Shown here: positions 1 through 64,000 of the stretch, piece by piece
How the letters are laid out: each line of letters begins with the position of its first letter
Position numbering within the stretch: the stretch's first letter is position 1
IMG/VR virus record: IMGVR_UViG_2852501635_000002
Span: 9,493 to 73,492 of that record
DNA length: 64,000 nucleotides
Source: a virus
Lineage: Duplodnaviria > Caudoviricetes
Strand: one strand, 5' to 3'
Notes under the pieces: generated by a model
Told to the model about the DNA's origin: nothing
Database searches by the model: none
Seen by the model: the letters and a program-made list of their open reading frames with translations, nothing else
Position numbers and translations under genes: made by a program

Positions 1-131
1 AAAAGGGCGCTGAAGCTGTTGTTAGTAGAATGGTTGATTATGCATTTGCTAACGCGAGCATTGCTACTAAGTTATTCCTTGAAGCTACCAAAACAAAACT
101 TGGATTTCATGACTAAGCCCATCCGTGGGCT

Positions 132-722
132 TTATCTCGCCGTAACCCCGAACTCACTGCTCGGCTGTTTTTTCAGTTTTAATGTTTTGCGTGTATCTGG
201 TGCTGATTTTTCTGGGAAATTTAACCAAGCAAACTCACCGTGTAATTGTTTTGCTGCTTCGTCGTATGCTTTGGCGGCTTCAATTTTGTTAGCATATAAA
301 CCTAAGTGAGTAACTTTACTGTTACAGCAAATTTGCGCTTGCCATTTTCTTACGGACTTCATCCAACTAACGCCTTTATAGCCGCTTTTGTTGTTGGCTC
401 TGATTCCTTGGTTGTGCTGGTTTTGGTTGTGAGTGCAAATTCGCAAATTTTCAATTCTGTTATTTAACTTGTCGCCGTCGATATGATCGATGTGCATATT
501 AGGGCAATTACCGTGAACTACCGCCCATATTGCCCTATGCTCTATTGCTTGACCTACCATTGACACATTTACTCGCCTGTATCCCCTGTGGTCTATAAAG
601 CAGGATAATGGCTCGCCTGTTTTCTCTTTTACTAGGCATCCTTTTTCACTGTCATAACAAATGCCTTTAAAATTTGATTTAACGTATTTGTCGCTGAATC
701 TCATTTGAAATACACCTCTCAT
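132..722 (-). CDS. HNH homing endonuclease with C-terminal AP2 domain
   Basis: HRAIW...IDHIDGDKLNNRIENLR motif, then SGYKGVSW..W.AQI..HLG...EAAKAYD AP2 motif. Confidence 0.9.
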   Translation of the reverse strand: MRGVFQMRFSDKYVKSNFKGICYDSEKGCLVKEKTGEPLSCFIDHRGYRRVNVSMVGQAIEHRAIWAVVHGNCPNMHIDHIDGDKLNNRIENLRICTHNQNQHNQGIRANNKSGYKGVSWMKSVRKWQAQICCNSKVTHLGLYANKIEAAKAYDEAAKQLHGEFAWLNFPEKSAPDTRKTLKLKKQPSSEFGVTAR

Positions 723-756
723 ATTTATAAGGAATATTTCTTATGAAATTGCATCT

Positions 757-823
757 CATTGCCGTTCTTACCTGAACCCGCCGAGTGCCCGACGCATGGT
801 TTAAAGTCGCGCCGTTCGACTAT
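757..823 (-). ncRNA. putL: putL-like RNA antiterminator (HK022 type)
   Basis: Minus strand ATAGTCGAACGGCGCGACTTTAAACCATGCGTCGGGCACTCGGCGGGTTCAGGTAAGAACGGCAATG closely matches HK022 putL as recalled; lies just downstream of oL. Confidence 0.85.
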
Positions 824-858
824 CTTTTATCTCTGGTTGCCCTTCGATGATTAAAATA

Positions 859-895
859 TACCTACAGGTAATTTAAAAGTAAATACCCAAAGGTA
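859..895. promoter_or_regulatory. oL operators (TACC-N4-GGTA at 859-870 and 884-895)
   Basis: Same palindrome recurs between cI and cro. Confidence 0.75.
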
Positions 896-1030
896 AACAA
901 TTTAACGCAAAAAGTTTACCTGATTGTTTTTTCAGATAATTTATTTTCAAAAAAATCTCAGATTGGAATGTAGGTCACTTATTTCGAGGGGAGAGGGCAC
1001 AAAAAAGCCCTCGCGTGGAGGGCTGGGAGA

Positions 1031-1855
1031 TTATCTTCTTTTAGGTTTTGTTCTATGCTTGCTTGTTTTTTTTCTAACTTCTGATCTGGCTACTTTATCT
1101 TCCCACCAATCTGGCATGGGCTCTGGGGTTACTTGTAGTATGTCTGCAATTGCAGAAATTAAACTATAAGATTGAATCCCATCTATATGTTCAGATAGAG
1201 TTGGTGATACATCTTGCCTTAATGGGTCTAAGATGAAGTCTATTCCTTTTGTTCTTGCGTGTTTAGCTGCCGGGACAAAATCTGAGTCACCAGCCACCAA
1301 AACCATTACATCTACTAATTTTTCATATGCAAGCATGGTTATATCCATGCCTAGCTTAATGTCTACAGCTTTTTGTTTTATGTCGTAATGAAAATCATCA
1401 TTGGTCAGTTGTTCCCATTTTTTCCGGCCAGCAAGAAGATCTTTGAGCGTGTGTTCATTTATTTGCCAACGCTTACTATCAACTAGTGTTCCCATTCTAA
1501 GGGCTGTTTTTCTGCTTTTCCTTAACTCTTCATGGAGTTCTGTTCTTAGAATATAAGATGGCTCTAGTTTAAAATTTTTCCTTGGTGGCGACGTGTGCCC
1601 TTTTTCGGCTGGCAACGGGTACCTTGTTTGTATATCAAGAGGTGGGCAATCGTAGAAATAAATTCGGTATAATTCCAGTGGAGATCTATGCTCATGAGAG
1701 CCATGTCTTTTGTTCAAGTGATACTGAACAAGCCCCCATATTAATTTCATTAGATGAGATGCATTTAAATCATGACCTTTAAAATGCTTACGCCTTACAG
1801 CGTTAACTCGTGAGATAAAGAATCCTGCATCAATAAGAATAGCTGTCTTTTTCAT
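1031..1855 (-). CDS. NYN-domain (PIN-like, LabA/DUF88) ribonuclease
   Basis: AILIDAGF, RIYFYD, QKAVDIKLGMD, LVAGDSDFVPA motifs. Confidence 0.9.
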   Translation of the reverse strand: MKKTAILIDAGFFISRVNAVRRKHFKGHDLNASHLMKLIWGLVQYHLNKRHGSHEHRSPLELYRIYFYDCPPLDIQTRYPLPAEKGHTSPPRKNFKLEPSYILRTELHEELRKSRKTALRMGTLVDSKRWQINEHTLKDLLAGRKKWEQLTNDDFHYDIKQKAVDIKLGMDITMLAYEKLVDVMVLVAGDSDFVPAAKHARTKGIDFILDPLRQDVSPTLSEHIDGIQSYSLISAIADILQVTPEPMPDWWEDKVARSEVRKKTSKHRTKPKRR

Positions 1856-1863
1856 AATCAAAT

Positions 1864-1921
1864 AAAAAACGCCCAGAGCCGTTATGTAGATATTAACTAT
1901 TGTCTACGAACGGGGCTGGGC
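1864..1921 (-). ncRNA. Long hairpin plus U-tract leader upstream of NYN gene (candidate RNA antitoxin or attenuator)
   Basis: GCCCAG-CCCCGTT-CGTAGA...TCTAC-ATAACGG-CTCTGGGC then GTTTTTT; TTGACA (1957-1962) and TAGTCT (1933-1938) promoter upstream. Confidence 0.5.
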
Positions 1922-2024
1922 TTGACGTCCTTAGACTATTCCAGTTGCCAACCCAATGTCAACAACTTTTTTAATTATTTTATATCAGACTTAGATGCCA
2001 CACCCTAAAACGTGTCGTCAGGCA

Positions 2025-2159
2025 TTATAGCCACGCTATACTCACAGCGATATAAAGTACAAATACCCAGAATGCACCTTTTACCAATAGGTAAATTAGA
2101 TTCCAGATTGCGGTATCTAAATTCACTAAAGCCTGAAAAAAATCATTTATATGTTTCAT
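2025..2159 (-). CDS. 44-aa hydrophobic membrane peptide flanked by 18-bp direct repeats
   Basis: Hand translation MKHINDFFQALVNLDTAIWNLIYLLVKGAFWVFVLYIAVSIAWL; repeats at 2006-2023 and 2160-2177. Confidence 0.55.
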   Translation of the reverse strand: MKHINDFFQALVNLDTAIWNLIYLLVKGAFWVFVLYIAVSIAWL

Positions 2160-2184
2160 TAAAACGTGTCGTCAGGCCATTGGG

Positions 2185-2883
2185 TTAGCCGTGGAACTTA
2201 TAGGTAATAGACTGGCTAACTAGCACCTTAGCGCATATATAAAGCCCATTAATAGCATCTTCGTCTAGATACCAAGTTTCATATCTAGGGTTGTCAGATA
2301 TAACTGCTAGGCGCTTGTACTGTTTCTGCAATCGCTTTATGTAGAGCTGGTTATCCAATACGAACACATAAATCCCGTCACCATCAAAAAAGTTTGTGGT
2401 TATATCTACGAATATCTGATCCCTAGGTTCGAACGTTTCAGCCATCGAATCACCTTTTACAGTGATCATCTTTATCGTATTTGAAGGTCTGCCACCGAAT
2501 AATCTTTTGGCTTCATCCGCTGAATACTCAATAGCCGTGATAGTCTCTATAAAATCATCGATAACCATCACGCCAGCACCTGCGCTCGCTTCTACGTCTA
2601 GTATTTCAACCTTGAACTTATCATTATGTTGTGGTGGGGTAAATTCTGATTCTGTTATACCATCCATCCATCCAGAAGGGAGTCCCAATGCTTTCTGAAT
2701 AGCTAAAACCATCTTATCCCCGATTCTCTTGTAACCAGCCTTTGTCGGTGGATACAGCATCCTAGATACATATGACTTATCCTTGCCTATAACACGAGAA
2801 AACTCTTCTTGCGTCTCATATCGGGAAACAAGTTCGGCTAGTTTTTGACGTCTTTTTTCATACAAATCATTTTCATCTTTCAT
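2185..2883 (-). CDS. cI: CI-like repressor (HTH plus S24 peptidase)
   Basis: N-terminal HTH, VKGDSM catalytic Ser and YIKRL Lys; divergent from cro. Confidence 0.92.
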   Translation of the reverse strand: MKDENDLYEKRRQKLAELVSRYETQEEFSRVIGKDKSYVSRMLYPPTKAGYKRIGDKMVLAIQKALGLPSGWMDGITESEFTPPQHNDKFKVEILDVEASAGAGVMVIDDFIETITAIEYSADEAKRLFGGRPSNTIKMITVKGDSMAETFEPRDQIFVDITTNFFDGDGIYVFVLDNQLYIKRLQKQYKRLAVISDNPRYETWYLDEDAINGLYICAKVLVSQSITYKFHG

Positions 2884-2904
2884 AACTAAATCATCTATCA
2901 AAAA

Positions 2905-2956
2905 TACCTTCTGGTAAATTGCCTATAGGTATTGATATTTAATTTACCTGCGGGTA
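2905..2956. promoter_or_regulatory. oR operators (2905-2916, 2920-2931, 2945-2956)
   Basis: TACCTTCTGGTA, TGCCTATAGGTA, TACCTGCGGGTA between cI and cro. Confidence 0.75.
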
Positions 2957-2991
2957 TATTTATTCTATGTTTAGGTAAACAAGGACAACAA

Positions 2992-3219
2992 ATGGAACAA
3001 TTACGGATATTCCTAAATTCCCTTTCTGTTTCTGAGCAAGAGATGTTTGCTAAAAAATGCGGAACTTCAATTGGTTACCTCAGAAAAGCTTTAGCAAAGG
3101 GCTCAAAACTAGGAGTTGCCTTATGTGTGGCAATTGAAGTTAACAGTAACTCAAAAGTAACCAGAAAAGACCTCTACCCAGATGATTGGGAAAAGAACTG
3201 GCCTGAACTGGCAGCTTAA
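2992..3219 (+). CDS. cro: Cro/YdaS-like repressor
   Basis: FAKKCGTSIGYLRK HTH, VTRKDLYPDDW tail, position. Confidence 0.85.
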   Translation: MEQLRIFLNSLSVSEQEMFAKKCGTSIGYLRKALAKGSKLGVALCVAIEVNSNSKVTRKDLYPDDWEKNWPELAA

Positions 3220-3242
3220 TAAAGATTAAAAACAAAGCAGTA

Positions 3243-3294
3243 ACTGAACGGCACAGTATATTGTCGGCCCCGAGGATCTGCCAAAACGGATGGC
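3243..3294 (+). ncRNA. putR: putR-like RNA antiterminator
   Basis: ACT-GAACGGCAC-AGT...GTCGG...GGATGGC shares putL architecture; located after cro where nutR would be. Confidence 0.65.
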
Positions 3295-3421
3295 TAAAAG
3301 TCGGATGAGGGAGAAAGAGACACTATCCCGACAATTATCAACAATCCGCTCATATGGAATGAGCCACGGATCATTACTGCTGTTCCCAATATGGGAAGTA
3401 ATCTAAGAAGGAATTTAACAA

Positions 3422-3754
3422 ATGGAATTATCAAACGAACGCAAATTTCGAGAAATCGAATCAAAAATCATGAAAGGGATACTTGTTACTGGCGCTAGAG
3501 AAGTAGCGAAAAGAACGGGTATTCACGAATCACAAATATCTCGCTGGCAATCTCAACAATCTAAAACGCAATTAAGCTTCATACAACGTTGTGCAAGGCT
3601 TTTAGTTGCTATTGGGTATGAGACACCAGATGACACAGTGATATTGCAAGGTGATGAGGCTAGGGCGTTAATTCAGATGCTTGAACATGTCAAAGCACCA
3701 AAAAGAAAAGCCCCAGCGGTAACTGAGGCTTCTCAACAAATGGACTTAATTTAA
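3422..3754 (+). CDS. cII: CII-like activator
   Basis: GAREVAKRTGIHESQISRW matches lambda CII HTH. Confidence 0.88.
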   Translation: MELSNERKFREIESKIMKGILVTGAREVAKRTGIHESQISRWQSQQSKTQLSFIQRCARLLVAIGYETPDDTVILQGDEARALIQMLEHVKAPKRKAPAVTEASQQMDLI

Positions 3755-3775
3755 CAACAACCCAATGAGGTAATT

Positions 3776-4459
3776 ATGAATCAAATAACTACTTTAGTAA
3801 ACAGTGGTGAATTAACCATGAGTAGTCGTGAAATTGCAGACCTTACAGGCAAGAGACACGACAATGTGATGGCTGATATCCGTAAGATGTTGGTTGAAAT
3901 TCAATCTCCTGAAAAGTTAGGAGATTACATAGACACTAAAAACAGAACACAGCAAATGCTTCTGCTCAACAAAGAAGAATGTTTGTGTCTGATTTCTGGT
4001 TACAGCATCAAGTTAAGAATGGCAATCATTAAACGCTGGCAAGAACTTGAATCTCAAAAATCCCTCATACCTCAAACGCTGCCAGAAGCTTTACGACTCG
4101 CTGCTGACTTGGCAGAGCAAAAACAAATCGCAGAACAGAAATTAGCAATTGCAGCGCCTAAAGCTGAATTTGTTGATCGCTATGTTCAAGCTACTGGATT
4201 GCTGGGTTTTAGAGAGACAAGCAAATTACTAAAAGTAAAAGAGAACTTCTTTAGAGAATTTCTACTTTCAAAACGAATTATGTACAAGTTGGCTGGAAAA
4301 TTAACACCTTATTCAGAACACCTTGACGCAGGGCGTTTTGATGTAAAAACAGGTGAGAATCAAATCAACGGTCACGCATACACACAAGTTAAATTTACGC
4401 CTAAAGGAATTCAGTGGATCGCTGGGTTACTGGCTAGAGAGCAATTGGAGGCAGCATGA
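3776..4459 (+). CDS. Rha plus KilAC (Roi-like) antirepressor-family protein
   Basis: TMSSREIADLTGKRHDNV Rha domain; PQTLPEALRLAAD...APKAEFVD...FTPKG KilAC domain. Confidence 0.88.
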   Translation: MNQITTLVNSGELTMSSREIADLTGKRHDNVMADIRKMLVEIQSPEKLGDYIDTKNRTQQMLLLNKEECLCLISGYSIKLRMAIIKRWQELESQKSLIPQTLPEALRLAADLAEQKQIAEQKLAIAAPKAEFVDRYVQATGLLGFRETSKLLKVKENFFREFLLSKRIMYKLAGKLTPYSEHLDAGRFDVKTGENQINGHAYTQVKFTPKGIQWIAGLLAREQLEAA

Positions 4460-5394
4460 CAGATACAGCGGAGGTATTCCAGTTCCCTGCAATCAAGCAG
4501 GAGGAAAAGAGAGTGGCGAGCCTTGATGAAGGTTATTTTCGTCTAGCTACAAGCATAGGAAATTTAAAGCCTAAATTAAAAATGTCTGGACATGAGCACC
4601 AAGTGTTTGATGCTGTAATTATGTGTACGTTCGGATGGAATAAATCAGAAGATAAGGTAACGAACACGTACCTAGCAGAAATGACAGAGCTTGATGATTC
4701 AGATATCAATAAGGCGCTAAATAAGCTAGCTAATAGACGAATAATAAATTTAAGAAAATCAGGAGGTTTTAAAATTGTTAGCGTCAATAAAAACCTCAAT
4801 GATTGGGTTCTAAATAGACAAAAAACATCAACTACTAAAACACCCAAAAAGTCGGGTAAAACCACCCATAATGTTGGGTGTTTTAACCTTTCAAGTTTGG
4901 AGATATCACCCAACACCAAAGACAGTCTTACCAAAGATAATAATATTAATAATTCTTCGTCCGAGAATTCTAACGAATCCTCTGACAGACCATCTGAAAA
5001 AGTTTTATCCGTTAAGCCTGATGCGGTTGTTAGTTCACCCAAAGGTAACAAATGGGGTAATGCTGATGACTTGAAAGCTGCTCAATGGATTTACTCGCAA
5101 GTCCTGATTGTAAGTCCTACGGCTAAAGAGCCTAACTGGTCGTCATGGGCTAACGATATTCGCCTGATGAGGCAACTAGACGGGCATACCCACCAAGATA
5201 TTTGCAGAATATTTAAGTGGGCTAATCGTGACTCGTTCTGGTGTAGCAACGTGTTATCTCCCGCAAAGTTACGTGAGAAATGGGACACATTGACCATACA
5301 GAGCCAACAACCCAATCGAGGTAAGCGACAGGTTGATCCTGAACCAGCACAGAGCTGGAATACTCGTGAAGCATGGGAGAATGATTTTATATGA
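4456..5394 (+). CDS. Replication initiator, lambda O-like (iterons ~4835-4915)
   Basis: VASLDEGY, TFGWNK, WANDIRLMR, FWCSNVLSPAKLREKWD. Confidence 0.9.
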   Translation: MTDTAEVFQFPAIKQEEKRVASLDEGYFRLATSIGNLKPKLKMSGHEHQVFDAVIMCTFGWNKSEDKVTNTYLAEMTELDDSDINKALNKLANRRIINLRKSGGFKIVSVNKNLNDWVLNRQKTSTTKTPKKSGKTTHNVGCFNLSSLEISPNTKDSLTKDNNINNSSSENSNESSDRPSEKVLSVKPDAVVSSPKGNKWGNADDLKAAQWIYSQVLIVSPTAKEPNWSSWANDIRLMRQLDGHTHQDICRIFKWANRDSFWCSNVLSPAKLREKWDTLTIQSQQPNRGKRQVDPEPAQSWNTREAWENDFI

Positions 5395-6077
5395 AGACTA
5401 ATCTGGCTACTGCAATCGCTAATCGTGATGCAGGCACATTGGCTAGAATGGCTCAGGGTAGCACCCCGCAAAAAGTTGTAAATAATCATGCTGAGCAACT
5501 AGTCGATGTATTATTCCGAAATCTGAAACAAATATTCCCAGCCTCAGTAAACACCATTTTCAAAAACGAGTCAGAGGAGCTTACTGCAAAGCGACAATGG
5601 ATCGCCGCCTTTGCAGAAAATGGAATTACTACCAGAGAGCAACTTCAAAACGGTATGCGACATGCAAGAGCAAGTGATAACCCTTTCTGGCCTGCTGTTG
5701 GTCAATTTATCAAGTGGTGCAAGGAAGAAGATTATGTGGCTCTTGGCTTGCCTGACGAGGAACAACTTTACGAACTCTATCGAGAATACTGCAAAATGCG
5801 TGGCTGGCGTGAAATGAAATGGCCCTCAAATGCTTGCTACTGGATGGTTACCAAAATTTATTCTGAGATGCGAAGTAAAAGCCTAACGGATAGTGAGGTT
5901 AAAAAGCTTTGCGCCAAAGAGTTAAGAACCATGACTGTAAGAATCAAATCAGGTGAAACTATTCCAGCGCCAGTTAAACAAATACCTCAGTTACACATTC
6001 CAACCAGCAAAGAAAGATCATTAGAACACCTTGCTTCAATTAGAAAGAAATTAAATATTAACCCTAAATCTATTTAA
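5391..6077 (+). CDS. Replication protein P (helicase loader)
   Basis: [28 protein letters not shown]. Confidence 0.9.
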
Positions 6078-6087
6078 GGAAATAAAC

Positions 6088-6999
6088 ATGAACTTTTTCA
6101 AAAATGCGATTGTATATCGTATAACTCGTGACATTCAAATTTCAGCAGAACAACTTGAAGAGGCATTAAAAACTTTAGAATTTACACCATGTAGTAGCCA
6201 AGATATGAGTCGCGCTGGCTGGGTGTCACCACTTGGTAATCACGGTCAGATGTTAACTCATGTTGCTGGCAATCAGATTTTACTCTGCCTCAGAAAAGAA
6301 GAAAAAATATTGCCATCGACAGTTATCAAGGAAGCTCTACAAGAAAAAATAGAAAAACTCGAAAATGAGCAAGGTCGCAAGCTGAAAAAGACAGAAAAAG
6401 CGACATTAAAAGATGAGGTTATTCACTCTCTCTTACCTCGCGCATTCAGTAAATATTCTCAAACTCAGATCTGGATTGACTTGGATAAGCAACGAATTAT
6501 CGTTGATGCCAGTAGTTATAAACGCGCAGAAGATTCACTTGCGCTACTCCGTAAGACACTAGGCTCACTGCCAGTCATTCCACTTCACACCGAGCAACTA
6601 ATCGAGCTAACACTTACCGAATGGGTCCGTAACAATGACACCCCATCAGGATTTATGCTTCATGACGAAGCTGAGTTAAAAGCGGTGTTAGAGGAAGGCG
6701 GTATTGCTAAGTTTAAAAAGCAAGATTTAGCTTCAGACGAAATTGCTACCCATATTGAAGCCGGTAAACATGTTACTCAGTTATCAATGGAGTGGCAAGA
6801 GCGCATCAGCTTCACGATAACCGATAGTCTTATGCTTAAGAAAATCAGCTTATCTGATGTTTTGAAAGAGCATAACGACGACATTCATCATGAAGATTAC
6901 GCTCAACGATTTGATGCTGATTTCATTCTGTTTACTGGTGAATTTTCCGTGCTGATCGATGAATTAGTATCTGCGCTAGGTGGCGAATCTAAGGCTTAA
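6088..6999 (+). CDS. rdgC: Recombination-associated protein RdgC (phage-borne)
   Basis: [42 protein letters not shown]. Confidence 0.92.
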
Positions 7000-7018
7000 C
7001 ACGCAAGAGGATTTTTAG

Positions 7019-7354
7019 ATGAACATTAAACAATTACAGCAACAAATCCATCAACAAAATAAATCTGCTGGATGGTGGGATAACCCACGCGAAAAAGGAA
7101 CGTTACTCTGCCTTATTCATTCTGAAATTAGCGAGGCGATGGAGGGTGAGCGCAAAGACTTAATGGACGATCACTTGCCACATCGAAAAATGGCAGAGGT
7201 TGAACTTGCTGATGCTGTTATTCGTATTTTGGATTATGCCGAAGCTTTTGATTATGACATTGAAAGCGCAATAACTGAAAAGCTCGAATACAACAAACAT
7301 AGAGCAGATCATCAGCGTGAAAATCGCATCAAGAAGGGCGGAAAACAATTCTAA
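7019..7354 (+). CDS. MazG-like nucleotide pyrophosphohydrolase
   Basis: LIHSEISEAMEGERK...EVELADAVIRILD. Confidence 0.8.
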   Translation: MNIKQLQQQIHQQNKSAGWWDNPREKGTLLCLIHSEISEAMEGERKDLMDDHLPHRKMAEVELADAVIRILDYAEAFDYDIESAITEKLEYNKHRADHQRENRIKKGGKQF

Positions 7355-7367
7355 CAGGAGGCATCTA

Positions 7368-7661
7368 ATGCAGGGAACTAATTCAACCGAAAGAAAAATT
7401 AACATACCAGCCGAACTTAGTGAAAATACAGCAAATCTTGTTGTTAAATTTGCTGAAGCCATGGCAGAAAAATTACATAAGTCTGAGAAAAAATACGGGT
7501 ATTCAGACGAATGGATGGCTAATAGCTGGGGGTTGGATTGTAAGAATCAATTCATGCGACACATACAGAAAGGCGATCCTGTTGATGTGGCTAATTATTG
7601 CGCGTTTATGTTTTATCACGGCTGGTCAACTATGCTCCCACCAATGCCAGAGGGTGAATGA
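7368..7661 (+). CDS. Conserved phage hypothetical protein
   Basis: RBS AGGAGG; KGDPVDVANYCAF motif. Confidence 0.7.
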   Translation: MQGTNSTERKINIPAELSENTANLVVKFAEAMAEKLHKSEKKYGYSDEWMANSWGLDCKNQFMRHIQKGDPVDVANYCAFMFYHGWSTMLPPMPEGE

Positions 7662-7777
7662 TGAACGAACGCAAATTAAGACTAGAAGCTATAGCAATTT
7701 GGCAAAAGCTAATTTTGCAAGCTAAGCGAAAATACCAATGGTGGGAGTTGTAGCAGCATGGAACAGGAGAGCTAACA

Positions 7778-7996
7778 GTGAGTGACCTAATAACATTGAT
7801 GTACAAAATCAGCATGAACCTATTTTGTGGGTTAGGCTTTGCAATGGCATTTATCATGCTGAAAGTATTTGATGGGGATAATAACTGGTTCGTTATCACG
7901 ATGAAGGTTATATCAGCAGCAGCGATAATCCTCTGGTTAATATCTATGGCGTACATTTGTTTTTTCTTATTCAACAACGTGTTTCTGGAAAAATGA
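7778..7996 (+). CDS. Small membrane protein
   Basis: Two hydrophobic segments, RBS. Confidence 0.5.
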   Translation: MSDLITLMYKISMNLFCGLGFAMAFIMLKVFDGDNNWFVITMKVISAAAIILWLISMAYICFFLFNNVFLEK

Positions 7997-8009
7997 ATAG
8001 GAGGCTAAC

Positions 8010-8453
8010 TTGGAAGCAGATTTTCTCTTCCACGAATCAACCAAAAATACCGCATGGCAACATCTCAAAGAAGTTCTAGCAACAAACCAACCACACCGAA
8101 TCACTATCAAGCCTTGGAAAAACAAGCGTTCACTATCTCAGAATTCCACTTTTCATTTGTGGTGCTCAGAGATAAGTAAATACCTATGTAAGAACAAAGC
8201 CAATTACACACCAGAAACCGTTAAGGAGATGCTTAAGCATACATTCCTAGGTTACGAGGTGGTCGATATGGTTGACGTTACTACACAGCTTACAGAGCGC
8301 GTAAGGACACTTCGGAAAACATCAAAACTTGATACTGGTGAAATGTTCCACTTCATGGGGCAGGTTGAGCGCTGGGCGGTAGGTATAGGTTGTTTCGTGA
8401 CGATACCAAACAATTCGGAATACATGAAACTCAAGGAGCAGCAAGAGAGATGA
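8010..8453 (+). CDS. NinB/YbcN-family protein
   Basis: KRSLSQNSTFHLW...TSKLDTGEMFHF. Confidence 0.85.
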   Translation: MEADFLFHESTKNTAWQHLKEVLATNQPHRITIKPWKNKRSLSQNSTFHLWCSEISKYLCKNKANYTPETVKEMLKHTFLGYEVVDMVDVTTQLTERVRTLRKTSKLDTGEMFHFMGQVERWAVGIGCFVTIPNNSEYMKLKEQQER

Positions 8454-8809
8454 AACTTAAAAATATTTTAGATGCCATGCGGTGTGGAGCTAACTGGTTA
8501 TTTGGAATGTATCAGCGTCCATACCTTAAAGAGTGGGATGATTATCTAAATTACCTGATCGACGAATGTAGTATTGCTGATGAGCGTTATCGCGTAATCA
8601 TATTTAATGATGGCGGTGAAAAAGTAGAGGTTTGGAAAGAAAATAAATACTACGGATATGGCAATCAACACAATGTTTCTGGTGGTGAGGCGTATGAGTT
8701 CAGGCCGTCATTCAGAACGATAATTAAATTATCAAACCTAGTTGATAGTCGTGAGAAGAATCGAGTGAGTTCTTTCGCCCGTGAGCTAAAGCAGAAGGTG
8801 AGAAAATGA
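8450..8809 (+). CDS. Hypothetical nin-region protein
   Basis: Coupled ATGA overlap, no recognised motif. Confidence 0.6.
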   Translation: MKLKNILDAMRCGANWLFGMYQRPYLKEWDDYLNYLIDECSIADERYRVIIFNDGGEKVEVWKENKYYGYGNQHNVSGGEAYEFRPSFRTIIKLSNLVDSREKNRVSSFARELKQKVRK

Positions 8810-9030
8810 CAGACAACGTAAATAACCCGCCACACTACGCATCAGGTGATATTGAATGCATAGATGCCATTAAAGCCAGCATGACTAAGGAGGCGTTTCT
8901 AGGCTATCTCAAGGGCAATATTCAAAAGTATGTCTGGCGATACGAAAAGAAAATTAATCCAGTCGAAGATTTGAAAAAGGCTCGTTGGTATATGAGTCGA
9001 CTCGTTGAAGAAGTGGAGACTGAAAAATGA
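8806..9030 (+). CDS. DUF3310 protein
   Basis: DNVNNPPHY...IECID...GNIQKYVWRY.KK..VEDLKKARWY. Confidence 0.88.
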   Translation: MTDNVNNPPHYASGDIECIDAIKASMTKEAFLGYLKGNIQKYVWRYEKKINPVEDLKKARWYMSRLVEEVETEK

Positions 9031-9145
9031 CGCCAGAAGAAAAGTTAAAGCAATATGACGAGAAGTTAGAAGAGGCTCAGAAATTGGTTCGATTTATCGA
9101 AGAAAGTCGCCGTGAGCACATTAACCGCTACAACTTAAACAGGAA

Positions 9146-9601
9146 GTGATCATGACTGAAGAACAATACAGGACTTATGCACAAGTGATAGTGGCTGGTC
9201 GTGAGTTTATCTCATTTAATCACAACACCATTTCAGCGGTAACAGGATTAACGCCAGCAAGAGTTGGAACTATTTTAAGAAAGTTGCTTGCATTCCAGTG
9301 TGTGGAGCATGTCGAAACAAAGAGCCGTAAACGCACTCGCCCAATCAATAACTACGCAGTAACAGACGATGCAATTACTCGACTGAGAAGCCAGTTTGAA
9401 AAAGAGCGTCTGGCTAACCTTCCACTCTTCCCTAAAGCTAAAAAGATTGAAGCAAAGAAACCTAGAAAAGTGCTGGATGATTTTATGTGTGGATTGTTAT
9501 TTGTCGATAAAGCCAACGTCTCAGGCATGGGTAATCCGATGTTGATGAAAATAGACTCGTTACTCAAAGGGGTTCGCAATGAACTGCATGTCATGCAATA
9601 G
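9146..9601 (+). CDS. Hypothetical protein, possible winged helix
   Basis: ORF in nin operon. Confidence 0.55.
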   Translation: MIMTEEQYRTYAQVIVAGREFISFNHNTISAVTGLTPARVGTILRKLLAFQCVEHVETKSRKRTRPINNYAVTDDAITRLRSQFEKERLANLPLFPKAKKIEAKKPRKVLDDFMCGLLFVDKANVSGMGNPMLMKIDSLLKGVRNELHVMQ

Positions 9602-9701
9602 ATCACTAACAGATGATGAAATTTACGTGTGTAGCAAGTGTGCTGATGAATACGCTCATTTGGAAGTGATGGAGAAAATCAAAGGAGAGGGAGATGAGTA
9701 G
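9579..9701 (+). CDS. NinF-like zinc-finger peptide
   Basis: Hand translation MNCMSCNRSLTDDEIYVCSKCADEY... Confidence 0.6.
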   Translation: MNCMSCNRSLTDDEIYVCSKCADEYAHLEVMEKIKGEGDE

Positions 9702-9838
9702 CAAGTCATTACGAAAAGCACTTAAAGAAAATCCTGAATGGGTAAAGCGATATCTTGGGCTAGATAAACCATCAAAAATACGAACCCGCCACGTAATTCT
9801 ATTCTTTTCGATTATCACATTGTTAATGGGGATCGTGT

Positions 9839-10129
9839 ATGGCTAACTTACGCAAAGAAGCTAGAGGTCGTGAATGCCAAATTAGAATGCCTGGTGTCTG
9901 TAATGGTAATTCTGAAACTGTCGTCTTAGCTCATTATCGAATGTCTGGCATTTGCGGTACCGGAATAAAACCTAATGATATTTTTGGTGCTTGGGCATGT
10001 AGTGCTTGTCACGATGAATCAGATAGACGTACCCACTACGTCGATGCTGAATACGCAAAGCAATGTCATTTAGAAGGTGTTATTCGTACTCAGGATATTC
10101 TCATCAAGGAGGGTAAGATTAAGGTATGA
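9839..10129 (+). CDS. DUF1364/YbcO-family protein
   Basis: LRKEARGRECQIR.PGVCNGNSETVVLAHYR...ACSACHD. Confidence 0.88.
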   Translation: MANLRKEARGRECQIRMPGVCNGNSETVVLAHYRMSGICGTGIKPNDIFGAWACSACHDESDRRTHYVDAEYAKQCHLEGVIRTQDILIKEGKIKV

Positions 10130-10491
10130 ACGAGTATCAATTAAAATTGCCGTGGCCACCTAGCAATAATACATACTGGAGGCATTGTAGAGGACGGCAT
10201 TATATCTCACCCAAAGGCACCAACTACCGAAAGCAAGTAACAGATTACATCAAGCAACATAACCTAGACGTCAAAACCACTTCCCGCATCAAAATAGTCA
10301 TCACAGCAAATCCCCCAGATAAACGACAAAGAGACCTCGATAACTTGCCTAAAGCGGTTTTCGATTCGTTAACTCATGCCGAATTTTGGGGCGATGATAG
10401 CCAAATTGATGATATGCGGATCCGTCGAGGTGAAAAGGTTACTCATGGCTCATTAGATATCACGATATGGGAGATAGATGATGTTCACTGA
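10126..10491 (+). CDS. rusA: Holliday junction resolvase RusA
   Basis: LPWPPSNNTYWR, RDLDNLPK, DDSQID. Confidence 0.93.
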   Translation: MNEYQLKLPWPPSNNTYWRHCRGRHYISPKGTNYRKQVTDYIKQHNLDVKTTSRIKIVITANPPDKRQRDLDNLPKAVFDSLTHAEFWGDDSQIDDMRIRRGEKVTHGSLDITIWEIDDVH

Positions 10492-10672
10492 CTTAATCGC
10501 AGCTATTGAAGAAGCAAGATATTTAAAATACAAATCAGGCGGTCGAGTTAACTTCTGTGTAATGCAAGTTATGGACTATATGGAAGTGGTAAGCGGGCTG
10601 ATGGATGGTGTCAGGGTTTTATATACAACTGCCAATGATGATTATCACACAGTATTACCGGAGGCGAGATGA
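10478..10672 (+). CDS. Hypothetical protein
   Basis: Coupled ORF between rusA and Q. Confidence 0.6.
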   Translation: MMFTDLIAAIEEARYLKYKSGGRVNFCVMQVMDYMEVVSGLMDGVRVLYTTANDDYHTVLPEAR

Positions 10673-11172
10673 GCTATATCGGAGAAAAGGAATTAACAGA
10701 TGAGCAGTTTCGCTGGCTTGATGGTTGGTTAAATCTGTGGGGGGCTTGGGTATATTCTGGTCGTATCGATATTCGCATGATCAATATGATTTATAAATTC
10801 ATGCAAACAGTTGAGCCAAGTAAAAACCCATCAAGACCTATGTGCAATGACGATGAAGGAATGTTGATTTCTCAGGTCGTAGATTCAGTCATCGCCACTG
10901 ACACACAGGCTTATGGAATATTACTAAGTTATTACGCTCACGGATCATCTAAGTTGTCGATTGCATCTTACTATCACCGAGTTGCAAAACCACGCAAAAT
11001 GCAAACAAGAGGGGGGAATAAATACGCCAAGCCATCTCATAGAACTTGCAGGAGAGAAGTCGATGAAAAACTCAAAGCTGCTCAGTGGTTATTGTACGAA
11101 CCTCTGCGAAATGCAATGAATAATCGTAAACGTGTAGCTAAAGTAAAGAAAATAGCTGAACTTTGCTATTGA
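10669..11172 (+). CDS. Late antiterminator Q
   Basis: WLNLWGAWV...PMCNDDEGMLISQVV; last gene before late promoter. Confidence 0.85.
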   Translation: MSYIGEKELTDEQFRWLDGWLNLWGAWVYSGRIDIRMINMIYKFMQTVEPSKNPSRPMCNDDEGMLISQVVDSVIATDTQAYGILLSYYAHGSSKLSIASYYHRVAKPRKMQTRGGNKYAKPSHRTCRREVDEKLKAAQWLLYEPLRNAMNNRKRVAKVKKIAELCY

Positions 11173-11197
11173 CATTAATGGACAAATGGACAACAAT
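11169..11197 (+). promoter_or_regulatory. Late promoter pR' with direct-repeat Q-binding element
   Basis: TTGACA-17-AACAAT with ATGGACAA repeated in the spacer. Confidence 0.5.
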
Positions 11198-11245
11198 TAT
11201 AAGGTAAGTTGCTTTACGTGACTCTTAAGTTTGCTTACCTCATTC

Positions 11246-11269
11246 AAGACCTCGCTACGGCGGGGTTTT
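11246..11269 (+). terminator. tR'-like intrinsic terminator
   Basis: AAGACCTCGC-TACG-GCGGGGTTTT. Confidence 0.7.
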
Positions 11270-11315
11270 AGCTTATAAACATTGAAAATAATGCATATTT
11301 CCCATATTGTACTTG

Positions 11316-11425
11316 TGTGTTAAGTAAGTACGGTCGTGGGGTGCTGACATCCCCGATCTGAGCACAATCCTCGGCAAGGGATTATGCTTAATGAAAGCCT
11401 GATAGAGATATCGGGCTTTTTTTTT
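11316..11425 (+). ncRNA. Candidate standalone sRNA
   Basis: TTGAAA-17-TATTGT promoter (11282-11310), two hairpins, terminator 11394-11425, no ORF. Confidence 0.45.
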
Positions 11426-11439
11426 GTATCTAAAATCCG

Positions 11440-11506
11440 AACAGTGCCCCTCATAACCTCTACGCAGAACGGAGAAATCTGGTTTGCGATACGTTTGGGG
11501 CTTTCT
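11440..11506 (+). ncRNA. 67-nt structured element, orphan copy of the RNA upstream of the satellite Abi gene
   Basis: 66/67 identical to 57434-57500; GCCCC/GGGGC outer stem and inner GAAA tetraloop stem. Confidence 0.6.
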
Positions 11507-11614
11507 ATTTTAATTCCCCGAATTCGAGGGAATAAGTTTTTGATATTTATCCAGAGTGCTTATTTGCATTGTGGTAATCCAACTCTCCGGAAATTCCGGA
11601 TAGTTCACATTCAG

Positions 11615-11638
11615 AAGATCGCTTAGGCGGTCTTTTTT
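11615..11638 (+). terminator. Intrinsic terminator after hairpin cluster
   Basis: AAGATCGC-TTAG-GCGGTCTT-TTTT. Confidence 0.7.
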
Positions 11639-11713
11639 CGTATATATTAATTTGCCTTTAGCTTTATATCTTCTTGTCATAAAATGTAATTTGGATTTTT
11701 GCAAGGAGATGTA

Positions 11714-12481
11714 ATGAGCCAATTAGAATTGCCATTAATTTCTAGGCAGGAAAACAATGTAGTTATTTCACAAAGAGCTCATGATGGATACATAAATGCT
11801 ACTGCAATGTGTAAAGCGGCTGGCAAGTTGTTAGGGCATTATTTGGAAAATTCAACAGCTAAATCATTTCTATCTGAGTTGTCAGCCGATATCGGAATTC
11901 CGATATCGGAACTAATTCAAACAGTTAGAGGTGGATTTCCTCAAATGCAAGGCACTTGGGTTCATCCGCAGGTAGCCATCAACTTAGGTCAATGGGCTTC
12001 ACCTAAGTTTGCTGTTCTTGTTTCAAAATGGGTATTCGATTGGATGTCTGGTGCAAAACAGCATCAATCAGCGATGCCATATCATGTAAGGCGTTACTTA
12101 ATTAATCGGGAAAAAATACCGCCAACTCACTTTTCTATGCTGGATCAAATGACTTTAAAGTTATTAGCTCCATTAGAATCTAGAGGGTATATGCTCCCAC
12201 AAAAACTTATGCCTGACATATCTTTAGGTAGATTCTTTAGCGATATTCTCAGGGCTAGAGGTTATGATCCTGATTCATTTCCTGTTTATGAGCATGAATT
12301 TGATGATGGAAGAAGACCAGTTGTTGAGGCAAGGCTTTATCCAAATGAGTTAATGACAATGTTTAATTTTGAAATTAACAACTGGATAAAGAATAAATCA
12401 ATAACTTACTTTAAGGGTAAAGATAAAGAAGCATTACCTCATCTGAATGATATAATATTAGCCTTACCAGCCCCAGAGTAA
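11714..12481 (+). CDS. KilA-N domain protein
   Basis: DGYINATAMCKAAGK...QGTWVHPQVAINLGQWASPKFAV. Confidence 0.92.
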   Translation: MSQLELPLISRQENNVVISQRAHDGYINATAMCKAAGKLLGHYLENSTAKSFLSELSADIGIPISELIQTVRGGFPQMQGTWVHPQVAINLGQWASPKFAVLVSKWVFDWMSGAKQHQSAMPYHVRRYLINREKIPPTHFSMLDQMTLKLLAPLESRGYMLPQKLMPDISLGRFFSDILRARGYDPDSFPVYEHEFDDGRRPVVEARLYPNELMTMFNFEINNWIKNKSITYFKGKDKEALPHLNDIILALPAPE

Positions 12482-12616
12482 TTATGAATCACTTATAGCA
12501 AGCCTCACTTTTAGTGGGGCTTTTTCGTATATGCCGACCACAGAATCAATCACAACACCTCACGTTCACACAAGAGCTGTGAGTCGGCGTTCTATTAACT
12601 AATCAGGACTACATAT

Positions 12617-13006
12617 ATGCAAGAGCCGTTAACAGGCACAGCAACCGCCTCGTTAGCGGGTGTCTCTATTGTAGGTCTCTATTCAGGTATGGACGCAGGC
12701 GTTGTTATCGGTGCGTTCGCAGGGGCGGTGATATTTGTATTGTCTGCTCATGATATCCGACTGTTAAAACGATGGGCGTATTTCACGGTTGCATTTGCGA
12801 TTGGGATATTAGGCGCTGATTTCATGTCGTCACTACTAAGTGGCATTGTTGGAGATAGAGAGGTTGATCGCTCTGTTGGTGCAATGTTCTCATCGGCTGG
12901 TTTGGTTGGTGTTTTGGTAACAATATCTAAACCCGGTGCGCTCACGGACAGTATCAACAACGTTATTAATAACCTGATAGATAAATTCAGAGGAGGTGGG
13001 AGATGA
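12617..13006 (+). CDS. Putative holin/antiholin
   Basis: Multiple TM segments, first in lysis cassette. Confidence 0.75.
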   Translation: MQEPLTGTATASLAGVSIVGLYSGMDAGVVIGAFAGAVIFVLSAHDIRLLKRWAYFTVAFAIGILGADFMSSLLSGIVGDREVDRSVGAMFSSAGLVGVLVTISKPGALTDSINNVINNLIDKFRGGGR

Positions 13007-13296
13007 CCATCTCAATGTTTTGGATTTACGTCAATTTTTTCTCATGCTTATTCGCTGTTATTCGTCTTGTTAACTATGAGCGTAACGGCGCTAAATACAA
13101 ATTTTTTCCGTCACTTATAGCATGGGTTCTCATTGTTATGCTGGGTTCTATCCCACTACGCATATTAACGAATGACTACGCCCATGCAGATCCATTTGAA
13201 GTCGGAATCAATATCACACTATGCGCGCTAATAATTCTTAGTCGTGGGAATGTGATGCAAATATTTAGAGGGGTTAGTAAAAATGACACTCGGTGA
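13003..13296 (+). CDS. Phage holin
   Basis: 3 TM segments, RGNV C-terminal motif. Confidence 0.8.
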   Translation: MTISMFWIYVNFFSCLFAVIRLVNYERNGAKYKFFPSLIAWVLIVMLGSIPLRILTNDYAHADPFEVGINITLCALIILSRGNVMQIFRGVSKNDTR

Positions 13297-13615
13297 GAAG
13301 CAACGAAAGTTCACTCGCATGATTGCGGACTTAATTATCTTTGCCTACGACAACGGCTATGAGCTGACGTTTTCAGAAGCATACCGAACGCCTGAGCAAG
13401 CACAGTTAAATGCCAAATCAGGTGCTGGTATTAAAAACAGCTTACACACACAACGCCTAGCTGTGGATTTCAACCTATTTAAAGACGGTAAATATCTAAC
13501 AGCATCAAGTGACCATAAATTACTTGGCGAATACTGGGAATCTATCGGCGGTACGTGGGGCGGTCGATTCAATGACGGCAATCACTACTCGTTAGAGCAC
13601 AATGGCGTTAAGTAA
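13283..13615 (+). CDS. Endolysin, M15-family peptidase
   Basis: EAYRTPEQ, SLHTQRLAVDF, WGGRFNDGNHYS. Confidence 0.9.
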   Translation: MTLGEKQRKFTRMIADLIIFAYDNGYELTFSEAYRTPEQAQLNAKSGAGIKNSLHTQRLAVDFNLFKDGKYLTASSDHKLLGEYWESIGGTWGGRFNDGNHYSLEHNGVK

Positions 13616-13616
13616 T

Positions 13617-14069
13617 ATGAATACGCTAACTAAGGTATTAGCCGGACTACTGGCAATATCTGCATTCTGGCTATGGTGGGTGATAGATGACTACGACAAA
13701 TTAAGCAAAGATTACAACATAGCAACCAATCAGTTATCTCAACAAGTCGAAATCAACAAAGACTACCAAGCCCGTATCACTCGATTAAATCAACTCGATA
13801 TTAAATACACTCAGGAGTTAGCCAGTGCAAAGAATGAAATTGACACTCTTCGTGATGCTGTTAACTCTGGTTCTAAGCGGGTGTATGTCAAAGCCGAGTG
13901 TCCAGCAGTCACCAAGAATCCCACCGAAAGCGGAAGCAATGAAGCCACCGCACGACTTAACAAAGCAGTTGAACAAGATTATCTACGTCTCAGAGAAATG
14001 ATAGTCGAGAACGAACAGCAAACTTTGTATTTGCAGAATTACATTAACACTGAATGCCTCGCTCAATAG
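13617..14069 (+). CDS. Rz i-spanin
   Basis: N-terminal TM, coiled coil, LQNYINTECL C-terminus. Confidence 0.9.
   Translation: MNTLTKVLAGLLAISAFWLWWVIDDYDKLSKDYNIATNQLSQQVEINKDYQARITRLNQLDIKYTQELASAKNEIDTLRDAVNSGSKRVYVKAECPAVTKNPTESGSNEATARLNKAVEQDYLRLREMIVENEQQTLYLQNYINTECLAQ
13834..14001 (+). CDS. Rz1 o-spanin lipoprotein embedded in Rz
   Basis: Hand translation MKLTLFVMLLTLVLSGCMSKPSVQQSPRIPP...; LSGC lipobox, Pro-rich. Confidence 0.85.
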   Translation: MKLTLFVMLLTLVLSGCMSKPSVQQSPRIPPKAEAMKPPHDLTKQLNKIIYVSEK

Positions 14070-14509
14070 CGGGGCTTTTTAATGGAGAAATATCATGGCA
14101 GCACAAGGTTTCGATACCCCAACTCAATTCCGTGAAGAGCTGGATAAAAGCATTCCAAAAGAATAAAAAAAGCCCAGCATGGGGGCTGGGCAAACTAACA
14201 AGATATCAATCAAAGTGTAGCGATAGCTACTTAGTATAGCTTAAGTAAATATATATATCAGCAATTAGATAAGTCGTTTATCCATTAAGGAGAGTGATCA
14301 TATCTTGACTGCTAGGAACAGACTAGAAGTGGCTTAGCAGTGTATCGCTAAGCTGCGAACTCTACGCATTTCACCGGCGCATTCACCGCGCAATTAAAAC
14401 ACTCACAGAACCTTACAGAAAGTCGAACCTGAGAAAAACCGTTAATGGTGTTTTCTGTGGGGCGGTTATTTCTGGTGAACAGGTTCGCTTTTCTATAAGG
14501 AAATACACC

Positions 14510-15196
14510 ATGTCTTTAGTGGAAATTAAAAAGTTTGATTTGTTAACTAGCTCTTCTGCAATTGCTGATGGAGTTAAAAAGAAACACAAAACAGTCATTC
14601 AGCTTGTTCGTCACTATGTCGATGACCTTAATGAATTTGGAAGGGTAGCATTTGAAATGCGATCCTTTGATACCGATGGTGGACGACAGAAACAACAGGT
14701 GGCGTTACTTAATGAGCAGCAGGCAACGTTGTTAATTACATATATGCGTAATAATGATGTTGTTAGGGCATTCAAGAAAAAGCTTGTTTCTGAATTCTTT
14801 AAAATGCGATCGGCTTTGGCTGCTAAGAAATTAGATAGAAACACATCAAGATTGGAATATAAGCCAATGACTGATGCAGTTAAAAAGTCGAGAGAAGAGC
14901 AAGGTAAAACTATTTCACCTCATCACTTCAGTAACGAGGCAGACTTAATTAATCGTATTGTGCTTGGTATGACATCTGCTAAGTTTCGTGTTCATAACGA
15001 AATAGGAAAGAAAGAACCTATTCGTGATTACCTAACTCCAGAGCAAATACATTGCGTAACCGAATTGCAAAGAGCCAACACAGTGTTTATCTCAATGGGA
15101 TGGAGCTTTGAACAACGAAAGGATGAATTAACTAAGTTGTTTAATAAAAACCATAAGCAACCATTACTCGATGAGATGCATAGATTGGCGGCGTAA
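14510..15196 (+). CDS. Rha-family regulator
   Basis: SSAIADGVKKKHKTVIQLVR, LLNEQQATLLITYMRN, HFSNEADLINRIVLG. Confidence 0.9.
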   Translation: MSLVEIKKFDLLTSSSAIADGVKKKHKTVIQLVRHYVDDLNEFGRVAFEMRSFDTDGGRQKQQVALLNEQQATLLITYMRNNDVVRAFKKKLVSEFFKMRSALAAKKLDRNTSRLEYKPMTDAVKKSREEQGKTISPHHFSNEADLINRIVLGMTSAKFRVHNEIGKKEPIRDYLTPEQIHCVTELQRANTVFISMGWSFEQRKDELTKLFNKNHKQPLLDEMHRLAA

Positions 15197-15278
15197 AATT
15201 GCGCTTTGCTTGTAAATCAATAAATTACCGATGCACTAAAAGTTGCATCACATGAATAGGCCCTAGTGGCCTTTTTTA

Positions 15279-15506
15279 TTGGGTGGAATATGTATGCAAA
15301 AGAAACCTGCTTTTATCGATCGAATTGAAGTGATAGTGACAATGAAAACTGGTGAGTTAATTTATGGATACACAACCTTACCATGCGACATTAAAGATGA
15401 AGGTAAATTCATTGAGCTAAGCGCTGATAAATGCGGATTAGATGTGATCTATGTGAACAAAGATGAAATAAGTTACGTGAAGTTTAGTTTCATCACCAAG
15501 GAATAG
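15279..15506 (+). CDS. Hypothetical protein
   Basis: ORF; small beta-rich, weakly similar to next ORF. Confidence 0.55.
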   Translation: MGGICMQKKPAFIDRIEVIVTMKTGELIYGYTTLPCDIKDEGKFIELSADKCGLDVIYVNKDEISYVKFSFITKE

Positions 15507-15508
15507 CT

Positions 15509-15694
15509 ATGTCAGAAAAATATCACGTAATAGCAACTAAGAAAGACGGCACAACCTATGAAGGCATGATGACTACTAAAGAGCCTCGGGTGACTAACGG
15601 GTTAATTGGCATCGCATCACTAGATGGCTCATGGGTATACATATCACCTGATGAGATTAGTGATATTAAATATGTGCCAGTAGTTGAACAGTAA
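15509..15694 (+). CDS. Hypothetical protein
   Basis: ORF with RBS. Confidence 0.6.
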   Translation: MSEKYHVIATKKDGTTYEGMMTTKEPRVTNGLIGIASLDGSWVYISPDEISDIKYVPVVEQ

Positions 15695-15841
15695 ATGATT
15701 ATTCATTTTAGAAAATTCTACAAATGTCATTCTTTGAGTGGCATTGATAGAGTTTTATATAGGTTTATATCCTTAACGGTGTCATTGATTGCCGGAGGTA
15801 TATAAACGAAACCAGTTAATTATTCTAAAAGAGGCTGATTA

Positions 15842-16282
15842 ATGGCGACTGAAAAGAAAATGGGTCGCCCTTCTGATTACTTACCAGAGGTGGCGGACGA
15901 TGTATGCGCTCTAATTGCCGATGGTGAAAGTTTGCGTTCTGTATGCAAGCGACCAGGAATGCCAAACACAACTAAAGTCATGCGTTGGTTGCGAGAATAC
16001 CCTGACTTTCGTGAACAGTACGCGAAAGCGATGGAATCAAGAGCTGATGCCGTGTTTGAAGAGTTGTTTGATATTGCTGATGATGTAACAGAAGAACCAT
16101 CGGCAGTTGCTAAGGCAAGGTTAAGGATAGATACCAGAAAGTGGGCTTTAGCAAGAATGAGCCCTAAAAAGTATGGGGACAAGGTAACTCAGGATATTGA
16201 TTTGAAATCATCTGACGGATCAATGTCACCGACAAAAATAGTTCTTGTTGCCGGAGGTAGCAATGACGGTAGCGAGGATTGA
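15842..16282 (+). CDS. terS: Terminase small subunit, Sf6 gp1-like
   Basis: MATEKKMGRPSDY.PEVADD...GESL..VCKRPGMP...AKARLRIDTRKWALARM.PKKYGDKVT. Confidence 0.93.
   Translation: MATEKKMGRPSDYLPEVADDVCALIADGESLRSVCKRPGMPNTTKVMRWLREYPDFREQYAKAMESRADAVFEELFDIADDVTEEPSAVAKARLRIDTRKWALARMSPKKYGDKVTQDIDLKSSDGSMSPTKIVLVAGGSNDGSED
16005..16024 (+). promoter_or_regulatory. Probable pac site core inside terS
   Basis: ACTTTCGTGAACAGTACGCG, copied exactly at 57076-57095; P22 and Sf6 pac sites lie inside terS. Confidence 0.6.
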
Positions 16283-17507
16283 AATACCACCTAAATTAAT
16301 TCCGGTTTTTGAAGGTAACTATCGCTATCGATGTTCACACGGCGGGCGAGGATCTGCAAAGACAAGAACATTTGCATTAATGACAGCGATTCGTGGCTAC
16401 ATGGCCGCAATGAATGGTCAATCAGGTGTAATACTTTGTGCTCGTGAGTACATGAACTCGTTAGAAGAATCATCAATGGAAGAGGTAAAGCAGGCAATAC
16501 GCTCTGTGCCTTGGTTAAATGATTTCTATGAACTTGGTGAGAAGTATATCCGCACAAAATGTCGCTCTGTTAGTTATGTGTTTGCAGGGTTGCGACATAA
16601 CTTAGATAGCATTAAATCTAAGGCGAGAATATTAATCGCCTGGGTTGACGAGGCTGAATCAGTATCAGAAATAGCATGGACTAAATTAACGCCCACTGTT
16701 CGTGAAGCTGGTTCTGAAATATGGGTGACATGGAACCCAGAAAGAGACGGAAGTGCTACGGATAAACGTTTTAGAAAGAATCCCCCTGATAATTCTGTTG
16801 TTGTTGAGATGAACTACGGAGATAACCCGTGGTTTCCATCAGTGCTTGAAGAAGAACGATTAAGCGATCAGGAAAGATTGGACTCTGCTACTTACGCATG
16901 GATTTGGGAAGGGGCTTATCTTGAAAACTCCGATAAGCAGGTATTAGCAAATAAATACGTTGTTAAATCATTCCCTGATGACTTATGGCAGAAAGCAGAC
17001 AGATTACTATTCGGTGCTGACTTCGGCTTTGCGAAAGACCCTAACACGCTATTGCGCCAATTCATTCTAAACGACTGCCTGTACATCGAGTACGAGGCAT
17101 ACGGAATAGGTGTTGAGCTTGACCATATGCCAGCGTTTTACGACAAGATACCTGAATCTCGCAAGTGGCCAATTAAAGCAGACTCCGCACGACCCGAAAC
17201 AATCAGCTATTTAAAACGCCAAGGCTTCAATATCTCTGCCGCTAAAAAATGGCAAGGTAGCGTAGAAGATGGCATTACACATCTGCGCGGATTCAAGCAA
17301 ATAATCATCCATCCTCGCTGTAAAGAAACAGCAAAAGAAGCTCGTCTTTACTCATACAAAACAGACCGGATCACTGGTGAGGTTCTTCCCGTTATTGAGG
17401 ATAAGAATAACCATTGCTGGGATGCGGTTAGATATGGGCTTGATGGGTATATCACACAAAAATCAAATGCAGGCCTATTGGTTCCAAAACGATTACTGAG
17501 GCGATAA
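16263..17507 (+). CDS. terL: Terminase large subunit, PBSX family (headful)
   Basis: GGRGSAKT Walker A, WVDEAE Walker B, GADFGF, NHCWDAVRYG. Confidence 0.95.
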   Translation: MTVARIEIPPKLIPVFEGNYRYRCSHGGRGSAKTRTFALMTAIRGYMAAMNGQSGVILCAREYMNSLEESSMEEVKQAIRSVPWLNDFYELGEKYIRTKCRSVSYVFAGLRHNLDSIKSKARILIAWVDEAESVSEIAWTKLTPTVREAGSEIWVTWNPERDGSATDKRFRKNPPDNSVVVEMNYGDNPWFPSVLEEERLSDQERLDSATYAWIWEGAYLENSDKQVLANKYVVKSFPDDLWQKADRLLFGADFGFAKDPNTLLRQFILNDCLYIEYEAYGIGVELDHMPAFYDKIPESRKWPIKADSARPETISYLKRQGFNISAAKKWQGSVEDGITHLRGFKQIIIHPRCKETAKEARLYSYKTDRITGEVLPVIEDKNNHCWDAVRYGLDGYITQKSNAGLLVPKRLLRR

Positions 17508-18862
17508 TGCAAGAAAACATGAAACTAGCCGTCAATCACATGGTGAGTGACGCGATAGCTCGTGCCCGTATGGCTTTGGTTAATCCAACCATGGGGCTTG
17601 ATGCGAAGCGATCATCTGCTTGGTGTGAATACGGATTCAAACAAGATTTAACCTTTGAGGATTTATATAAACTATTTCGCCGTGGTGGGATTGCCTTTGG
17701 TGGGGTAACAAAACTCGTAGGTAATTGCTGGAAAACATCACCTCAAGTGATTGAGGGTGACAAAGCAGATAAATACAAGAAAGAAACAACTTGGGAAGCT
17801 TCATTTAAAAAGTACGTGAATAAACGTATCTGGAAAGCATTCAAAGAAGCAGACCAGAAGCGACTTGTCGGTCGTTATGCAGGTTTAATTCTTCATATCA
17901 ATGATAGTGGGAAGTGGCATGAGCCCGTCACGAAATCAAAGCTACTTAAAAAAGCAACGCCAGCATGGGCGAATGCAATTAAGCCTACTGATTGGGTGAC
18001 GGATATTAACTCTCCTAATTACGGTCAACCTAGCATGTGGCAGTACACGGAGACGCTACCGAATGGTGGGACTAGAAATATCAATATCCATCCGGATCGG
18101 GTTTTTATTCTCGGTGATTATTCAGTTGACGCTATCGGTTTTCTTGAGCCTGCCTATAACGCCTTTGTAAGCCTTGAAAAGGTTGAAGGCGGATCTGGTG
18201 AATCATTTCTTAAAAACGCAGCAAGACAGCTAAATATTAACTACGAAAAGGAAGCTAGTCTTGATGAAATGGCAAGAATGTATGGTGTTGACATTGCTGG
18301 GTTGCAGGAAATTTATAATGAAGTAGCAAGAGAAATCAACGCAGGTAATGATTCGGTTCTTGTTACGAAGGGCGCAAATGTCAGCCCTATGGTCACTGCC
18401 GTATCTGATCCGACACCAACCTATATGGTTAACCTACAAACCGCATCAGCCGCAATGGATATTCCATCCAAAATACTTGTTGGTATGCAAACGGGCGAAA
18501 GAGCCAGCACCGAAGATCAGAAGTATTTCAACGCTCGATGTCAGTCACGCAGAGAAAGCGAGCTCTCATTTGAGATAGAGGACTTCATCGATCATCTAAT
18601 TAACATCAAGGTACTAGATCCTATCGGTGAGAAAACAGTTATTTGGGATGATTTAAACGAGCAATCAGCTATTGAGAAGCTCGACAGCGCTGAGAAGATG
18701 AGCAGAATTAATCAAGCAGCTCTCTCTACTGGTGAGCCAGTGTTTAGCGTCGAAGAAATTAGGACGGCAGCTGGCTATGAAAATGATAGTGAAGAGCCAT
18801 TAGGTGAAACTGATGAAGATACAGAAGATAAGGACGGCGATAAGACCCGGAACGAAAGCTGA
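17507..18862 (+). CDS. Portal protein (DUF1073-like)
   Basis: Follows terL; IHPDRV, IPSKILVG.Q.GERASTED. Confidence 0.85.
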   Translation: MQENMKLAVNHMVSDAIARARMALVNPTMGLDAKRSSAWCEYGFKQDLTFEDLYKLFRRGGIAFGGVTKLVGNCWKTSPQVIEGDKADKYKKETTWEASFKKYVNKRIWKAFKEADQKRLVGRYAGLILHINDSGKWHEPVTKSKLLKKATPAWANAIKPTDWVTDINSPNYGQPSMWQYTETLPNGGTRNINIHPDRVFILGDYSVDAIGFLEPAYNAFVSLEKVEGGSGESFLKNAARQLNINYEKEASLDEMARMYGVDIAGLQEIYNEVAREINAGNDSVLVTKGANVSPMVTAVSDPTPTYMVNLQTASAAMDIPSKILVGMQTGERASTEDQKYFNARCQSRRESELSFEIEDFIDHLINIKVLDPIGEKTVIWDDLNEQSAIEKLDSAEKMSRINQAALSTGEPVFSVEEIRTAAGYENDSEEPLGETDEDTEDKDGDKTRNES

Positions 18863-19742
18863 TCCAACATCAGTCGATAAACTAGAACGTGGCGCAATGA
18901 GAGAGTTTGCGAAACGCATTAGAAGAATATCAAAAGGCTATATTCAACTTCTTAATAGAATCCCCTCTGAGCCAGTCGTCAATAGAAAATACCAATTCGA
19001 TTTAGATCCTAACTATCTATCAATACTGTTGAGAGATGGTGAACTAATGGTTGATGAGGTGCTTTTGAATGGTGGCGAGTTTGGTAACTTTCTTTTCCTT
19101 GAGTATGTGAGCACAGCATACGAAAGAGGAACAGCACAGCAGTATGCAAACTTAGCACAGCAATCAACTGTCTACGCAGCAACTCAACAAAGTATTGCAA
19201 CGATACTGATGAGTGAGCCATATCAACTAAGAATGGCTCTAGTTCGCTCTCGTGTGTTCGAGGAAATGAAAGGGTTGTCTGGTCAGGTTAAAGCTGACAT
19301 GGCTCGCATTCTTACGGATGGTATCGCGAGAGGTTTAAACCCTCGTGAAGTAGCGAGAAACCTAACCAATCAAGCTGGCATTGAAACTCGCCGAGCTAAG
19401 CGGATAGCAAGGACAGAGATACCAAGCGCATTGCGTAGGGCACGATTAGATGAAGCTGACGAAGCCAAGGAAATGCTTAACCTTGAAACTCGTGAGATTC
19501 ATGTTTCAGCACTAAGCCCAACAACAAGAGCTAATCATGCAGCTAGACACGGGAAGATGTTTACGTCTGATGAACAACGTGATTGGTGGGCTCGTGACGC
19601 TAATTCAATTAACTGTAAATGCTCAACTGTAACCGTTCTTGTTGATAAAGACGGCAAGCCTTACAACAAGACTCTCATCAATAAACTATTAGAGGAAAAA
19701 GAAGCCATGAAAGAACGTGGTTATCAATGGGCGGAGGAATAA
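18813..19742 (+). CDS. Head morphogenesis protein (SPP1 gp7-like)
   Basis: RAKRIARTE, TTRANHAARHG, NCKCS. Confidence 0.88.
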   Translation: MKIQKIRTAIRPGTKADPTSVDKLERGAMREFAKRIRRISKGYIQLLNRIPSEPVVNRKYQFDLDPNYLSILLRDGELMVDEVLLNGGEFGNFLFLEYVSTAYERGTAQQYANLAQQSTVYAATQQSIATILMSEPYQLRMALVRSRVFEEMKGLSGQVKADMARILTDGIARGLNPREVARNLTNQAGIETRRAKRIARTEIPSALRRARLDEADEAKEMLNLETREIHVSALSPTTRANHAARHGKMFTSDEQRDWWARDANSINCKCSTVTVLVDKDGKPYNKTLINKLLEEKEAMKERGYQWAEE

Positions 19743-19745
19743 CTG

Positions 19746-21020
19746 ATGCCAATTCAAGTAAATGTCACGACAAAAGTTAATAGCGCCTCTATTCGGCGTG
19801 AAACATACAACGGTCGTGAACACATTATTATCCCAAGTTATACGCTTCCAGCAAACGTCATTATGAATGGTGGATTATATCCAGCAAGTGAGATTGACGC
19901 CCATTACCGAGAGTTAGAAGGCACTCCTGCGCCATTAGGCCACCCTACGCTTGATGGTCAGTTTGTATCAGCGCTTTCTTTCGAAGGTCTTAATGTTGGG
20001 TATATCGGCGCAGCAAACAGAAATGTTTCCAAGGTTGGTAATCGCATCTATTTAGAAAAGTGGATAGATGTAGATAAGGCTAAAGAGTCAGAAGGCGGCA
20101 AAGAAGTTCTTCAGCGCGTAGAAGCGATTGAAAACGGTGAAAGCTCAGAGCCAATTCATACGAGCGTCGCAGTCTTTCTTGAGCAGATTGAAGCAAGCGA
20201 AGAGCAGAAAGCGCAGGGTTATAACTGGATTGCAAAGATACACAGCATGGATCATGACGCAATTCTGCTCTATGAATCAGGAGCAGCAACACCAGATCAA
20301 GGTGTTGGAATGATGGTTAATGCTGACCAAGCCACAGAGGTTAAAACCAACAGTGGCGCTCTAGTTGGTGAAACTTATCGTGAAAAATCACATCGCCTTG
20401 AAATGGCCGCAAAGAAACAGTTCGTTGCTGGTGATGGTTACGTGTGGGTATCGGACTTCACAGACACTCATGCAGTAATCGTTATCGATGGAGGTAATGC
20501 AAAACTACATTCCTACACAAATGAAAATGGCAACATCACCTTTGATGCGCAAGGCGAAGAAGTTGAGCGTCAAGAGTCATGGGTGAAGGTTATAACAAAC
20601 AAACTTAAATCAGCTTTCAGTAAACCGCAGGCAAGCCCTGCAATCAATAACAGCACGGAGGGCGACATGCCTTTAACTCAAGAAGAAAAAACAGAGCTTT
20701 ATTCAGAAATCGGCAATCAAATTGCTGCGAATGTAACAAAAGCATTGGAAGGTATCACGTCAAAAATTGATACGTTACAAGCCAATCAAGATCAGTTAAA
20801 AGAAACTTTAACCGCAAATCAACGCGCAGAAGAAACCGAAATGCGCAAAGTAATTGCCGAAAAATACGGTGAAGTGGTGGCTAACTCACTGCAAGGTCAA
20901 GCACTGATCGACATGCATAAACAAATTGGTGACGCAGCAAGTTTGGCCGGCAACTCAGGCGCACAGCAAGAGCAAACTGGCGCACCAGACTATGCGGAAT
21001 ACTTTGGAGGTGCTAAATAA
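19746..21020 (+). CDS. Prohead protease/scaffold
   Basis: APLGHP, DHDAIL, GAA motifs; coiled-coil C-terminus. Confidence 0.75.
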   Translation: MPIQVNVTTKVNSASIRRETYNGREHIIIPSYTLPANVIMNGGLYPASEIDAHYRELEGTPAPLGHPTLDGQFVSALSFEGLNVGYIGAANRNVSKVGNRIYLEKWIDVDKAKESEGGKEVLQRVEAIENGESSEPIHTSVAVFLEQIEASEEQKAQGYNWIAKIHSMDHDAILLYESGAATPDQGVGMMVNADQATEVKTNSGALVGETYREKSHRLEMAAKKQFVAGDGYVWVSDFTDTHAVIVIDGGNAKLHSYTNENGNITFDAQGEEVERQESWVKVITNKLKSAFSKPQASPAINNSTEGDMPLTQEEKTELYSEIGNQIAANVTKALEGITSKIDTLQANQDQLKETLTANQRAEETEMRKVIAEKYGEVVANSLQGQALIDMHKQIGDAASLAGNSGAQQEQTGAPDYAEYFGGAK

Positions 21021-21469
21021 TGGCTATTAGTCGCTATCGCCGTGTAAACCTTGACGGTAAATCAATCACAGAAACTCGCGCAGCAAAAGCGGTTACGTTG
21101 CCGGGCACTTTTGTTGTTATTAACGCAGACAATGAGTTTTCTCAAGCTACTGCATTATCCGGACGCATTTATGTAGCTAATCCAGCATATCACCAAGGGC
21201 TATCTATTCGTGATGGCGTTCCGGTTGGTGATTCTCTAGTTGGTGAGTATGTAGAAGAAGGTCGAGAGCTGGCTGTGTTGGTTCCTGCTGGAACTTATAA
21301 AAAAGACTCACCGATCAAGCTTGGTGCTGATGGTAAAGGCGCTCTTGCATCTGCTGATACAGAATCAGTAATTGGCTACTCTCAAGATGAAGTGACGCTA
21401 AAAGCTGATGATTTCATTCGTGTTCGCTTTCGTGTTGGCACTGTGGCTACTGCAACTACTGATCAATAA
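21020..21469 (+). CDS. Head decoration protein
   Basis: Size and position before capsid. Confidence 0.65.
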   Translation: MAISRYRRVNLDGKSITETRAAKAVTLPGTFVVINADNEFSQATALSGRIYVANPAYHQGLSIRDGVPVGDSLVGEYVEEGRELAVLVPAGTYKKDSPIKLGADGKGALASADTESVIGYSQDEVTLKADDFIRVRFRVGTVATATTDQ

Positions 21470-21481
21470 AAAGGAAAAAAC

Positions 21482-22576
21482 ATGTTTTATACTGCTGAAA
21501 CTTTAGCAACAAATAGCCGACTGCAACGTCAGTGGGATAGCCTATGGGCTACACGTAATATCTATAACACGCAACATAACCTGATGATAAACCAGTATCG
21601 GAATGTTATGGATGGTGAGACTTTAGCGGCAAACCAGTCAGGCGGTTTCTCTAAGGACTTTTGGAAAGAAGTAGATAACAATATTATTCAGTTGCGCGAC
21701 CAAGAAACAGGCATGGAAATCGTCAATGATTTAATGGGCCTGCAAACAGTGTTACCAATTGGCAAAACAGCGAAACTGTATAACGTGGTTGGCGATATTG
21801 CTGATGACGTATCAATCAGCATCGATGGTCAAGCACCATACTCTCATGATCACACCGATTATGATTCTGATGGTGACCCAATCCCAGTATTTACCGCTGG
21901 CTTTGGTGTTAACTGGCGTCATGCGGCGGGTTTAAGCACAGTTGGCATTGATCTTGTTCTTGATTCTCAAACTGCAAAAATGCGTCAATTCAATAAGAAA
22001 GTAGTTAACTACTTCTTAAATGGTGATGCATCTATTAGTGTTGAGGGATACAAAGGCCAAGGCCTGAAAAATCACCGCAACACAGCGAAAATCGACTTAG
22101 GAGCTTCTGGTGCTAATATCGATTTAACCACAGCTGACTTGCCTGCATTGTTAGCGTTCTTTGGTTTTGGTGGTGCGTTCGGTCAGACTGCATTCAACAA
22201 CAAAGTGGACGCTTACGATGTTATGTGGGTGAGTTACGAAACATGGGGTAACTTAATCAAGCCTGTGGTTGTTTCTGTTGGTGCTGGTGCAGGTAACAGC
22301 GTGGTAAATGGTCGCATTATCGATACATTACTACCGTATGCTGGCGTGAAAGAAATTCGCCCTACTTATGCGCTTAAAGGCTCTGAGTTTATCGCTTATC
22401 AACGTCGTAAAGATGTAGTGACTCCGTTAGTTGGTATGGCAACAGGTGTTGTTCCTAAACCTCGCTTTATGCCACAGGAAAACTACAACTTCCAAATCAT
22501 GAGCGCAGCAGGTCTGCAAATTACTCGTGACGGTGACGGCAAGTCTGGTGTGGTTTACGGTGCTAAACTGAGCTAA
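21482..22576 (+). CDS. Major capsid protein
   Basis: 364 aa, position, GLKNH motif. Confidence 0.85.
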   Translation: MFYTAETLATNSRLQRQWDSLWATRNIYNTQHNLMINQYRNVMDGETLAANQSGGFSKDFWKEVDNNIIQLRDQETGMEIVNDLMGLQTVLPIGKTAKLYNVVGDIADDVSISIDGQAPYSHDHTDYDSDGDPIPVFTAGFGVNWRHAAGLSTVGIDLVLDSQTAKMRQFNKKVVNYFLNGDASISVEGYKGQGLKNHRNTAKIDLGASGANIDLTTADLPALLAFFGFGGAFGQTAFNNKVDAYDVMWVSYETWGNLIKPVVVSVGAGAGNSVVNGRIIDTLLPYAGVKEIRPTYALKGSEFIAYQRRKDVVTPLVGMATGVVPKPRFMPQENYNFQIMSAAGLQITRDGDGKSGVVYGAKLS

Positions 22577-22585
22577 GGATCTGCA

Positions 22586-22759
22586 ATGACAAAGTACGAG
22601 GTTATTATCCCTTGGCATGGTGTCGAAAAGGGTCAGGTGGTTGAGTTAGAAAATCTTCATCCAGCCTTTAAGGCTAATGTTAGAGCATTATCTAATGATG
22701 CCGCTGAGTTGGTCCCAGCCACACCAAAAGCCAAGTCTAAAAAAGACAAAGATGAATAG
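22586..22759 (+). CDS. Small virion-associated protein
   Basis: Hand translation MTKYEVIIPWHGVEKGQVVEL...; terminator follows. Confidence 0.7.
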   Translation: MTKYEVIIPWHGVEKGQVVELENLHPAFKANVRALSNDAAELVPATPKAKSKKDKDE

Positions 22760-22816
22760 CCGCGAAAGCGGTTTTTTTTATGCCCTCGAAAGGGGGCTTT
22801 GCTTTGTGAGGTAATC

Positions 22817-23215
22817 ATGATCACAAAAGAGCAAGCCAAAGAGTACCTGACAGGGCAGGGAATAGAATTACCTGATTTTATTCTCGATGCGCTTATTGAG
22901 CAGGTAGGCAGTATTCAAGAATGCCTTGATAAACACTATCCATCAGCAACTGCACTATTAATCCAGATGTATCTGCTTTCACTTATGGCGCTTGGTCAAG
23001 GTGATAAGTATATAAGCTCACAAACAGCACCTAACGGCGCTTCACGCTCATTTCGATATCAATCGTTTGGTGATAGATGGAAAGCGGCCGCATCCCTACT
23101 GCGTGGTTTAGATAAGCACGGTTGTGCTAATGATTTAATACCAGCCGATCCGACTCAAACTGCTCATGCTGGTTTGTGGATAGCGAAAGGTGGCTGTATG
23201 TGTAGGGGGGTGTAA
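22817..23215 (+). CDS. Head-tail adaptor
   Basis: Position; ISSQTAPNGASRSF. Confidence 0.7.
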   Translation: MITKEQAKEYLTGQGIELPDFILDALIEQVGSIQECLDKHYPSATALLIQMYLLSLMALGQGDKYISSQTAPNGASRSFRYQSFGDRWKAAASLLRGLDKHGCANDLIPADPTQTAHAGLWIAKGGCMCRGV

Positions 23216-23556
23216 TGAGTTCAGTTGCAAATTGGGCTTACACCTCGTGGGCTACTTTATGGGAAGCAAACGGAAAAGATAAATACGGCAAAGTTACATT
23301 CTCTGAGCCGGTTCATTTTCTTTGTGGTTATGGTAGCGAGCTTAAATCTGGAAAGTTGGATGTTGGCTCTGAAATTACCATTAAGTTGGTTTTCTGGACT
23401 GAGTATGCTGATGCTAAAAAAGGTGACTTTATCGCTATTGGTAAGCACTCAGGCGATCCGTTATCTGTCGGTGCTGATGAAATCAAATTCATCAAACGCG
23501 ATGAAGACCTATTTGAGCATATTGCAGATGACTACACTCTGATAACGGCGGTGTGA
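23215..23556 (+). CDS. Head closure protein
   Basis: Position in connector module. Confidence 0.65.
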   Translation: MSSVANWAYTSWATLWEANGKDKYGKVTFSEPVHFLCGYGSELKSGKLDVGSEITIKLVFWTEYADAKKGDFIAIGKHSGDPLSVGADEIKFIKRDEDLFEHIADDYTLITAV

Positions 23557-23557
23557 T

Positions 23558-23929
23558 ATGGGAGTAAAAGTAAGGGGTATTTCTCAAGCTAATGCAAACC
23601 TTAGAGCACTTGTTGGTGACATACAAGGTAAGAAAGTGATGAGAGCTATTCAGTCAGCTTTGTTGATTGGTAGTGAGCTATCATTCTTATACACGCCGAT
23701 TGGTGACACATCAACCCTGATAAACTCACAATTCAGAGAGGTCAAGATTAACGGAACATTAGTTACTGGCAGGGTTGGTTACTCCGCTAACTATGCAGTT
23801 TACGTTCATGATCCTAGAGTTAAGCAAAAATTCAGACGCTCAACGGCAAAGAAAGAGTTTCTAAAATTGTCCTTCGAGGAGGCGAGAGCTGATATAGACA
23901 GAGCACTTAAACGGGAGCTTCAAATATGA
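23558..23929 (+). CDS. HK97 gp10-like neck/tail-completion protein
   Basis: YTPIGDTSTLINSQ...VGYSANYAVYVHD. Confidence 0.8.
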   Translation: MGVKVRGISQANANLRALVGDIQGKKVMRAIQSALLIGSELSFLYTPIGDTSTLINSQFREVKINGTLVTGRVGYSANYAVYVHDPRVKQKFRRSTAKKEFLKLSFEEARADIDRALKRELQI

Positions 23930-24294
23930 TACACGAGAAGTTTGAGCGCTACTTAAACAGAGGTAATCTGCTCGATGGTTTCATCGTTCAATATCTGACG
24001 TGGAATGAGCAACCAGACGAAAAGACTCAGCAATATGCTGTTATTCAGCCTGATGATGGTAGCGGTCGATTTGCTGATTTGGGTGCTGATGATTTCGTGA
24101 CGCTTGTTCTAGTATCTGCACAGTGTGATCCCGAGCCTGCATTGATAAGAGCTAATGAAATTCTAAATTACGTCGCTAACAACTCGTTAGATTGCGAACT
24201 CAATTCAATCTACAACTTAGGCGGTCTACCAAGACCTATACCGACAGAAGAAGGGCGGTTTATCCTTAAGCTTTCTTTCCGCTGCACATCTTAA
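23926..24294 (+). CDS. Tail terminator protein
   Basis: Position before major tail protein. Confidence 0.7.
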   Translation: MIHEKFERYLNRGNLLDGFIVQYLTWNEQPDEKTQQYAVIQPDDGSGRFADLGADDFVTLVLVSAQCDPEPALIRANEILNYVANNSLDCELNSIYNLGGLPRPIPTEEGRFILKLSFRCTS

Positions 24295-24358
24295 ATTAAA
24301 CACATCTCAACAGGTCGCTTATGCGGCCTTTTTTATTTGTAAATAAAGAGGTTATAAC

Positions 24359-25114
24359 ATGTCACAATGTCCTGACAAAAAAGGGTTGGTGATGGGTAAT
24401 GCGGGAATTATCCGTATTGCAAAAGGCTGTCCTGACCAAGTACCAGCACAAGATCAATTCTTGCGCTTAGGTGCGCTAACAAGCAAGTCATTCGATTTCG
24501 GTATGGAGACAGTGACATCTAATGCTGATGACACCAAAGGCTTAACTGAGTCAATTGTTACTGGTGCTGACTTCACCATTAGTTTTGATGGTGAATTAAA
24601 GAAAGCTGGTGTAACCGGTTCTACTTCCGCGTTTGATATTGCCAAAGAAATCCTTGATGAAATCAAAGCAAGTCGCCAACCGTCATATTGGGTTCAACTT
24701 GATATGAAAGGCGATGGCTCTGATGTTGTTCAGGGTTATATGGCTTTCACATCTTGGTCAATGGAGTTTCCAACAAAAGAAATTTCCACTTATTCAGGTG
24801 AATTGAAAGTCTATGACTCAGACACCGTTGAATGGCTACAAGAAGAAATCGTTGTTGAAAGCGTTGCCGTTGAGCCATCCACCCTGTCTGTAAAAGTGGG
24901 TGAAACCAAGACATTTACTGTCAAATTTACCCCAACCGATGCGACGAACAAAAACTATACTGCTGTGAGCGATAAGCCGAACTTTGCAACAGTTACTCAG
25001 CTTGTGAATGTAGTCACCGTGCGTGGTGTTGCTGAAGGTACTGCAAATATCACTGTCACATCTGAAGATGGTAGTAAAACAGCAAAATGCGTGGTCACTG
25101 TTACCGCTGCTTAA
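24359..25114 (+). CDS. Major tail tube protein with C-terminal Ig-like domain
   Basis: LSVKVGETKTF...PTDATNK...AEGTANITVTSEDG Big_2 motif. Confidence 0.88.
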   Translation: MSQCPDKKGLVMGNAGIIRIAKGCPDQVPAQDQFLRLGALTSKSFDFGMETVTSNADDTKGLTESIVTGADFTISFDGELKKAGVTGSTSAFDIAKEILDEIKASRQPSYWVQLDMKGDGSDVVQGYMAFTSWSMEFPTKEISTYSGELKVYDSDTVEWLQEEIVVESVAVEPSTLSVKVGETKTFTVKFTPTDATNKNYTAVSDKPNFATVTQLVNVVTVRGVAEGTANITVTSEDGSKTAKCVVTVTAA

Positions 25115-25163
25115 TATTACAAAGGGTGCTTTCGAGTACCCTTGATAATATTCAGGAGGGATT

Positions 25164-25853
25164 ATGACGCCTATTTTAGAAATCGGTGAGATGGTTATCT
25201 CTACTGATAAAAATGATTACTTATTTAGACCATCGTTCATCAATATGACAAGAATCGGTGAGCCTAAACAGATTGTGAAAGCCTACGGTCAATTAAATGG
25301 CGCTGAGGTGCAAGAGTTAATTGCACGCGCCGTAATAAGCTACAGGGTTATTCCTGAGTGGTTAATAAAAGCCATTAGCAAGCCAACATATGGGCGTAAT
25401 ATCCTACAAACTGCAATGATAGTGATGCAGGCGTGTTGTGATGATGATTGTTCAGAAATTATTGGTGAATGGAGATCGGGTAAGCGAGGTATTGTCTATA
25501 AAAACGGTAAGATGCCAATCGCTGACATTATCGTCATTGCTCGAGAATTATTCACTCACGGAATTATCGGTAAAGCGAAGATCCGCAAACTTCAACGCAA
25601 TGAGGGCAAAAACGAATTCTCAGATGAGTTTATGGCAATTGACTACATTAGCTCAGCTCGTGCTCATTTTGGTATGAATCGTGATGAAGCCGAACAGTTA
25701 ACTATGACTGAATTTCAGATGATGCTCAAAGCTAAATATCCAGATGAGAAAGGATTTACTAAAGAAGAATATGACAACATCATGAAGCAAGATGATAAAC
25801 GCAATGATGAGCTGATCAGTGGTAAGCGTCGATTGGTGAGCAGGAAGAGATAA
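25164..25853 (+). CDS. Tail assembly chaperone-like protein
   Basis: Follows tube gene; AEQLTMTEF motif. Confidence 0.65.
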   Translation: MTPILEIGEMVISTDKNDYLFRPSFINMTRIGEPKQIVKAYGQLNGAEVQELIARAVISYRVIPEWLIKAISKPTYGRNILQTAMIVMQACCDDDCSEIIGEWRSGKRGIVYKNGKMPIADIIVIARELFTHGIIGKAKIRKLQRNEGKNEFSDEFMAIDYISSARAHFGMNRDEAEQLTMTEFQMMLKAKYPDEKGFTKEEYDNIMKQDDKRNDELISGKRRLVSRKR

Positions 25854-25933
25854 GTTCGTTTTTTGAAAGCGCCAATCCCAACCTTGTCCGAAGATAGCCG
25901 AACTGTAAATTTGAGTCGTTTTTAGGGTGGTGA

Positions 25934-25953
25934 TACTGTGTTTATATACAGTT
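25934..25953. promoter_or_regulatory. LexA (SOS) box
   Basis: TACTGTGTTTATATACAGTT = CTG-N10-CAG. Confidence 0.75.
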
Positions 25954-26103
25954 TAAGTCTCCTCTAAATAGAGATTTATCTCTTGTGATAGATAGTGATA
26001 CTCCTCTCGGAGGCACAAACTTTTATTGAAGTTAACTAAATGTTGTTTTACGATAGCCTCAGTTATTTTTATCAAATTGCGTAACTAGGCAGATAAATAA
26101 AGT

Positions 26104-26886
26104 ATGCAACCTATACACAAGTCTGAAGAATTACTTTCCAAAATGGCCTCGATGCTTCAGTCTGGACAGACAATCGATGATATGTCGCTAATGAGATACA
26201 TTAATGATATTAACAAGTATTTTTCTGGGCTTGAAAAGAATTACGCACTTGGTATTGCTTATGGACTAAATAAAAATATCCAAAAATCAATTTATTATTT
26301 TGAATTAGCTTTACAGGTTCCTAACGGTGATTATGCTCTTGGATATCTATCAATCATTTGCAATTTAGGATCGACAAGGCAGGCAAGAGAGCTATCTGCG
26401 AGACTTGCCACGGAATACGAATCAAAAATATTTGCTAAATTTGCATTCCAATATAGCTTGTTTTTTGCTGATTTAAAAATGATGGGTGTTTTCATGACAC
26501 AGTGGATAAAATTATCTCTAAATGAGGAGCGCATGAAATTACAGGAAGAGTTAAAAAAAGCTAGCTCAGCCCTGTCTAAATTTAGAGATATGGCTGGATT
26601 CTCTCAGCCAGAAACTGAGATGTTGTCAGGGATTATCATGGATCTAATAGATGACAATAACTATCAGGTGCTAAGTGTCGAGTACATTAGTGACAATAGA
26701 TTCGATGAGCCTATAAATTCATACATGGTAACAACAAACTGCTCAACGGCATCAACTTTAGCAGATATGAACATGGATTTAGCTTTTAAGTTCGCAGATC
26801 ATGAGGAATTTTTAGGTAAAAAGTTTAGCGTTTATATTAAAGGCTCTGATAGCGATGCAGGATCGGAGGCTTCGTCATGCCAATAA
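26104..26886 (+). CDS. Hypothetical helical (TPR-like) moron protein
   Basis: YALGIAYG...KSIYYFELAL; overlaps HEPN gene. Confidence 0.65.
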   Translation: MQPIHKSEELLSKMASMLQSGQTIDDMSLMRYINDINKYFSGLEKNYALGIAYGLNKNIQKSIYYFELALQVPNGDYALGYLSIICNLGSTRQARELSARLATEYESKIFAKFAFQYSLFFADLKMMGVFMTQWIKLSLNEERMKLQEELKKASSALSKFRDMAGFSQPETEMLSGIIMDLIDDNNYQVLSVEYISDNRFDEPINSYMVTTNCSTASTLADMNMDLAFKFADHEEFLGKKFSVYIKGSDSDAGSEASSCQ

Positions 26887-27284
26887 CATGCAGTGAGTTG
26901 CTGGATTTTGCTAGAGACTGTCTAGATAGGAACGATGAAGTAGGGTATAGAAACGCCATATCAAGAGCCTACTATGCCGCATATCATTGTGTTTATCCAG
27001 CACTTAGACATGGACCAAAAGATAATCATCAGGGATTAATAGATTATTTACTTGGTGACGGCTCAAAGGGTAGTGAAAAATACGATCCTAAAGCATTGAG
27101 AGCAATAGGATTTATGTTGCAAACACTGAAAGATAACAGGATCATAGCAGACTATAGGCTAGATAATAAGTTTGCTTCTGGTAAGAGAGATGCGGAAACT
27201 GCTATCCACCTCAGCTCTAATGTTCAAAATAAAATAATAGAAATTATAAGTAAAAAGCAAGCATCGATACCAAATTCCAACTAA
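26877..27284 (+). CDS. HEPN-domain protein
   Basis: RNAISRAYYAAYH...H...RIIADY. Confidence 0.8.
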   Translation: MPITCSELLDFARDCLDRNDEVGYRNAISRAYYAAYHCVYPALRHGPKDNHQGLIDYLLGDGSKGSEKYDPKALRAIGFMLQTLKDNRIIADYRLDNKFASGKRDAETAIHLSSNVQNKIIEIISKKQASIPNSN

Positions 27285-27400
27285 CCCACTCCGGTGGGTT
27301 TTTTATTGCCCAAATTTCACCACGCCTCTTAATTGAGGCTTTTTGCTTTTCTTTGCATCGCTGTCTATATAACATAAGTGCCCGTCCTTGGGCGTTATGT

Positions 27401-28219
27401 TTACTTGATTAATACAGGATGTTTTCCGTTTAAGCTTTCCTGTAACCGAATAAGAATTGAATATCCATCTTGGAGTCGGTCACGCAATCTGTAAGCAATT
27501 GGCGAATCGACACTGCATAATGCTGGATATAATTCAACTTTCCATGCGGTGTATATGGCTTCGTAATGTTTAGCTAGCGCATTTACGTGGTGAGCATCCA
27601 TATTACGATTAGCTCTCTCTTGAGTAACGTCTCGCGGGGTTTCTTTAGGAATGTATTCACCTTCCAAAGCATCAAGATAAGAGATTGCCAGCGGTATCTG
27701 CTCTGGTAACAGTTCATTGATATGTTCAACGCCGAACTCTTTGTGAATATGTTTCCATATATCGGGGTAAATATTACCAACGCCATGAGCAATTAAGCGC
27801 TCTGCTGTTTGGCGTAAAGGGATCAGTTCTTTGGCTGTTGATTGGCGAAAGTTGGTTTTTTGCTTAGCATCTTCTTTCTTAGTAAAGTAAAAATCCTCTA
27901 ACGCTTCGAACACATCCCATGCTTTGTCTGTATCTAACATTTTCGCATGACGAGCTGCGCCTCGCTCAGTCCAAAGTATAAGGCTTCTAACCTTGGTTGA
28001 TATTTGTAACTGACTCATTGTCAGTCGCAAATTATTAAGAGCATCACCGACAATCTTGAAGTAATGCTTGCCTTCGATAAAGCGTTTTTTATTACGTTTA
28101 AAATTTTGCTGAATATTATTAATTTCAGTTTCATAAACGTTAGCTAAGAGCTCGGTAGTAATTACGCGAAACCCGTTATGTTGAACAGGTGGTAAATTTT
28201 GAACAGTTAATGTGCTCAT
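27401..28219 (-). CDS. ORF6N-domain antirepressor-like protein
   Basis: RVITTELLA.VY, FIEGKHYF, LWTERGAARHAKMLDTDKAW. Confidence 0.9.
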   Translation of the reverse strand: MSTLTVQNLPPVQHNGFRVITTELLANVYETEINNIQQNFKRNKKRFIEGKHYFKIVGDALNNLRLTMSQLQISTKVRSLILWTERGAARHAKMLDTDKAWDVFEALEDFYFTKKEDAKQKTNFRQSTAKELIPLRQTAERLIAHGVGNIYPDIWKHIHKEFGVEHINELLPEQIPLAISYLDALEGEYIPKETPRDVTQERANRNMDAHHVNALAKHYEAIYTAWKVELYPALCSVDSPIAYRLRDRLQDGYSILIRLQESLNGKHPVLIK

Positions 28220-28971
28220 GCCGCTACCTCCGTGTTTAATAATTTAGCTAGTTTAGATAAACCTTTTGCTGTGACACGAACTTGTGATACTTGCTTATCT
28301 TCACCAGTAGAACTTTTAACAACGGTAACTTTGTGCTCAAGCAATCCTTGTTGGATTTTATCTTGATACGCAATCCAAGCTGTTCCAATACGGCGATAGA
28401 TCCATTTGCTATGACTCATTAAGTCAAACAGTGATTTAGGTTTAACTTGCAATTGCTTGGCTGCATCAGTAATACATAGAGAACCTTCTGCTTTAGCGAT
28501 ACGAGTTAAAGCGTCAACATCAGGCTTCATTTCTTCGACTTGGTGCTCAAGATGCATAACTTTTTCGGTGTAAGAAATTAAAGCATCACGTAAGAAAGCA
28601 GGGTCATTAAGCGCGACCATTGGATCAATAGATGGTTTAGCTTTGCCAGTTTCAAGGTCGTACCAGCGCTTAATTACTGCAGCACGGCGCTTTAAGTCGT
28701 AACCAGTGATAAGAACTTCAGTATGGTAACGGTCAAGGTTAAATTCTGAAACGTAACCACGAGAATCAATGGTTATAGAGATGCCGCTAGATAATGTAAC
28801 TTTATGATTTTTATAATGGTCGAAATCACGACCATCTTTTTTGATACCGTAAAGTTGCTCTGTCATATTCCAGATATCAACGTGAATATGTTTGACTTGC
28901 TTGTTTGTGAGCTCAGCAATCTCACGGCTAGACATGGTGACAACTTGGTTAGTAGTTGTTAAAGTATTCAT
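28216..28971 (-). CDS. Rha plus KilAC antirepressor
   Basis: TMSSREIAELT, LNDPAFLR, MKPDV, VRVTAKGL. Confidence 0.88.
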   Translation of the reverse strand: MNTLTTTNQVVTMSSREIAELTNKQVKHIHVDIWNMTEQLYGIKKDGRDFDHYKNHKVTLSSGISITIDSRGYVSEFNLDRYHTEVLITGYDLKRRAAVIKRWYDLETGKAKPSIDPMVALNDPAFLRDALISYTEKVMHLEHQVEEMKPDVDALTRIAKAEGSLCITDAAKQLQVKPKSLFDLMSHSKWIYRRIGTAWIAYQDKIQQGLLEHKVTVVKSSTGEDKQVSQVRVTAKGLSKLAKLLNTEVAA

Positions 28972-29044
28972 GACGTTATTTCCTATGTGTGGCGTGACGT
29001 TATCAGAAGCTCCGAAGGGTGCGACCGACGGGGCTTCATCTTTA

Positions 29045-29212
29045 TTAATTAATGCGTTCGTCATTTTTTAAACTCCAAACTAATCGCTGAAGAATTGCAG
29101 AGTTCAAGGATAATCCTTCTTCTCTGGCTTTTTTCTCTAAACTATCTTTGATTCTTTTAGGCATTCTTAAGTTATATCTCTCTGTTGCTCTTTGGGTGTA
29201 AAGTTCATCCAT
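29045..29212 (-). CDS. Arc-like ribbon-helix-helix repressor
   Basis: Hand translation ...RYNLRMPKRIKDSLEKKAREEGLSLNSAILQRL. Confidence 0.8.
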   Translation of the reverse strand: MDELYTQRATERYNLRMPKRIKDSLEKKAREEGLSLNSAILQRLVWSLKNDERIN

Positions 29213-29331
29213 TTTAGATCTCCTATTTAGTTTTGGGATTAAATTAATATCATGGGATTAATTTAACACCATTGCGCGTGGTGTCAAGTTAATCCTACAA
29301 TAGAATTCAATTTATTTTATTGGTGATTAAA

Positions 29332-29664
29332 ATGGCTAAATATCCAAGTCAATTACAAGACAAGTTCAATTTACGGCTACCTGATGGCATGAAGGATATT
29401 ATTGCTGAAAGAGCAAAAGCCAATGGACGCTCTATGAACTCTGAAATAATTCAAATGCTACAGGATGTTTTAGATAGCGATAGTAGAGGTGACGTTACTA
29501 CAGATGTGGCTGATAAAAACTATATTGAAGATGATTGGGTGGCAGGGATCAGGGCATATATGGAGTTTAAGAAAGGGGAAAAAGGGCAGACTTTACTAAC
29601 AATGGATCTTGATAAGATAAAAAAACTGAGTGATACGAGACAGAAAAAAGACAATAAAAAATAG
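29332..29664 (+). CDS. Arc/Mnt-family repressor (immI module)
   Basis: DKFNLRLPDGMKD.IAERAKANGRSMNSEI; divergent from arc-ant as in P22 immI. Confidence 0.88.
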   Translation: MAKYPSQLQDKFNLRLPDGMKDIIAERAKANGRSMNSEIIQMLQDVLDSDSRGDVTTDVADKNYIEDDWVAGIRAYMEFKKGEKGQTLLTMDLDKIKKLSDTRQKKDNKK

Positions 29665-29719
29665 CACTTAAGTTAAAATTTATTAAACTAATAACAAATT
29701 AACTAACGAGGATGGTGTT

Positions 29720-30130
29720 GTGAAAAGATTATTAATTACATCTATTTTATCATTATCAGCTTTATCATTAACAGGGTGCGCTAGTGTTTCACCGCCAACA
29801 CAACAGCAAATTGAAAGTGCCAGTTATGGGGCATTGCCTGACGACTATCAAGCTCAAATAAAAAATACAATGAGCGCTATGCTAAAGGATCCGTATTCAG
29901 CTCAATATACATTTCTTCAACCATTTAAAGGATATTCTCAAGATGGCGCTTGGGCACCATCTAAGGGGGGCGTGACTTATGGATGGGTAGCACCAGTTAT
30001 GGTGAACGCAAAAAATAGTTATGGTGGATATACTGGCGCTAAAAGGTATGTGTTTATGTTCTCTAACAGCATACTATATGATGTGACTGGAAATGATGTT
30101 TTTGGCCGAGTTGTGCCAGTAAATCAATAG
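29720..30130 (+). CDS. Lipoprotein moron
   Basis: LTGC lipobox; LKDPYSA and VNAKNSYGGYTG motifs. Confidence 0.8.
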   Translation: MKRLLITSILSLSALSLTGCASVSPPTQQQIESASYGALPDDYQAQIKNTMSAMLKDPYSAQYTFLQPFKGYSQDGAWAPSKGGVTYGWVAPVMVNAKNSYGGYTGAKRYVFMFSNSILYDVTGNDVFGRVVPVNQ

Positions 30131-30156
30131 TAAATCAACATTGAGGTAGCGGTGCC

Positions 30157-30702
30157 ATGGGGAAGATTAAGGTTATTTCTGGAATTTTAGGCGGCGTTGC
30201 GATTATTGCAGCGGTTGCAGCTTTGTCAGTAAATCTTGTTCCTGATGATAAGGCTAATGATAAACATCTAGCTGATTACTGCGCTGAAATGACAAGGTCG
30301 CTAATGAAGTCACCATCATCATATAAATTAGATGAATACTATATACGAGAATTACCACTAACTAGAAATGAGCTTGCAGAGATAGTGCAAATGGCTCCAT
30401 TTAATAATATTGATGATGCAATAGACAATGATAAGCGCGAGAGATCAAAAATTGAGATAATAGAAACATATATGGCTAAAAATGCCATGGGCGTTGAATT
30501 GGTTGGTAATGCAATATGTACTCTAAACAAAACAAACTATGGAAGCGCTGGAAGTAGCTATTCAATAATGAGCTTATCAATAAATGATGAAAATATTGGT
30601 GATATAAATTTAATAACAGCTGAATTAGCGGCTGATAAAAAAACTGGAAGATTGAACAGTAAGTCTGATTACATGAAAAAATTAAATTATATTTTCAATT
30701 GA
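30157..30702 (+). CDS. Membrane-anchored periplasmic protein
   Basis: N-terminal TM; MKSPSS...AKNAMG related to previous ORF. Confidence 0.7.
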   Translation: MGKIKVISGILGGVAIIAAVAALSVNLVPDDKANDKHLADYCAEMTRSLMKSPSSYKLDEYYIRELPLTRNELAEIVQMAPFNNIDDAIDNDKRERSKIEIIETYMAKNAMGVELVGNAICTLNKTNYGSAGSSYSIMSLSINDENIGDINLITAELAADKKTGRLNSKSDYMKKLNYIFN

Positions 30703-30770
30703 TAATATACATTAATTACACATTACAACCCTGCCATTCGGCGGGGTTTTTCATTTTAAGGAGCCGATAA

Positions 30771-33700
30771 ATGGCACAAGTAGGCGAAATTGTTTATCAA
30801 GTTCAAATGGATGTTCGGCAATTGCTTGCATCGCAACAGCAGTTAGAGCAACGCCTTAATCGTATGGATAGTAGCTTTAACCGAACGTCTCAGTCAGTAA
30901 ATAACACAGAGCGTTCAATGCAGTCTCTATCCAAAGTTGCGGCTGCTCTAACTGGTTATTTATCGGTTTCAATGGTTGCTAGTTATTCAGAGGCATGGAC
31001 TGAATTAAACAACAAGCTATCTAACTCAGTTCGCGCAAGTGAGTCACTTATTGATGTCACTCAACGAGTATTTGATATCTCTCAAGCAACGCGATCTAGC
31101 CTCGATGCCACAGCAACACTCTATGCGCGACTTGAACGAGGAACGAGAGAATACAACACATCAGCGGAAGACTTAGCAAAATTAACATCCATCATCAACC
31201 AAGGTTTTATCGTTTCTGGTGCTACTGCACAGGAAGCAGAAAACGCAATTATTCAGTTATCACAGGGTATCGCTTCTGGTGTTCTCCGTGGTGAAGAATT
31301 TAATTCAGTAGCAGAACAGGGTAGTCGCTTAATGGTTGCATTGGCTGATTCACTAGGAGTAAGTATAGGTCAGCTTCGTAAAATGGCAGCAGAAGGCAAG
31401 TTGACCACTGATGTTGTTGTAAAAGGGTTATTGTCTCAGGGGGATGCTATTGGTAAAGAGTTCGCTAAAACCACTCGAACAATGTCGCAGGCATTTCAAG
31501 AAGCAGGGAATAACTTAACTAAGTTCCTTGGTGAGAATACAACAATAAAGGCATCTATTAACGTATTCAGCGATGCTGTAATTACTGCAAGTAAGAGTCT
31601 CGATGAAATGGTTTTAGCGGTTAGTCTAGTTGCCTCCGTTGTTGGCGGTAGATACATTGCCGCAATGGGGTTGGCTATCAAAGCTAAAATGCAATCAGCA
31701 GTTGCAGCAAGGCAAGAAGCGATAGCAAACCTTCAAGCTGCTAGAGTAGCTGAACACAATGCAATAATGACGGCAAGAAAGACCGCTTTAGATTTAGCAG
31801 CAGCCAGAGCGTTAGTTGAGAAAGCGAAAACTGAATTTGCGGCCGCAAGAGGAACAAACGCAGAAGCAACCGCGCTGGCAAATTTAATTGCCGTTAGATC
31901 TGCCGCAACAACCGCGGCGATAAATCATAAGCAAGCAACGCAAGCGCAGACAGCAGCAATGGCTAACTCAGCCGCAGCAGCAAGAGCCGCTTCTGTATCT
32001 ATCGGTTTAGCTAATAAAGCTCTAGGTTTTGTTGGTGGCCCAGCAGGTATAGCAATGGCCGCGGGTGCTGCGATCATGTATTTCTACCAGCAGGCAAAAG
32101 AAGCAAGAGAAGAAGCAGTAAAACTTGCAGAGGGAGTAAATCAATTAACTGCTGAAATGAAAAACATGACAAGGGAACAAAAGAGGGCTGAATCTGCCAA
32201 GTTAAAAGAAGCGCTCCCTGAGTTAAAAAATGAAGTTCTAAACACCACTGTCGCTATGAAGCAAGCTGCGGAAAAAGTAAGAGAATTAGAGGCTGATTTG
32301 GCTTTAGCTAAAGTTGGAACAAGTAAATATGAATCCATAACAAAACAGCTAGCCGATGCTCAAGATAAGTTAGCAATTGCAACTGACAACGCAACAAAGG
32401 CGTCAAATAACTACAGTCGCACAAAAAATACCATATCTTTTATTCAAGCTGATCTTAATGGTGAGTTAAAAGAGGGAATTGATTTACTAAAAAGGGAAAT
32501 ATCTGTTCTACCAAGTGGCGCAAAGGGATGGGATTCTTATGGTTTTTCTATTGATAGGGCGCTGCAAAAAAAGAAAGAGTTTAATGGTGAAAAAATATCT
32601 TTCGAATGGTCTAAGGAGGGGATGGATTTAAGAAAATCACTAGAGCGTGAAATGAAGCTAGCTAACGCCAAAAGTGAAGTTGATAAGAGATTATTGCAAG
32701 TTGATTTTTACATTGAAGATAAAGGGATAACAGACGAAAGGGAAATATATCAACTAAAGCAAATAGCAATAGCAACTCAAAAAGCTCAAGATGCAGCCGC
32801 TGAGCGTAACAAAACAACCAAGGAATCAACCAAAGCCACAGATGCTGCTTATGAAGCACTAAAGCGCCAGAGAGAAGAAATTGAGCTTTTAAACAAAGGT
32901 TACAAAGACGGATCTCTTGAAATGGCTAAGTATGATGCAGTTAAGGCGTTGGGTGATACGGCATCCCCTAAGCAGATTGAAAAAGCGGAGCAGCTCGCAG
33001 AAGAAAAATACAACATTGAACGTAATCTAGCAGATAAGAAAGCCGCGCTTGAGCTTGATTTGGTTGCTAAAGCTAAGGAATCTCACGATAAGCAGTTGGC
33101 AGACTTAGAGCGGATAACAAAAGATGATGTATCTCTAACTGAACAGGCAGCAAGGCGTAAAGCTGAAATTGAGGCGGAATATCAGCAAAAGATAGCTGAA
33201 ATAAAGGCTAATAACGCTGTATCACCGCAAGATGACATCAAAGGGAAAGTAGATCCTGTTCAGCAACTCAAAAACGAACACGAGCGTAAACTTGCACTTA
33301 TTCGTGAGTTTGAAACAGAAAAAGGCGCTATTACTCAGCGTGGCTTAGAGTTAATGAATGCTGCTAATACTCAATATGAGCAAGCTAGAACTGATGCTAT
33401 GTATGAGCTTTGGAGAAATCAATCATTAGGAAACGAAGCTGCCGCGGCTGCACTAGATGCATTCTCTGGTAGCGCATCAAATGCACTTACAGGAATAATC
33501 ACTGGATCAATGGAGGCTTCTGACGCATTAAGATCAATTGGTAATACAGTTTTGAATAGCCTAATTAACACCTTTGTTCAGGCTGGAATTGAGCAAGCTA
33601 AAGCTGCTTGGTTTGGCGCAGCAGCACAGCAAAGCGCCATTGCAGCAACAACGGCGGTGCAAACGGCTGCTATCGGAACGCAAACGGCAGTGAGCACGGC

Positions 33701-34163
33701 AGCAGCTGCCACAACAACAGCCGCTTGGACACCTGCGGCAATTATGGCATCAATCGCGTCAATGGGGACAGCGGCGAAAATAGGTTTAGCCGCAATCGCT
33801 GTACTTGGCGTTGGTGCAATTGCTGGTGCTCGTAAAAATGGCGGCCCTGTTGACGCTGGTTCAATGTATCGAGTTGGTGAGGGCGGTAAACCTGAGATAT
33901 TTAAGGCTAACAACGGCCGACAATACATGATACCCGGTGACAATGGAAAGGTTATTTCTAATAAAGATATGCAGGGTGGTGGTATGAATGTGAATGTTGT
34001 CTTTAATGACTATTCATCTGGTGGCCACAAGTTTGATGCACAGGCATCACAAGATGGAAATACGCTAACTATTCAGGCGTTCATTATGGATATGGATAAC
34101 AAAGGCCCTATGCTTCAATCCATCACAAGAAACACATCGGCAACAGCGAGAGCAAGAGGTTGA
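30771..34163 (+). CDS. Tail tape measure protein
   Basis: 1130 aa, QLSQGIASGVLRGEEFNSV, GGPV...VGEGGKPE C-terminus. Confidence 0.93.
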   Translation: MAQVGEIVYQVQMDVRQLLASQQQLEQRLNRMDSSFNRTSQSVNNTERSMQSLSKVAAALTGYLSVSMVASYSEAWTELNNKLSNSVRASESLIDVTQRVFDISQATRSSLDATATLYARLERGTREYNTSAEDLAKLTSIINQGFIVSGATAQEAENAIIQLSQGIASGVLRGEEFNSVAEQGSRLMVALADSLGVSIGQLRKMAAEGKLTTDVVVKGLLSQGDAIGKEFAKTTRTMSQAFQEAGNNLTKFLGENTTIKASINVFSDAVITASKSLDEMVLAVSLVASVVGGRYIAAMGLAIKAKMQSAVAARQEAIANLQAARVAEHNAIMTARKTALDLAAARALVEKAKTEFAAARGTNAEATALANLIAVRSAATTAAINHKQATQAQTAAMANSAAAARAASVSIGLANKALGFVGGPAGIAMAAGAAIMYFYQQAKEAREEAVKLAEGVNQLTAEMKNMTREQKRAESAKLKEALPELKNEVLNTTVAMKQAAEKVRELEADLALAKVGTSKYESITKQLADAQDKLAIATDNATKASNNYSRTKNTISFIQADLNGELKEGIDLLKREISVLPSGAKGWDSYGFSIDRALQKKKEFNGEKISFEWSKEGMDLRKSLEREMKLANAKSEVDKRLLQVDFYIEDKGITDEREIYQLKQIAIATQKAQDAAAERNKTTKESTKATDAAYEALKRQREEIELLNKGYKDGSLEMAKYDAVKALGDTASPKQIEKAEQLAEEKYNIERNLADKKAALELDLVAKAKESHDKQLADLERITKDDVSLTEQAARRKAEIEAEYQQKIAEIKANNAVSPQDDIKGKVDPVQQLKNEHERKLALIREFETEKGAITQRGLELMNAANTQYEQARTDAMYELWRNQSLGNEAAAAALDAFSGSASNALTGIITGSMEASDALRSIGNTVLNSLINTFVQAGIEQAKAAWFGAAAQQSAIAATTAVQTAAIGTQTAVSTAAAATTTAAWTPAAIMASIASMGTAAKIGLAAIAVLGVGAIAGARKNGGPVDAGSMYRVGEGGKPEIFKANNGRQYMIPGDNGKVISNKDMQGGGMNVNVVFNDYSSGGHKFDAQASQDGNTLTIQAFIMDMDNKGPMLQSITRNTSATARARG

Positions 34164-34166
34164 TAT

Positions 34167-34643
34167 ATGGTTATTGATTACCCTGATTGGCTTCCTCTGG
34201 CACAGAAAGCCGATAAAAGCATGACGCTAGATACTGGCTTCTTGACAGATCAACCACAGGTAGGCGCACCGATATTTCAGAAGCTAACTGATGACTTAAA
34301 AACTGTATGGAGTGTGAATTGGATATTTACACTTCAACAGGAGCGTGCGTTTGCCCAATGGTTGCGAAGTCCTAACTATCTTGATAATTGCAATCGCTGG
34401 TTCAAGATGAAAATTAATCTTGGTGGTAGTGGACTGCAGGAGCAGGAATTACATTTTGTTTCCTATCCAGTGCAAACCAGTATTAATGGATCTTCTGTAA
34501 CATGGACTGGTCAAGTCATTAGTAAGAAACTTTATAATTCAGATGATGAATTCGACGATATTATCGTTGAGTTTCCGCCATCATTTGGAAGTTGGCTTGA
34601 TATTATCGTTACTGAGACTCTACCTAAGTATAAGGAGTTGTAA
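34167..34643 (+). CDS. Distal tail protein
   Basis: Position after TMP. Confidence 0.7.
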   Translation: MVIDYPDWLPLAQKADKSMTLDTGFLTDQPQVGAPIFQKLTDDLKTVWSVNWIFTLQQERAFAQWLRSPNYLDNCNRWFKMKINLGGSGLQEQELHFVSYPVQTSINGSSVTWTGQVISKKLYNSDDEFDDIIVEFPPSFGSWLDIIVTETLPKYKEL

Positions 34644-35113
34644 TGCCTACACTAAGAGAGTATCGGGCACAAAGGCCAAACAGAATACTTTATGAGACAC
34701 TGCAATTTAGTCATCCGTCATTTGGTGATATCTATCTTGTTTCTTATCAAATATTCCCAAAGGTTCTAGGTGGGGTTGAATATCAGCCGTGTAATTTCGA
34801 ACTATCTGACAGCCAGCAAAGCAGAACTCCCATCATCGACGCTAGTGTTAAATTCAGCCGTGTCGCACAAGACTTTAAACAGAAACTTAAACTATGGAAA
34901 TCGTTCAATAGAATGACACCCATAGAGGCCACTTATCGCTTATTTGATGAGAAAGACAAAGGTACGGCCATTACTCGATGGAAATTATTTGTGAAAGATG
35001 TGTCGATGGATCATGAAAGTGTCACTGTCACGCTATCTATGAGTAACCCATTGAATAAAAATATCGGACGCATTTATGAGCCACAAGAATGGCCTGGCTT
35101 GGAGGCTGTATGA
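34643..35113 (+). CDS. Minor tail protein (DUF1833-like)
   Basis: ETLQFSHPSF...Y.PQEWPGL. Confidence 0.72.
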   Translation: MPTLREYRAQRPNRILYETLQFSHPSFGDIYLVSYQIFPKVLGGVEYQPCNFELSDSQQSRTPIIDASVKFSRVAQDFKQKLKLWKSFNRMTPIEATYRLFDEKDKGTAITRWKLFVKDVSMDHESVTVTLSMSNPLNKNIGRIYEPQEWPGLEAV

Positions 35114-35502
35114 CAACTCAGGATTTCATCGATAAAACTATCGGTAAACCATGGAAAAACAGGTCTTGTACATTTGATGCTATGGATTGTTGGGGTCTCG
35201 TCGTTCTCTATTATCGTCACGCTCTAGGCATTGAGATCCACCATGACGCAGGCTATGAGTCGGAAACTGATTTTGTGACTTGCTATAAAAATGAAGTTGA
35301 GTTTTGGGAGAAAGTAAATCAACCAGAAAATAACGGAATATTTATAGGTTATATAGGCTCAAAACCCGCTCACATTGGCTTGATTATCGATGGTAACGCA
35401 TTACATAGTCGAGGTGAAAACGGCTCTGTGAGAATGGATAGGTTGATTGTGCTCGAGAGAAAATTCACTAAGTTGGAGTTTATGAAATATGCCAATAATT
35501 GA
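35110..35502 (+). CDS. NlpC/P60 tail assembly protein
   Basis: IGKPW, DCWGLV, HIGL, ALHS. Confidence 0.88.
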   Translation: MTTQDFIDKTIGKPWKNRSCTFDAMDCWGLVVLYYRHALGIEIHHDAGYESETDFVTCYKNEVEFWEKVNQPENNGIFIGYIGSKPAHIGLIIDGNALHSRGENGSVRMDRLIVLERKFTKLEFMKYANN

Positions 35503-37957
35503 AATTCAGCGTGTCGCTGGAATACCGAAAGAGAGAGTCGAGATAAAAGCCGGCTCTCTTTTTTTTGATTGGTTAAAAGAGCAAAATTTTCATCATGACG
35601 TTGATATCTATGTTAACGGCGTAAAGCTTAACGACGATGATCACCTTGACTTTATTATTAGTGAATTTCATCACATTCAAATATTTGACCAACCGAAAGG
35701 GATTATTGGCGATATTCTTAATCCAGTATTTAAGTTTGTTTCCAAGATATTTTCATTCTTAGCTCCCAAGGCACCATCATTTAGCGCCGCTGATGTGAAT
35801 GCAAAGGAAAGCCCTAATAATCGATTAACAGGTCAAACTAATATAGCGAGAACATATCAAGCCAGACCTGAAATTCACGGACAAGTGAGAGCCTTCCCAG
35901 ATCTCATTCAGCAATCAATGTTTGAATACATAGACAATAAAAAGATGGTTACTGAATGGATGAACTTTGGCATCGGTTACTACACGATTGAGAATGTGAA
36001 ATATTCAGAGTCTGAGCTGATCGCCCTTGATGGTGCCAGTTATCAGATATTCCAACCAGGTGAAGTGATCCCACAGATATTCGAGGGGTTTGAGTTCCCT
36101 GATGTTGACGGACAAGAAATACCGGGCCCGAATGAAAGTGACGAAATTCCACAATATAAGGCTACTGCTAACAATGTTATTTCTGGTGAAATTAAAGGTG
36201 GTGAGGCGGCCATAAAGATAGAGAAACAAGATGAGTTTCGATATTTTATGGATATCGTAAAGCCTAGATCAGTAAGCCTTGTTGTTAATGTGACTTATGA
36301 TACTCCGCAGGGTTCGGTTACAAAGGATATTAAGGTTGATGCTTATCTATCTGATGCGAAAGAAAGTGATGATGGCGCTATTATTTCACCAAAATATTAC
36401 TATGAATTCTTTTTCACTAATTTAACTGGTGGTGATTTGGCAACTCTACCGCCTAATGCAATAGTCAACACATCAAAGTTTATTCTCTATGACAACCAAT
36501 TCCTGACAGTAGGGCCTTTCTTCTCTCCACTTGATGGTGGTGAGTTATGGGTGCATTTAAATGCCCAACTTGGTGATGGCGATTATGCTAATGCAAGAAT
36601 TGAATTCTGGAAAGTTGATGAGAATAACAATGAAGTAGCTGGAACAAGAGAGTCATTCAATAGAGGGTTTCCATCTGCACCAAAAACAAAAACATACTAT
36701 CTGACGGAAAAATTCAAGCCGTTAGCTGGATATGGAAGATATGCGCTTCAACTAACTAGATTAGAAAACAGTAATGAACACAGCATTCTTAAGCTAGAGG
36801 AAGTCTTTATTGTTAGAGAGAGAATTAACGAAGTACATGAAGAAGATACACTTGTTAAGGTAGCAGTGAGGGCAACAGAGGCACCAACGGGAACAAGAGA
36901 GCGTAAATACAACGCACTGGCTACACGTCATGTTATTAGTTACGACATGAATAGCCGTAGCGTTGATTATACATTAAGACCATCACGATCATTTGCTGAT
37001 GCGGTCGCTCACACTTGGCTAGTTACCGCAGGGCAGCCAGAAAGCACCATAGATTTATATGGTTTGTATTCAATCTATGAATCACTTCCAGATAAGCGCT
37101 TAGGATATTTTGATTACACGTTTGATGATGAAGATGTATCACTGGGTCAGCGTATAGAAACAATATGCAACGTTGCTCGTGTTATTTCATTTTGGGATAA
37201 CGGCGTGCTTACATTTACTCGTGAGGAGGAAAAGAAATATCCATCTGGTACATTTAACAGGGCTAACACGACAGGAAATGGATTCTCGCTGTCTTATGAT
37301 ATGACAATGCCGAGTGGTAATGATGGTGTTGAAATTGAATATGTAAACCCTAAAACCAACAAAAAGACCTACCTTAAATATCGTATTGAAGATAACAAAA
37401 TAGTTAACAAGCCAGCTAAGAACCCTAACAAAATAACCATTCACGGTTGTCGTAATGAGTATCAGGCGACAGATAGGGCGCTATTAGAAATGGATAGGTT
37501 AATACATCAGCGCATGAGTATCAGTGTGCAAACTCTCGCAGATGGTGATTATGTTTATCCTGGTGACTTAATTATTGTTGCTGACACATACGATAAGAAT
37601 CAACAGGCAGGTTATATAGTTGAGAGGATCGGAAATCAATTTTCAACAAATGAAAAAGTTTTCTTTGATGGTGAGATGTTTGTTTGTATTACTGATCATT
37701 TAGGTAATACGACGGAAAGGTTTAAGGCTACACCAAGAATCGATACCGCTTACGGATTTATCGCTGATATACCTGACATCCAGATAAACATCTATGACGG
37801 TATGAATATTCAATCCCCGTCACGTTACGTTATATCCAATATCGTTGAAATGGACTCAATGAGATGGATTGTAAGCGACAAAAAGCCTAATTCGGACGGA
37901 ACTTATAGCATTACAGCAAGTGAGTATTTTTCTGCAAAGAAAGATTACAACGTTTAA
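35489..37957 (+). CDS. Tail tip/host-specificity protein (J-like)
   Basis: SPNNRL.GQTN.AR, RPEIHGQVRAFPDL; position. Confidence 0.82.
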   Translation: MPIIEIQRVAGIPKERVEIKAGSLFFDWLKEQNFHHDVDIYVNGVKLNDDDHLDFIISEFHHIQIFDQPKGIIGDILNPVFKFVSKIFSFLAPKAPSFSAADVNAKESPNNRLTGQTNIARTYQARPEIHGQVRAFPDLIQQSMFEYIDNKKMVTEWMNFGIGYYTIENVKYSESELIALDGASYQIFQPGEVIPQIFEGFEFPDVDGQEIPGPNESDEIPQYKATANNVISGEIKGGEAAIKIEKQDEFRYFMDIVKPRSVSLVVNVTYDTPQGSVTKDIKVDAYLSDAKESDDGAIISPKYYYEFFFTNLTGGDLATLPPNAIVNTSKFILYDNQFLTVGPFFSPLDGGELWVHLNAQLGDGDYANARIEFWKVDENNNEVAGTRESFNRGFPSAPKTKTYYLTEKFKPLAGYGRYALQLTRLENSNEHSILKLEEVFIVRERINEVHEEDTLVKVAVRATEAPTGTRERKYNALATRHVISYDMNSRSVDYTLRPSRSFADAVAHTWLVTAGQPESTIDLYGLYSIYESLPDKRLGYFDYTFDDEDVSLGQRIETICNVARVISFWDNGVLTFTREEEKKYPSGTFNRANTTGNGFSLSYDMTMPSGNDGVEIEYVNPKTNKKTYLKYRIEDNKIVNKPAKNPNKITIHGCRNEYQATDRALLEMDRLIHQRMSISVQTLADGDYVYPGDLIIVADTYDKNQQAGYIVERIGNQFSTNEKVFFDGEMFVCITDHLGNTTERFKATPRIDTAYGFIADIPDIQINIYDGMNIQSPSRYVISNIVEMDSMRWIVSDKKPNSDGTYSITASEYFSAKKDYNV

Positions 37958-38015
37958 TTAAATTCATTTCAACCATAGCCAGCCTAAGTGCTGGCTTTTT
38001 TTATTGGGAAATATT

Positions 38016-40304
38016 ATGTCTACAATTCCAACACAAAATCCAGTTCCAAGTGAAGCACCGCGCGACCTGAAATTTAACTCAGGTAAAATTGACGAGTTTG
38101 TTACGTCAAATAATCACTTTTACACTGACCGTTTTGGTGAAAAGCACTATACAATAGATGGTATTAACTATTTATCAAAACAGGCAATACTTAATTATGG
38201 CTATATCACGAAGAGGTCTTTTGAGTCGGGTAATACCATCATCAATCCTAACGATGTTCTTCTCTGGGAAAGTAATGGCGAGTACTACAGATGGGATGGT
38301 GAACTCCCCAAAGTAGTTAGCGCTACCTCAACCCCTGATTCAGCTGGAGGTGTTGGTAAAGGAAAATGGGTGGGAGTAGGGGATGCTACTCTAAGATCTT
38401 CACTGAAAGATAGTGAAGGTGCTTCCTTAGTTGGAGTTAAAGATGGTGGAACCATTCAGGGTAAACTGGACGAAATAGTAGATGAATTAAATAACCCGTC
38501 TTTTATAAAGCACACCTTTATGGAAGGAATAAAAAATATATCTGCAAGAATGGCCTCTGGAGAGGTAATCAAGATTGCATGCTTCGGTGATTCAACCACA
38601 GATGGAGACACCACAACGGAATTTATTAAAAACCCAACGGATGCGTCTGGCAACGCTATTGGTAACACAGATCACAATATGACCGCACCTAATGCATGGC
38701 CTAATATTCTTCAGGGGATACTTAGGGAAGCGTATGGGAATAATAATATTCATGTTTTTAATGCTGGCTATTCAGGCAAAAAAATTCACGATGGGTGGGC
38801 TGTTCGTAACTATGATAAGGCCATTACAAATAACCCTTATTATGGGAAGCCAGATATTACAATAATTGATTTTGGTTTAAATGACATTAAAGATGGGGTT
38901 GGTATACTTAATGATTACTTGGATCAAACTCAAATATTAATAGATAAAATAAAAGAGCAGGGAACTATACCAATTCTATTGACATCTGGCCCTTGCATTT
39001 GGAGTAATGATGATGGTAGTCAGATTGACAACAAACAAATATCACAACAAATTAATGAAGCGAAAAAATCAATAGCGAAGAAAAATCTTATTGAGATAAT
39101 CAATAAAGCTGATGCATTAAAAGAGGTTATTGAAAATAACTCAGATAACATTAAATGGATTGAAATAATGAAAGATGGACTTCATTTTTCAGACACTGGA
39201 CACCGAATTCAAGCGGGATTTTTATTTTCTATATTTTATGGTGATATTGTAAAATATAATAGAGGCAGGTTAGACATATCATCATTTGACTCAAGGTCTA
39301 ATTCTCCGTGTGGAGTAAATTGGAAATATTCATTTATCGGTTCTAAGTTTGGTGGTTATTCAAGAGTTCCTGAAAGCTATCTTGAAAATGGTAATGATTT
39401 AATAAAATTATTTGTATATTGCACATCTCCTTCAGCAAGCCTGTACTATATTAATGCAGATAATGACGGACAGGGGGTTATAGGGAATAACTCTACAATC
39501 AATGTACTTGCGTTTAATAAAAATAGCATTGAATACAACAAATCACCAAATGGCGTTGGGTTTAATTATGACGCAAACCCTCATAGAAGATTTGCTGATA
39601 AACCAGATTATGTATGTAAATTAAATTATGGGTTAAACGTAGTTACCTTAAAAAAACCATCTGTAAATACTATTACAGACCCATTTGGTTGTTTTTATGG
39701 TTATTTTTCTATTTCTGATTCATATGATGCAAATAACACAAATAATTTATTGAAAAGCAATGGATGTATATTTTCATCAGAGAAAATTTCTTCAGATAGA
39801 ATTAAAATAGAACAACCAGCAAGAGATATTGGTGCAAATTCGATATCTTTCATTAAGGATAAAACTGTTTCTTTGTATTTAGACTTAACTATAAGCAAAG
39901 GGTTTGGGTTAGGTTTAATGGGTGGTGTTTCAGATCTATCAAATTCAACTGATAACTATTCTGTTGATAAATGTTTAATGTTGTATCAAATAGATGAATC
40001 TAGAAAAGGGCTTTATGTTTACAGGGTCAGCAATAAAGGAGTGGTAGCGTTCGATAAATTGGTGGAGTTTTCAGCCAGTGAAGATAAATTACTAATTGAT
40101 TTTTCTTTGAAAGAAAACAATATATACATAAGCGTTTCAACATGGGATAAAAAAACAAATCACACCACTTTTACAATAAGTAGCGGTGATGTGTTAACAA
40201 TACCAACTTCTGGATATTTTGGAGGACTGTATCTAAACGGAAGCGCTCAGGGTGATAGTGGGAGTATATTAATAAATAAAGCGTTTACTGTAGTTAGTAA
40301 CTAA
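38016..40304 (+). CDS. Tailspike with SGNH/GDSL esterase domain
   Basis: Virion-binding N-terminus (DLKFNSGKIDE, YYRWDGELPK); FGDSTT, NAGYSG, FGLND, DGLH blocks. Confidence 0.85.
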   Translation: MSTIPTQNPVPSEAPRDLKFNSGKIDEFVTSNNHFYTDRFGEKHYTIDGINYLSKQAILNYGYITKRSFESGNTIINPNDVLLWESNGEYYRWDGELPKVVSATSTPDSAGGVGKGKWVGVGDATLRSSLKDSEGASLVGVKDGGTIQGKLDEIVDELNNPSFIKHTFMEGIKNISARMASGEVIKIACFGDSTTDGDTTTEFIKNPTDASGNAIGNTDHNMTAPNAWPNILQGILREAYGNNNIHVFNAGYSGKKIHDGWAVRNYDKAITNNPYYGKPDITIIDFGLNDIKDGVGILNDYLDQTQILIDKIKEQGTIPILLTSGPCIWSNDDGSQIDNKQISQQINEAKKSIAKKNLIEIINKADALKEVIENNSDNIKWIEIMKDGLHFSDTGHRIQAGFLFSIFYGDIVKYNRGRLDISSFDSRSNSPCGVNWKYSFIGSKFGGYSRVPESYLENGNDLIKLFVYCTSPSASLYYINADNDGQGVIGNNSTINVLAFNKNSIEYNKSPNGVGFNYDANPHRRFADKPDYVCKLNYGLNVVTLKKPSVNTITDPFGCFYGYFSISDSYDANNTNNLLKSNGCIFSSEKISSDRIKIEQPARDIGANSISFIKDKTVSLYLDLTISKGFGLGLMGGVSDLSNSTDNYSVDKCLMLYQIDESRKGLYVYRVSNKGVVAFDKLVEFSASEDKLLIDFSLKENNIYISVSTWDKKTNHTTFTISSGDVLTIPTSGYFGGLYLNGSAQGDSGSILINKAFTVVSN

Positions 40305-40368
40305 ATGCAACAGACACATATACTCGCTAGGATTCATCAAAAAATAATGAAATGTGGGTGATAGCTAA

Positions 40369-40599
40369 TCACTCACTCTTCAAATACTGCACTGATTTTC
40401 CATCCGGCAACTTCTTACTTCTCTCACGATAAAACGTTAATCGTTCATTAAAGTACGCTCGTAAATGTGCTGGTTGTTGTCTTTCAACTTCTGAGGCAAC
40501 AACTGGCATATTGAGGCGTTCTTTATATGCGACACCACTTGCGGCCAAATCGACATTAATCTTGTCTTTTTCTTCTTGAGTTAGGTTTGCGAGGTTCAT
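40369..40599 (-). CDS. holE: DNA polymerase III theta subunit homolog
   Basis: [32 protein letters not shown]. Confidence 0.9.
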
Positions 40600-40773
40600 A
40601 ACAGATCCAGTTAGTTTTTGGAGAGTATAGCAGGGTGGGAGAATTGATGGGACGAATTTGGGACAAGCAACATGAAGTAGCATAAGGCAACTTCAAGTAA
40701 CTTTAGGTAAGGTGGGACGTGTGAACGCTTGGTGAGACTGTATTTAGTTGATATTAAAGCATAATTCTACGCT

Positions 40774-40818
40774 CTTCTAAGCCGTAGGTCACAGGTTCGA
40801 ATCCTGTAGGGCGTACCA
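40774..40818 (+). repeat. 3' half of tRNA-Arg(UCU): prophage attR and probable satellite attL
   Basis: CTTCTAAGCCGTAGGTCACAGGTTCGAATCCTGTAGGGCGTACCA; anticodon loop, T arm and CCA present, 5' half absent. Confidence 0.88.
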
Positions 40819-40983
40819 TTCTCAAGTATTTTAACGTCTACAACAGTCCATAAAATCCTTATAAAATCAGCTATTACAAGAATTCCTAGTGTTTCAAGGT
40901 CTAGTTACGTCTATTGAAATCTACATATATGTGGGGGCATAATTGGGGGCATTATCCCGTTCAATGAAAATTGGTGCCCCCAG

Positions 40984-42195
40984 ATGAAGCTAACAGCCAG
41001 ACAAGTAGAGACTTCCAAGCCAAAAGAGAAAGCTTATAAACTTTCTGACGGAGGGGGCATGTATTTAGAAGTTGCTCCGAATGGTTCTAAGTATTGGCGT
41101 ATGAAATATAGATATGCTGGTAAAGAGAAAAGGCTGGCTTTAGGTGTATACCCATCAATATCACTCGCACAAGCTAGGGCGAAGAGAGAAGAAGCCAAGC
41201 GCATATTAGCGTTAGGTGATGATCCATCTTTAGTGAAGAAAGCAGAAAAGAGAGAGAAAGAATCTCAAGTAAATAATAGCTTTGAAAAAATTACGCTTGA
41301 ATGGCATGACTATAAAAAGCCGAATTGGTCAAAAGGTTATGCGGATGATTTACTAGAAGCCTTCCAGAAAGATATCTTTCCTTATATTGGTAAAGTTAGC
41401 ATTACAGAAATTAAACCGTTAGATATGTTAGAAGTGCTTCGGAAGTTAGAAAAACGCGGTGTGTTGGATAAGCTTAAAAAGATAAGGCAGGCATGTAACC
41501 AAGTATTCCGCTATGCAATTGTGACAGGACGGGCTGAGTATAATCCCGCATCAGAATTAGCCGGCGCACTGTCTACTCCAAAAGCTAAGCATTTTCCTCA
41601 CTTAAATGTGAATGAGTTACCTGAGTTTTTACAGGCACTATCTGTATGTAGTGGAAGTAAGATCACTCAGATTGCGACAAAGCTATTAATGATAACAGGC
41701 GTTCGTACTATTGAGCTTAGAGCTGCTGAATGGTCAGAAATTGATTTTGATAAAGCTATTTGGGAAATTCCAAAAGAACGTATGAAAATGCGTCGCCCTC
41801 ACATGGTGCCATTATCTACACAGGCCTTAGAATTATTCAAAGAAATACAAACCATAACAGGAAAGTTTAAGTATATCTTTCATGGTAGGAATGATGCTTC
41901 TAAACCAATGAGTGAAGCGGCCATAAATCAGGTTATCAAGCGTATTGGTTATGATGGTAGAGCCACAGGTCACGGATTCAGACATACAATGAGCACCATC
42001 CTGCACGAACAAGGCTATAACACTGCATGGATTGAGACTCAACTTGCACACGTTGATAAAAACTCTATTCGTGGAACGTATAACCATGCTCAGTATATTG
42101 ATGGCCGTAGAGAAATGCTTCAATGGTACGCTGATTATATGGATACTTTAGAGAGCGGGGATAATGTTGTCCACGGTAACTTTAAACGTGCTTAA
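40984..42195 (+). CDS. int: P4-family tyrosine integrase
   Basis: LSDGGGMYL, GVRTIELR, HGFRH, QLAH, YNHAQY. Confidence 0.96.
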   Translation: MKLTARQVETSKPKEKAYKLSDGGGMYLEVAPNGSKYWRMKYRYAGKEKRLALGVYPSISLAQARAKREEAKRILALGDDPSLVKKAEKREKESQVNNSFEKITLEWHDYKKPNWSKGYADDLLEAFQKDIFPYIGKVSITEIKPLDMLEVLRKLEKRGVLDKLKKIRQACNQVFRYAIVTGRAEYNPASELAGALSTPKAKHFPHLNVNELPEFLQALSVCSGSKITQIATKLLMITGVRTIELRAAEWSEIDFDKAIWEIPKERMKMRRPHMVPLSTQALELFKEIQTITGKFKYIFHGRNDASKPMSEAAINQVIKRIGYDGRATGHGFRHTMSTILHEQGYNTAWIETQLAHVDKNSIRGTYNHAQYIDGRREMLQWYADYMDTLESGDNVVHGNFKRA

Positions 42196-42411
42196 CCCAC
42201 CAGCAGACACATACAGAACCAGACAATAAAAGGTCTGGTTTTTTTGTACCGAGAAAGGGCATTAATAATATTTAATCATTAAATGTATGATGTGGCTGAA
42301 TTCTAACTAAGATGAGAAAAATCTTAATATACGCTTAAGAGTACACCCTAGTAGACGACAATAGACTATGCGAAGATGTGATAAATAAAACTGTTCGTTT
42401 CTTAAGCTTGA

Positions 42412-42427
42412 CTGTTCATTATTACAG
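42412..42427. promoter_or_regulatory. LexA (SOS) box between TTGACT and TATAAT hexamers
   Basis: CTGTTCATTATTACAG = CTG-N10-CAG. Confidence 0.6.
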
Positions 42428-42469
42428 TATAATATACCTAGTAGTACCGCAGTAGATCATTGTGGACTT

Positions 42470-43218
42470 CGCTCTTTAACACCTCTGCGCTGAAAAACGC
42501 GATATGTTCTTTAACAACGATGATGGCGAGCTGTGTGTTAGTCATCAGAACGGTGGCGCTGATAAAGCGACCAATGCTCTTTTACAAATTCGGGTATGCC
42601 CAGAGTAAATTCTCAGGGACAATCTGTCACGGTGGCGCTCTTGAAGCGCTGATATATGAATTTTTATCTGATTAGTAGCAGAACCAGCTTGTAACAAATA
42701 AGGAACGCTCAGAGCAATTTCTCCGAGCATATAAGTTTTATTGATAATCTTTATATTAGATTATCAGCTCTTTAAAATATGGATTCCCCCTTGGGTTGTC
42801 TTGAGGGGGCTAATGATAACCTCATTAGCATGTTGATGACTTCTCAACATAAATAATATTTGTAGCAAAATATGTACTGATAGCTACTTGTTCTTTAAAA
42901 ACTGACCTGCGCTCCTTGCAAATGGGAGCTTTTAGTAAACAACTTAATGATTTTGTTCTGTTTACTAAATATATGTAGTTCAGGTCGTTAATGGCAATCA
43001 GCTAAATTGAATAATATAATTGTAACTATTCAAATTAGTAAATTGTTCTTTGAAATTTAAGTCTCCGCCTTTGTGGAGTGTAGTTCTGTTCTTTAAAACT
43101 TATTTCGCTCCTGCATCAGGAGCAAAGCTCATATCTATATCAATGGAAATATTATCTTATCAAATATTCATTAATTATAGTTATGTTCTTTTCAAGGCTC
43201 TATGCACAGGCAGTGAGC
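42470..43218 (+). repeat. Array of boxA-like motifs each followed by hairpins (nut-like array)
   Basis: boxA-like 12-mers at 42470, 42505, 42575, 42766, 42889, 43044, 43087, 43184, plus a degenerate one at 42686. Confidence 0.7.
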
Positions 43219-43375
43219 ACAAATCAGTTTATTATTGAGATTGTTTTATTTTAAACAACAAGCCCCCACTCAAAAAACACCTTAAAATATAAACCATAAT
43301 ATGCGTTATTAACCTTATACATTTATGTATAGGGTTTTTTCGCATGTCTTTTCATATCACATTAAGGAAAATACT

Positions 43376-43573
43376 ATGAATAATCTGATTAGGCTTTCAG
43401 AGGTTTTGCGACGCACAGGTTACAGCAAAGCTTGGATTTATAGACTAATTAAAGAAAATGACTTTCCTAAACAAGTCAAAATAGGAGCTCGTTCTATTGC
43501 TTTTGTTGAATCAGAAGTAGATGAATGGATTGCTAATAAGATTGCTGAATCACGTTCTGGTGAGGTGGCATAA
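43376..43573 (+). CDS. alpA: AlpA-family regulator/excisionase
   Basis: LIRLSEVLRRTGYSKAWIYRLI..FPK.VKIG.RSIAFVESEVDEWI. Confidence 0.93.
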   Translation: MNNLIRLSEVLRRTGYSKAWIYRLIKENDFPKQVKIGARSIAFVESEVDEWIANKIAESRSGEVA

Positions 43574-43968
43574 TGAAAAAGAAAAACCACCCATCACAGG
43601 TGGCTTCTCAGAATAACGTAGCGTCGTCTATTCTATCAAAGAACCCACCTAAAAAACACCGTGCCCGTTTATATATGTTAGGTACTGGCATTAATGGCTT
43701 TACCGAGAATGAAATATTAATTCATTGCCGTTTATCGTCAGGCCGTAATTACCCAAATGAATTAGAGCGTTTATTGAATATCGAACTAGAACGCATTGAT
43801 GAGCCTAATCCTGATGGTATCGGATCACATTATCGTTACCGCTTTAAAACGGCTCAAGATGTGCAGAAGGTTATTAACTTAATAAATAAACGTGCTGAAC
43901 AAGGTAATTACCAACCCATAGATAACGCACTCATAAATAATATTTTAAGCCTGTACCCGACAAAATAA
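43573..43968 (+). CDS. Hypothetical satellite protein
   Basis: Coupled to alpA. Confidence 0.7.
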   Translation: MKKKNHPSQVASQNNVASSILSKNPPKKHRARLYMLGTGINGFTENEILIHCRLSSGRNYPNELERLLNIELERIDEPNPDGIGSHYRYRFKTAQDVQKVINLINKRAEQGNYQPIDNALINNILSLYPTK

Positions 43969-43980
43969 CGGAATAAAAAA

Positions 43981-44814
43981 ATGAAACTAAAAAATAACAG
44001 CTTAAATGCTGGTGGATTCGCTCACCCTGAAAACCACTCTAGCGATATTAAGGAATTATCTTTTGCTGAAATGCTGCCAGTAATTCAGGGAAATATTAAC
44101 GGGCAGATTATTAATGCAGTAAGTGCCAAAGCATTACACGAAGCATTAAGTGTAGGTCGTGATTTTTCTACTTGGATTATTGGCCGTGTTAATGAATACG
44201 CTTTTGTGGAAGGAACGGATTATCAATCAGATGATGACTTTAATATTCGCTGCTTACTTAATGAACAATATTCCCCCGTTTTGGGGAATAATACAAAACG
44301 TGGTCGCCCTGAAAAGGATTACTTATTAACGCTAGGCATGGCTAAAGAATTGGCAATGGTTGAACGTACCGAAAAAGGGCGCTTAATCCGGCAATACTTT
44401 ATCAAGTGTGAGGAAGCTCTACACAAAGTCGCGCCAACAATCACTAAGCAGTTACGGCATCAACTTAAATCACGCCTCAAAGTGGCTAGTTACTTTAAGC
44501 CGATGTGTTCAGCGTTAGAGCTAGCACGTATGGAGCAAGGCAAAAGCACACTACCGCACCACTACACAACTGAGTCAAACATGCTTAACCGAATTGTGTT
44601 AGGTGGACTCACTGCCAAAGCATGGGCGAAGCAGAACGGCATTATTGGCAATCCCCGTGATGCTATGAGCGAAACCCAATTAGAGCACCTTTCATACCTT
44701 GAGCAGACGAATACAACGCTAATTGAATTAGGCATGGACTATCACGCACGCAAGGACAAGTTAATCAGTCTATCTCAAAAGTGGTTAGCGCAACGTGTAG
44801 AGGTGGCGCAATGA
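43981..44814 (+). CDS. AntA/AntB antirepressor-family protein
   Basis: VSAKALHEAL.VGRDFSTWI, DYLLTLGMAKELAMVERTEKG..IRQYFI. Confidence 0.9.
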   Translation: MKLKNNSLNAGGFAHPENHSSDIKELSFAEMLPVIQGNINGQIINAVSAKALHEALSVGRDFSTWIIGRVNEYAFVEGTDYQSDDDFNIRCLLNEQYSPVLGNNTKRGRPEKDYLLTLGMAKELAMVERTEKGRLIRQYFIKCEEALHKVAPTITKQLRHQLKSRLKVASYFKPMCSALELARMEQGKSTLPHHYTTESNMLNRIVLGGLTAKAWAKQNGIIGNPRDAMSETQLEHLSYLEQTNTTLIELGMDYHARKDKLISLSQKWLAQRVEVAQ

Positions 44815-45536
44815 TTACCCTATGTTCAATAAAGGATATTGCCTACCAAGTGAATAATTCTCTACTGGCAGGTAATAACGTAAGTTCAACTTACACCACG
44901 ACTAATACGGTAGCTTTAAACTATGGTATTACGGGCAGTCAATCAGCGAAAATTTACGCCAATCAATCAATCCTAACCACCGTTGGAGGATGGGATAACA
45001 GCGATAACCTAAAACGTGGAGAATTTACACCATTTATTAAAGGTGATTTTTCTCACCTTTCTAAAGTCGGGAAATCTCGCTATTTATCGAGTGAAATTGA
45101 GTTTTTACAGTCCATAAAAAAGGGCGGCCAATCGGCTACCCTTGGGAACGTCGATATTAAATACCGAGCAAGTGAGAACTATAAGAATAGTATTCATCTT
45201 GTTATCGGTAAAGATGACAACCTTGAGTTAATACAAAAATGTGCAATACATCACTTGCACTTATGGGTAATTGTTGGCTATAGTGATCAGGCACTAGCAA
45301 AATCTAGTGTCAGGATTGGCGTTCTGAATTTGTACAAGGCGACACATGACGCGCCTAGCGTCTTTTTTTGTGTCAATGCCTACGCACACCTATTAAATGC
45401 GGTATTATATCGCACCGAATCTATGGTGGCGGCAGCAGAGCAACCGAAAGGTTGGCTGGTTTCCTTGTACGCCAGTAACGCCAACTCTACTGTCGTCACC
45501 ACCCCGAAATTGGCGTTTCTGGTGGTGACTCCTTAG
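44811..45536 (+). CDS. Ash-family ORF overlapping c4/CI RNA, with composite N-terminus
   Basis: GYS..ALAKSSVRIGVL, APSVFF, SMVA..EQPKG motifs. Confidence 0.7.
   Translation: MITLCSIKDIAYQVNNSLLAGNNVSSTYTTTNTVALNYGITGSQSAKIYANQSILTTVGGWDNSDNLKRGEFTPFIKGDFSHLSKVGKSRYLSSEIEFLQSIKKGGQSATLGNVDIKYRASENYKNSIHLVIGKDDNLELIQKCAIHHLHLWVIVGYSDQALAKSSVRIGVLNLYKATHDAPSVFFCVNAYAHLLNAVLYRTESMVAAAEQPKGWLVSLYASNANSTVVTTPKLAFLVVTP
45424..45501 (+). ncRNA. c4 / P4 CI-type antisense RNA
   Basis: Closing stem TGGTGGCGGCAG/CTGTCGTCACCA; loops CCTTGTAC (45463) and AACGCCAA (45477) complementary to GTACAAGG (45332, 45541) and TTGGCGTT (45316, 45510). Confidence 0.85.
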
Positions 45537-45559
45537 TATTGTACAAGGAGATCATCGTT

Positions 45560-45751
45560 ATGATGGCAACCCCTACCCAAACTCAATTCAAATTTTTGTT
45601 TCTGAGTATTAAACGTTCAGATACAACTGCTAAGCCTTGCCGTATCACTATTACCGCACCGAATGAACACGATGCAAGACTGATGCTTGTACGTGATTAT
45701 ATCCTGTCATTCGCTGGTCGCTTACCTGTTAAGGAGGTGGCTCATGCGTAA
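45560..45751 (+). CDS. Icd-like host cell division inhibitor
   Basis: FKFLFL...APNEHDAR..L...YILSFAGRLPV. Confidence 0.85.
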   Translation: MMATPTQTQFKFLFLSIKRSDTTAKPCRITITAPNEHDARLMLVRDYILSFAGRLPVKEVAHA

Positions 45752-45917
45752 TCCTCAACCTAACGATTTCTACACGCATAAAAATAATAGCGAAACCGCC
45801 AAAGTTCTATCGGTTCAATTCAACCGTGTGACCTTTCAGCGAGACGGCTTTGATAGTCCTGTCATTGTTCCATTAAGCCAGTTCAGCAACGAATACACCT
45901 ATGCAGGGAGGGCTTAA
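45744..45917 (+). CDS. DUF4222-like small protein
   Basis: PQPNDFYTHKN...RVTFQRDGF. Confidence 0.65.
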   Translation: MRNPQPNDFYTHKNNSETAKVLSVQFNRVTFQRDGFDSPVIVPLSQFSNEYTYAGRA

Positions 45918-45919
45918 TT

Positions 45920-46177
45920 ATGGGGCGTTATCCAGAAAACTATAAGCGTATTCAAGCCGAAATTTCGAACATGTTAGGCAATGACCTCCTTTTATCTTCA
46001 GAAGAACGTAGCCGTGACCGATTACTTAGGGTTCGAAAAGGTATGGCTCATATTCTTAGTGAAGTATTTCCTCTAATTGATGATCCCAAAAAACAAGAAC
46101 TCTATTACTGGTTGGAAGCCATTAGCCGTATCAGTGGCGCAGAAGCCGTAGACGCTAAATCGAAGGGGGAAGCATGA
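45920..46177 (+). CDS. Hypothetical protein
   Basis: ORF in operon with RBS. Confidence 0.65.
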   Translation: MGRYPENYKRIQAEISNMLGNDLLLSSEERSRDRLLRVRKGMAHILSEVFPLIDDPKKQELYYWLEAISRISGAEAVDAKSKGEA

Positions 46178-46353
46178 GCAAACCTATTCCATTGGACATA
46201 GCTGCATACAAGGCGCAGCAAAATAATTCATTACTTGCCGTTATCTTAGAGTTAGCAAGTAAAGATTGTTCGCGGGAGTTAATCGACCTCGTTTCTATTG
46301 CGTATGACTTTAATGCGGAAATATGTGAATCCCTCGAGGAGGCGACCAAATGA
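46174..46353 (+). CDS. Hypothetical protein
   Basis: Hand translation MSKPIPLDIAAYKAQQNNSLL...; coupled both sides. Confidence 0.65.
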   Translation: MSKPIPLDIAAYKAQQNNSLLAVILELASKDCSRELIDLVSIAYDFNAEICESLEEATK

Positions 46354-46559
46354 AAACAATCAAATTAAATGTTGGTCACTTATCTACCTTGGAAGAAGTC
46401 GAACACATCAACGAAGAACTTCAAGCGTTGTTAATCCCGCTGTTAACAGCTGTAGAGAATGAAGCTGAGACGGATACGCATTTTATGCTGAGAGCAGTCA
46501 ACCGCTTAGTGTGTGCTCAAGGAAAAGAAATCACAAAGTTGGTGGAGGTGATGAAATGA
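46350..46559 (+). CDS. Hypothetical protein
   Basis: Coupled ORF. Confidence 0.65.
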   Translation: MKTIKLNVGHLSTLEEVEHINEELQALLIPLLTAVENEAETDTHFMLRAVNRLVCAQGKEITKLVEVMK

Positions 46560-47167
46560 GACAAGTCACTATCAATGCCACCAGCTTAAGTCCATTCATG
46601 TATCAAGGTAAGCGAGTTGTCACCTTTGCCATGATTGACGAGGTACACCAACGCCCAACAGGTGCGGCTAGAAAATCATTCAATGCTCACCGTCAATATT
46701 TTACTGAGGGTAAGGATTTTTACCGCCTAACTGGACAGGATTTAGAACTGTTTAAACTTTGCGCGTCCATAAAACGGACGCACAAATATTCACCCATTAG
46801 TGATAAAGCCCGAGAAGTAACACTGATTACTGAATCGGGATACTTGCTAACCGTGAAGCCATTTAATGATCCACTTTCTTGGCAGGTACAAAACCAGCTT
46901 ATCGATGCATATTTTCGACTGTCTGAATTCCCTGAATTACAGCACATCAACATACCCACACTGGCAGAACTTGAAGCCATGCCAATTGGTGAGGCTCAGA
47001 ACTTGATTAGCCGCTTAGAGGCTGATTCTTATCAAGGGCACGGTAGGCGTGGCAGCTATGCCATGAACCTACGTCGCAAAGAGAAGAAAGCACTTAAACC
47101 AATGGTAATCGCCATTGAGCAAGCCTCGCAGCTACACATTCAGGATATGGGAGATTATCGCTCATGA
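46556..47167 (+). CDS. ORF6N-domain protein
   Basis: YQGKRVVTFAMIDEVHQRP.G.A, LITESGYLLTVKPFND.LSWQVQ. Confidence 0.88.
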   Translation: MRQVTINATSLSPFMYQGKRVVTFAMIDEVHQRPTGAARKSFNAHRQYFTEGKDFYRLTGQDLELFKLCASIKRTHKYSPISDKAREVTLITESGYLLTVKPFNDPLSWQVQNQLIDAYFRLSEFPELQHINIPTLAELEAMPIGEAQNLISRLEADSYQGHGRRGSYAMNLRRKEKKALKPMVIAIEQASQLHIQDMGDYRS

Positions 47168-47337
47168 GAACGTTTCTAATTGCAGGTTATGGCACAACAC
47201 TAAAAGGCCTAACACTAGGCATTAACAAGCAAGTGATATCTGCCAGCCTAAAAGATGCTCAGTCACAAGTGGTGCGAGAGGCGCAACGTGACGGTTTAAT
47301 TGATATCCGAATCAACTATGCGCGTGAGGTGAAGTAA
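47164..47337 (+). CDS. Hypothetical protein
   Basis: Hand-read coupled ORF MRTFLIAGYG... Confidence 0.55.
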   Translation: MRTFLIAGYGTTLKGLTLGINKQVISASLKDAQSQVVREAQRDGLIDIRINYAREVK

Positions 47338-47531
47338 TGACGCAAGAACAGAAACGTGAAATAGAGCAATTACTAGAACCGCACCAGTTAAAAGTATTAA
47401 TGCTAATCACCTTACTTTCTACGTGGTTGGAAGCAGAGGAATGCGATGAAACCAGAAACATGATCTGGGCTGTATTGACTGTTGTTTATTCAATTAGGGA
47501 TGAAATGAACGAAGCAGTAGAGGGTAAGTAA
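47337..47531 (+). CDS. Hypothetical protein
   Basis: Coupled ORF. Confidence 0.6.
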   Translation: MTQEQKREIEQLLEPHQLKVLMLITLLSTWLEAEECDETRNMIWAVLTVVYSIRDEMNEAVEGK

Positions 47532-48127
47532 TGAATATTTCTAATATTAACGCATTCGAACACAGTGAACAGGGTGTGATCCTCATTACTGAAGCAGCCA
47601 ACCAAGAGGCTATCAGCTATACCGAAGCATTAGAGGTATTAAACGATGGTAGCTTTGATGGTGATCTGATTTTTGGCTTTGAATTGGTTTTAGCTATCTG
47701 CAAGGGAGAGTGTGACGGCTTTTTTAATCCAACTAATCAGCAGCGTGTGATCTTGTGGCGTTGGATTGTAGCCGCTTCGTTTGTCGCAGAGCAAGCAGAC
47801 AATAACGGGACGCATCAAGTTGACAACGGCAGAGGTAAAACCATTACCGCCGCTATTTATCGCAACAAACATGCAACGTTAACCGTCTATGCCGCAAGCG
47901 AACGTATGTTACTAGCTAATCACATTGAGGGCGCTGCTTATGAGCACTATGGGGCAGAGAATGGCGCAATTATGGCAGTAAAGATATATAGGGATTTTAT
48001 CAATCTTGAGCCTAAACGCGGTTGCCGACTATCAGAACGAGGGCGTGAGGGGTTATCTGTTCTTCATGATGATCTAATTAGGGCGATAGAAGATGGTGAA
48101 TTTAGCGACACCGTAACCATTCATTAA
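47531..48127 (+). CDS. Hypothetical satellite protein
   Basis: 198-aa coupled ORF. Confidence 0.7.
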   Translation: MNISNINAFEHSEQGVILITEAANQEAISYTEALEVLNDGSFDGDLIFGFELVLAICKGECDGFFNPTNQQRVILWRWIVAASFVAEQADNNGTHQVDNGRGKTITAAIYRNKHATLTVYAASERMLLANHIEGAAYEHYGAENGAIMAVKIYRDFINLEPKRGCRLSERGREGLSVLHDDLIRAIEDGEFSDTVTIH

Positions 48128-48141
48128 AAGGACGCAATGAC

Positions 48142-48486
48142 ATGATAACGAAGAATTTTAAAGTTAATTCACTAGCGAATAGCTACGCAGCTGCTATTTA
48201 CCACGATATTACCACACGTAATGGCGGTGATTGGTTTTCGATGAAGGTAGGCAACAAAACGATTGAAGTTGCCATTATTGACGGTGTGAAAGGTATTCGA
48301 ATGCTCGTTGATAGCTATTTGCTGAAAGCCTTAAAAGGGCAATATCCCACATGGGAGGCAGTTGCTATTGGCTTGATAGAGCAATGTGTCATTAATGGAT
48401 ATGTCACAGGTTATGGTCGAGAGGTGTGGCAAAGCATGATTAATGATATGGGCGACTCTTTCGCTGATAAGGGGGCGTTTCAATGA
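48142..48486 (+). CDS. Hypothetical protein
   Basis: ORF coupled to primase. Confidence 0.65.
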   Translation: MITKNFKVNSLANSYAAAIYHDITTRNGGDWFSMKVGNKTIEVAIIDGVKGIRMLVDSYLLKALKGQYPTWEAVAIGLIEQCVINGYVTGYGREVWQSMINDMGDSFADKGAFQ

Positions 48487-51203
48487 AGCCGATTGATGTT
48501 ATCCGTGAGGTGAAGCTGAAAGCTAACGGACAATGGCAAGCTATATTATCTCACCTTGGGGCAGAAGTGCCCCTAAACACGCACACGGCTTGCCCTCATT
48601 GTGGTGGTAAAGACCGGTTTAGATTTGATAACAAGGACGGTAATGGCACGTTTATTTGTAATCAGTGCGGTTCTGGTGATGGATTAGATCTCGTTCAGCG
48701 TGTGTTAGGTGTCAGTGTAACCGAAGCTGCAAAAGAAGTTGCTAACATAATTGGTATTGATACCCGTTCAGCGTGTCCACCAGCCTACCGTCGTTCTGAG
48801 ATAAAAGCACAACAAGACGAACTGAAAGCGCAGCAAGCCGAAAAACAAGCTAACGAGAAGAGAGAGAAGCATAAACGCTTTATTGAACGGTATAACCGCA
48901 CTATTGCCAATGTTCAACGTGGGAGATCTGACTATCTCAAGGCTAAGGGGCTGCATGGTTTTGAAATGGATTTATTACAGGACGGTTCTCTTATCATTCC
49001 ATTATTGGACGCTGGTGGCGTTATTACTGGCGCACAAACTATTAAGCCTAATGGTGATAAGCGTTTGCTGTCAGATAGCGCAAAGTCAGGCAGTTATTAC
49101 CCCATCAATGAGCCTGTAAACGTCTCTACGGTGATTATCGCTGAAGGATTAGCAACCGCCCTAACGTGTCACTTAATCCAACCAGAAGCGCACACAGTTG
49201 CGGCAATTGATGCGGGAAACCTCATTCATGTAGCTAAGGTAATGCGAGTTAAGTATCCAGAGAGCAAGATTATTATTGCTGGGGATAACGATATTAAGCC
49301 AGGCCAAGACAATACAGGGAAATTAGCGGCAGAAAAGGCAGCTAAGGTGGTTAATGGTGTCGCTGTTTTACCCCCTACTGATGATAAAGCCGATTGGGAT
49401 GACTACCGCCTATCACACGGTATTGATGCGGCAAGACAGGCATTTAATGAAATATTAGAGCAGCAAGGAGGCAAGGTGATGATAGAAACTAGGGTAAGCA
49501 ATGAAGTCGTTAAACCTGACCCAATGAAGCCACGCATTGAATCACGTAAAGAGGGGGTATTTCTTGTTACACCGAAAGCCGACAAGGAAACAGGGGAAAT
49601 CATCAATCATGAGCAGTGGTTATCAAATGCTATCAAGCGGATCACTAAAGGTGTTAATGACCTCAATCAAGAGTATTTGATTATTGAGTGGGGGAATAAC
49701 AATGTTCAGGCAATACCGACAGGCGATATAGGAGAGCGTGAAGGATGGCGCACATTAAAAAACGCGGGGTTATTTGTCACTACCAAATCAGGATTAAGAC
49801 AGTCGTTTTCTGATTGGCTGTTACGTCAACCATTCAAAGAGGACTGGAGTATTACGAATAAATCAGGTTGGCACAAAGGCGCATATATCATGCCCGATGG
49901 TTCAATTATCGGCACACCTGAACAACCGATATTTTTTAACGGACAAAGCGCAGCAGCAACTGCCTACAAAGCAAGTGGAACGGTGGAAAGCTGGCGAAAT
50001 GATGTAGCGCGATTGGCTAACGGTAATAGTTTTATGATGTTTACGATTGGCGCCGCATTATCTGCACCGATGACGAGTCTTACGGGGGCTGACAGCTTTG
50101 GTATTCACATTTACGCTCAATCGACAGCAGGGAAAAGTACCACGGCAGATATGGCCGTGAGTTTATACGGTGATCCTGATTTACAGCGCTTAACATGGTA
50201 TGGCACTGAATACGGTATGACTAACGAAGCTGTAGCGCACAATGACGGACTTTTGTATTTGGATGAAGTCGGACAAGGGGCAGACCCTAAACACGTCTAC
50301 AAATCGGCTTACACGCTGTTTAATGGTAAAGGTAAGATCCAAGGTGCGAAGGAGGGCGGCAATAGGCAAGTTCAAAGCTGGCGGACAGTGGCCATTAGTA
50401 CAGGAGAAAAGGATATTGAGACCTTTTTATTAAGTTCGGGTGTGAAAGTCAATGCAGGGCAGCTAGTACGATTACTCAACATCCCTATTGAACGCGCCAC
50501 TGAACTACATGAATGTGAAACAGGGAAAGCCCACGCAGATTTAATTAAGATAAATTGCCGTTCTAGCTATGGGGCCGCAGGACGTTATTGGATTGAATAT
50601 CTATCAAATCATAAAGATGAAGCTAAAGAAGCCTATAGAACTGCACAACAACGCTGGAGTAAATTAATTCCGAGCAGTTACGGAGAACAAGTTCATCGAG
50701 CCAGTGATCGATTCGCTACTATAGAAGCGGCTTTGATAATGGGCCGTGTGATTACTGGCTGGAATGAACAAGATTGTAAGGATGCTGTTCAAGCCGCGTT
50801 TAACGCTTGGATTGCTGAGTTCGGCACAGGTAATAAAGAGATTGAACAGATTAAAGATCAGACGATCGCTTTTTTAAGTACGTATGGAATGAGTCGATTT
50901 GCTCCATTGCCTTATGATGAGCAATCTTTACCTATCAGAGAACTTGCAGGGTACAGAGTTAAATCAAACACGCAGGATGAAGCGCCCATATTATTTTATA
51001 CATTGCCAACAGTATTTAAGAACGAGATAGCCAAAACGTTCAATACGGACACTTTCGCTGATGCCCTGCATAAACTAGGTATTTTAAAAAAGCCTTCCAA
51101 TGGGAAAGGATATCAAGGCAGAACACCGCGTTTGAAACATTTAGGCAACATTCAGCAACGCGCCTATATTTTGATGCTTGTTCCTGATGAAGAGGAGGAG
51201 TGA
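48483..51203 (+). CDS. Primase-helicase (P4 alpha zinc finger, TOPRIM, DUF927)
   Basis: CPHCGGKDRFRFD..CNQCG, AEGLATA, AGDND, QSTAGKST, LDEVGQ. Confidence 0.93.
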   Translation: MKPIDVIREVKLKANGQWQAILSHLGAEVPLNTHTACPHCGGKDRFRFDNKDGNGTFICNQCGSGDGLDLVQRVLGVSVTEAAKEVANIIGIDTRSACPPAYRRSEIKAQQDELKAQQAEKQANEKREKHKRFIERYNRTIANVQRGRSDYLKAKGLHGFEMDLLQDGSLIIPLLDAGGVITGAQTIKPNGDKRLLSDSAKSGSYYPINEPVNVSTVIIAEGLATALTCHLIQPEAHTVAAIDAGNLIHVAKVMRVKYPESKIIIAGDNDIKPGQDNTGKLAAEKAAKVVNGVAVLPPTDDKADWDDYRLSHGIDAARQAFNEILEQQGGKVMIETRVSNEVVKPDPMKPRIESRKEGVFLVTPKADKETGEIINHEQWLSNAIKRITKGVNDLNQEYLIIEWGNNNVQAIPTGDIGEREGWRTLKNAGLFVTTKSGLRQSFSDWLLRQPFKEDWSITNKSGWHKGAYIMPDGSIIGTPEQPIFFNGQSAAATAYKASGTVESWRNDVARLANGNSFMMFTIGAALSAPMTSLTGADSFGIHIYAQSTAGKSTTADMAVSLYGDPDLQRLTWYGTEYGMTNEAVAHNDGLLYLDEVGQGADPKHVYKSAYTLFNGKGKIQGAKEGGNRQVQSWRTVAISTGEKDIETFLLSSGVKVNAGQLVRLLNIPIERATELHECETGKAHADLIKINCRSSYGAAGRYWIEYLSNHKDEAKEAYRTAQQRWSKLIPSSYGEQVHRASDRFATIEAALIMGRVITGWNEQDCKDAVQAAFNAWIAEFGTGNKEIEQIKDQTIAFLSTYGMSRFAPLPYDEQSLPIRELAGYRVKSNTQDEAPILFYTLPTVFKNEIAKTFNTDTFADALHKLGILKKPSNGKGYQGRTPRLKHLGNIQQRAYILMLVPDEEEE

Positions 51204-51236
51204 TTTCTTTCACGTCAGGAAAAAACGCTAATTATG

Positions 51237-51612
51237 GTTGTCTCAGTTGTCTCAATAAGAGAATAGAAAAGATAACTTATTAATATTTATAGTTATTATG
51301 ATTATTTTCTGAGACAACCCTGAGACAACATAAGCCCGTTTTGAGACAACCTAAGGCGTTTTTGAGACAACGCTGAAAAGTTTAGGTTAGCCCTTGGTTG
51401 GTTAAAAAAGTGGGTGAGACAACCGAATCAAAGGCTGAGACAACACGGTAATGAGAAAATAACCCTTAAAAATCAATTTATTGTAAAAATAAGGCGTGGG
51501 TAATCATGAGATTGAGACAACTCAAAATCATCAAGTTGTCTCAGAAAAAATATTTAATATAGCTTAATCAATAGGTTGTAAGTATTGAGACAACTGAGAC
51601 AACTGAGACAAC
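51237..51612. repeat. Replication origin: 13 TGAGACAAC iterons (10 direct, 3 inverted) plus IHF-like site
   Basis: Direct at 51310, 51321, 51342, 51363, 51415, 51436, 51513, 51586, 51595, 51604; inverted at 51237, 51246, 51535. Confidence 0.9.
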
Positions 51613-51658
51613 CCCTGATCGCGTATCTAATAAAAAGTTTTTTGAGGAAAAAGAAATA

Positions 51659-52113
51659 ATGGTCAGAGTGACTTTCTTATTAAGAAAAGATAACAATAAT
51701 GTAACCCCCCCCCACCAGCAACGAACACACCAAAAAGCGCACGGACTAAAAGGTCACAGGAAGCCTCAAAGCAATCGAAGAAGAAAAATAAGGCAGATGC
51801 TCACGCTAAAAAGAAACAATACCGTATCGACCGTATAGCGAAGCACTGGACGATATTTAATGAACCAGAGGCTAAACCACTGATGATAGGCATCAAGGAA
51901 GTCATGATTGCTGAGGTTAAAGATAAAGGGTTGGATATTCCAGAGAGCCATATTAAACAGGGATTACGATCATACATTAGTCGTAAAACCTATCTAAAAG
52001 CTCTTACTCTGGGCGGTAATCGTTTTGATATGAACGGGCGTCCTAAAGGAGAAATCACACCTCAACAACAAGCATTAGCAAAACAAATGCTGGTGGAATG
52101 GGCTAAAAAATAG
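51659..52113 (+). pseudogene. ProQ/FinO-domain gene frameshifted at a C9 tract
   Basis: KPLMIGI...LRSY.SRKTYLKAL..G..RFDMNG.PKGEIT; ATG 51659 joins this frame only with C10 or C7 at 51705-51713. Confidence 0.7.
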
Positions 52114-52187
52114 CAATGTAACAACCGCCAAAGCATAAACTGAGGTGATTATGTATAATTTGCCTTATCAACTAAAAGGATCACTAA

Positions 52188-52700
52188 ATGAAAAAAATCA
52201 TGATAACGGCTCTATTGGCTTTATTTTTATCGGGATGTGATAACAACCCGCCAGCACCCTACGGGTTTAAGTGGGGGCAGACTGTGGCGGATATACAAAA
52301 ATTAAATATTGCTGGCGCTAGCGAGTGCAAAGACCCAGCTTGCTCTATTATGGTAACACCTAGCGGAGCACATGGATTAACAACATTAATTTTCTATAAA
52401 GATTCAGGATTGGCACAAGTGGTACACTCAGAGCCACTGAACGAAACCAACAAAGATGATGTAATGGCAAGGTTTAATCATATTAGTAATGAGTTGAAAT
52501 CAATTTATGGTAATCCAACCAGTGAAATAATACGTATTGATGATGAGAATAACTTTATTGACTGTTTAAAACAAATTAGCTGTAGAGATATCAAGGCAGA
52601 ATATAACAAAGATGGTTATCGGGCATTTATCTCAATAGGAACGAGAAAAAAAGACGGGAGATTATTCATTTTCACCGATCACCAAAGACCTCTAAAATAA
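52188..52700 (+). CDS. Lipoprotein
   Basis: LSGC lipobox; APYGFKWG. Confidence 0.8.
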   Translation: MKKIMITALLALFLSGCDNNPPAPYGFKWGQTVADIQKLNIAGASECKDPACSIMVTPSGAHGLTTLIFYKDSGLAQVVHSEPLNETNKDDVMARFNHISNELKSIYGNPTSEIIRIDDENNFIDCLKQISCRDIKAEYNKDGYRAFISIGTRKKDGRLFIFTDHQRPLK

Positions 52701-52711
52701 GCTATACAAAC

Positions 52712-52735
52712 AAGCCGACCTTGAGTCGGTTTTTT
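52712..52735 (+). terminator. Intrinsic terminator
   Basis: AAGCCGAC-CTTGA-GTCGGTTTTTT. Confidence 0.7.
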
Positions 52736-52871
52736 GTTCTTATAGCCCCTATCATATTAATTTTTATAGAAATCTCCCTGTTTTATAGTCGTTTGTATTA
52801 ATCAATTATTGATTATTTTTTAATCCATTATATAATTGTATTGTATATAATTACAGGTTGGATAAATAAAC

Positions 52872-53045
52872 ATGAGTAAGCAAAAAAGAACCTTCAAGCC
52901 AGTGTCAATTGATAGTGAAATAATAGAACGCGTCAAAAAGTTTAAAGAAAAACAGGGTGAAAAAGATTTTTTCATTCAACGAGCACCTATTAGTCAATTA
53001 ATTCAAGGGTTACTAATTAATGCCTTACATAACGAGGGATTCTAA
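52872..53045 (+). CDS. Small RHH-like protein heading the tail operon
   Basis: Hand translation MSKQKRTFKPVSIDSEIIERVKKF...PISQLIQGLL. Confidence 0.6.
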   Translation: MSKQKRTFKPVSIDSEIIERVKKFKEKQGEKDFFIQRAPISQLIQGLLINALHNEGF

Positions 53046-53386
53046 TGGAAAAATTACAACGGTTAGCAAGCACTATAGCCCAGATTTATGTTGATAATTT
53101 AAAAGCTGAAACAGGAGAAACATTAGTAACTTATAACGGTATCACAGGTAAAGTTACCCCTGAATTACTGGCCGCTGGATTGTTTGATAATGCGGTATTT
53201 GCGGTTAAAGCGGATGGAGAAGAGATTGACGTTGAAGGTAAGGCGTATGATTTACTATCCCCGTTAATTAACTTATCAACAAAGCCTTACTCCCTAACGG
53301 GACAGGCATATAAATTGATTAATTTTCTCAATGTGCAGGCACTAAAAGCAGGAAGCACTTTATCAACCTTATCAGTTGTACATTAA
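53045..53386 (+). CDS. Hypothetical protein directly upstream of satellite TMP
   Basis: TAATG-coupled ORF; possible chaperone by position only. Confidence 0.65.
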   Translation: MEKLQRLASTIAQIYVDNLKAETGETLVTYNGITGKVTPELLAAGLFDNAVFAVKADGEEIDVEGKAYDLLSPLINLSTKPYSLTGQAYKLINFLNVQALKAGSTLSTLSVVH

Positions 53387-53402
53387 TCACAGGGAGAAAA
53401 TT

Positions 53403-56400
53403 ATGTATCATGGCGAAGGTTACACAGTATATGTAGATGCCGATACGGCCGGCCTTCTTGAGGCTAACCGTGAAATCGAAAAAGCAAGAAGAAAAATAAA
53501 TGATTTAGGCAACGAAGCAAACACCACAAGCAAATCATTTACTCAATTCAATAAATCAGCAATCGCGGTTTCCAGTGCGTTAAAAATGCCTGAAATAAAC
53601 CGCTTATCACGTCAAATGAGTGAATTGGCGGGGCAAATTGGCGCTGCTTCAATGGCAACAGATAAGGCAACGACTGTTAACGCGCGTTTTACAGGTGTGA
53701 TTAGCAATGTGTCTGGGCTACTAGGGGCGGGATATGTTTCTAATATTGGTAGCGCTACTGTTTCGCTCTTGCAACATACTCAAGGGGCAATTAATGCCAC
53801 ACAAGCCGAGGTTTTACATACTCGCGCTATTCAAATGAAGGCTCAGGCATTGCAAGCTGCTGCCTCCCAAGAAGTGATTAACGCCAAAAATCTTAAAGCA
53901 TCAACACAAGCAGAGCTAAAAGCAGCTCAGGCAGCGTTAGAACACGTTTATTCATTAGAAGGCTCTAATGATATCAAGCAGCGTAATTTAGAGTCACTTA
54001 GGGCACGACAGGCAGCAGTGCTCAAGGATGCTGAAATAACTTATCAAATGACTGCGAGTGAAGAAAATTTGCAGCGAGTGACTAAAGCCAGTAATGCGCT
54101 ACATGCTACGGAAACTAAAATAAAAACGCATTTAGCTACAACCGGAAAAGAAATTGCGCTTGTTGAGGCTAGAGTCGCTAAAGCAAAAGAAGCAGAAACA
54201 CTAGCAACTCAAAAATTAAATGCGGCATTAGCATTAGAGCAAAAAGCGAAAGCCACACTAGCCACTACAACAGACGCGGTGACCGTAGCTAATGGTCGCG
54301 CAGCCCAAGCGGCTAGAAGTCAATCCATTGCTATGCAAGGATTGCGAGGTGTTGTGGGGTTATTAGGTGGCCCAACGGGTGTTTTTATGTTGGCTACTGC
54401 TGGCGTGTATGCGCTATATAACGCGATGAATGATGACACCGCAACGAAAGAGTTTAATGACAGAGTAGATCAGTGGATTGATAAAATTGACGAACTGTCA
54501 GCCAAACAGGCTCGCGCTGTGGCTAACCGCTTAGGCGAGAAGATAGCGGAAACAACCACACAACTAGAGGGACAGAAAAAAAGTCTTTCCAGTGTTAATT
54601 CAGATCTAAAAAGATATGAAAATAGACTTGCTGATATTAATAAAGAGATTCAAAGACAAAAAGAACAAGGTTTTGAAGTAGGTAAGTCTTACGTTCAGGA
54701 TGATATAGTAAAGGAAATCGAAAAACTCACCAAGAAACAGCAGCAGTATGAGCTGATTATTTCAGAAGGTGAGCAGAATATTCGTCGCTGGACGGTATCA
54801 CAAGGTAAAGCCGCTAATATTGCAAAAGAGAGAGCAAAACAAACAGACGAACTCAGCAGAGCGGAATTAATTTATCAACGCCAAGCTAAAGGGATAGTTG
54901 ATGCTAACCAACAATTAGCTAGATCACTAGAGCTAGGCAGTGACGCAGCCGTTAAGAAAGAACAAGCCATCAAAGAGTTAGAAAAGGCTTTAATTGCTGA
55001 TGGTTTTGTTAAAGACTCCGAGTTATTTAAACAAAAAATACAAGAGTTAACGGATGAGCTTGATAAGAAGGCAAGTTTAAACCTTGCTAACTCTCTTGCT
55101 GAGATAGAGCAACGAACACAAGCCCTCACTATTGGCATGAAAGACGGTAAGCCTGCACTGGATGAATACAATGCCTCGTTACTGCTTATGCAAATGGGGA
55201 TAAAAAAAGGTTCGGCTACCTACAATACCGAACTCCCGAAAGCGATAGAGGCAATACGCAATTTACGTGAAGCTCAAGAAGCCGCACTAAATAGCAAATC
55301 AAATGCTAACAAGTCGTTGAAAGCGATTAATAAGGCAAATGATGCCATTAAAAAACAACAGCAACAGACTGAGACGTTAAGAAAAGAATTTGAATTATTG
55401 AGTTCTGGCGCAGCTAACGTAAATAGAGAGATGGCTATTTTTAACGCTGTTCAAAGTCTGGGTGCTGATGCGACAGACAAGCAAAAGAAAGCTATTGCTA
55501 AAGAAGTCGCCGAAGTTTTTGACCTCAAACAAAAAGTCGATGACTTTATTAAGTCGCAAGAAATTACTCCAGAGTTAAAACTTGCAAGAGCATTTAGACA
55601 AGAATCTGAAGAGCTTAAACGCATGTTTGATAATGATTTCATTGATGAAGAAACGTTTAAGGCGTTAGGCAATAAAGCAATGAAGGCATTTGATGCTGGA
55701 ATGGCTGAAATAAAAATAAACGCGGTTATTGACCCAATAACTGAAGCCAAAGGGCAATACGACCCGATACAAGCACTGGCTAACGAACACGCTAAGAAAC
55801 TTGAGATGATCCGCCAATTCGAAACAGAAAAAGGCGCTATTACTCAGCGTGGCTTAGAGTTAATGAATGCCGCTAATACTCAATATGAGCAAGACCGGTT
55901 AAATGCTCAATGGGAGATATGGCGCAATCAAAGCCAAGCCAATCAATTCTTAGCTGATGGGTTGGACGCATTAGGACAGCGCTCTACTAACGTACTCACA
56001 GGGCTATTAACTCAAACACAATCCATTAACGATGCTTTCCGTAATGTCGCCTTAACCATCGTAGACCAAGCCGTTGGCGCTCTGGTCCAAATGGGTATGC
56101 AACAAGTTAAGAATATGATTATGGGTGAAAGTATGGCGACAGCCGCTCAAGCATCTGCATTGGCTCAGGCTGCGGCAGCACAAGCGGCATGGGCACCAGC
56201 GGCATTAAGCGCATCAATAGCCACATTAGGCGCAGCAGTAGCAACGGGAACATCATCATATACGGCGGCTATGGCAGCTAGTAAAACGATGGGGTTGGTT
56301 GCTGGTGCTCGTAAAAATGGTGGACCCGTAAATGCTGGCTCTATGTATCGAGTGGGTGAAGGTGGTAAGCCTGAGATATTCAAAGCATCTAACGGTAGTC

Positions 56401-56633
56401 AGTACATGATACCGGGTGATAATGGTCGAGTTATTAGCAATCGACAAATGGGTAAAGGTGGTAATGGTGTCAGCATGGGTGATATGAACTTTACATTCCA
56501 AGTTCAAGCACCTAATGGCATTACTCAAAAGGAGGCGCAACAAATACAGCAAATGGTGAGAGGTACGGTTTATGACGTACTTGGTAACGAAATGCGTAGC
56601 GGTGGTGCTTTGGAAAAAGTAAGAAGTTGGTAA
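53403..56633 (+). CDS. Satellite-encoded tape measure protein
   Basis: Ala-rich coiled coil, LLGGPTG, C-terminal blocks nearly identical to prophage TMP. Confidence 0.88.
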   Translation: MYHGEGYTVYVDADTAGLLEANREIEKARRKINDLGNEANTTSKSFTQFNKSAIAVSSALKMPEINRLSRQMSELAGQIGAASMATDKATTVNARFTGVISNVSGLLGAGYVSNIGSATVSLLQHTQGAINATQAEVLHTRAIQMKAQALQAAASQEVINAKNLKASTQAELKAAQAALEHVYSLEGSNDIKQRNLESLRARQAAVLKDAEITYQMTASEENLQRVTKASNALHATETKIKTHLATTGKEIALVEARVAKAKEAETLATQKLNAALALEQKAKATLATTTDAVTVANGRAAQAARSQSIAMQGLRGVVGLLGGPTGVFMLATAGVYALYNAMNDDTATKEFNDRVDQWIDKIDELSAKQARAVANRLGEKIAETTTQLEGQKKSLSSVNSDLKRYENRLADINKEIQRQKEQGFEVGKSYVQDDIVKEIEKLTKKQQQYELIISEGEQNIRRWTVSQGKAANIAKERAKQTDELSRAELIYQRQAKGIVDANQQLARSLELGSDAAVKKEQAIKELEKALIADGFVKDSELFKQKIQELTDELDKKASLNLANSLAEIEQRTQALTIGMKDGKPALDEYNASLLLMQMGIKKGSATYNTELPKAIEAIRNLREAQEAALNSKSNANKSLKAINKANDAIKKQQQQTETLRKEFELLSSGAANVNREMAIFNAVQSLGADATDKQKKAIAKEVAEVFDLKQKVDDFIKSQEITPELKLARAFRQESEELKRMFDNDFIDEETFKALGNKAMKAFDAGMAEIKINAVIDPITEAKGQYDPIQALANEHAKKLEMIRQFETEKGAITQRGLELMNAANTQYEQDRLNAQWEIWRNQSQANQFLADGLDALGQRSTNVLTGLLTQTQSINDAFRNVALTIVDQAVGALVQMGMQQVKNMIMGESMATAAQASALAQAAAAQAAWAPAALSASIATLGAAVATGTSSYTAAMAASKTMGLVAGARKNGGPVNAGSMYRVGEGGKPEIFKASNGSQYMIPGDNGRVISNRQMGKGGNGVSMGDMNFTFQVQAPNGITQKEAQQIQQMVRGTVYDVLGNEMRSGGALEKVRSW

Positions 56634-56699
56634 TTAAAAGCGTGGATAAAAACCATAATAGGGCAGATTTCTGCCCTTTATAGTATTGAAGGGTACATA

Positions 56700-57068
56700 A
56701 TGATAAAGATAAAAGTATCTAAAAGGAAAGGTCGCAATCAATCATTTCTACAATATTGCCAGCATGTAGATCAACGAGTATCACGGGCTATGCAACGGTT
56801 TCTTTTCGATGCTGGAGCACAATCCGCAATTTATACGCCTATCGATACATCAACATTGATTAATAGTCAGTTTAGGGATGTTACTGTTAATGGTACAAAA
56901 ATAACGGGACGTATTGGTTACTCCGCCAGCTATGCCGTTTATGTGCATGATCCGAAAGTTAAGCAGAAATTTAAACGACCAACAGCTAAAAAAGAGTTCT
57001 TGAAAAAAGCGGTCGAGGAAACGCTACCTAATTTAACTAAGTATATTCATGAAGAATTGAAGAGTTAG
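56700..57068 (+). CDS. HK97 gp10-like neck/tail-completion protein (homolog of 23558-23929)
   Basis: YTPIDTSTLINSQFR..TGRIGYSA.YAVYVHDP.VKQKF.R.TAKKEFLK shared with prophage gene. Confidence 0.88.
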   Translation: MIKIKVSKRKGRNQSFLQYCQHVDQRVSRAMQRFLFDAGAQSAIYTPIDTSTLINSQFRDVTVNGTKITGRIGYSASYAVYVHDPKVKQKFKRPTAKKEFLKKAVEETLPNLTKYIHEELKS

Positions 57069-57075
57069 CCTTCAT

Positions 57076-57095
57076 ACTTTCGTGAACAGTACGCG
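57076..57095 (+). promoter_or_regulatory. Putative pac-site mimic
   Basis: 20/20 identity to terS 16005-16024. Confidence 0.65.
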
Positions 57096-57433
57096 CGTGG
57101 AAGGAAATATGCAAAAAACAACCAAAAAGAAACCAACCATTATTTTTATGATGTACCGACAATGCGCCTAATTGTGACGTGTGAACAATCCATCAACATT
57201 CACATAAGAGCCGATAGAGTAACAGGGGCAATCATGAGGAGTTTGTGAGGCAAGCAATCATTGAGAAGCTAAAAAAAAGCAACAGCACAAATAGCTAAAT
57301 CGCTATATGTATGTGTCAATAACTTGGTTATAGCTATATATATTGTGTTTACGTTAAAAAAATAGACAGGTAATTACAAGCTCATAATGATTAGCCCCTA
57401 GACAAGATAAATATATTCAGTATTATTTATCCC

Positions 57434-57500
57434 AACAGTGCCCCTCATAACCTCTACGTAGAACGGAGAAATCTGGTTTGCGATACGTTTGGGGCTTTCT
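57434..57500 (+). ncRNA. Candidate RNA antitoxin upstream of Abi gene
   Basis: Nested stems, TAGACA-16-TATTAT promoter at 57399-57426, T-rich tail. Confidence 0.6.
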
Positions 57501-57533
57501 TTTATCTACTATCTGATAATTTTCCATGCTGCT

Positions 57534-58529
57534 ATGCACCCTCTAAAACCTCATCTAACGTATTTTGACCAAATAAAAAAGCTAGAAAAACGAGGAATGA
57601 GTTTTGAGGATCTACCTCCTGAGCAGGCGGTAAAGAAAATAATGAATATTGGATATTACAGGCTATCTGGGTATTGGTATCCATTCCGTAAGTTAAAGTT
57701 AATCCCACCAGTAGCACCCGATGAAGCCAGACGTGAAGAAACATTCCTTGAGGGTACAACCTTTACAACGGTATACGCACACTATTTATTTGATGTAAAA
57801 CTAAGAAGTTCTATTTTTTATGGAATAGAACGAATTGAAACTTATCTTAAAGCAAAAATAGCTTACGAACTAGGTAAAGTATCCCCTACGGCATACAAAG
57901 ATAAGAATATCATCCAATACAGACATCACTACCGACATGATACATGGCTAGAAAAGTTAGATTCTTTAATAGAGCGAAATAGTGATAAAGATTGTATACG
58001 ATGGAATTTAGATAAGTATGGGGATATTCCTATATGGGCTATCGTTGATATTTGGGATTTCGGTACAATGTCTCGCTTCTACGGAATGCTTGAAGATAAA
58101 TACAAACATCAAATTTGTAAATCGCTTGGCTTTCTAAAGCCTAACTCAGCAAATGTAAGAGATGGACTGAAAACAGCATTAGAGCACCTTAATACAGTTA
58201 GAAACAGGTGTGCCCACCATGCGCGTTTATGGAATACCGATTTTTCAGACTCAAAAATTAGCATCGATGTGTTAGATAATATTGATTTAACAGCCTCGCG
58301 CTTGTCTCCAAAAAGCCCTGAACTATCAAGAATGGCAGGTATCATATTTTTAATATGGAGTCTGACCAAGAGAATAAGTTGTAATTCTACATGGCTAAGT
58401 TCAGTAAATGATCATTTAGAAAAACATCAGGGCGTTATTCCGTTTAATTCAATGGGATTCGATAATAACAATATCTCAGGATTAAAAAATCTATTGGATA
58501 AGGAAAAAGAACAATCAGCCCAATCATAA
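57534..58529 (+). CDS. Abi_2 (AbiD/AbiF) HEPN abortive infection protein
   Basis: IGYYRLSGY, IERIE, PIWAIVDIWDFG, RNRCAHH (RxxxxH). Confidence 0.92.
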   Translation: MHPLKPHLTYFDQIKKLEKRGMSFEDLPPEQAVKKIMNIGYYRLSGYWYPFRKLKLIPPVAPDEARREETFLEGTTFTTVYAHYLFDVKLRSSIFYGIERIETYLKAKIAYELGKVSPTAYKDKNIIQYRHHYRHDTWLEKLDSLIERNSDKDCIRWNLDKYGDIPIWAIVDIWDFGTMSRFYGMLEDKYKHQICKSLGFLKPNSANVRDGLKTALEHLNTVRNRCAHHARLWNTDFSDSKISIDVLDNIDLTASRLSPKSPELSRMAGIIFLIWSLTKRISCNSTWLSSVNDHLEKHQGVIPFNSMGFDNNNISGLKNLLDKEKEQSAQS

Positions 58530-58810
58530 GCCAACCCAAATCAAATAAACTTTAATGATTTTCAGGCGCGCTAGCAATAAGTTTTCGGACACGTTAGAAA
58601 GGTTGTAAATAGAGGCTGATAGCGACAAATATAGACATTAAATCCTAACAAATCCTAACGTTTTTCTAATACCTAGATCCTAAGTTTTCTTAAGGTAAAT
58701 TGCGCATTCAATGCTAAGATTTGCTAAGGTTTTACTATCCACTTAGTATTATGATTAGATAGCTGATAACTTCAGTATATGTTGGGAGTAGCTGTAATGA
58801 TAAAACTAAT

Positions 58811-59482
58811 TTGAGAATAGAAATGCTAATAAATAAATTAAAAAATAAAAATGAGTCACCAGAAGACATTATAGAGAATTTGATATATGCCTATCAAAAC
58901 TCAAGAGAAACATATGTTGAAAACAAGAGAGTGTTTCGTGGGCGTAGTCATTCTGTCTCGGGTATTTTTGAAGATCTATTTGCTGATTATTTATCAAAAA
59001 ATTTACCTGATAGTAATCAATATTTCGTAGACCAGCAGTTGTTTTCATCAGCAGCAAATATACGATTTTTCCCAGATATATTAATTATGAATGATAAAAT
59101 AAATCGCGATATCATAGACTTAAAGCTTGATTTTGGATGGTCTAGAAATGATGTTTTTTCATTTTGTGATACGTGGAATAAAAAAATAGATAAGTTAAAA
59201 GGAACGAGTTTCACTTTCAATGATGGGATAACTAAAGAAAAAAAGAATGGTTTTTTTTCTGATAATTTAAAATATCATGTAGTAGTTTCGACAAAATTAA
59301 ATAATGGAAGTAATTTTATTGAAATAAAAGATAAAGTGACAAAAAATTTGGAGCATGTTGAGTTATATATACTCACTGACAAGGTACATCCGAATGATTA
59401 CAATAGCACTGCCGAAGAACGGGTAAAAAATATACATATATGCATGAGTGAATTTTCAAGGTTAATGAATAATTTATCATAA
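58811..59482 (+). CDS. Hypothetical protein, possible PD-(D/E)xK nuclease
   Basis: FEDLFA...FPDILI...IIDLKLD; very AT-rich. Confidence 0.55.
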   Translation: MRIEMLINKLKNKNESPEDIIENLIYAYQNSRETYVENKRVFRGRSHSVSGIFEDLFADYLSKNLPDSNQYFVDQQLFSSAANIRFFPDILIMNDKINRDIIDLKLDFGWSRNDVFSFCDTWNKKIDKLKGTSFTFNDGITKEKKNGFFSDNLKYHVVVSTKLNNGSNFIEIKDKVTKNLEHVELYILTDKVHPNDYNSTAEERVKNIHICMSEFSRLMNNLS

Positions 59483-59594
59483 TAATATAATTCTTTTAGT
59501 TCTTAACGGACAAAAATATAGTTTAAATTGTCCGTTATTATAGATAGCAAAATTCGGTGATAACAAATTTTATACGTTAAAATCAATAGTTGCT

Positions 59595-60023
59595 TTAGTC
59601 CTGCAAATAATTCAATTTATTTACTATATTCTTGTGACGCCTCCATGCAGAATAGATATCTTTATCCCACGCTTTACCTGCCTTAGTTTGATAGCCTGCC
59701 TCATTAATCCGTTTAGCAATAATGCGCCCATTGGCTACACCCTCAGACAGTACAGAATTAACCACAGAAATGACAGCAGACTCATTATAGGTATAAGGTG
59801 GGATATCTGCCTTGCCAGCAATTAAAGATGCGAAAGACGATTCTAGGCGTTCCACCAGCGACAGTATGCGAGCGTCAGGATTACTGTCTGGGCGGTTTAG
59901 CTTCTCCTTGATAGCAGAGACTATCCATGCTGTTTTATCGCTACCAGAGTTCGATGCAGCATCATTAAACAGGGTTTGTAGTTCAGCAGGGAGACGAAAG
60001 GCAATAAGATTAGATTTACTTAT
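59595..60023 (-). CDS. RHH-like protein with recombinase-type DNA-binding tail; apparent start codon is ATA
   Basis: Open frame from ATA 60023: SKSNLIAFRLPAELQ...IAKRINEAGYQTKAGKAW. Confidence 0.55.
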   Translation of the reverse strand: MSKSNLIAFRLPAELQTLFNDAASNSGSDKTAWIVSAIKEKLNRPDSNPDARILSLVERLESSFASLIAGKADIPPYTYNESAVISVVNSVLSEGVANGRIIAKRINEAGYQTKAGKAWDKDIYSAWRRHKNIVNKLNYLQD

Positions 60024-60833
60024 GATAATAGTCCGTTATTAACTCAGTGAGCGCTTATTATATCAGCGTATAACACTGTTATACAGATTAGAAAATATAT
60101 CATTGCTAGTGGATTTAATGAATAAGTCCATAACTTAAAGTTAGAGTAACCTACTGTAAAACAAGCAAAGCGTATTCTTGCGCCTTGTAACGGATTGAAT
60201 ACATAGCAAAGCTCAAAAATGAGTGCTGTACTGTGGTGATTATCGCCATAGTCGGAAAGGGTAACAGTTGAAATGCTACCCTTGGTATCAAAACCACAAA
60301 TTAGTGATTTTAGCTAAAGTAGCTAAATATTAGCCAATACAGCTAACCACATAAACATAGTGGTACTATGATGATCCGTTGACTTTCAAACGTGAGGTAT
60401 CCACTAAGGTATCCACCGAAAAGGCTATATTTTACTGGATACTTTACCCACTAAATGTTGACAATTGTTAACATCAGAACCAGACAAAACCTGACATCAT
60501 TTACTTATTTTAGGTACGCAATAAATACGTATTTAATTCTCGCAATTCACTATAATTAAATAAAATCATGGTATTACATAAAGGTATGCAGAATAGTGCG
60601 CATTGAAATGATATTATTCGCATCGGTAACTATTTGATTATCCCGAGGCCGTCACTTTGGGGCGTACTGAAATAGCGTATTTCAATCTGCTAACGTGGTT
60701 GCCATTTTGATGGTTGCCACTTTGGTTGCCAGCAAAACGGCATATTTTACGCTAGTGGATTGATAACCTTTGATTGTTCCAATTCAGCACAATCAAGGTA
60801 TGGCGGAAATAACCACTCCTTTGAGGTATAGCC

Positions 60834-61022
60834 ATGTTACAACGAGAAACAATAGAAGCCGTTATGATGGAGTTAGCCCACCAGCAAGGGCATTCACTCA
60901 ATGGGCGTGATCGATTAGCGATTAGAACAGGTGTAGCACAGACAATGCAGGCTAAAGAACGTCACAGACGAAGAATGACAGCACCTACCTACCAATGGAC
61001 GAAGCCAGCACCAAAAAGATAA
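60834..61022 (+). CDS. Small hypothetical protein inside the site array
   Basis: RBS GAGGT, 62 aa. Confidence 0.6.
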   Translation: MLQRETIEAVMMELAHQQGHSLNGRDRLAIRTGVAQTMQAKERHRRRMTAPTYQWTKPAPKR

Positions 61023-61547
61023 TAGGTCGCCTTGAAATTAAGGGGACGTGAGGCTCTGAAATCGGAGGCTCGTCACTGGCTGGCAATATTCCAATAATGG
61101 CTACGAGGTAAAAGTAACCACAATGCAAATAAGCACTCTGGATAAATATCAATAAGTTATCTATGCTGAGAGATAAGATTACAACAAAGAGCGACGGCAA
61201 GATTACGGCAAGGTATTAACAATCAGGTTTCAGTCGGTCAATTTGACCGTTAGCAATAAAAACAATGTGTTGCCAACTCTTACCATTGGTCACTGAAACG
61301 ATGACCAATGAGCGTTAATCTGGTTTTGTTACAGAATTAAGTATTATCAATCAGTTGTATTTTGATTCCGTCGATTTACCGGAATTAAGTATAATCAACA
61401 GGTTATATCTACATACGGGATAATCCCGTATCATCATGGATAAATTAACGTTTAGATCACCCCTAGAAATTGGAATTATTACCTATACAACCTGAATCCT
61501 ACCAGTGTTTTATTTTAACCAATAGCTTATATTGTGATGGTATCAAG

Positions 61548-61835
61548 ATGAATAAACCAAAAATGAGAAAAGCAAAATCAATCAGGATCACCACATCAGG
61601 AACGGTAATCAAAGCACCTGAGCGAGTTAAAACAGCCACAGGTAAAGTTATGGCCACAATGACTATTCAGGCTGAGAGTGACAAGCGTAGCCCGTACCCA
61701 TTAAAGATAGTGGCATTCGATATTAACGCGCTGGAGCTAATGACCTGCCAGAAAGGAAACAAAGTAACTGCTACAGGTCGCTATGAATGGTTTAATGGTT
61801 ATCAGCTAACAGGGGCGCAGATAGTTGCTGGTTAG
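61548..61835 (+). CDS. OB-fold ssDNA-binding-like protein
   Basis: SGTVIKAPE, IVAF..AL, KGNKVTATGR. Confidence 0.6.
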   Translation: MNKPKMRKAKSIRITTSGTVIKAPERVKTATGKVMATMTIQAESDKRSPYPLKIVAFDINALELMTCQKGNKVTATGRYEWFNGYQLTGAQIVAG

Positions 61836-62146
61836 TAAAACTTAGTATCAATAGTTACATTAGGCTACTGGCCTACTTATACGCTTGACGTTAATGTTAT
61901 ATAAATTAATTTCTATAAGTCCGAATTGAGCATGGTTAAATGTACGCTAAAGTTAGTTGTATCAAAACTTACATGATGAATGAGATAAAAATATCCAGCA
62001 ACTATAGGTAACTATATAAGATGTTTTTGTTGGTCTAATGGCATATTTTCTCTGTATTTATTCGCTTCTGGCATTTTAGCCTTATAGGTTAGATTCAATG
62101 TGGGTCGATAGACTTGCTTGGATAACAACCTAAGAGAAAGCTTAAA

Positions 62147-62332
62147 ATGAATGATACAGATTTAATACTAGAAACTGATGTTTACAAATGGTTAGGACTG
62201 AAGCGTACGGCATTATGGCGACTAAAAAAGAAGCATGAATTTCCTCTCCCTGTTTTATACCGACCAGCAAAATATCGTAAATCATTAATTCAAAAGTGGC
62301 TTGATGATGGCGGGGTGAATAGAAAAAAATGA
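62147..62332 (+). CDS. AlpA/excisionase-like HTH protein
   Basis: VYKWLGLKRTALWRLKK..EFPLP...KW. Confidence 0.75.
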   Translation: MNDTDLILETDVYKWLGLKRTALWRLKKKHEFPLPVLYRPAKYRKSLIQKWLDDGGVNRKK

Positions 62333-62423
62333 ACACAGATTGAATCATACTCTCAGAATTTATAATTTAGTTGAGCTACCCTGAAAAATTCGAGGTAGTT
62401 CTCACTAATCAAAGAGGATGGTT

Positions 62424-62722
62424 ATGGAAGATGATTCACTTTTCATGGTAAAGGAATATGCAGCACTGCTTAAGCTTCTGAGTCGACTGTTTATAGAAAC
62501 CCAGCTAAGTATCATATGTTCCGTGTTGGCAGGTCATGGCGCGCCAGTAAAGAAAGCTTGAAACGATTTGAACAAGCTCAATTTGATAACAATCGCGATT
62601 ACCCAGCTGTCTTAACCCATAAAAGACAAAAAAAGGCTGATTATAAGAATAAATATGAGATTAGGATGCAAAGTGATGTGGCAAAAGAATTAGATAGGCT
62701 GTTATTTAAAGATACTAAATAA
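62424..62722 (+). pseudogene. Excisionase-like HTH gene with 1-nt frameshift near 62472
   Basis: MEDDSLFMVKEYAALLK joins ASESTVYRNPAKYHMFRVGRSWR in another frame. Confidence 0.6.
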
Positions 62723-62887
62723 AAATCAATTCCACGGGCAGCTGGTTAAATAACCATGTAACGATACTTAAGTTATATCGTTATGATGGAATATTAAGTA
62801 TACATAATAATAAAGTTGTATTTTATAGTTTTTGTAATCAATAGATAAAGATTAAACAGACTAGGGAATATTTTATGTAACCAAGTA

Positions 62888-64000
62888 ATGGAGATTAAAA
62901 TGAGTATAGTTTATGTGCCATGCATAAAAAACGGGATGAATGATATAAAGGCTTTATTAAATTTAAAGGAAGAGTCATCAGGTTATGTCATGCCTCTAGT
63001 GTTAACAGCAGGAACGCCTTATGGAGGGAATGGTGTAGATTTAAAAAAAGACTACTTACTAGATGAGTTTATACATAATTGGGATAAGCCATTCATTGTA
63101 GATGCCTCTAGGGCTGATTCAGATAGTGAGTCACTTTATAATTCCTACCACAACCTGACATCACAGCACGACAATTTTTCGGGTAAAATCACTTACTATT
63201 CAAGTATATATTCAATAAATAAAAAATTAATTCCAGCTATAAGTTGGCAGCTAAATGATGATATGAGAAATATTGTTCAACTCTCTCTGTATTTAGAGCA
63301 GCAATATGAAAAAATAGCAATAATCATTGATCCTAATAATAGTGAGAATTTAAATAGATTAGATACGTTGCTTTGTTTGTTTAAAGATAACTCAAGAATT
63401 ATTGTATTGCTTAATTATAATTCTATATATAACAAAGAATTACCTCAAGAGCATAAAGTTTTACCAGTGATTAGTAAATTAACCTCGCGTGGAGTGGGGA
63501 GTATAGTATTACTAAGTTCTTCATTCCCTCCAGTAAAACCTGCAATAAAAGATACATGGATACAGTCAGAGAACACTGATCTACTGTGGCAACTAACAAT
63601 GATGAATAAGTCACCCAGAGATAGCGTTATCTTATATGGTGATTATTCAGCCACATCACCTAATTCAGCAACAGAATATATACAAGGGATGCAAATAATT
63701 CCAAGTGTGACTTATTTTAGAGGCGGTATTTGGTATCAAATAAAATCAGGTGTAGACAAAGAATTTTCAAAATATAAAGACATAGCAAACGAACTAATCA
63801 GATTGGATTTCTTTCATGGCTCAACATTTTGTTGGGGTGCTGAAAATATTTATGATATTGCAACCAATAGAGACAGGAAAGGAGGCACCCCAGGAACATG
63901 GAATGGGTATAAAATTAATGTTCATGTAGAGGAAACGATCAGAATTTTAAAAGACTATTACAGTACTCCACTTGAAAATTACGATGAAGATAGTGAATAG
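62888..64000 (+). CDS. Beta-family protein (T4 beta-like)
   Basis: YVPCIK...AL, SSSFP, YGDY, W...H pattern. Confidence 0.7.
   Translation: MEIKMSIVYVPCIKNGMNDIKALLNLKEESSGYVMPLVLTAGTPYGGNGVDLKKDYLLDEFIHNWDKPFIVDASRADSDSESLYNSYHNLTSQHDNFSGKITYYSSIYSINKKLIPAISWQLNDDMRNIVQLSLYLEQQYEKIAIIIDPNNSENLNRLDTLLCLFKDNSRIIVLLNYNSIYNKELPQEHKVLPVISKLTSRGVGSIVLLSSSFPPVKPAIKDTWIQSENTDLLWQLTMMNKSPRDSVILYGDYSATSPNSATEYIQGMQIIPSVTYFRGGIWYQIKSGVDKEFSKYKDIANELIRLDFFHGSTFCWGAENIYDIATNRDRKGGTPGTWNGYKINVHVEETIRILKDYYSTPLENYDEDSE

Follow-up and report, generated by a model that had tools for sequence, protein, structure and literature searches.

The window analysed here, a stretch of 64,000 nucleotides, comes from an IMG/VR provirus record of 73.5 kb. 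Its first part, from position 1 to ~40,300, is a lambdoid siphophage, and an integrase-bearing island, a putative satellite, extends from position 40,984. Two copies of a 67-nt element lie on the plus strand, one in each of these parts: copy A at positions 11440–11506 in the phage late region, and copy B at positions 57434–57500 on the island. A preliminary description of this DNA had reported 66 identical nucleotides out of 67, which is borne out by the gap-free alignment of the two copies. An independent repeat search returned the same pair with slightly extended ends (75 nt, 11435–11509 and 57429–57503; 96% identity), and besides two tape-measure gene stretches, no other direct repeat of such quality is present in the 64-kb window. 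Chance falls far short of explaining a 67-nt match with a single mismatch in 64 kb. The sole mismatch, C11465 in copy A and T57459 in copy B, is located in the inner stem (alignment pair 29–50) and converts a C–G pair into U–G, so that the pairing is preserved as had been proposed; the same minimum-free-energy fold is predicted for both copies (−20.2 kcal/mol for A and −18.2 kcal/mol for B), with modest z-scores (−1.9 and −1.4, respectively). The exchange does not distinguish the two copies as such, the T form being the commonest variant of the element and occurring in phage leaders as well.

Copy A is situated in the leader of the phage late operon. Upstream of it are the gene for the antiterminator Q (10669–11172, plus strand; Pfam Phage_antitermQ, E=4.4e-22) and a late promoter-like site (TTGACA-17-AACAAT) with a short leader running to a tR′-like hairpin (11250–11271; site and leader, 11169–11271, plus strand), the hairpin being kept in all five aligned phage leaders. 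Between this hairpin and copy A lies an inserted cassette (11282–11428, plus strand) with a promoter-like site and a strong intrinsic terminator (11393–11428); copy A, a candidate AbiFr-like RNA module scoring 102.7 bits with CM R1, thus stands 3′ of Q and two terminator hairpins. The promoter-like site of the cassette reads TTGAAA-17-TATTGT, and the cassette, which also gives a sub-threshold sroB-like match (25.6 bits), possibly specifies a small RNA. It is missing in the phages BPM-V3 and PSTNGR2lys, in which the element adjoins the tR′-like hairpin, and 150–190 nt of unrelated sequence separate the two in the window and in the phages Pm34 and Brookers. Downstream of copy A are the gene for a KilA-N protein (11699–12481) and those for a holin and an M15 endolysin. 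No Abi_2 gene is found among the neighbours of copy A (10669–12481 and the holin), which is a genuine toxin-less orphan, as the preliminary description had it. A protein-coding origin was considered for an ORF (11384–11626) that covers copy A and was rejected, for its flanks and frame vary among loci and the variation tracks base pairs; a tRNA-like origin was also rejected, with no tRNA detected in the window by ARAGORN. A 44-nt inverted repeat with unrelated flanks (11532–11575 and 61117–61160; 95% identity) starts 25 nt after copy A and has its reversed partner ~2.6 kb beyond the Abi gene; it may mark a past recombination between phage and island, or another small mobile module. In a sequencing run labelled RNA (X1), the locus is one long contig across the whole stretch and is uninformative on transcription; the raw-read runs in which the island is missing (no reads in X14 and X20, three reads at the edge in X17) have no bearing on expression.

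On the island, copy B is the presumed leader or antitoxin RNA of a toxin gene, and consists of an extended hairpin followed by UUUCUUUUAU (57434–57506, plus strand). A sigma-70-like promoter (TAGACA-16-TATTAT; 57399–57426, plus strand) ends 6–7 nt before the RNA, so that transcription is predicted to begin at, or close to, base 1 of copy B. The gene directly after the element (57534–58529, plus strand) had been described as an Abi_2/AbiF HEPN gene, an assignment that stands: it encodes a 331-residue protein of the AbiD/AbiF family (Pfam Abi_2, E=1.6e-50) with the motif RNRCAHH, which matches PADLOC AbiD (E=6.3e-58) and PbAbiF (PDB entry 8vz6_A; E=7.9e-16), with the HEPN R-x4-H motifs aligned, RNRCAHH to RNSCCHH. 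Its ATG codon at 57534 is 33 nt from the end of copy B and is conserved in a 75%-identical orthologue. The element precedes Abi_2 genes at 100, 96, and 75% protein identity; a promoter-like site of the TAGACA-16-TATTAT type is present in all seven Abi-linked copies, including those of the 96% (Providencia, G168) and 75% (Proteus, G189) orthologues, and the spacer from the U-rich tract to the ATG is 28–33 nt in the Abi-linked copies. Around the 75% orthologue, the flanks have diverged and the element is different only at haplotype positions. A search of genome contigs with the single Abi_2 protein as query gave 67 pattern matches and no relative among them, an outcome that is limited by the method and has no bearing on absence. 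The arrangement of copy B resembles that of AbiFr and RCd22 (Prevotellaceae PbAbiF, PDB entry 8VZ6, and Clostridioides difficile phi027, respectively), short structured RNAs with their own promoter and a terminator or terminator-like end, directly before an Abi_2 HEPN gene. These published AbiF RNAs, which confirm the earlier statement that AbiF-family enzymes have cis RNA antitoxins, lie upstream of the toxin gene, end in a terminator, attenuate toxin transcription in cis, bind the toxin, and neutralise it also in trans; moreover, the regions upstream of abiD and abiF genes are reported to be more conserved than the genes themselves (10.1101/2025.04.15.648962; PMC12737573; PMC13064643).

The predicted fold of the element is a single long hairpin comprising an outer stem P1 (GCCCC/GGGGC), a 3-bp P2, and P3–P4 closed by a GAAA loop. 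In the alignments, standard pairs account for 98.1% of the pair cells in 33 distinct sequences and 98.5% in 55 distinct sequences, values to be read with the 22 positions fixed by the pattern search and the fitting of alignment A6 to the model; sliding the 3′ partner as a control lowered the pairing to 17–55%. Only 15 of 989 cells are unpaired, and the pair-breaking variants are rare singletons, while pair-preserving ones are common. Two adjacent P2 pairs switch together (AU/CG to GC/UA and back), one locus (L079) has GCCCA/UGGGC in place of the common P1, and another (L081) has A–U in place of G·U. Most of the variation consists of two linked haplotypes, and the covariation in P2 and in the 67-nt form therefore represents few events. 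The unpaired loop bases CCUCU, AUAC, UCAU, and GAAA are conserved as well. One-sided changes are mostly C to U opposite G, or A to G opposite U, and these, together with the G·U pairs, indicate that the conserved entity is a structured RNA of the plus strand. A minus-strand RNA and a DNA cruciform were rejected as candidates, because the one-sided changes and the G·U pairs fit the plus strand only.

Diverged forms of this RNA accompany diverged Abi_2 genes. CM R1 detected one (39.5 bits, E=5e-9) immediately before an Abi_2 gene with 58% identity and another (19 bits) before one with 37% identity; these leaders keep the basal half but have a different apical hairpin. A further 24 distinct leaders of 31–42%-identical Abi_2 homologues align as one family with a shared design: a promoter, CAACNG, the first strand of a G+C-rich outer stem, CCUCU, a variable hairpin, UAYG, the closing strand of the outer stem, and a CUUCUU or U-rich end. 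Compensatory changes were found with RNAalifold in six of the seven outer-stem pairs in a 29-sequence alignment including both window copies. Since diverged RNA versions precede Abi_2 homologues at 58% and 31–42% identity, the RNA of copy B is very probably the type III antitoxin cognate to the Abi_2 toxin, similar to AbiFr and RCd22. By the same comparison, the RNA is native to the Abi cassette, diverging along with the toxin family, and its descent runs from Abi cassette to phage, because it is the diverged Abi_2 genes that carry the diverged versions; capture of the RNA from the phage by the island was rejected on this ground. The leaders belong to a broad Abi_2 leader-RNA class in Enterobacterales-type proviruses (L200, L201, and L207–L263; alignment A8).

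Rfam did not detect the class in the members scanned. The abiF motif (RF03085; gathering threshold, 37 bits) was not found in the window at gathering, nor around either copy at E≤10, so that the comparison with this motif proposed at the outset gave a negative answer; no Rfam family of any kind matches copy A or copy B at E≤10, or the leaders L200 and L201 at E≤1. As a positive control, the canonical abiF motif was recognised (29.2 bits) at L202, an enterobacterial homologue of 33% identity. The RF03085 motif and the window element have in common a hairpin with a G+C-rich outer stem, a variable apex, conserved internal-loop bases, and a position upstream of abiF genes. They differ in the large internal loop, which is on the 5′ side in the window element and on the 3′ side in the motif, and the window element and the 24 related leaders are without a match to it. 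Likewise, the abiF motif of RCd22 is undetectable in the window element, a single long hairpin with the loop signature CCUCU/UAYG. Owing to the lack of a match for the class, copy B is filed as an AbiD/F-type leader or antitoxin RNA and not as RF03085, and its probable antitoxin role is deduced from the architecture and from the family defined in this analysis.

The preliminary description had dealt with the orphan in this particular helper phage, to which the distribution of the element shows it is not confined. Blastn against GenBank phages returned four records with the element, the Proteus phages Pm34, Brookers, and BPM-V3 and the Providencia phage PSTNGR2lys, in all of which it is located between the upstream Q gene and the lysis genes, without an Abi gene; blastn against E. 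coli genomes did not find it. A 22-nt pattern of the element occurs in 60 IMG/VR loci and in four species-representative genomes (one Providencia, Proteus vulgaris, and two MAG contigs). Only four of the IMG/VR loci are Abi-linked (L009, L021, L043, and L062), and the other 56 are of phage type. A Q-type protein is encoded within 1.2 kb upstream in 43 of these 56, the remainder being cut off or having small ORFs there. The Q proteins belong to three mutually unrelated families (Pfam Phage_antitermQ, Pfam Antiterm, and PHROG 753 'Q-like'), and several different holin families are encoded downstream of the phage-type element. The abundance of orphans is specific to the 67-nt variant, given that an Abi_2 gene adjoins two further variants of this class in 9 of 10 (the tenth not evaluable) and in 12 of 12 IMG/VR loci. 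Among 151 family-level genomes, CM R1 matched the source genome only; it gave three strong matches (>90 bits, near-identical) and a marginal one (~21 bits) in 24 Providencia genomes, and two strong matches (>90 bits) and a marginal one (~21 bits) in 21 Proteus genomes. For annotation, a match to the element RNA does not imply a nearby toxin, and in phages it marks the junction of Q and the late leader. The two MAG contigs, binned as Ignatzschineria (L071) and 'Bacteroides sp.' (L072), have phage-type copies directly after a tR′-like hairpin, and either reflect a wider host range or are mis-binned phage contigs.

What the phage copies share with the Abi cassettes is exactly the transcribed RNA, the similarity running from AA(C/U)AG to GGGGCUUUC. 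At least 10 junction types occur upstream of the phage copies and at least five downstream, and a promoter-like site at the position equivalent to that before the Abi-linked copies is found in none of 72 phage copies, versus all seven Abi-linked ones. Lacking a promoter of their own, the phage copies would depend on transcripts that start at the late promoter and run through them. Among the matches listed, which comprise at least 118 loci with a tR′-like hairpin, the element is present within 700 nt in 24 of 110 evaluable leaders. It is an accessory and not a core part of the lambdoid late leader (pR′–tR′). In one genome (G195; L094 ~2130–2330), a cassette of ~180 nt with a small ORF of ~48 codons replaces the element, in the slot corresponding to window positions 11272–11512; this type of cassette is common to at least five IMG/VR loci, and several other alternative cassettes are seen among the matches listed. 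The slot behind tR′ looks like a hotspot for accessory cargo.

A position directly behind the tR′-like hairpin, in a leader with several terminator-like hairpins, could mean that the element acts in cis, as an extra terminator or insulator or as an RNA stabiliser tightening the dependence on Q, a terminator module being shared with the Abi cassette by recombination. A T-rich tract ends 51 of 80 aligned copies, and published AbiF RNAs do attenuate transcription in cis (10.1101/2025.04.15.648962). However, the remaining 29 copies, all of phage type, have a CUUUCGAUGU-like tail without a U-run, which suggests that terminator function is not what is conserved, and a terminator scan called the element in neither the context of copy A nor that of copy B. 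The conserved unpaired loop bases are needless for a terminator, 86 of the 110 related leaders among the matches listed do without the element, and the unit held in common with the Abi cassettes includes the 5′ end and all the rest of the RNA, going beyond a stem with its tail. We regard a cis-acting leader part as unlikely, though it is the foremost alternative to an RNA acting in trans.

Neutral descent offers another explanation, in which complete Abi cassettes in the late or lysis region lost toxin and promoter, and the leftover RNA hitch-hiked with mosaic leaders. Decay of toxin–antitoxin loci commonly leaves an antitoxin orphaned, and the second piece of phage leader found inverted in the island speaks for past exchange. 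Such an origin is conceivable because complete AbiF cassettes have been reported within or beside prophage lysis modules (10.1101/2025.04.15.648962). Against it, tblastn with the Abi_2 protein found neither a match nor a toxin fragment in the 56 phage-type IMG/VR loci (a few of which are too short downstream for this search, with flanks of phage type) or in the four sequenced phages, and the promoter is missing throughout the 72 copies. Despite the variety of junctions, the copies begin and stop where the RNA does, pair-breaking variants are rare and pair-preserving ones common as described above, and in IMG/VR no orphans of the two other variants were seen. Neutral remnants are accordingly improbable.

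The preliminary description had further proposed that the satellite Abi spares its helper by means of the decoy RNA. This scenario is weakened, as the arrangement is not a fixed one. In the record G195, this island with its Abi gene accompanies a nearly identical prophage (95–98% identity in Q and leader) that is devoid of the element, which is missing as well from a prophage (L116) in the same genome as an Abi-bearing record; co-residence of Abi and a phage copy is therefore not obligatory. Of the interpretation given there, the assignment of the RNA to the Abi_2/AbiF cassette is upheld by the promoter, the terminator-like end, and the diverged versions before diverged Abi_2 genes, and the orphan is not specific to this helper, occurring in many phages. 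Where Abi and phage copies do reside together, they share the haplotype in four of four cases (the window, G198, G168, and G189), for which the chance probability is ~0.05 at the 34:37 ratio of the haplotypes among phage copies; the agreement may reflect only local recombination or host species. Haplotype matching was rejected as a signal of specificity, given this chance probability and given that compensatory stem changes are reported to be immaterial for RCd22 (10.1101/2025.04.15.648962).

The shared haplotype would also suit an opposite relationship, in which the cassette exploits a leader element of the phage: AbiF would be recruited to, or activated on, the late mRNA via the hairpin, or would be titrated off its own leader, leading to de-repression of the toxin. 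AbiF is reported to process its own ncRNA and to be the forebear of Cas13, an enzyme that binds a repeat hairpin (PMC12737573). Comparably, translation of AbiD1 is activated by a phage protein, and a phage factor activates its expression (PMC13064643). Nonetheless, the element is dispensable and often missing from near-identical phages, and a harmful handle would be expected to be lost, yet it is structurally constrained in more than 70 phage copies. The RNA is also ancestral to the Abi cassettes and not to the phage leaders. We consider a handle or sensor of this kind very improbable.

We give about an even chance to the reading that the phage copies are a Q-dependent, phage-borne antitoxin decoy, in which the phages would bear the antitoxin RNA of a defence that occurs among their own hosts. 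Copy B would attenuate toxin transcription in cis and bind and block the HEPN RNase in trans, in the manner of the published AbiF RNAs. Copy A, a promoterless and toxin-less RNA in the accessory slot behind the tR′-like terminator of the late operon, would be made in bulk only when RNA polymerase modified by Q passes on into the late genes, and this late-made phage RNA would supply antitoxin in trans to an AbiF of the host or of a resident island. AbiF may thereby be kept neutralised through late development, which would amount to a counter-defence for the phage. It speaks against the decoy reading that Q-dependent late expression may come too late for an earlier-acting toxin. The proposal can be widened to temperate lambdoid phages of Proteus and Providencia in general, which would have fixed a complete AbiF antitoxin RNA in a swap-in slot behind the late terminator, as an anti-defence 'RNA moron' that has no promoter and is made in bulk only under Q, with the slot serving as an anti-defence hotspot and with Abi cassettes and phages continuing to exchange the RNA, in keeping with the matching haplotypes of co-resident pairs; in this full extent, we hold it to be tentative, a little short of an even chance.

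The closest precedent for the decoy reading, also cited in the preliminary description, is Pectobacterium phage PhiTE, which escapes ToxIN through pseudo-ToxI RNA, a phage-borne, toxin-less antitoxin RNA that is expressed in the course of infection and directed against an abortive-infection RNase (PMC3475682); for the window element, this function is putative. The toxin is ToxN there and a HEPN Abi_2 protein here, and the RNA is made of 36-nt pseudoknot repeats there and is a single 67-nt hairpin here. PhiTE is a lytic myovirus whose effective mimics arose as laboratory escape mutants, whereas here a single late-leader position has full-length copies already fixed in it across many lambdoid phages of temperate lifestyle. 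An AbiF-type sRNA in a phage genome is also known from cyanophage S-CREM1 (RF03085, 51.6 bits; PMC9964418, repeated in PMC12197685). That is a single case of a canonical abiF motif in a lytic T4-like cyanophage, with no decoy reading given in the available text, in contrast to the recurrent late-leader module described here. A full-text literature search returned no report of phage-borne AbiF antitoxin copies as decoys, or of phage counters to AbiD/AbiF; the primary PbAbiF paper and its supplements lay outside the search and may already list the CAACNG–CCUCU RNA class or the orphans.

HEPN systems of the AbiD/AbiF type are a widespread form of defence by abortive infection and are proposed ancestors of Cas13. 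If the decoy reading is true, RNA antitoxin mimicry would no longer be a single case in a lytic phage but a common and naturally fixed strategy of temperate phages, and the element would represent a natural RNA counter-defence spread through a whole population, the first of its kind against the AbiF/Cas13-ancestor family. Should the orphan RNA neutralise the toxin, an AbiF leader-RNA class missed by Rfam would be added, together with a late-leader slot in which anti-defence cargo may be sought.

The island that carries copy B encodes, besides Abi_2, two antirepressor-like proteins, a C4/isrK RNA pair, a primase-helicase, a tape-measure-like protein, a tail-completion-like protein, and a 223-residue protein. 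The tape-measure-like protein (1085 residues, PHROG 1107; 53376–56633) is followed by the tail-completion-like gene (56700–57068); stretches of its gene are 75–79% identical in DNA sequence to the phage tape-measure gene (30771–34163), an unusual cargo for an integrase/primase island. The C4 antisense RNA (71 bits) is adjacent to isrK (66 bits) at 45291–45506, and an unrelated genome of an enterobacterium has this RNA pair next to an Abi_2 homologue of 36% identity (L201, 2887–3128). At the far end of the island, a gene at 62888–64000, which runs off the window end, encodes a 'Beta protein' (Pfam PF14350) that matches PADLOC PD-Lambda-2_C and is a candidate defence gene.

Follow-up and report, generated by a model that had tools for sequence, protein, structure and literature searches.

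Satellite P4 has a tRNA-site integrase, the alpA-like orf88, a primase-helicase with iterons, C4/CI-clan RNA immunity and a Beta-type defence gene. In SaPIbov5-type islands, copies of helper packaging sites take the place of terS. EcCICFT073-type PICIs were reportedly treated by Fillol-Salom et al. in 2018.

Gram-negative PICIs are organized, according to Tommasini, Mageeney & Williams (2023, PMC10111431), into Integration, Bro, Replication and Late zones; they carry C4 and isrK RNAs, and their late genes are captured from helper prophages. PLE1, PLE4 and PLE11 of Vibrio cholerae are described as building chimeric tails with the satellites' own TMP, TAC and baseplate hub, and the formation of chimeric tails from PLE TMP and TAC has been demonstrated experimentally (PMC12987554). 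The legend of Extended Data Fig. 10 of the same paper lists putative tmp genes for PLE-like elements and cf-PICIs. Satellite-encoded TMPs and late-gene capture are thus both already published. Pseudomonas phiAH14b (16.8 kb) carries int, AlpA, Rha and primase genes and uses the capsids of siphophage phiAH14a; the excerpted source mentions a TMP only for this helper, and quotes part of the P4 gene content (PMC4936722).

Layout of the satellite and its relatives

The window is the whole 64,000-nt stretch of DNA that was analysed. Judged by its sequence, the part from 40.77 to 64.0 kb makes up the greater part of a Gram-negative PICI-type integrative satellite (Table 1). This satellite is at least 23 kb long; its right end lies past the contig, and the attR of this copy is off the contig. 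Its layout is the published four-zone arrangement of Gram-negative PICIs: int and alpA; antirepressors with isrK/C4 immunity RNAs; primase with an iteron origin; and a late zone with a chaperone-like ORF, a full-length TMP and a tail-completion protein, beyond which lies a defence hotspot (AbiD, Beta). The neighbouring prophage, a lambdoid, headful-packaging (pac-type) siphophage of helper type, lies in tandem with it at a tRNA-Arg 3′ fragment. This fragment is the att core, where the right end of the prophage joins the left end of the satellite. ARAGORN predicts no whole tRNA at the fragment; immediately leftward, a stretch of 66 bp is 98% identical to Proteus phage vB_BPM-V3. Relatives carry a 21-22-bp repeat of the tRNA 3′ part about 20 kb further right (19.8 kb in G001, 20.7 kb in G003).

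Taken as a whole, the locus is quite probably best explained as a PICI-type satellite at a tRNA-Arg 3′ end, in tandem with a helper-type lambdoid prophage. An earlier note on this DNA had called the element a satellite, and the layout, the family relations and the tandem att structure bear this out. The note had also reported that capsid, terminase and terminase-redirecting genes are missing. ORF family scans of the visible part of the satellite indeed found no capsid or terminase gene; a terminase-redirecting protein may still be present, since the scan covered 20 ORFs that are small or unassigned and 11 of them match no PHROG family.

Table 1. Features of the satellite, in window coordinates
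Feature	Position	Strand	Basis or remark
tRNA-Arg 3′ fragment (anticodon loop to CCA)	40766-40824	+	matches tRNA-Arg features and phage ends in many phage records
Tyrosine integrase (Arm-DNA-bind_3, Phage_int_M, Phage_integrase domains), inward-reading	40984-42195	+	domain search
int-alpA control region, six same-strand GYTCTTTRAMA copies	42471-43098	+	motif count
AlpA-family regulator	43325-43573	+	PF05930, E=7e-21
AntA/AntB antirepressor-family protein	43981-44814	+	domain search
Immunity RNA locus: c4-a1b1 target, isrK, C4 antisense RNA	45278-45506	+	Rfam
ORF6N-domain (Bro/Ant-network) protein	46511-47167	+	domain search
Primase-helicase (Zn_Ribbon_Prim, Toprim_3, DUF927)	48483-51203	+	domain search
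Iteron origin, 13 TGAGACAAC copies in both orientations	51236-51613	.	repeat count
Lipoprotein-like ORF (signal peptide + Cys), first in tail cassette	52188-52700	+	read from sequence
Putative tail assembly chaperone	53045-53386	+	position only
Tail tape measure protein (TMP), 1085 aa	53376-56633	+	phrog_1107, E=2.7e-131
Tail completion / Neck1-type protein	56700-57068	+	phrog_5
23-bp conserved island, candidate pac-site mimic	57076-57098	+	first 20 bp = codons 55-61 of helper-type terS
Late-operon leader unit	57434-57499	+	hairpin 57440-57495, then U-rich run
AbiD/Abi_2 abortive-infection gene (cargo)	57534-58529	+	Pfam Abi_2 E=1.8e-50; PADLOC AbiD E=7.4e-58
Conserved backbone linker between cargo slots	58576-58696	+	family comparison
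Conserved right backbone	59626-61469	+	holds ORFs 59812-60042 and 60834-61022
Weak SSB-like ORF	61470-61835	+	Pfam SSB E=0.0019, under curated cut-off
Beta-protein defence gene (P4 gop-beta-cII / PD-Lambda-2_C type)	62888-64000	+	cut by contig end

All four exact GYTCTTTRAMA matches of the window are among the copies of the int-alpA control region, and 7 of its 14 matches cluster at 42471-43259 when a reverse-strand one-mismatch copy at 43249 is counted. Within the immunity RNA locus, isrK (65.7 bits) and C4 (71.2 bits) exceed their Rfam gathering scores of 50 and 45; c4-a1b1, at 39 bits, is under its own score of 46.7. The C-terminal half of the AntA/AntB protein shares 35% identity with a Rha-family protein from a prophage of P. 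mirabilis H63; that Rha-family protein is 98% identical to the Rha of the window's prophage. At the origin, 13 copies of TGAGACAAC compare with 0.47 expected, a count reached in none of 100 shuffles.

That the satellite has its own TMP, as had been proposed, is confirmed by its phrog_1107 match. This protein is 42% identical to the neighbouring prophage's TMP across 419 aa and 60% identical, over its full length, to that of the H63 prophage, whose 3′ 1.3 kb has 97.8% DNA identity to the satellite gene. The tail-completion protein is 59% identical to the product of prophage gene 23558-23929. The putative chaperone ORF overlaps the TMP start and matches phrog_19131, a family of unknown function; ORFs in the same position match Phage_TAC_4 in L010 and Phage_TAC_9 in L006. 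No family match was obtained in the profile scans for the lipoprotein-like ORF, and the other TMP cassette types carry different lipoproteins.

Among 22 IMG/VR loci found with the primase, nine have the satellite backbone. Their int identity is 92-100% in the eight that include the int region, the remaining one (L005) beginning at the primase. From four of the 13 loci outside this backbone group, seven ORFs were scanned, and all are capsid, portal or TerL. The TMP cassette of this window is present in five of the nine backbone loci (92-98% identity), and the others hold a lambda-type TMP_2 with Phage_TAC_4 (L010 and L022), phrog_9388/8125 with Phage_TAC_9 (L006) or phrog_2276 (L007). This satellite lineage swaps chaperone-plus-TMP cassettes at a single locus, where the TMPs belong to four unrelated families.

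The whole contig was classed as a single provirus, capsid, terminase and lysis genes are all absent from its visible satellite part, and a ProQ/FinO-like backbone gene looks split in this copy. These features would suit an inactive element, either a prophage remnant in decay or a defence island joined to a P4-like integrase module, the TMP being a dead relic. We consider this very unlikely given the intact ORFs for TMP, tail completion, primase, int and alpA, the occurrence of the backbone in at least nine IMG/VR contigs together with four different TMP cassettes, all intact, and the att repeats some 20 kb apart in relatives. Furthermore, the 10 kb at 52-62 kb were found, with all sampled words, in 14 DNA runs from eight studies; every one of these runs is flagged as possibly the origin of this DNA, so that not all are independent.

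DNA shared with the neighbouring prophage

Five sequence links tie the satellite to the prophage beside it. A blastn search (word 7) of 40774-64000 against 1-40773 gave 26 matches at E<=10 and six at E<1e-3, three of them coding and three non-coding. The coding matches lie in the TMP (55821-55893/33312-33384, 98.6%; 56299-56380/33820-33901, 85%) and in the tail-completion gene (56914-56971/23775-23832, 86%), and may represent late genes captured or recombined. The non-coding matches reproduce three correspondences listed in the earlier note: 57076-57095 equals 16005-16024 (20/20), within the prophage's Sf6-type terS; 61117-61152 equals 11575-11540 inverted (36/36; 42/44 on extension); and the late leader, 57429-57500, equals 11435-11506 (70/72; 66/67 within 57433-57499).

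That note went further, reading about 3 kb of non-coding or loosely coding DNA as packed with units of 15-40 bp, several with near-exact counterparts in the prophage, and the element as a collector of cis-acting sites on which antiterminators, small terminases and antirepressor-family proteins from many phages act, which would provide a broad helper range or titration. We compared five non-coding zones (3,270 nt in total) with 40 dinucleotide shuffles, using limits (57069-57488, 58530-58810, 60043-61469) that differ slightly from those of the first reading. Only the three non-coding matches (103, 71.9 and 40.1 bits) lie above every shuffle; the best matches of the shuffles average 29.5 bits and reach 36.2. 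A supposed 23/27 unit in rha is at chance level, the top rha match being 16/17 (42930-42946 vs 15149-15133, 26.3 bits). Short matches do mildly exceed the shuffles (13 vs 6.6+/-2.2 at >=26 bits; 41 vs 23.1+/-5.4 at >=24 bits), which is weak evidence because shuffles do not preserve shared oligonucleotide usage.

In a search of 50,697 phage records (word 11), the region 57000-61900 matched five records, at two places only, and 58.58-58.73 and 60.1-61.1 kb had no match. For 42150-45600, the 30 listed rows of 41 records all fall in antA coding sequence or the isrK/C4 RNA locus; among these listed matches, none lies in 42.47-43.22 kb, which includes the control region at 42471-43098, or in 44.84-45.23 kb. 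The region 51150-53100 gave one 30-bp match (E=4e-3), to one Acholeplasma phage that has two database entries. The supposed antirepressor-class sites are antA coding homology and a known c4/isrK immunity RNA locus.

In favour of a site collection, the three units match phage DNA far above chance, two of them sit in plausible cis contexts (terS interior and late-operon leader), and a palindrome at 61284-61310 recurs in three unrelated IMG/VR phages, each time within a Bro-N antirepressor-type gene. However, the real matches are three in 3.3 kb, each single-copy and all pointing to one phage lineage, that of the neighbouring prophage and its relatives, and the late leader is linked to cargo, being absent from members of the family without that AbiD allele. 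The shuffle and database controls largely refute the site-library reading, and we regard it as improbable in the extreme. What stands of the proposal that units were collected as cis-acting sites is that the terS-internal 20-mer and the late leader are cis-type DNA common to the prophage. Apart from the three matches, the unit-rich stretches have no phage counterpart; they are ordinary control DNA of the satellite itself, namely the array of the 11-bp motif, the locus of the immunity RNAs, the origin and the hotspot linkers.

The 23-bp island, the late leader and the right backbone

The 20-mer occurs 22 times in IMG/VR, 13 times in terS and nine times in this satellite family. Each of the 10 satellites with the 23-bp island (nine from IMG/VR and this window) carries an exact copy, between three kinds of left flank and two kinds of right flank; in a wastewater contig, the match to the window breaks exactly at 57095. 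Of 14 close terS genes, 13 match the 20-mer exactly and the remaining one at 19/20, and it is absent from terS genes of 63-71% identity, so no special constraint is demonstrated; synonymous-site conservation around it is modestly higher (0.71 vs a median of 0.52). Beyond the 20-mer, nothing of the terS region is common to satellite and prophage. The 20-mer is missing from the H63 prophage, whose TMP is the closest and whose terS is unrelated.

The late-leader unit occurs 60 times in IMG/VR, and its four satellite copies always lie about 35 nt ahead of AbiD. A Q-like gene is found upstream in 50 of the 50 phage stretches with enough upstream sequence (six of the 60 occurrences are too short to judge), ending 135-462 bp before the unit in 47 of them. 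The unit is far better conserved than its flanks, with a mean column identity of 87% and 45 invariant columns in 49 sequences. In the hairpin alignment, 98.9% of cells are paired, two pairs are compensatory (19 of 44 distinct sequences) and four show wobble-compatible changes; the folding energy is within the usual range (z = -1.0). A single event may account for both compensatory pairs. At least three different Q types accompany the unit, which is probably not the Q-binding site itself, because in phages it follows a separate terminator.

Could these shared non-coding pieces be neutral recombination scars, functionless in the satellite? The 20-mer would then be a terS remnant, the 44-bp piece at 61117-61160 a remnant of a small phage gene, and the leader a moron's upstream DNA. 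Capture of late genes followed by loss is the model published for PICI late zones (PMC10111431). The 44-mer, the 3′ end of a 56-codon minus-strand prophage ORF, is only a stop-terminated fragment in the satellite, and both the lack of demonstrated excess constraint on the 20-mer and the otherwise unshared terS region fit the same view. Against this, a neutral 20-bp remnant should vanish with a flank replacement, and the island has remained exact in 10 satellites while both flanks were replaced several times; the conservation of the leader over its flanks also speaks against neutrality. We therefore judge scars unlikely.

The short pieces shared with the prophage are probably footprints of a helper-satellite relationship rather than a site library. 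The 23-bp backbone island would have been copied from the interior of a helper's terS, and it is plausible, if somewhat short of an even chance, that it serves as a packaging (pac) signal letting an Sf6-type TerS pick up the island. The satellite's late leader has a promoter-like site directly upstream (57399-57426), in a region that differs from that in phages, and is missing from five of the nine backbone loci (L005, L006, L007, L010 and L017). We propose, more tentatively, that the hairpin of about 70 nt arrived with the AbiD cassette and couples AbiD expression to the signal that opens the late operon.

The linker beyond AbiD is present in all 10 family loci that reach the region (11 compared), whatever their cargo, and is retained in a wastewater variant lacking AbiD. 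Besides the 44-mer, the right backbone contains two copies of ACGGCAAG (61194-61212), a 27-nt direct repeat at 61334 and 61382, and palindromes at 61235-61249 and 61413-61431 in addition to that at 61284-61310. The SSB-like ORF is conserved in the family (tblastn).

These features suggest how the satellite might operate. Derepressed Ant-type proteins would switch on the resident helper; the island would excise, replicate from its own origin and enter helper capsids; and tails would use the island's TMP, chaperone and tail-completion protein instead of the helper's. Resemblance between satellite TMP and adjacent prophage TMP is seen in this window and in none of four relatives (G001-G004); therefore adjacency alone does not identify the helper.

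Comparison with known satellites

Like P4, the element combines a tRNA-site integrase, an alpA-like gene, a primase-helicase with iterons, C4/CI-clan RNA immunity and a Beta-type gene. Its helper type is lambdoid, whereas that of P4 is P2, and sid, psu and delta are absent from every satellite ORF scanned. As a pac signal, the 23-bp island would make the element resemble SaPIbov5-type islands in having a helper cis site and no satellite terminase, although the putative site consists of only 20 bp of identity with the interior of an Sf6-type terS.

As far as the available descriptions go, phiAH14b shares the P4-like int/alpA/primase core without sid or psu, a Rha/Ant-type gene and a siphophage helper resident in the same cell; it differs in its size and in the TMP being mentioned only for its helper. 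The likeness to PLEs is a satellite TMP beside a chaperone-position gene, which by analogy would imply helper tube and tip proteins assembled with the satellite's ruler. Unlike PLEs, the element has an unrelated backbone, a temperate siphophage rather than a lytic myophage as helper, and four unrelated TMP families exchanged at one locus; neither a hub gene nor a recognisable Rta was found in the visible satellite.

Compared with the published Gram-negative PICIs of PMC10111431, the late zone here has only tail-interior genes (chaperone-like ORF, TMP, tail completion) without capsid or packaging genes, and no cos site or Rpp-like gene was identified in the visible satellite. A defence hotspot follows the late zone, the host belongs to the Morganellaceae and the integration site is tRNA-Arg. 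In common with those PICIs, the element has an inward int with alpA, a Bro/Ant zone with C4/isrK RNAs, a primase with an origin, a fixed integration site and a late zone with genes captured from helper prophages, to which they retain nucleotide-level similarity.

The satellite and its neighbouring prophage

The window runs from base 9493 to base 73492 of one 73,492-bp record, which is classed as a provirus, and it ends together with the contig. GC content is about 33-45% all along, and the closest named matches are Proteus phages, Providencia phages and a Proteus mirabilis chromosome. The stretch is one contig in run X6; no reads on it were found in runs X22 and X23. The left 40 kb is a lambdoid siphophage prophage, and its features are listed in the table together with those of the satellite to its right.

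The junction between the two elements lies at a tRNA-Arg gene fragment, and no complete tRNA was found anywhere on the contig. The 66 bp to the left of this fragment match Proteus phage vB_BPM-V3 at 98%, which places the right junction of the prophage there. The left junction of the satellite is on the contig and its right end lies past the contig end. In G001 and G003, two other contigs with a related element, the boundary of the satellite is a repeat of the 3′ end of the tRNA, at 19.8 and 20.7 kb from its left junction. Between the att junction and the tail spike gene lies a gene resembling DNA polymerase III theta (HolE), which therefore belongs inside the prophage. Homologues occupy the equivalent place in four IMG/VR loci (L004, L007, L010 and L022), and the gene is reminiscent of the hot gene of phage P1.

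Features of the prophage and of the satellite in the window (satellite genes in map order, followed by RNA-related and non-coding sites)
Feature	Coordinates	Strand	Remark
Prophage S24 repressor	2185-2901		
Prophage Q antiterminator	10669-11172		PF06530
Prophage late-operon hairpin	11436-11506		about 70 nt
Prophage Rha	14510-15196		
Prophage small terminase (terS)	15842-16282		Sf6-type
Prophage TerL, portal, tail tube and tail terminator genes			present
Prophage tape measure protein (TMP)	30771-34163		
Prophage tail spike	38004-40304		
HolE-like gene	40369-40683	-	
tRNA-Arg gene	40766-40824		3′ part
Satellite integrase	40984-42195	+	inward-reading; 160 bp right of tRNA-Arg fragment
AlpA			
Conserved 131-aa ORF, AntA			
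RNA locus c4-a1b1/isrK/C4			
Small repressor-like ORF, ORF6N protein			
Two conserved ORFs			no assigned role
Primase-helicase			Zn-ribbon/Toprim/DUF927
13 iterons	51236-51613		
ProQ/FinO-like ORF	51659-52113		split
Lipoprotein	52188-52700		
113-aa ORF			overlaps start of TMP
Satellite TMP			1085 aa
Tail-completion/Neck1 protein			
AbiD, 223-aa ORF			no assigned role for the latter
Conserved 1.8-kb stretch			
Weak SSB-like ORF			
Beta-type defence gene			cut by contig end
ORF with Ash family match	44781-45536		251 codons
isrK and C4 RNA genes	45291-45506		
terS 20-mer	57076-57095		
23-bp island	57076-57098		
Late-leader unit	57434-57499		
Linker	58576-58696		
44-mer	61117-61160		
Palindrome	61284-61310		27 bp

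The satellite belongs to a known class of elements, Gram-negative PICIs (phage-inducible chromosomal islands) with captured late genes. The four-zone layout of this class, with its C4/isrK RNAs and with captured helper genes in the late zone, is set out in PMC10111431, and the features that follow recur here. The integrase stands at one end, reads inward and adjoins the att site, and int is followed by an AlpA-family regulator (PF05930, E=7e-21). Bro/Ant-network genes (AntA, ORF6N) are accompanied by C4 and isrK RNAs that both score above the Rfam gathering thresholds (RF01695, 71.2 bits versus 45; RF01394, 65.7 bits versus 50). A DUF927 primase precedes an origin in which the iteron TGAGACAAC occurs in 13 copies against 0.47 expected, and the late zone holds only the TMP, a tail-completion gene and an ORF at the chaperone position. 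The earlier note had seen no capsid or terminase gene in the visible 23 kb, and the ORFs scanned there indeed include none, nor a portal or lysis gene. AbiD is a predicted abortive-infection protein with an Abi_2 domain (Pfam 172 bits, cut-off 25.6) and a PADLOC AbiD match.

Two ORFs of the satellite deserve separate mention. The match to the Pfam 'Ash protein family' at residues 167-243 of one ORF has nearly the same extent as the isrK and C4 RNA genes. This ORF therefore probably encodes no protein in the window, and part of the Pfam family may be a translation of RNA genes. The ProQ/FinO-family gene after the origin is a single ORF of 145 codons in locus L010 (13068-13505) and is split in the window into ORFs of 59 and 76 codons, perhaps by a frameshift.

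Tape measure cassettes in a common backbone

A primase-based search of IMG/VR returned 22 loci, nine of which have a backbone in common. Five of these (L004, L005, L009, L015 and L017) carry the TMP cassette of the window, with TMPs 92-98% identical and the tail-completion protein 100% identical. Loci L010 and L022 have instead a lambda-type TMP (TMP_2, phrog_24) with a Phage_TAC_4 ORF before it and a lipoprotein after it. In L006, a phrog_9388/8125 TMP has Phage_TAC_9 on its upstream side and a DUF7424 lipoprotein on its downstream side, and L007 carries a phrog_2276 TMP with a transglycosylase-like part. One satellite backbone therefore houses, at one locus, chaperone-plus-TMP cassettes from four unrelated families.

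A TMP like that of the window was found in none of the 13 more distant loci (45-66% primase identity). Four of these 13 (L025, L011, L013 and L016) were scanned; their large ORFs encode capsid, portal and TerL proteins, as in capsid-forming PICIs (cf-PICIs). Such genes are thus carried by elements within L011-L025 that have 45-57% identical primases, and one replication module therefore serves both cf-PICI-like and TMP-type islands.

Sequence comparison marks the TMP of the satellite as genuinely phage-type: it shares 60% identity from end to end with the TMP of a lambda-tailed prophage in P. mirabilis strain H63, with 97.8% DNA identity over the last 1.3 kb, and is 42% identical across 419 residues to the TMP of the neighbouring prophage. 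At about 0.15 nm of tail per residue, its 1085 residues against 1130 in the neighbour's TMP would make tails some 7 nm shorter. Its putative chaperone, the 113-aa ORF, is assigned by position alone; a single-sequence AlphaFold model of this ORF has a mean pLDDT of 46, and searches of the protein atlas and of PDB sequences gave nothing usable.

Several further observations concern the cassettes. The lambda-type TMP frame of L022 (14595-17240) has 881 codons versus 1002 in L010 and follows a 350-bp gap after the chaperone ORF; its 5′ part may be disrupted. The lipoprotein gene beside the TMP differs from one cassette type to the next (17284-17772 in L010, 16552-17277 in L006, and one in the window). 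The L006 protein matches DUF7424, no family was found for the other two, and each might act in superinfection exclusion or in connection with the tail. Contigs from a wastewater metatranscriptome break at 55821-55850, the start of a 73-bp stretch that is 98.6% identical in the satellite and prophage TMPs, consistent with this stretch being common to several genomes in the sample.

The island is tied to the type of prophage beside it by five sequence links, namely the 20-mer of terS, the C-terminal part of the TMP, the tail-completion gene, the late leader and the 44-mer. The satellite TMP did not co-vary with that of its neighbour in any of four other contigs, where the neighbouring prophage has no similar TMP. 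The H63 prophage, which has the closest TMP, carries the leader and lacks the 20-mer. These phages are mosaic, so the range of helpers is unreadable from adjacency.

Phage-derived units in the non-coding DNA

According to the earlier note, the non-coding DNA of the satellite is a library of helper-phage recognition sites, a 'skeleton key' made of many short units. A blastn search (word size 7) of 40774-64000 against 1-40773 gave 26 matches at E<=10, and for six the value was E<1e-3. Three of the six are coding homology (two in TMP genes, one in tail-completion genes). The other three are non-coding and recover counterparts that had been noted before: a 20/20 match in terS, a 36/36 match that extends to 42/44, and a 70/72 match downstream of Q that includes the expected 66/67 over 57433-57499. 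A fourth counterpart, 23/27 in rha, was not recovered; the best match there is 16/17 (26.3 bits), within the chance range of 40 shuffles.

Near-exact prophage counterparts therefore exist, but the stretches are not packed with them. When five non-coding zones (3,270 nt) and 40 dinucleotide shuffles were compared with the prophage at word size 9, only the three non-coding matches just named (103, 71.9 and 40.1 bits) exceeded the best shuffle (36.2 bits). Short 13-14-mers are in mild excess (41 versus 23.1+/-5.4 at 24 bits or more), an effect that could stem from oligonucleotide usage common to both. When 50,697 phage records were searched at word size 11, the region 57.0-61.9 kb matched five of them, at two places. 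The region 42.15-45.6 kb matched 41 records, with all 30 rows among the matches listed falling in antA coding sequence or the isrK/C4 locus, and 51.15-53.1 kb gave one weak 30-bp match to two entries of a single Acholeplasma phage. With three single units above chance and most unit-rich stretches devoid of a phage match, the site-library idea is not supported.

Most of these stretches have a place in the island itself. The 42.47-43.1 kb stretch holds six same-strand copies of GYTCTTTRAMA, including the four exact matches of the window, and looks like the island's own operator or arm-site array. The stretch at 44.84-45.23 kb, immediately ahead of c4-a1b1/isrK/C4, forms the leader of the immunity transcript. 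A backbone linker between cargo slots lies at 58.58-58.70 kb, and the backbone at 60.0-61.47 kb is conserved and contains several palindromes and repeats. The 44-mer lies in conserved backbone in eight family loci. It equals the 3′ terminus of a minus-strand ORF of 56 codons, which directly follows the leader unit in the prophage as well as in Proteus phages Brookers and BPM-V3; the satellite retains only a stop-terminated fragment.

Positions 61232-61432 match Providencia phage PSTCR7lys between lysis and terminase-region genes, and a cos site at 61.2-61.45 kb was considered for this reason. This reading was not adopted: in the related IMG/VR phage L144, a putative terS and an HNH-like ORF, the latter called by eye from its sequence, lie about 1 kb further on, and other phages have the core palindrome within Bro-N genes but share no wider similarity. 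This palindrome, CATTGGTCA-N9-TGACCAATG, is non-coding in satellites and PSTCR7lys. In three unrelated IMG/VR phages (L140, L141 and L147) it lies inside Bro-N antirepressor-type genes and encodes ...LVIESVTNG..., with no likeness past about 30 bp around it.

The 20-mer occurs 22 times in IMG/VR, 13 times in Sf6-type terS genes (codons 55-61, DFREQYA) and nine times in the satellite family. Among 14 terS genes with 84-99% identity, 13 contain it exactly and one at 19/20; it is missing from more distant terS. In satellites it forms the first 20 bp of an exact 23-bp island, the left flank of which has three forms, one per TMP cassette, and the right flank two; a wastewater contig diverges directly after 57095. 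At synonymous sites, codon identity reaches 0.71 over the seven codons versus a median of 0.52, a modest signal. In L005 and L017 the conserved linker follows within 45 bp of the island, which indicates that the AbiD cassette was inserted between them in the lineage of the window. The motif TTTTCGGRCACGTTA occurs twice in L005 (8750-8830), directly after the island and again about 45 bp on. The corresponding stretch of the window is 58576-58600; there the AbiD cassette stands in place of the first copy, and the motif may mark cargo insertion points in this hotspot.

Pac sites inside the terS gene are established for P22, as covered in a review (PMC9611059). Alternatively, the 20-mer is a scar of a once-captured terS; no further terS-region sequence is shared besides it. 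Satellites carrying helper packaging sites are known, and together with the P22 precedent this makes a pac mimic the simplest functional reading of the 23-bp island, for which the evidence is indirect. Whether a 20-bp terS-internal sequence suffices for packaging by an Sf6-type terminase bears on pac recognition by such terminases, which the same 2022 review describes as unresolved (PMC9611059).

The 22-base core of the late-leader unit was found in 60 IMG/VR stretches. Four are satellites, in which AbiD starts about 35 nt past the unit, and six have too little upstream DNA to judge. All of the 50 with at least 448 bp upstream carry a Q-like gene there, of at least three types, ending 135-462 bp from the unit in 47 and 822-1770 bp in three. 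Of the four cultured phages with the unit, three have it behind a gene annotated as an antiterminator, and PSTNGR2lys has it behind an unannotated ORF in the equivalent position; in all four it precedes holin/lysis genes. A conserved hairpin of about 70 nt is found downstream of Q and ahead of lysis genes in the window's prophage and in 56 IMG/VR phage stretches (L167-L222).

The fold of the unit is a long hairpin with a U-rich run behind it. An alignment of 49 sequences is gap-free, with 87% mean identity, and 98.9% of hairpin cells are paired. Two adjacent pairs switch from AU/CG to GC/UA in 19 of 44 distinct sequences, a compensatory change that may be one event; four further pairs vary only to G-U, and the folding energy is unremarkable (z = -1.0). 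The compensatory and wobble changes lend support to the pairing. No Rfam family was found for the unit, which makes the hairpin a candidate for a new family of phage late-operon leader RNAs. It is unlikely to be a Q-binding site, because in phages a separate terminator lies ahead of it and conservation does not extend to the upstream DNA; it resembles a conserved element of the late operon, either a terminator or a leader.

In the satellite, a promoter-like TAGACA-16-TATTAT precedes the unit. Within the family, the unit is confined to members with the window's AbiD allele (L004, L009, L015, L022 and the window) and is absent from L005, L017, L010, L006 and L007. This association marks it as cargo rather than backbone, and the unit may link AbiD to the late transcription of phages. 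In cultured phages, homologues of AbiD are no closer than 31% identity, with none in enterobacterial phages, and no phage with a Q-leader-AbiD arrangement was found in the cultured-phage collection.

A possible mode of action and comparison with known satellites

One scheme, which we consider unlikely as a whole, would combine these parts in an island without a packaging protein. Its pac signal would be the 23-bp island, taken from within the small terminase gene of the helper. A borrowed and structured late-operon leader RNA, of the kind that follows Q genes in dozens of Morganellaceae phages, would gate AbiD, such that this suicide defence would be made only once an infecting phage opens its late operon. 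If true, these signals and the TMP cassettes swapped among four families at one locus would make the lineage a modular tail-and-signal hijacker. An attractive but unsupported idea of a site library has in any case given way to a concrete picture of a PICI lineage, found in Proteus-like bacteria, with an exchangeable chaperone/tape-measure cassette as its late zone. This lineage is not described in the literature searched; the supplements of PMC10111431 and PMC12987554 may already show TMP-only late zones.

The genes sid, psu and delta determine capsid size and late control in P4-like satellites. Unlike these, the satellite of the window has none of the three among the ORFs scanned with Pfam or PHROGs, and unlike cf-PICIs it has no capsid, portal or terminase genes of its own in the visible 23 kb. 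TMPs in satellites were still termed unusual in a December 2025 preprint (PMC12822802). Chimeric tails built with a satellite-encoded TMP and tail assembly chaperone (TAC) are shown for the PLE satellites of Vibrio cholerae in PMC12987554, which also lists putative tmp genes of PLE-like elements and cf-PICIs. The PLE-type satellites encode their own TMP and TAC, plus a hub; the satellite of the window has a TMP and a putative chaperone assigned by position only, and no hub gene was found in it. With its exchangeable cassette, this lineage would extend the recently demonstrated strategy of satellite-built tails to capsid-less PICIs of temperate siphophages.

Follow-up and report, generated by a model that had tools for sequence, protein, structure and literature searches.

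How does a phage satellite in a Gram-negative host come to switch on its own activator when a helper phage is present? According to the portions of PMC6092414 and PMC11773190 available to us, alpA is the activator of PICIs and must be turned on by a helper; the former describes helper phages raising alpA transcription in Gram-negative PICIs, with the inducer still under study, and the latter, published in 2025, describes the same helper effect on alpA and, in that portion, leaves the inducing phage factor unnamed. The DNA analysed here, a stretch of 64 kb that we call the window, holds a satellite for which this question can be put to a defined piece of sequence, namely the 1.18 kb gap between the integrase gene (int) and alpA. 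Judging from this sequence and its matches to phage DNA, we put at about 0.7 the probability that the N protein of a helper phage antiterminates the int-alpA leader and thereby turns alpA on.

The satellite is PICI/P4-like. It encodes an integrase, AlpA, AntA, Ash, ORF6N and a DUF927/Toprim primase and has the plan of a Gram-negative PICI, with int, alpA and primase in one orientation and zones for Bro and immunity RNAs. It also has a tape-measure-like gene (a captured late gene), and isrK and C4-family RNAs lie in the window downstream of the array described below. It lies in tandem after a prophage, and the tRNA fragment at the junction marks the likely att site, on the other side of int from the array. 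Along the + strand the order is int, a terminator, a promoter-like site with a palindrome, the array, a second terminator and alpA, as follows.

40984-42195, + strand: gene for the tyrosine integrase (int) of the satellite, with the Pfam domains Phage_integrase, Phage_int_M and Arm-DNA-bind_3
42216-42245, + strand: intrinsic terminator after int, a hairpin and then a run of seven U
42408-42435, + strand: promoter-like site for the leader, agreeing with the consensus at 9 of 12 positions, hexamers 16 bases apart
42411-42428: LexA-type palindrome between the two promoter hexamers
42470-42481 and 42487-42501, + strand: unit 1, boxA and, after a 5-base spacer, a weak hairpin
42505-42516, 42521-42547 and 42554-42573, + strand: unit 2, boxA, spacer hairpin and boxB hairpin
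42575-42586, 42591-42626 and 42634-42650, + strand: unit 3, boxA and two hairpins
42706-42728, + strand: hairpin with no recognisable boxA in front of it
42766-42777, 42787-42808 and 42809-42829, + strand: unit 4, boxA (1 mismatch) and two hairpins
42889-42900 and 42911-42929, + strand: unit 5, boxA and hairpin, then a short U run, the unit ending at 42933
43044-43055 and 43063-43078, + strand: unit 6, boxA (1 mismatch) and hairpin
43087-43098 and 43107-43123, + strand: unit 7, boxA and hairpin
43184-43195 and 43197-43218, + strand: unit 8, boxA (1 mismatch) and hairpin
43311-43340, + strand: intrinsic terminator before alpA, 36 bases 5' of the alpA start, with a run of six U
43376-43573, + strand: alpA, 65 aa, PF05930 Phage_AlpA (E 4.4e-21)

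Folding energies were compared with those of 200 shuffles per hairpin. The segment 42210-42252, containing the terminator after int, folds at -13.9 kcal/mol (z -3.45), and the terminator before alpA folds at -12 kcal/mol (z -5.47), with 0 of 200 shuffles folding as well; a simple terminator scan of the + strand flagged only 42911, and the terminator at 43311-43340 is called solely from its folding. The palindrome pattern has 2 matches in the window where 0.03 would be expected, and the one at 42411-42428, which has the form of LexA boxes, is a putative LexA site. A motif located right after the int stop codon is present in most loci of the same integrase family, with or without an array, so that it does not mark the array design in particular. 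The gap would be the leader, transcribed on the + strand and left untranslated, of the rightward operon of the satellite, and it appears to be built as a sensor for helper phages. A coding reading of two open reading frames in the gap (42460-42675 and 43050-43238) was rejected, since block insertions and deletions in related leaders cut both.

The boxA element is the loading site for NusB/NusE. Both strands of the window were scanned with the boxA pattern YGYTCTTTWAMA, allowing at most one mismatch, which gave 15 matches against a mean of 9.22 in shuffled sequence. Eight of the 15 are packed on the + strand within the 726 bases from 42470 to 43195, inside the int-alpA gap, where they start at 42470, 42505, 42575, 42766, 42889, 43044, 43087 and 43184; chance would give roughly 0.04-0.05 matches per strand over this length, and the Poisson probability of at least eight is about 1e-15. 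Another match, at 43249-43260, is on the - strand. The sequence-only reading of this DNA had described about nine boxA sites with hairpins, and the scan recovers all eight of its clear + strand starts, while the ninth, a 'degenerate' boxA at 42686, is absent even at two mismatches and leaves in its place the hairpin at 42706-42728. Every hairpin named in that reading is present, and each of the eight boxA elements is followed by one. A covariance-model search of 42196-43400 against Rfam 15 returned 0 matches at E values up to 1.

The units differ in layout and in how firmly they fold. Units 6, 7 and 8 have single hairpins of -7.6 (z -4.3), -11.5 (z -3.5) and -10.6 kcal/mol (z -2.7), respectively, and unit 4 reaches -22.4 kcal/mol over 42778-42832 (z -2.9). 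The spacer and boxB hairpins of unit 2 together give -20.0 kcal/mol over 42517-42574 (z -2.4); covariation among four sequences of this unit comprised two double changes and was not significant, as 208 of 500 shuffles scored as high. Unit 3 has the layout of unit 2 but another loop, and folds at -20.5 kcal/mol over 42587-42655 (z -1.5). The hairpin of unit 5 has -9.6 kcal/mol (z -1.8) and is terminator-like, a possible internal stop, and that of unit 1, which is degenerate here, has -3.3 kcal/mol (z -1.25), with 33 of 200 shuffles folding equally well.

Such repeats might instead act as DNA, as arm sites for Int or as sites for AlpA or another protein, or they might form antisense terminators on the - strand. 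The integrase does carry an arm-binding domain, and two hairpins were flagged as terminator-like on the - strand, boxA being rich in T when read as its reverse complement. However, the T run lies 5-12 bases off the stems, which is poor for termination, the boxA repeats are unevenly spaced, at 35 to 191 bases, and the likely att site is on the far side of int. The units also have the same elements in the same order, orientation and spacing as the nutL and nutR sites of lambdoid phages on their transcribed strand, and we consider a role at the DNA level or as - strand terminators extremely improbable.

Lambdoid phages override transcription stops with nut sites, the RNA signals read by N, and comparison with phage DNA supports reading the units as such sites. 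Four of the eight (1, 2, 6 and 7) match nutL or nutR sites of lambdoid phages or prophages of four kinds. Unit 1 agrees with nutR of the Providencia phage PSTNGR2lys, directly 3' of cro, at 26 of 28 bases with an equal 5-base spacer length, and with nutR of a prophage in genome G003 at 94% over 32 bases; in G003, nutL of both N-bearing prophages also belongs to the unit 1 class. Unit 2 matches nutL of the Morganella phage IME1369_01 (85.5% over 62 bases, E 7e-10) and nutL of a prophage in genome G100 (94% over 66 bases), each with an N-family gene downstream. Four lambdoid contigs from IMG/VR (L212, L213, L218 and L221) have at nutR a hairpin with exactly the letters of the unit 6 hairpin; hairpins of this class were found in 15 of 31 new loci from the hairpin search, and in L223, which has an N gene, the class is present at nutL and nutR alike. 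The unit 7 hairpin is letter-identical to one that lies 3' of a boxA in the prophage contig L229, after the cro-position gene. The boxA motif of the array is also that of the nut sites in IME1369_01, PSTNGR2lys, L223 and L229.

The genes around these matched sites are those of lambdoid early operons. An N-family gene lies just downstream of nutL in the three matched sites that were checked (L166, L196 and L223), and the E. coli example L164 likewise has nutL just upstream of one; the open reading frames after nutL sites are N proteins by phrog_271 and PF25694, above the cut-off in all four tested. The nutR matches that were checked sit just after the cro-position gene, and in L229, L174 and L223 a CI-like repressor gene is followed by a small HTH gene and then the nut site, with a CII-like gene next in L174 and L223. 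These results bear out the suggestion of the sequence-only reading that nut-like sites of several specificities stand in the alpA leader, units 1, 2, 6 and 7 matching real phage nut sites; the comparison it proposed, of each unit with phage nutL and nutR sites, gave matches for unit 1 (Providencia), unit 2 (Morganella) and units 6 and 7, and none, in the searches made, for units 3, 4, 5 and 8.

For these last four units, the searches made found no phage counterpart. A pattern search with unit 5 returned only the satellites themselves and no phage, and the window's version of unit 8 had no match. The second hairpin of unit 3 was found in 52 contigs, with a boxA within 120 bases upstream in 0 of 50 new loci. 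A loose pattern for unit 4 gave, among the matches listed (screened from L298 upwards), at least four loci with a boxA and none with the same hairpin; of the loci with a boxA among those matches, three resemble terminators and one belongs to a contig rich in G+C, and they were rejected.

The satellite brings no N of its own. The 73 kb record from which the window is taken, with the adjacent prophage, has no N-family gene and no boxA after pL or pR; a comparison of the early region of that prophage with Rfam gave nothing relevant. A cognate N must therefore come from elsewhere. Short BLAST matches across the family were obtained in 21 of 301 genomes, and among the four that were inspected the only true leaders are in G003 and G100, the two genomes in which satellite and N-bearing prophage with a cognate nut site reside together. 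Another short match, in L176, is a nutR-like site, and one in L179 was rejected as a leader, being a chance match in a coding region. In lambdoid phages each early operon has a single nut site, suited to the N of that phage and read with NusA, NusB, NusE and NusG, whereas the window satellite has eight, of several specificities, in front of an activator gene and with no N of its own.

Related leaders show which parts of this design are kept. In an alignment of five, among them L084, L173 and L175, the promoter-like site is nearly invariant, with two single-base differences in 28 columns, as is the stem of the terminator before alpA, and the units are present or absent as blocks: L173 lacks unit 2, with a clean gap of 71 columns, L175 lacks units 5 and 7, and L084 lacks unit 7. 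One slot holds three different hairpins among these leaders. At the slot of unit 4 the relatives have other hairpins, that of L173 belonging to a verified nutR hairpin class, and in place of unit 8 a different hairpin is found in L084 and in L173, that of L084 being of the verified nutR class. DNA similarity over the whole gap gave no match in complete E. coli genomes, one match in phages and, among 160 loci, only L084. In the sequencing run X1, contigs break at 42504-42561; one contig of 7.7 kb shares only these positions with the window, with 1 difference in 58, and continues with 30 letters identical, by eye, to the leader sequence that precedes nutL in L196. The units turn over as cassettes, and would be exchanged as the local phage population changes.

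This turnover could also be expected of debris, that is, of leftovers from lambdoid recombination or patches of homology with no regulatory role, and the near-identity of unit 2 to nutL of a co-resident prophage (94% over 66 bases in G100; 57 of 58 in X1) fits such an origin. However, position, strand and the flanking promoter-like and terminator elements are the same in elements of different genera that share no DNA similarity, nut sites alone have been collected with no other phage segments, and units 6 and 7 have hairpins preserved without a single changed letter, so that we judge an origin as mere debris very improbable.

Arrays of this kind are not confined to the window. In 11 of 98 other int-alpA loci the gap contains 3-7 boxA matches on its + strand, with none on its - strand except for one in L139, and with 0-1 in the rest of each locus. 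They come from E. coli-type, Pantoea, Mixta and further viral contigs and have no DNA similarity to the window array. One hairpin of the E. coli leader L131 is identical to the lambda nutR hairpin, and a stretch of 45-48 bases in that leader shows 94-96% identity with the nutL region that precedes N in O157:H7-type prophages; the hairpin in front of alpA in L131 is followed by a poor U run. In G304 and G305, which carry the Mixta and Pantoea arrays, a cognate co-resident nut site was not found: each of the 4 N loci has at most a single 12-base word in common with the array, which we read as boxA itself, and the nutL hairpins differ from those of the array. The remaining 87 of the 98 gaps of the same integrase family are without an array, and the int-alpA gap of EcCICFT073, the satellite for which induction of alpA by a helper was measured, has no boxA and contains direct repeats of another kind instead. 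The array is therefore one design among several, and a different or additional solution to that of EcCICFT073.

In the E. coli arrays, boxA lies within 0-3 bases after each hairpin, and this order, hairpin then boxA, is also that of rRNA leaders. Together with the resemblance of the boxA motifs to the rRNA-type consensus, it is what could be said for a leader independent of N, in which boxA recruits host Nus factors only and shields the RNA from Rho, the hairpins being incidental or serving RNA stability. Leaders of rRNA operons (boxB-boxA-boxC, with Nus factors, SuhB and S4) do place a consensus-type boxA on an untranslated leader, as here, but the array has many boxA elements, hairpins of phage nut type and an expected dependence on a phage protein. 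The window contains no rRNA or tRNA genes, and the leader runs into alpA. The hairpins are moreover homologous or identical to nut hairpins beside N genes from four kinds of phage. Finally, constitutive antitermination into alpA would keep the satellite permanently induced, and over-expressed AlpA harms the cell, as the available portion of PMC6092414 describes. We therefore regard a leader read by host factors alone as quite unlikely, and retain the reading in which N is needed.

The transcript-type data are limited to the metatranscriptome X3, which has two short, unstranded contigs at 42382-42638 and 43117-43277, the first beginning 26 bases before the predicted -35 hexamer; two raw-read RNA runs, X22 and X19, contributed 0 reads and so do not bear on transcription. 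Coverage in X1 is flat and deep over contigs of up to 39 kb, and this run was therefore treated as DNA. That the short X3 piece spans units 1-3 and that nothing covers alpA agrees, weakly, as the contigs are unstranded, with the leader being a decoy, an RNA that soaks up helper N, NusB/NusE or both and throttles delayed-early and late expression of the helper, read-through into alpA being secondary or absent. The same may be said of the many nut sites of several specificities on a single RNA, and of boxA elements close to the strongest consensus form. On the other hand, the array lies exactly between a promoter-like site and a predicted terminator ahead of an activator gene, the layout of an N-dependent switch, and strong titration of N would presumably harm a satellite that needs the late genes of its helper. 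A primary function as a sponge is thus, in our view, unlikely.

Under the preferred reading, N-dependent antitermination into alpA, events would run as follows. The promoter at 42408-42435 would start the leader and would probably be held down by LexA. Without a helper, transcription should end before alpA. Candidate stops are the terminator-like hairpin of unit 5 (42911-42933) and the terminator at 43311-43340, and Rho would probably contribute, as about 900 bases go untranslated. The leader RNA would display eight boxA elements, each with a hairpin from the nut site of a different lambdoid phage kind. Once a phage with a matching N is induced or infects, its N would bind its own hairpin on the nascent leader and, with the Nus factors, turn RNA polymerase into a termination-resistant form that would continue into alpA and probably across the downstream genes of the same orientation. 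AlpA, the activator of such islands, would then start the satellite cycle. The array would in this way make one satellite responsive to several N specificities, and probably any of several lambda-like phages could switch it on.

A broader version of this proposal is offered tentatively, and we think it more doubtful. In satellites of Enterobacterales, an exchangeable library of nut sites may serve as a combinatorial helper sensor, in which any matching N would antiterminate a LexA-gated leader (an AND gate of SOS and N), polymerase would then cross the isrK/C4 immunity region so that the whole island is expressed, and the multi-nut RNA might in addition take up N and so delay the helper.

Other satellites are known to read their helpers by other means. 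In SaPIs, helper proteins bind the Stl repressor and different satellites sense different helpers; the likeness is that a helper early function is sensed, and the difference is that de-repression there is protein-protein, whereas a cis RNA array using the helper antiterminator is proposed here. Satellite P4 is likewise controlled by termination in a leader with repeated RNA elements, but its immunity (CI RNA) works through RNA-RNA pairing and is the satellite's own, while the array consists of predicted protein-binding nut sites upstream of alpA. To our knowledge, the array would be the first natural case of nut sites of several specificities in one transcript. In the literature searched, with subscription journals outside the search, we found no paper that ties PICIs or alpA to nut sites, boxA, boxB or antitermination. 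EcCICFT073 and EcCIMP1 share the int-alpA-primase plan and the alpA activator with the window satellite, as far as the available parts of their descriptions go. Helper-embedded PICIs (PMC10111431) have the same zones, namely integration, Bro with immunity RNAs, replication and captured late genes, and are coupled in cis to helper transcription from within a helper late gene; the window satellite stands in tandem behind a prophage, and its coupling would be in trans, through N.

How Gram-negative PICIs sense their helpers has been a question since they were described, and the array provides a testable answer for one subclass. Such satellites would borrow the antitermination system of their helper through RNA sites in cis, with no need for a sensor protein. 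If the broader version is true, the hairpins of an array would be a catalogue of the N specificities, and hence of the helper phages, that circulate in the host population, and this catalogue would include classes with no known phage as yet, such as those of units 3, 4, 5 and 8. The array would also offer a sequence-based reading of the helper range of a satellite, as well as new boxB classes for work on RNA-protein recognition.

The 1.18 kb gap between the satellite's int and alpA genes carries an array of boxA sites with hairpins behind them. The boxA pattern YGYTCTTTWAMA, with at most one mismatch, has 15 matches in the window, eight of which lie on the + strand within 42470-43195, where about 0.05 would be expected by chance on one strand of 726 bases (P about 1e-15 for eight or more). 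These eight sites, starting at 42470, 42505, 42575, 42766, 42889, 43044, 43087 and 43184 (units 1 to 8), bear out those listed in the sequence-only reading; a ninth, degenerate boxA that it had placed at 42686 has no match even at two mismatches. The hairpins that it described 3' of the sites are also present, one or two after every boxA of the eight, and against shuffled sequences those of units 2, 4, 6, 7 and 8 are clearly stable, whereas units 3 and 5 give marginal values and unit 1 a weak one. The array is real and far above chance. The gap has no match to any Rfam family. Two small ORFs within it were considered as genes and ruled out by whole-unit indels in related leaders.

The satellite is of the Gram-negative PICI/P4-like kind, has all its genes on the + strand, and lies behind a tRNA-like fragment and a tailed prophage in a 73.5 kb provirus record, of which the window is part. 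The features of the two elements are:

1 to about 40700: tailed prophage, tape measure and tail spike present
2185-2901, - strand: prophage CI-like repressor
3422-3754, + strand: prophage CII-like gene
40369-40683, - strand: DNA polymerase III theta-like gene (PF06440, E 1e-34) at the prophage end, just before the junction
40984-42195, + strand: satellite integrase
43376-43573, + strand: AlpA
Satellite, + strand: AntA, Ash and ORF6N proteins
45291-45368: isrK RNA, within the Ash-family ORF 44781-45536 or at its end
45419-45506: C4-family antisense RNA, inside or at the end of the same ORF
48483-51203, + strand: DUF927/Toprim primase
53376-56633, + strand: satellite tape-measure-like gene (1085 aa)
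57489-58529, + strand: abortive-infection-like ORF (346 aa; phrog_2158, abortive-infection resistance family, E 5e-61) at the satellite right end

The tRNA-like fragment, which resembles a tRNA 3' part, lies at about 40770-40818, after the prophage and before the satellite int, and probably marks where two tandemly integrated elements meet; ARAGORN found no tRNA gene in the window, and a second copy of the fragment is absent from the 73 kb record. The satellite's layout agrees with the four-zone layout of such islands as given in part of PMC10111431. In the Bro zone of the satellite, the isrK and C4 pair forms an RNA immunity module of the P4/P1 type, and the abortive-infection-like gene is likely defence cargo. 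The C-terminal 419 residues of the satellite tape-measure-like protein are 42% identical to the prophage tape measure (30771-34163; E 4e-79), a similarity that marks the gene as a captured late gene and hints at the helper's tail type.

The array itself is framed by putative elements of transcriptional control:

Int end, + strand: hairpin followed by seven U
42408-42435, + strand: promoter-like site (promoter scan)
42411-42428: perfect palindrome, putatively of LexA type, between the promoter hexamers
3' of unit 5, + strand: terminator-like hairpin
36 bases before the alpA start codon: stable hairpin followed by six U (z -5.5; 0 of 200 shuffles fold as well)

The palindrome, which we take to have the form of LexA boxes, follows a pattern with two matches in the window against 0.03 expected. 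A promoter-like element with a LexA-box-like half-palindrome occurs 4-20 bases after the int stop in most loci of the integrase family, whether they have an array or not; the window counterpart lies 216 bases further downstream and has the perfect palindrome. From an animal-gut metatranscriptome only 42382-42638 and 43117-43277 were assembled of the 2.2 kb compared, both without difference and with no assembly over int or alpA; these pieces might be stable fragments of leader RNA or DNA carry-over, the contigs being unstranded.

Comparison with phage nut sites upheld the nut-like character proposed for the units in units 1, 2, 6 and 7, which match real ones; for units 3, 4, 5 and 8 no phage counterpart was found in the searches made. 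Unit 2, in which boxA is followed by a spacer hairpin and then by another hairpin, has 85.5% identity over 62 bases (E 7e-10) with Morganella phage IME1369_01, where the matching stretch is flanked by a promoter-like site and an arginine-rich ORF. Since this ORF encodes an N protein (phrog_271; PF25694 above cut-off), the stretch is the nutL of IME1369_01; in the nutR of this phage, 3' of the cro-position gene, the same loop sits on a different stem. Unit 1 matches Providencia phage PSTNGR2lys at 26 of 28 bases directly after cro, with a spacer of 5 bases in both. Four IMG/VR contigs carry the unit 6 hairpin letter for letter, behind a boxA directly 3' of a small gene's end, and of the 31 new loci from its pattern scan 15 have a hairpin of this class. 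In the one such locus whose context was checked, a CI-like repressor is followed by a small HTH gene, the nut site and a CII-like gene, and on the other side a boxA and a unit 6-class hairpin lie upstream of an N gene. A letter-identical copy of the unit 7 hairpin occurs in a prophage contig, 12 bases 3' of the boxA behind the cro-position gene. By these matches the array contains nut sites from several kinds of phage. A G+C-rich viral contig has a consensus boxA and then a hairpin with a unit 6-like loop on a different stem, and this loop type may be used by N-like proteins well outside Enterobacterales.

Four related leaders were compared with that of the window: L171, which is nearly identical, L084, which is 89% identical, and L175 and L173, from genomes G100 and G003. 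Their alignment shows hardly any variation in the putative promoter, in the 60 bases that would be transcribed first, in the stem of the predicted terminator or in the alpA 5' region, and between these parts units are present or absent whole: L173 lacks unit 2 as a clean 71-column gap, L175 lacks unit 5, and L084 and L175 lack unit 7. The unit 4 slot holds three different hairpins across the leaders, one of them a fifth verified class, which occurs in L084 and L173, not in the window, and is the nutR hairpin in 14 of the 15 new loci of its scan. This conserved frame, together with the units' homology to phage nut sites in the orientation in which these are transcribed, counts against three other accounts of the array: that it is a boxA leader serving the host only, which we consider quite improbable, that it is debris of recombination, which is very improbable, and that its elements act at the DNA level or as antisense features, which is barely credible.

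Arrays also occur elsewhere. Of 98 further loci in which alpA lies downstream of an integrase relative, 11 have three to seven boxA matches on the + strand of the gap, with none or one outside it and none on the gap's - strand except for one match in a single locus (L139); these 11 have no DNA similarity to the window, and hairpin-plus-U elements before alpA are common to them. The E. coli form (L131) has a hairpin identical to that of lambda nutR and a stretch 94-96% identical to the nutL upstream of the N gene in prophages of O157:H7 and other strains. Among 5426 complete E. coli genomes, 663 gave a match to its leader; many of the matches extend over the phage nutL stretch only, and 32 cover at least 80% of the leader. 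The remaining 87 loci have no array. Many of the array-less gaps read have a hairpin with its 3' arm over the alpA ribosome site, or tandem palindromes of several kinds, and the studied prototype EcCICFT073 (11160-11526 of its locus, L169) has no boxA but a different kind of element, a run of short direct repeats. Several designs thus occur before alpA, the nut array being one of them. The other repeated elements may be further ways to sense helpers.

Cognate phages were sought in the same genomes. G100 has one N gene and, 160 bases upstream of it, a nutL 94% identical to unit 2 over 66 bases. G003 has two N-bearing prophages; the unit 1 class includes the nutL sites of both and the one nutR that was read. 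In a sequencing run treated as DNA the assembly breaks at 42504-42561, and one 7.7 kb contig has just these 58 bases in common with the satellite (one difference) and runs on with 30 letters equal, by eye, to the G100 prophage leader upstream of nutL; a phage of this kind was therefore present together with the satellite. Against co-resident cognate phages, the four resident N loci of the Mixta and Pantoea genomes with arrays have hairpins other than those of the array. The window's own record also counts against them: neither the adjacent prophage nor the rest of the 73 kb has an N-family gene, and no boxA follows the prophage's operator-bearing promoters pL and pR. This lambdoid prophage (early region 700-3420) has about 190 untranslated bases between the cro-position gene and cII, and an HNH endonuclease gene as its first gene leftward.

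When N is bound to boxB, together with NusA, NusG and, on boxA, NusB/E, polymerase can pass intrinsic as well as Rho-dependent terminators over long distances. The putative promoter, the nut sites, the predicted terminator and the regulator gene of the satellite have the same layout as an N-dependent switch. The earlier proposal that the array is a nut-site sensor of helper phages is well supported by comparison with phage nut sites: a helper's N protein would find its own hairpin in the leader, and polymerase would be carried into alpA. The other proposal, that the leader RNA is a sponge for N or Nus factors, appears unlikely. Under the sensor reading, an SOS-controlled promoter would be a second condition for alpA expression, in line with the lack of induction of such islands by mitomycin C alone, and the termination-resistant polymerase would run on through the isrK/C4 module, as this lies downstream of alpA. 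Passages of PMC6092414, which report that lack of induction, describe AlpA as the island activator, whose transcription needs a helper phage, SOS alone not being enough.

A literature search of main texts found no paper joining PICI, alpA and antitermination, and among the papers listed for PICI or nut terms none with both. The parts retrieved for PICI with boxA gave nothing beyond general reviews, and those for satellite, helper phage, boxB and antitermination nothing beyond a review on Rho; the matches listed for multiple or tandem nut sites held nothing relevant. The retrieved parts of a boxA target survey (PMC5725501) have no passage on prophages or integrases, and those of PMC9026076 none on AlpA or N. 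With the nut array before alpA a known system takes on a new arrangement and, under the sensor reading, a new use, which bears on how such islands sense their helpers.

Follow-up and report, generated by a model that had tools for sequence, protein, structure and literature searches.

To our knowledge, the building of a hybrid tail around a satellite's own tape measure protein (TMP) has so far been proven only for the satellite of the cholera bacterium. The tail module of these Vibrio cholerae elements, the PLEs, is reported to consist of a TMP, a tail assembly chaperone (TAC), and a baseplate hub protein (BhuB) and to give rise to chimeric tails (Mathur, Boyd et al., Nature 2026, PMC12987554). 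According to the same report, the PLEs place their own TMP in virions, and deletion of the TMP cuts transduction by 96 to 99.9%; the precedent, which a preliminary description of the present locus had invoked, is a real one (PMC12987554). A comparison of cf-PICIs describes enterobacterial satellites with a predicted tmp gene and proposes it as a sign of tail manipulation. Similarly, the EPIP satellites of Mycolicibacterium carry a TMP, to which their authors link altered tails (PMC12822802).

Here, we analyzed a 64,000-nt stretch of viral DNA (the window), in which an integrase/AlpA/primase island at about 40.98 to 62.1 kb contains an operon of four genes, p57-p113-TMP-TCP, at 52872-57068 (TCP, tail completion protein). 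The genes, cassette, tRNA piece, promoter-like site, and 73-nt tract described below are all on the + strand. Like the PLEs, the island has no capsid genes, its own TMP of near-helper length, and a small gene directly 5′ of the TMP gene, and the remaining tail would presumably come from the helper. Unlike the PLEs, it has an unrelated backbone (AlpA/DUF927 PICI type), a siphovirus rather than a myovirus helper, no hub gene, a small protein (p113) without a TAC fold, and, in about half of the elements, an added TCP. Furthermore, the TMP C-terminal module is 80 to 89% identical to phage TMPs, whereas the TMPs of PLE and its phage ICP1 are only ∼20% identical. The satellite-borne p113 and the satellite-borne TCP are new elements. 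The cf-PICIs, set apart here by their description only, make their own capsids and packaging proteins, whereas the present family has neither. The EPIPs, as described, are actinobacterial, with a serine integrase and with terminase, adaptor, stopper, and capsid-related genes, and they have tails that far exceed those of the helper in length (PMC12822802); the island TMP, in contrast, is helper-like in length.

The island and its satellite backbone

The island is at least 21 kb, measured from the integrase gene to the point near 62.1 kb where conserved synteny stops, and, judged from its genes, is best read as a phage satellite that depends on a helper and belongs to the Gram-negative PICI type. 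The satellite backbone, as identified with PHROGs and Pfam, consists of a P4-type tyrosine integrase (40984..42195; PHROG 1, E 7e-76; Pfam Arm-DNA-bind_3, Phage_int_M, and Phage_integrase), an AlpA-family regulator/excisionase (43325..43573; PF05930, 74.3 bits against a cutoff of 21; PHROG 66), antirepressor-like genes, and a primase-helicase that is the satellite replication gene (48483..51203; PHROG 1139, E 5e-159; Pfam DUF927, Zn_Ribbon_Prim, and Toprim_3). As in the classical Gram-negative PICIs described by He et al. (2024, PMC11364771), the integrase lies at one end, followed by the AlpA-type regulator and then the primase/replication module (pri-rep), and variable defense cargo (AbiD) is found in the slot after the replication module. 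Unlike those elements, which are ∼10 to 15 kb and carry no capsid, tail, or lysis genes, the island exceeds that size and has a TMP and a TCP gene, and its conserved tail-core operon occupies the place of packaging genes or Tai; the scanned satellite ORFs yielded neither a small terminase gene nor one for packaging redirection.

The ORFs of 40984-64000 that were scanned (PHROGs and/or Pfam) gave matches to only two virion families, the TMP and TCP, and to none for a capsid, portal, terminase, tube, or tip protein. The preliminary description, which had named a capsid-less PICI-like satellite without visible tube, tip, or capsid genes, agrees with this. No lysis genes were found among the scanned ORFs of the island (PHROGs/Pfam), and blastn against two candidate prophages detected no cos/pac site in common with a candidate helper. 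Assignment to the P4-like satellites was considered and rejected: the capsid-size genes psu, delta, and sid had no PHROG/Pfam match in any scanned ORF, and what is common to both is only the P4-type integrase, AlpA, an Ash-family domain, and the primase. The island is one of the Proteus/Providencia group.

At the junction between prophage and satellite lies part of a tRNA-Arg(UCU) gene (40759..40818), which retains only the anticodon arm and what follows it up to the 3′ CCA end and occurs once in the 73.5-kb record. Its fit to the Rfam tRNA model starts only at the anticodon stem (18.7 bits, below the gathering score), and ARAGORN found no whole tRNA at this position. We read this piece as an att-site remnant; an attR was looked for at the right end of the island and was not found. 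In another record, a near-identical copy of the satellite adjoins a different prophage, which argues against a match to the helper if the neighboring prophage is taken as that helper.

The tail operon and its products

The four genes of the operon encode a 57-aa protein (p57), a 113-aa protein (p113), a 1076-aa TMP, and a 122-aa TCP of the HK97 gp10 type. Upstream lies a gene for a predicted 170-aa lipoprotein with a signal peptide and an LSGC lipobox (52188..52700; from the translation), which varies among satellites (36 to 85% identity between relatives) and has a terminator-like hairpin 3′ of it (52712-52732; terminator scan). A promoter-like site ahead of the operon (52809..52836; TTGATT, 16 nt, TATAAT; 10/12) is a consensus match only, since the count of such sites in the region was not above that in shuffles. 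The first gene, p57 (52872..53045), is conserved ahead of p113 in relatives, and its stop overlaps the p113 start. Database profile searches, including PHROGs and Pfam, found no family for p57; from the strand-helix-helix pattern, it may be a small DNA binder resembling the ribbon-helix-helix type. Downstream, a variable cargo cassette (57095..58580) contains AbiD/Abi_2 (57489-58529; PADLOC AbiD, E 7.4e-58; Pfam Abi_2). This cassette lies outside the tail module: it is missing from otherwise near-identical contigs, where 57095 is joined directly to 58580, and missing or swapped for other sequence in relatives L003 to L006.

The TMP ORF spans 53376-56633, and the likely start is the ATG at 53403, behind a GGGAGA ribosome-binding site, giving 1076 aa (53403..56633). 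Both the sequence family and the phage-range length are those of a TMP: the protein matches PHROG 1107, "tail length tape measure protein" (E 2.7e-131, compared to E 0 for the neighboring prophage TMP), and PDB 9occ_M, "tail tape measure protein gp18" (E 2.4e-50), and by tblastn it matches 340 phage records. The prophage comparator (30771..34163; PHROG 1107) has 1130 aa and a type-B C terminus, and related phages have TMPs of 1055 to 1130 aa. The two lengths and identities given earlier are borne out, as is the difference noted between the two proteins: the prophage TMP has QLSQG at residue 162 and LRGEEFNS at residue 172, and the satellite TMP lacks both motifs.

The satellite TMP is a three-part mosaic of a private N terminus of ∼50 residues, a ruler body, and a phage-exchanged C-terminal module. 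Residues 1 to 50 have no phage match. Residues 51 to 640 are 44% identical to the TMP of the L007 prophage. Over the last 436 residues (from 641 on), the identity is 80% with this L007 TMP and 66% with that of the L008 prophage; both prophages have lambda-like M/L/K/I tips. With the neighboring prophage TMP, the last 436 residues share only 42% identity; the shared blocks reported earlier are real (BLASTP, 42% identity, 419 columns, E 4e-79), are confined to the C-terminal parts, and include AGARKNGGPV...VISN. The extreme TMP C terminus and the tip genes of this neighbor are of another type than those of L007 and L008. The tip-docking end of the satellite TMP is of the type found with lambda-like tips and not the neighbor's. 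The claim that the satellite proteins are matched to the helper is only partly right and, with the neighboring prophage taken as the helper, is not supported.

Evidence of exchange was found in the 3′-terminal part of the TMP gene. A good example of this is Proteus myxofaciens, in which the satellite and a co-resident prophage share 1348 nt there at 85.8% identity. Of three genomes checked, one had a co-resident prophage with a C-terminal module near-identical to the satellite's; Providencia genome G003 gave a match of only 47%, and G004 gave none. In the window itself, a 73-nt tract in the satellite TMP gene (55821..55893) is identical at 72 of 73 positions to the prophage TMP gene (33312-33384), as previously stated. 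This far exceeds the surrounding identity of roughly 60 to 70%, and the tract is nearer to the prophage than to sister satellite L003 (35 nt at 91% only), which points to a gene conversion footprint. In the assembly graphs of two public runs, a branch to prophage-type sequence falls exactly at 55821-55893.

The acidic, satellite-specific p113 (53045..53386; PHROG 19131, function unknown) is rare, with only 19 matches among 1.84 billion cluster representatives and presence in 12 of 401 species genomes. At every locus examined, among them nine of nine fetched loci, its gene lies directly upstream of the TMP gene; in these nine, the TMP gene encodes 903 to 1245 aa, or 210 aa in one locus where it is truncated. 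This is the gene position of a tail assembly chaperone of the gpG/gpGT class. Of the other marks of that class, p113 showed neither a TAC fold nor a family match, and the 16 nt between the p113 stop and the TMP start leave no room for a −1 frameshift extension. The AlphaFold2 (AF2) model (pLDDT 77) had no Foldseek match in PDB or BFVD at E ≤ 0.001, no match was found in Pfam, the PHROG functional families, or PADLOC, and hhalign showed no likeness to the prophage ORFs beside the prophage TMP gene. We regard p113 as a candidate chaperone for the TMP or a candidate selectivity factor, and the earlier reading of 52872-53386 as a regulator plus a chaperone is plausible from position and conservation, p113 being without a known chaperone fold.

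The TCP (56700..57068) belongs by sequence to the Neck1/HK97 gp10/lambda gpZ/SPP1 gp16.1 family (PHROG 5, E 1.2e-11). It is the homolog, noted previously, of the TCP of the neighboring prophage (23558..23929; PHROG 5, E 7.5e-14), with 59% identity over 98 residues (E 3e-41). It has 801 homologs, of which those with a name are called "HK97 gp10 family phage protein" (NCBI); Pfam PF04883 gave only a weak match, in one of nine TCP members (E 0.017). The preliminary description had referred to neck/tail-completion proteins; one such gene is present, not several. The AF2 topology is helix-hairpin-helix (H10-45, E54-63/E66-75, H97-121), and this predicted long helix, hairpin, and helix would be as described for 80alpha gp51 and its phage counterparts (PMC11661146; PMC11099176); however, the pLDDT is only 66, and there was no Foldseek PDB match at E ≤ 0.001. 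Unlike the phage TCPs, which align only to its residues ∼25 to 122, the satellite protein has a private N-terminal region of ∼24 residues. Its gene also sits downstream of the TMP gene, whereas in phages the gene comes after those of the head-tail connectors and before that of the tail terminator. For instance, the prophage TCP gene is followed by Phage_tail_terminator_3 (PF23842) and then the major tail gene, and Morganella phage IME1369_01 has the same order.

Conservation and co-variation of the tail module

The p113-TMP pair was found in every related island examined. A search with the TMP gave seven genome loci, of which three are prophages and four have the order pri ... p57-p113-TMP-TCP; this order was also seen in all 6 viral-contig loci inspected, of 13. 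For pairs with dS > 0.1, dN/dS was 0.09 to 0.31 for the TMP, 0.04 to 0.27 for p113, 0.05 to 0.21 for the TCP, and 0.03 to 0.31 for p57, similar to the primase (0.09 to 0.41), and every 120-codon block of the TMP compared with L003 gave 0.03 to 0.35. All four genes are under purifying selection, and the satellite has, as proposed, its own TMP, which is full length. The tail module might alternatively be a decaying prophage fragment or recently captured cargo without present function, since long TMP genes often persist in prophage remnants and two relatives have decayed (L006 has its TMP in two separate ORFs, and in L050 only 210 aa are left). This is highly improbable: phages do not have a TMP gene followed by a TCP gene with the tube, terminator, and tip genes missing, the same module occupies the same place in islands whose primases share only 41 to 57% identity, and internal stops are absent from all six TMPs analyzed, with dN/dS well below 1. 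The tail module is a core part of these satellites.

The TCP was detected by profile search in 11 of 20 satellite loci; its absence from the other 9 means that it is not essential to the strategy. Its presence tracked with one strand position near the TMP N terminus. This position is A or G in all seven printed N termini of TCP-carrying satellites, compared to M, L, or I in five of five phage TMPs and eight of nine TCP-less satellites; the exception, TCP-less element L055, has the private strand type. Another case is the L007 prophage, which combines a satellite-like TMP body with a phage-type N terminus and a phage-type TCP, the latter 97.6% identical to that of the window prophage. From these alignments, a TCP of the island's own appears to go with a TMP N-terminal strand that differs from the phage consensus, L055 excepted, a co-variation that represents about three independent TMP lineages. 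It fits the solved neck of 80alpha, in which a TCP monomer is reported to cap the DNA end and to bind residues 1 to 37 of three TMP copies (PMC11661146).

Possible roles of the operon

By analogy with the Vibrio PLEs, the operon probably serves chimeric tail assembly. The grounds are gene identities, conservation, selection, mosaic structure, and co-variation, from which we infer incorporation into particles and a benefit. In the late program of a compatible siphovirus helper, the satellite TMP would nucleate tail assembly on the helper tip complex, enabled by its phage-derived C-terminal module, and the helper tube protein would polymerize along it. p113 would probably keep the TMP soluble or favor it over the helper TMP, and the TCP would cap the private N termini of three TMP copies at the head-proximal end. 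The helper would supply the outer parts of such a tail (tip, fibers, tube, and terminator), and the satellite would supply the inner core of TMP and TCP that is ejected. The satellite likely benefits in that its transfer no longer depends on the helper TMP and would then also escape whatever blocks this protein, for example, blockers of tail assembly or proteins that exclude injection.

The same proteins could instead act as a poison or decoy, with the TMP, p113, and TCP competing for helper tip complexes and tube protein, so that defective or mis-capped helper tails result and the main role is helper interference or population-level defense rather than satellite transfer. Small proteins of satellites and prophages are reported to block tail assembly, namely, Tai (PMC11364771), Tab, which acts through the TMP C terminus (PMC10884400), and Rta (PMC12987554). 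The module also lies just downstream of pri, a slot that He et al. describe as a PICI immune region (PMC11364771), the AbiD cassette comes after it, and the phage-like C-terminal module would allow docking on helper tips. We consider this unlikely as the main role, because a decoy needs a docking domain only, yet all 1076 TMP residues are constrained, TMP lengths stay within the phage range (903 to 1245 aa), and a private N terminus co-occurs with a dedicated capping protein, as a working tail core would require. Poisoning and chimeric assembly are, in any case, compatible roles. Another reading is that TMP and TCP form an injection core whose purpose is entry, not an assembly advantage, routing satellite DNA into cells that exclude the helper TMP, e.g., lysogens expressing exclusion proteins. 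SPP1 gp16.1 is reported to be required for routing DNA to the cytoplasm (PMC11099176), TMP-directed blocks have been described (PMC10884400; PMC12987554), and tail length would be nearly unchanged (1076 aa, compared to 1055 to 1130 aa in related phages), which means that length is not the point. On the other hand, no TMP-aimed exclusion gene was identified in the window, and all structural premises are common to chimeric assembly, only the selective benefit being different; we regard this reading as quite unlikely.

Within chimeric assembly, it is conceivable, and for now a tentative idea, that the private TMP N terminus and the satellite TCP form a lock-and-key pair that, together with p113, makes up a selectivity device for the satellite's own TMP over the helper's. 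If so, the freely exchanged C-terminal module would re-target this device to helpers with different tail tips. The mechanism of selective TMP incorporation is left open in the PLE report, which calls it probably conserved (PMC12987554), and the present family would then be a tractable enterobacterial model for it. It would also be the first satellite to supply a complete ejected tail core.

Two elements in one provirus record

The 73.5-kb source record is classed as one provirus, and two elements lie inside the window taken from it. The first, from window position 1 to ~40.7 kb, is a siphovirus prophage with a Q-like antiterminator, lysis genes, terminase, and portal, as well as genes for a tail completion protein (TCP; 23558-23929), a tail terminator (23926-24294; Pfam PF23842), a major tail protein (24359-25114), a tape measure protein (TMP) of 1130 aa (30771-34163), and the tail tip (PHROGs 384, 396, 329, and 469). 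In this prophage, ~4.9 kb of inserted genes (25853-30771), including two leftward ORFs at 27401-29064, separate a DUF6246 gene from the TMP gene; in the prophage locus L009 and in Morganella phage IME1369_01, the TMP gene directly follows the DUF6246 homologue. The second element, a PICI-like satellite, begins at a partial tRNA-Arg(UCU) that extends from the anticodon arm to the CCA end (40759-40818). It encodes a P4-type integrase (40984-42195), AlpA (43325-43573), AntA, Ash, and ORF6N antirepressor-like genes, a DUF927 primase (48483-51203), a ProQ/FinO-like protein, a 170-aa lipoprotein ahead of the tail operon, and an AbiD cassette (57095-58580) 3′ of that operon. The remaining ORFs scanned across 40984-64000 matched no capsid, portal, terminase, tube, tip, or lysis family, which agrees with the preliminary description, where no tube, tip, or capsid genes had been seen in the satellite. 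Adjacent matches to isrK (Rfam, 65.7 bits; 45291-45368) and C4 antisense RNA (71.2 bits; 45419-45506) lie inside the Ash-family ORF or past its end, ahead of the ORF6N antirepressor-like gene. This arrangement suggests P1/P7-style antisense control of an antirepressor, here in a satellite.

Between the prophage and the satellite integrase, positions 40369-40983 hold a holE (DNA polymerase III theta)-like gene and the partial tRNA. A second record carries a satellite TMP 96% identical to this one and the same junction of holE-like gene, tRNA fragment, and integrase, with a quite different prophage to its left. The junction thus looks like a shared integration hot spot; the adjacency of the two elements therefore reflects this common site, which is also the reason why the provirus call fuses them. 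A search for att direct repeats between 40.3 to 41.1 kb and 61.7 to 62.9 kb gave none that was convincing, the best being 13 nt long and inside the integrase ORF, and no attR repeat was found by it at the right island end. The partial tRNA occurs only once in the 73.5-kb record, and synteny with the sister record stops near 62.1 kb. An open-ended “Beta protein” gene (62888-64000; PF14350; PADLOC beta / PD-Lambda-2_C) runs off the record end; being past the end of this synteny, it could be part either of a 3′ cargo region or of the chromosome. Searches with blastn for a shared cos or pac site, between the satellite and the neighboring prophage and between the Proteus myxofaciens satellite L003 and ~59 kb of the contig with the co-resident prophage, returned only the TMP/TCP similarity and short unrelated matches. 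In the satellite L004 of Providencia sp. Me31A (G003:C4, near 129 to 130 kb), the integrase in use appears to be one only 30% identical to that in the window, and the tail module is conserved, which suggests integrase swapping within the satellite family.

A conserved four-gene tail operon

A terminator-like hairpin (52712-52732) and a promoter-like site (52809-52836) stand ahead of the tail operon. Its first gene encodes a 57-aa protein (p57; 52872-53045) and its second a 113-aa protein (p113; 53045-53386), the start of which overlaps the p57 stop. The satellite TMP gene runs from an ATG at 53403, 16 nt past the p113 stop and behind a GGGAGA site, to 56633, and the TCP gene occupies 56700-57068.

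The same operon was found in other satellites. A TMP scan of species genomes gave seven confirmed loci from 26 pattern matches; three are prophages (L007 to L009), and four are satellites, one in P. myxofaciens (L003) and three in Providencia (L004 to L006), all four with the gene order primase ... lipoprotein, p57, p113, TMP, TCP. p113 is rare: it forms six clusters among 5.8 billion proteins and has 19 matches in 1.84 billion cluster representatives, about ten of which are full-length (roughly 108 aa). A p113 profile found 13 viral-contig loci, and in all six of those inspected, a TMP gene lies directly downstream. p113 was also matched in 12 of 401 species genomes, all from the family to which one Providencia genome belongs; one of these matches is a fragment of only 22 residues. 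All nine loci fetched from these 12 have a TMP gene immediately after p113 and an AlpA/primase backbone, with a TMP of 903 to 1245 aa in eight and one truncated to 210 aa (L050, 10343-10975). In a distant lineage among the six viral-contig loci inspected (L016, L018, and L021), p113 identity falls to 43% and primase identity to 52 to 57%, the TMP has 998 aa, and the TCP is kept.

All four operon genes are intact in six elements compared and are under purifying selection. For element pairs with dS > 0.1, dN/dS was 0.09 to 0.31 for TMP, 0.04 to 0.27 for p113, 0.05 to 0.21 for TCP, and 0.03 to 0.31 for p57, compared to 0.09 to 0.41 for the primase. The TMP is constrained in every 120-codon block (dN/dS of 0.03 to 0.35 versus L003). 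A reading of the operon as a prophage remnant was set aside in view of this selection and the synteny. Degraded copies of the satellite TMP gene also occur: that of L050 is truncated, and L006 (Providencia huashanensis; 9953-13335) has two ORFs, of 395 and 736 aa, in place of one.

One RNA-labeled sequencing run contains the whole stretch in one contig at flat depth, which is not a sign of transcription, a raw-read RNA run under the same species label gave no aligned reads, and two wastewater metatranscriptome assemblies contain a near-identical module without the AbiD cassette, a presence from which expression is not inferable. The interval 57095-58580 is a variable defense slot directly after the TCP gene: the two wastewater contigs have 60 other letters at the cassette site, and the satellite L012 has an Abi_2 homologue, 36% identical, in place of the cassette. 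A 75-nt element occurs at 57429-57503 and, 96% identical, at 11435-11509, where it precedes two unlike defense cargo genes, the satellite AbiD gene and a BstA-like gene of the prophage. The prophage copy lies just past the terminator of the Q antiterminator, and a 44-nt partial copy is found inverted at 61117-61160. The element matched no Rfam family at the gathering score; it may act as a leader common to both genes or as a handle by which moron cassettes recombine.

Mosaic tape measure protein and its operon partners

The satellite and prophage TMPs are alike only C-terminally (42% identity over 419 columns; E = 4e-79), and the N-terminal motif QLSQG...LRGEEFNS is present in the prophage TMP only, both as the preliminary description had it. 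Comparison across loci depicts the satellite TMP as a three-part mosaic. Residues 1 to 50 are without a match in any phage TMP compared. Across the satellites of Proteus and Providencia, residues 51 to 640 are 84 to 88% identical; their identity to the L007 prophage TMP is 44%. From residue 641 to the end, identity is 80% to L007, 66% to L008, 52% to L009, and 42% to the neighboring prophage, and the C-terminal module of the Providencia satellites L004 and L005 is of another kind, with only 47% identity. The P. myxofaciens genome contains both the satellite L003 and the prophage L007, and the 3′ ends of their TMP genes match over 1348 nt at 85.8%, compared to 64 to 70% for the upstream parts. 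A tract at 55821-55893, noted earlier as matching prophage positions 33312-33384 and found identical at 72 of 73 nt, lacks this near identity to the sister satellite, and assembly graphs of two public runs branch to prophage-type sequence exactly there. This tract appears to be a smaller footprint of the kind of TMP exchange seen between L003 and L007.

The last gene of the operon had been described as a close homologue of prophage gene 23558-23929, and the two TCPs do share 59% identity over 98 residues. The satellite TCP matches PHROG 5 (“tail completion or Neck1”); those of its homologues that bear a name are called “HK97 gp10 family phage protein,” and the phage paralogue stands directly upstream of the tail terminator gene, the position of lambda gpZ. 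A fold search of the PDB gave no match at E ≤ 0.001, and PDB sequence searches with the TCP alone or with its profile returned nothing meaningful. The AF2 model, with a pLDDT of only 66, predicts a 36-residue helix, a hairpin, and a 25-residue helix, a topology that agrees with that described for 80alpha gp51 (PMC11661146). In the 80alpha neck, the TCP is described as a monomer in the lumen that closes off the DNA end and connects three TMP copies through their N-terminal strands and helices (residues 1 to 37) (PMC11661146), and SPP1 gp16.1 is reported to be required for the head-binding interface and for routing DNA to the cytoplasm (PMC11099176).

All TMP N termini compared begin with a strand and then a helix. 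A TCP profile detected the protein in 11 of 20 satellite loci and not in the other nine, among which L022 has only ~1.5 kb past the TMP gene. One position of the TMP strand varies with this distribution: it is A or G in all seven TCP-carrying N termini printed (...V-D-A-D, ...I-H-G-E, and ...I-E-A-D), M or L in all five phage TMPs, and M, L, or I in eight of nine TCP-less satellites, L055 being the exception. The TMP of prophage L007 has a satellite-like body with a phage-type N terminus, and the L007 TCP is 97.6% identical to that of the window prophage. Alignments of phage TCPs to the satellite TCP begin only near residue 25, so the satellite TCP, too, has a private N-terminal segment. These patterns, drawn from about three independent lineages, fit a co-adapted pair of TCP and TMP N terminus.

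The preliminary description had proposed a regulator plus a chaperone or inhibitor at 52872-53386, where p57 and p113 are encoded. p113 is acidic and folds confidently (pLDDT 77). Fold searches of PDB and BFVD found no match at E ≤ 0.001; no usable one came from the ESM Atlas, and none from PADLOC. Membership of p113 in the gpG class failed the fold test, and in hhalign comparisons with three prophage ORFs that lie near the prophage TMP gene, the p113 family reached probabilities of ~1%. p113 is coupled to TMPs of quite different types, always in the same position, and from this position and coupling, the most economical guess is a chaperone or selectivity factor for the TMP. A weaker alternative is that p113 inhibits the helper TMP as Rta does, Tai, Tab, and Rta being small proteins reported to block tail assembly (PMC11364771; PMC10884400; PMC12987554). 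Against this, the conserved neighbor of the PLE tmp gene is described as a chaperone and Rta as unique to one variant (PMC12987554), so a chaperone or selectivity role for p113 is preferred. p57 has a strand-helix-helix pattern and no database match, and a PDB search with its profile gave nothing meaningful; we infer that it may be a small operon regulator.

Likely partner phages and known satellites

The extreme C termini of the TMPs are of two types. Type A (...EMRSGGALEK.RSW or similar) is carried by the window satellite, L003, prophages L007 to L009, and Morganella phage IME1369_01. The tip genes of L007, L008, and IME1369_01 are lambda-like M/L/K/I(/J); the L009 locus stops at the TMP gene, with its tip outside. 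Type B is carried by the neighboring prophage, the tip gene set of which differs from the lambda-like type, and by the satellites L004, L005, L016, L047, and L049. In 80alpha, the TMP C termini are described as binding the tip protein Tal (PMC11661146), and thus the docking end of the window satellite fits lambda-tip phages of the L007/L008 kind rather than the adjacent prophage. Among co-resident prophages, the best match to the satellite C-terminal module was 47% in Providencia genome G003, and there was none in G004; many satellite hosts would therefore lack a well-matched prophage. All that the preliminary description had observed was confirmed; its interpretation was right in kind and wrong on the partner phage. 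For annotation, this means that a provirus call can fuse a satellite with an unrelated neighboring prophage and that similarity of tail genes to such a neighbor does not identify the helper.

These loci form a family of PICI-type satellites that bring a tail core of their own, and chimeric tail assembly is the probable mechanism. The closest described case is that of the Vibrio cholerae PLEs, which are reported to carry genes for a TMP, a chaperone, and a hub protein and to build chimeric tails; deletion of the PLE tmp gene lowered transduction by 96 to 99.9%, and how the PLE selectively incorporates its own TMP is given as unknown (PMC12987554). Predicted tmp genes are also noted there in PLE-like elements and cf-PICIs (Extended Data Fig. 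10 legend), which may overlap with the p113-TMP family, and Mycolicibacterium EPIPs are described as carrying a TMP plus capsid-related genes (PMC12822802). In the literature searched, we found neither a TCP encoded by a satellite nor a capsid-less family of PICI type built around p113 and a TMP; the supplementary lists on PLEs, Tai, and cf-PICIs may include members of the p113-TMP family.

Chimeric tails built by a satellite have so far been shown only for the Vibrio PLEs, and the p113-TMP family would represent the same strategy in ordinary PICI-type islands of Enterobacterales. It offers three testable handles: the satellite-specific partner p113, a TCP that covaries with the TMP N terminus, and a swappable tip-docking module that would serve as a record of the phages each satellite exploits.
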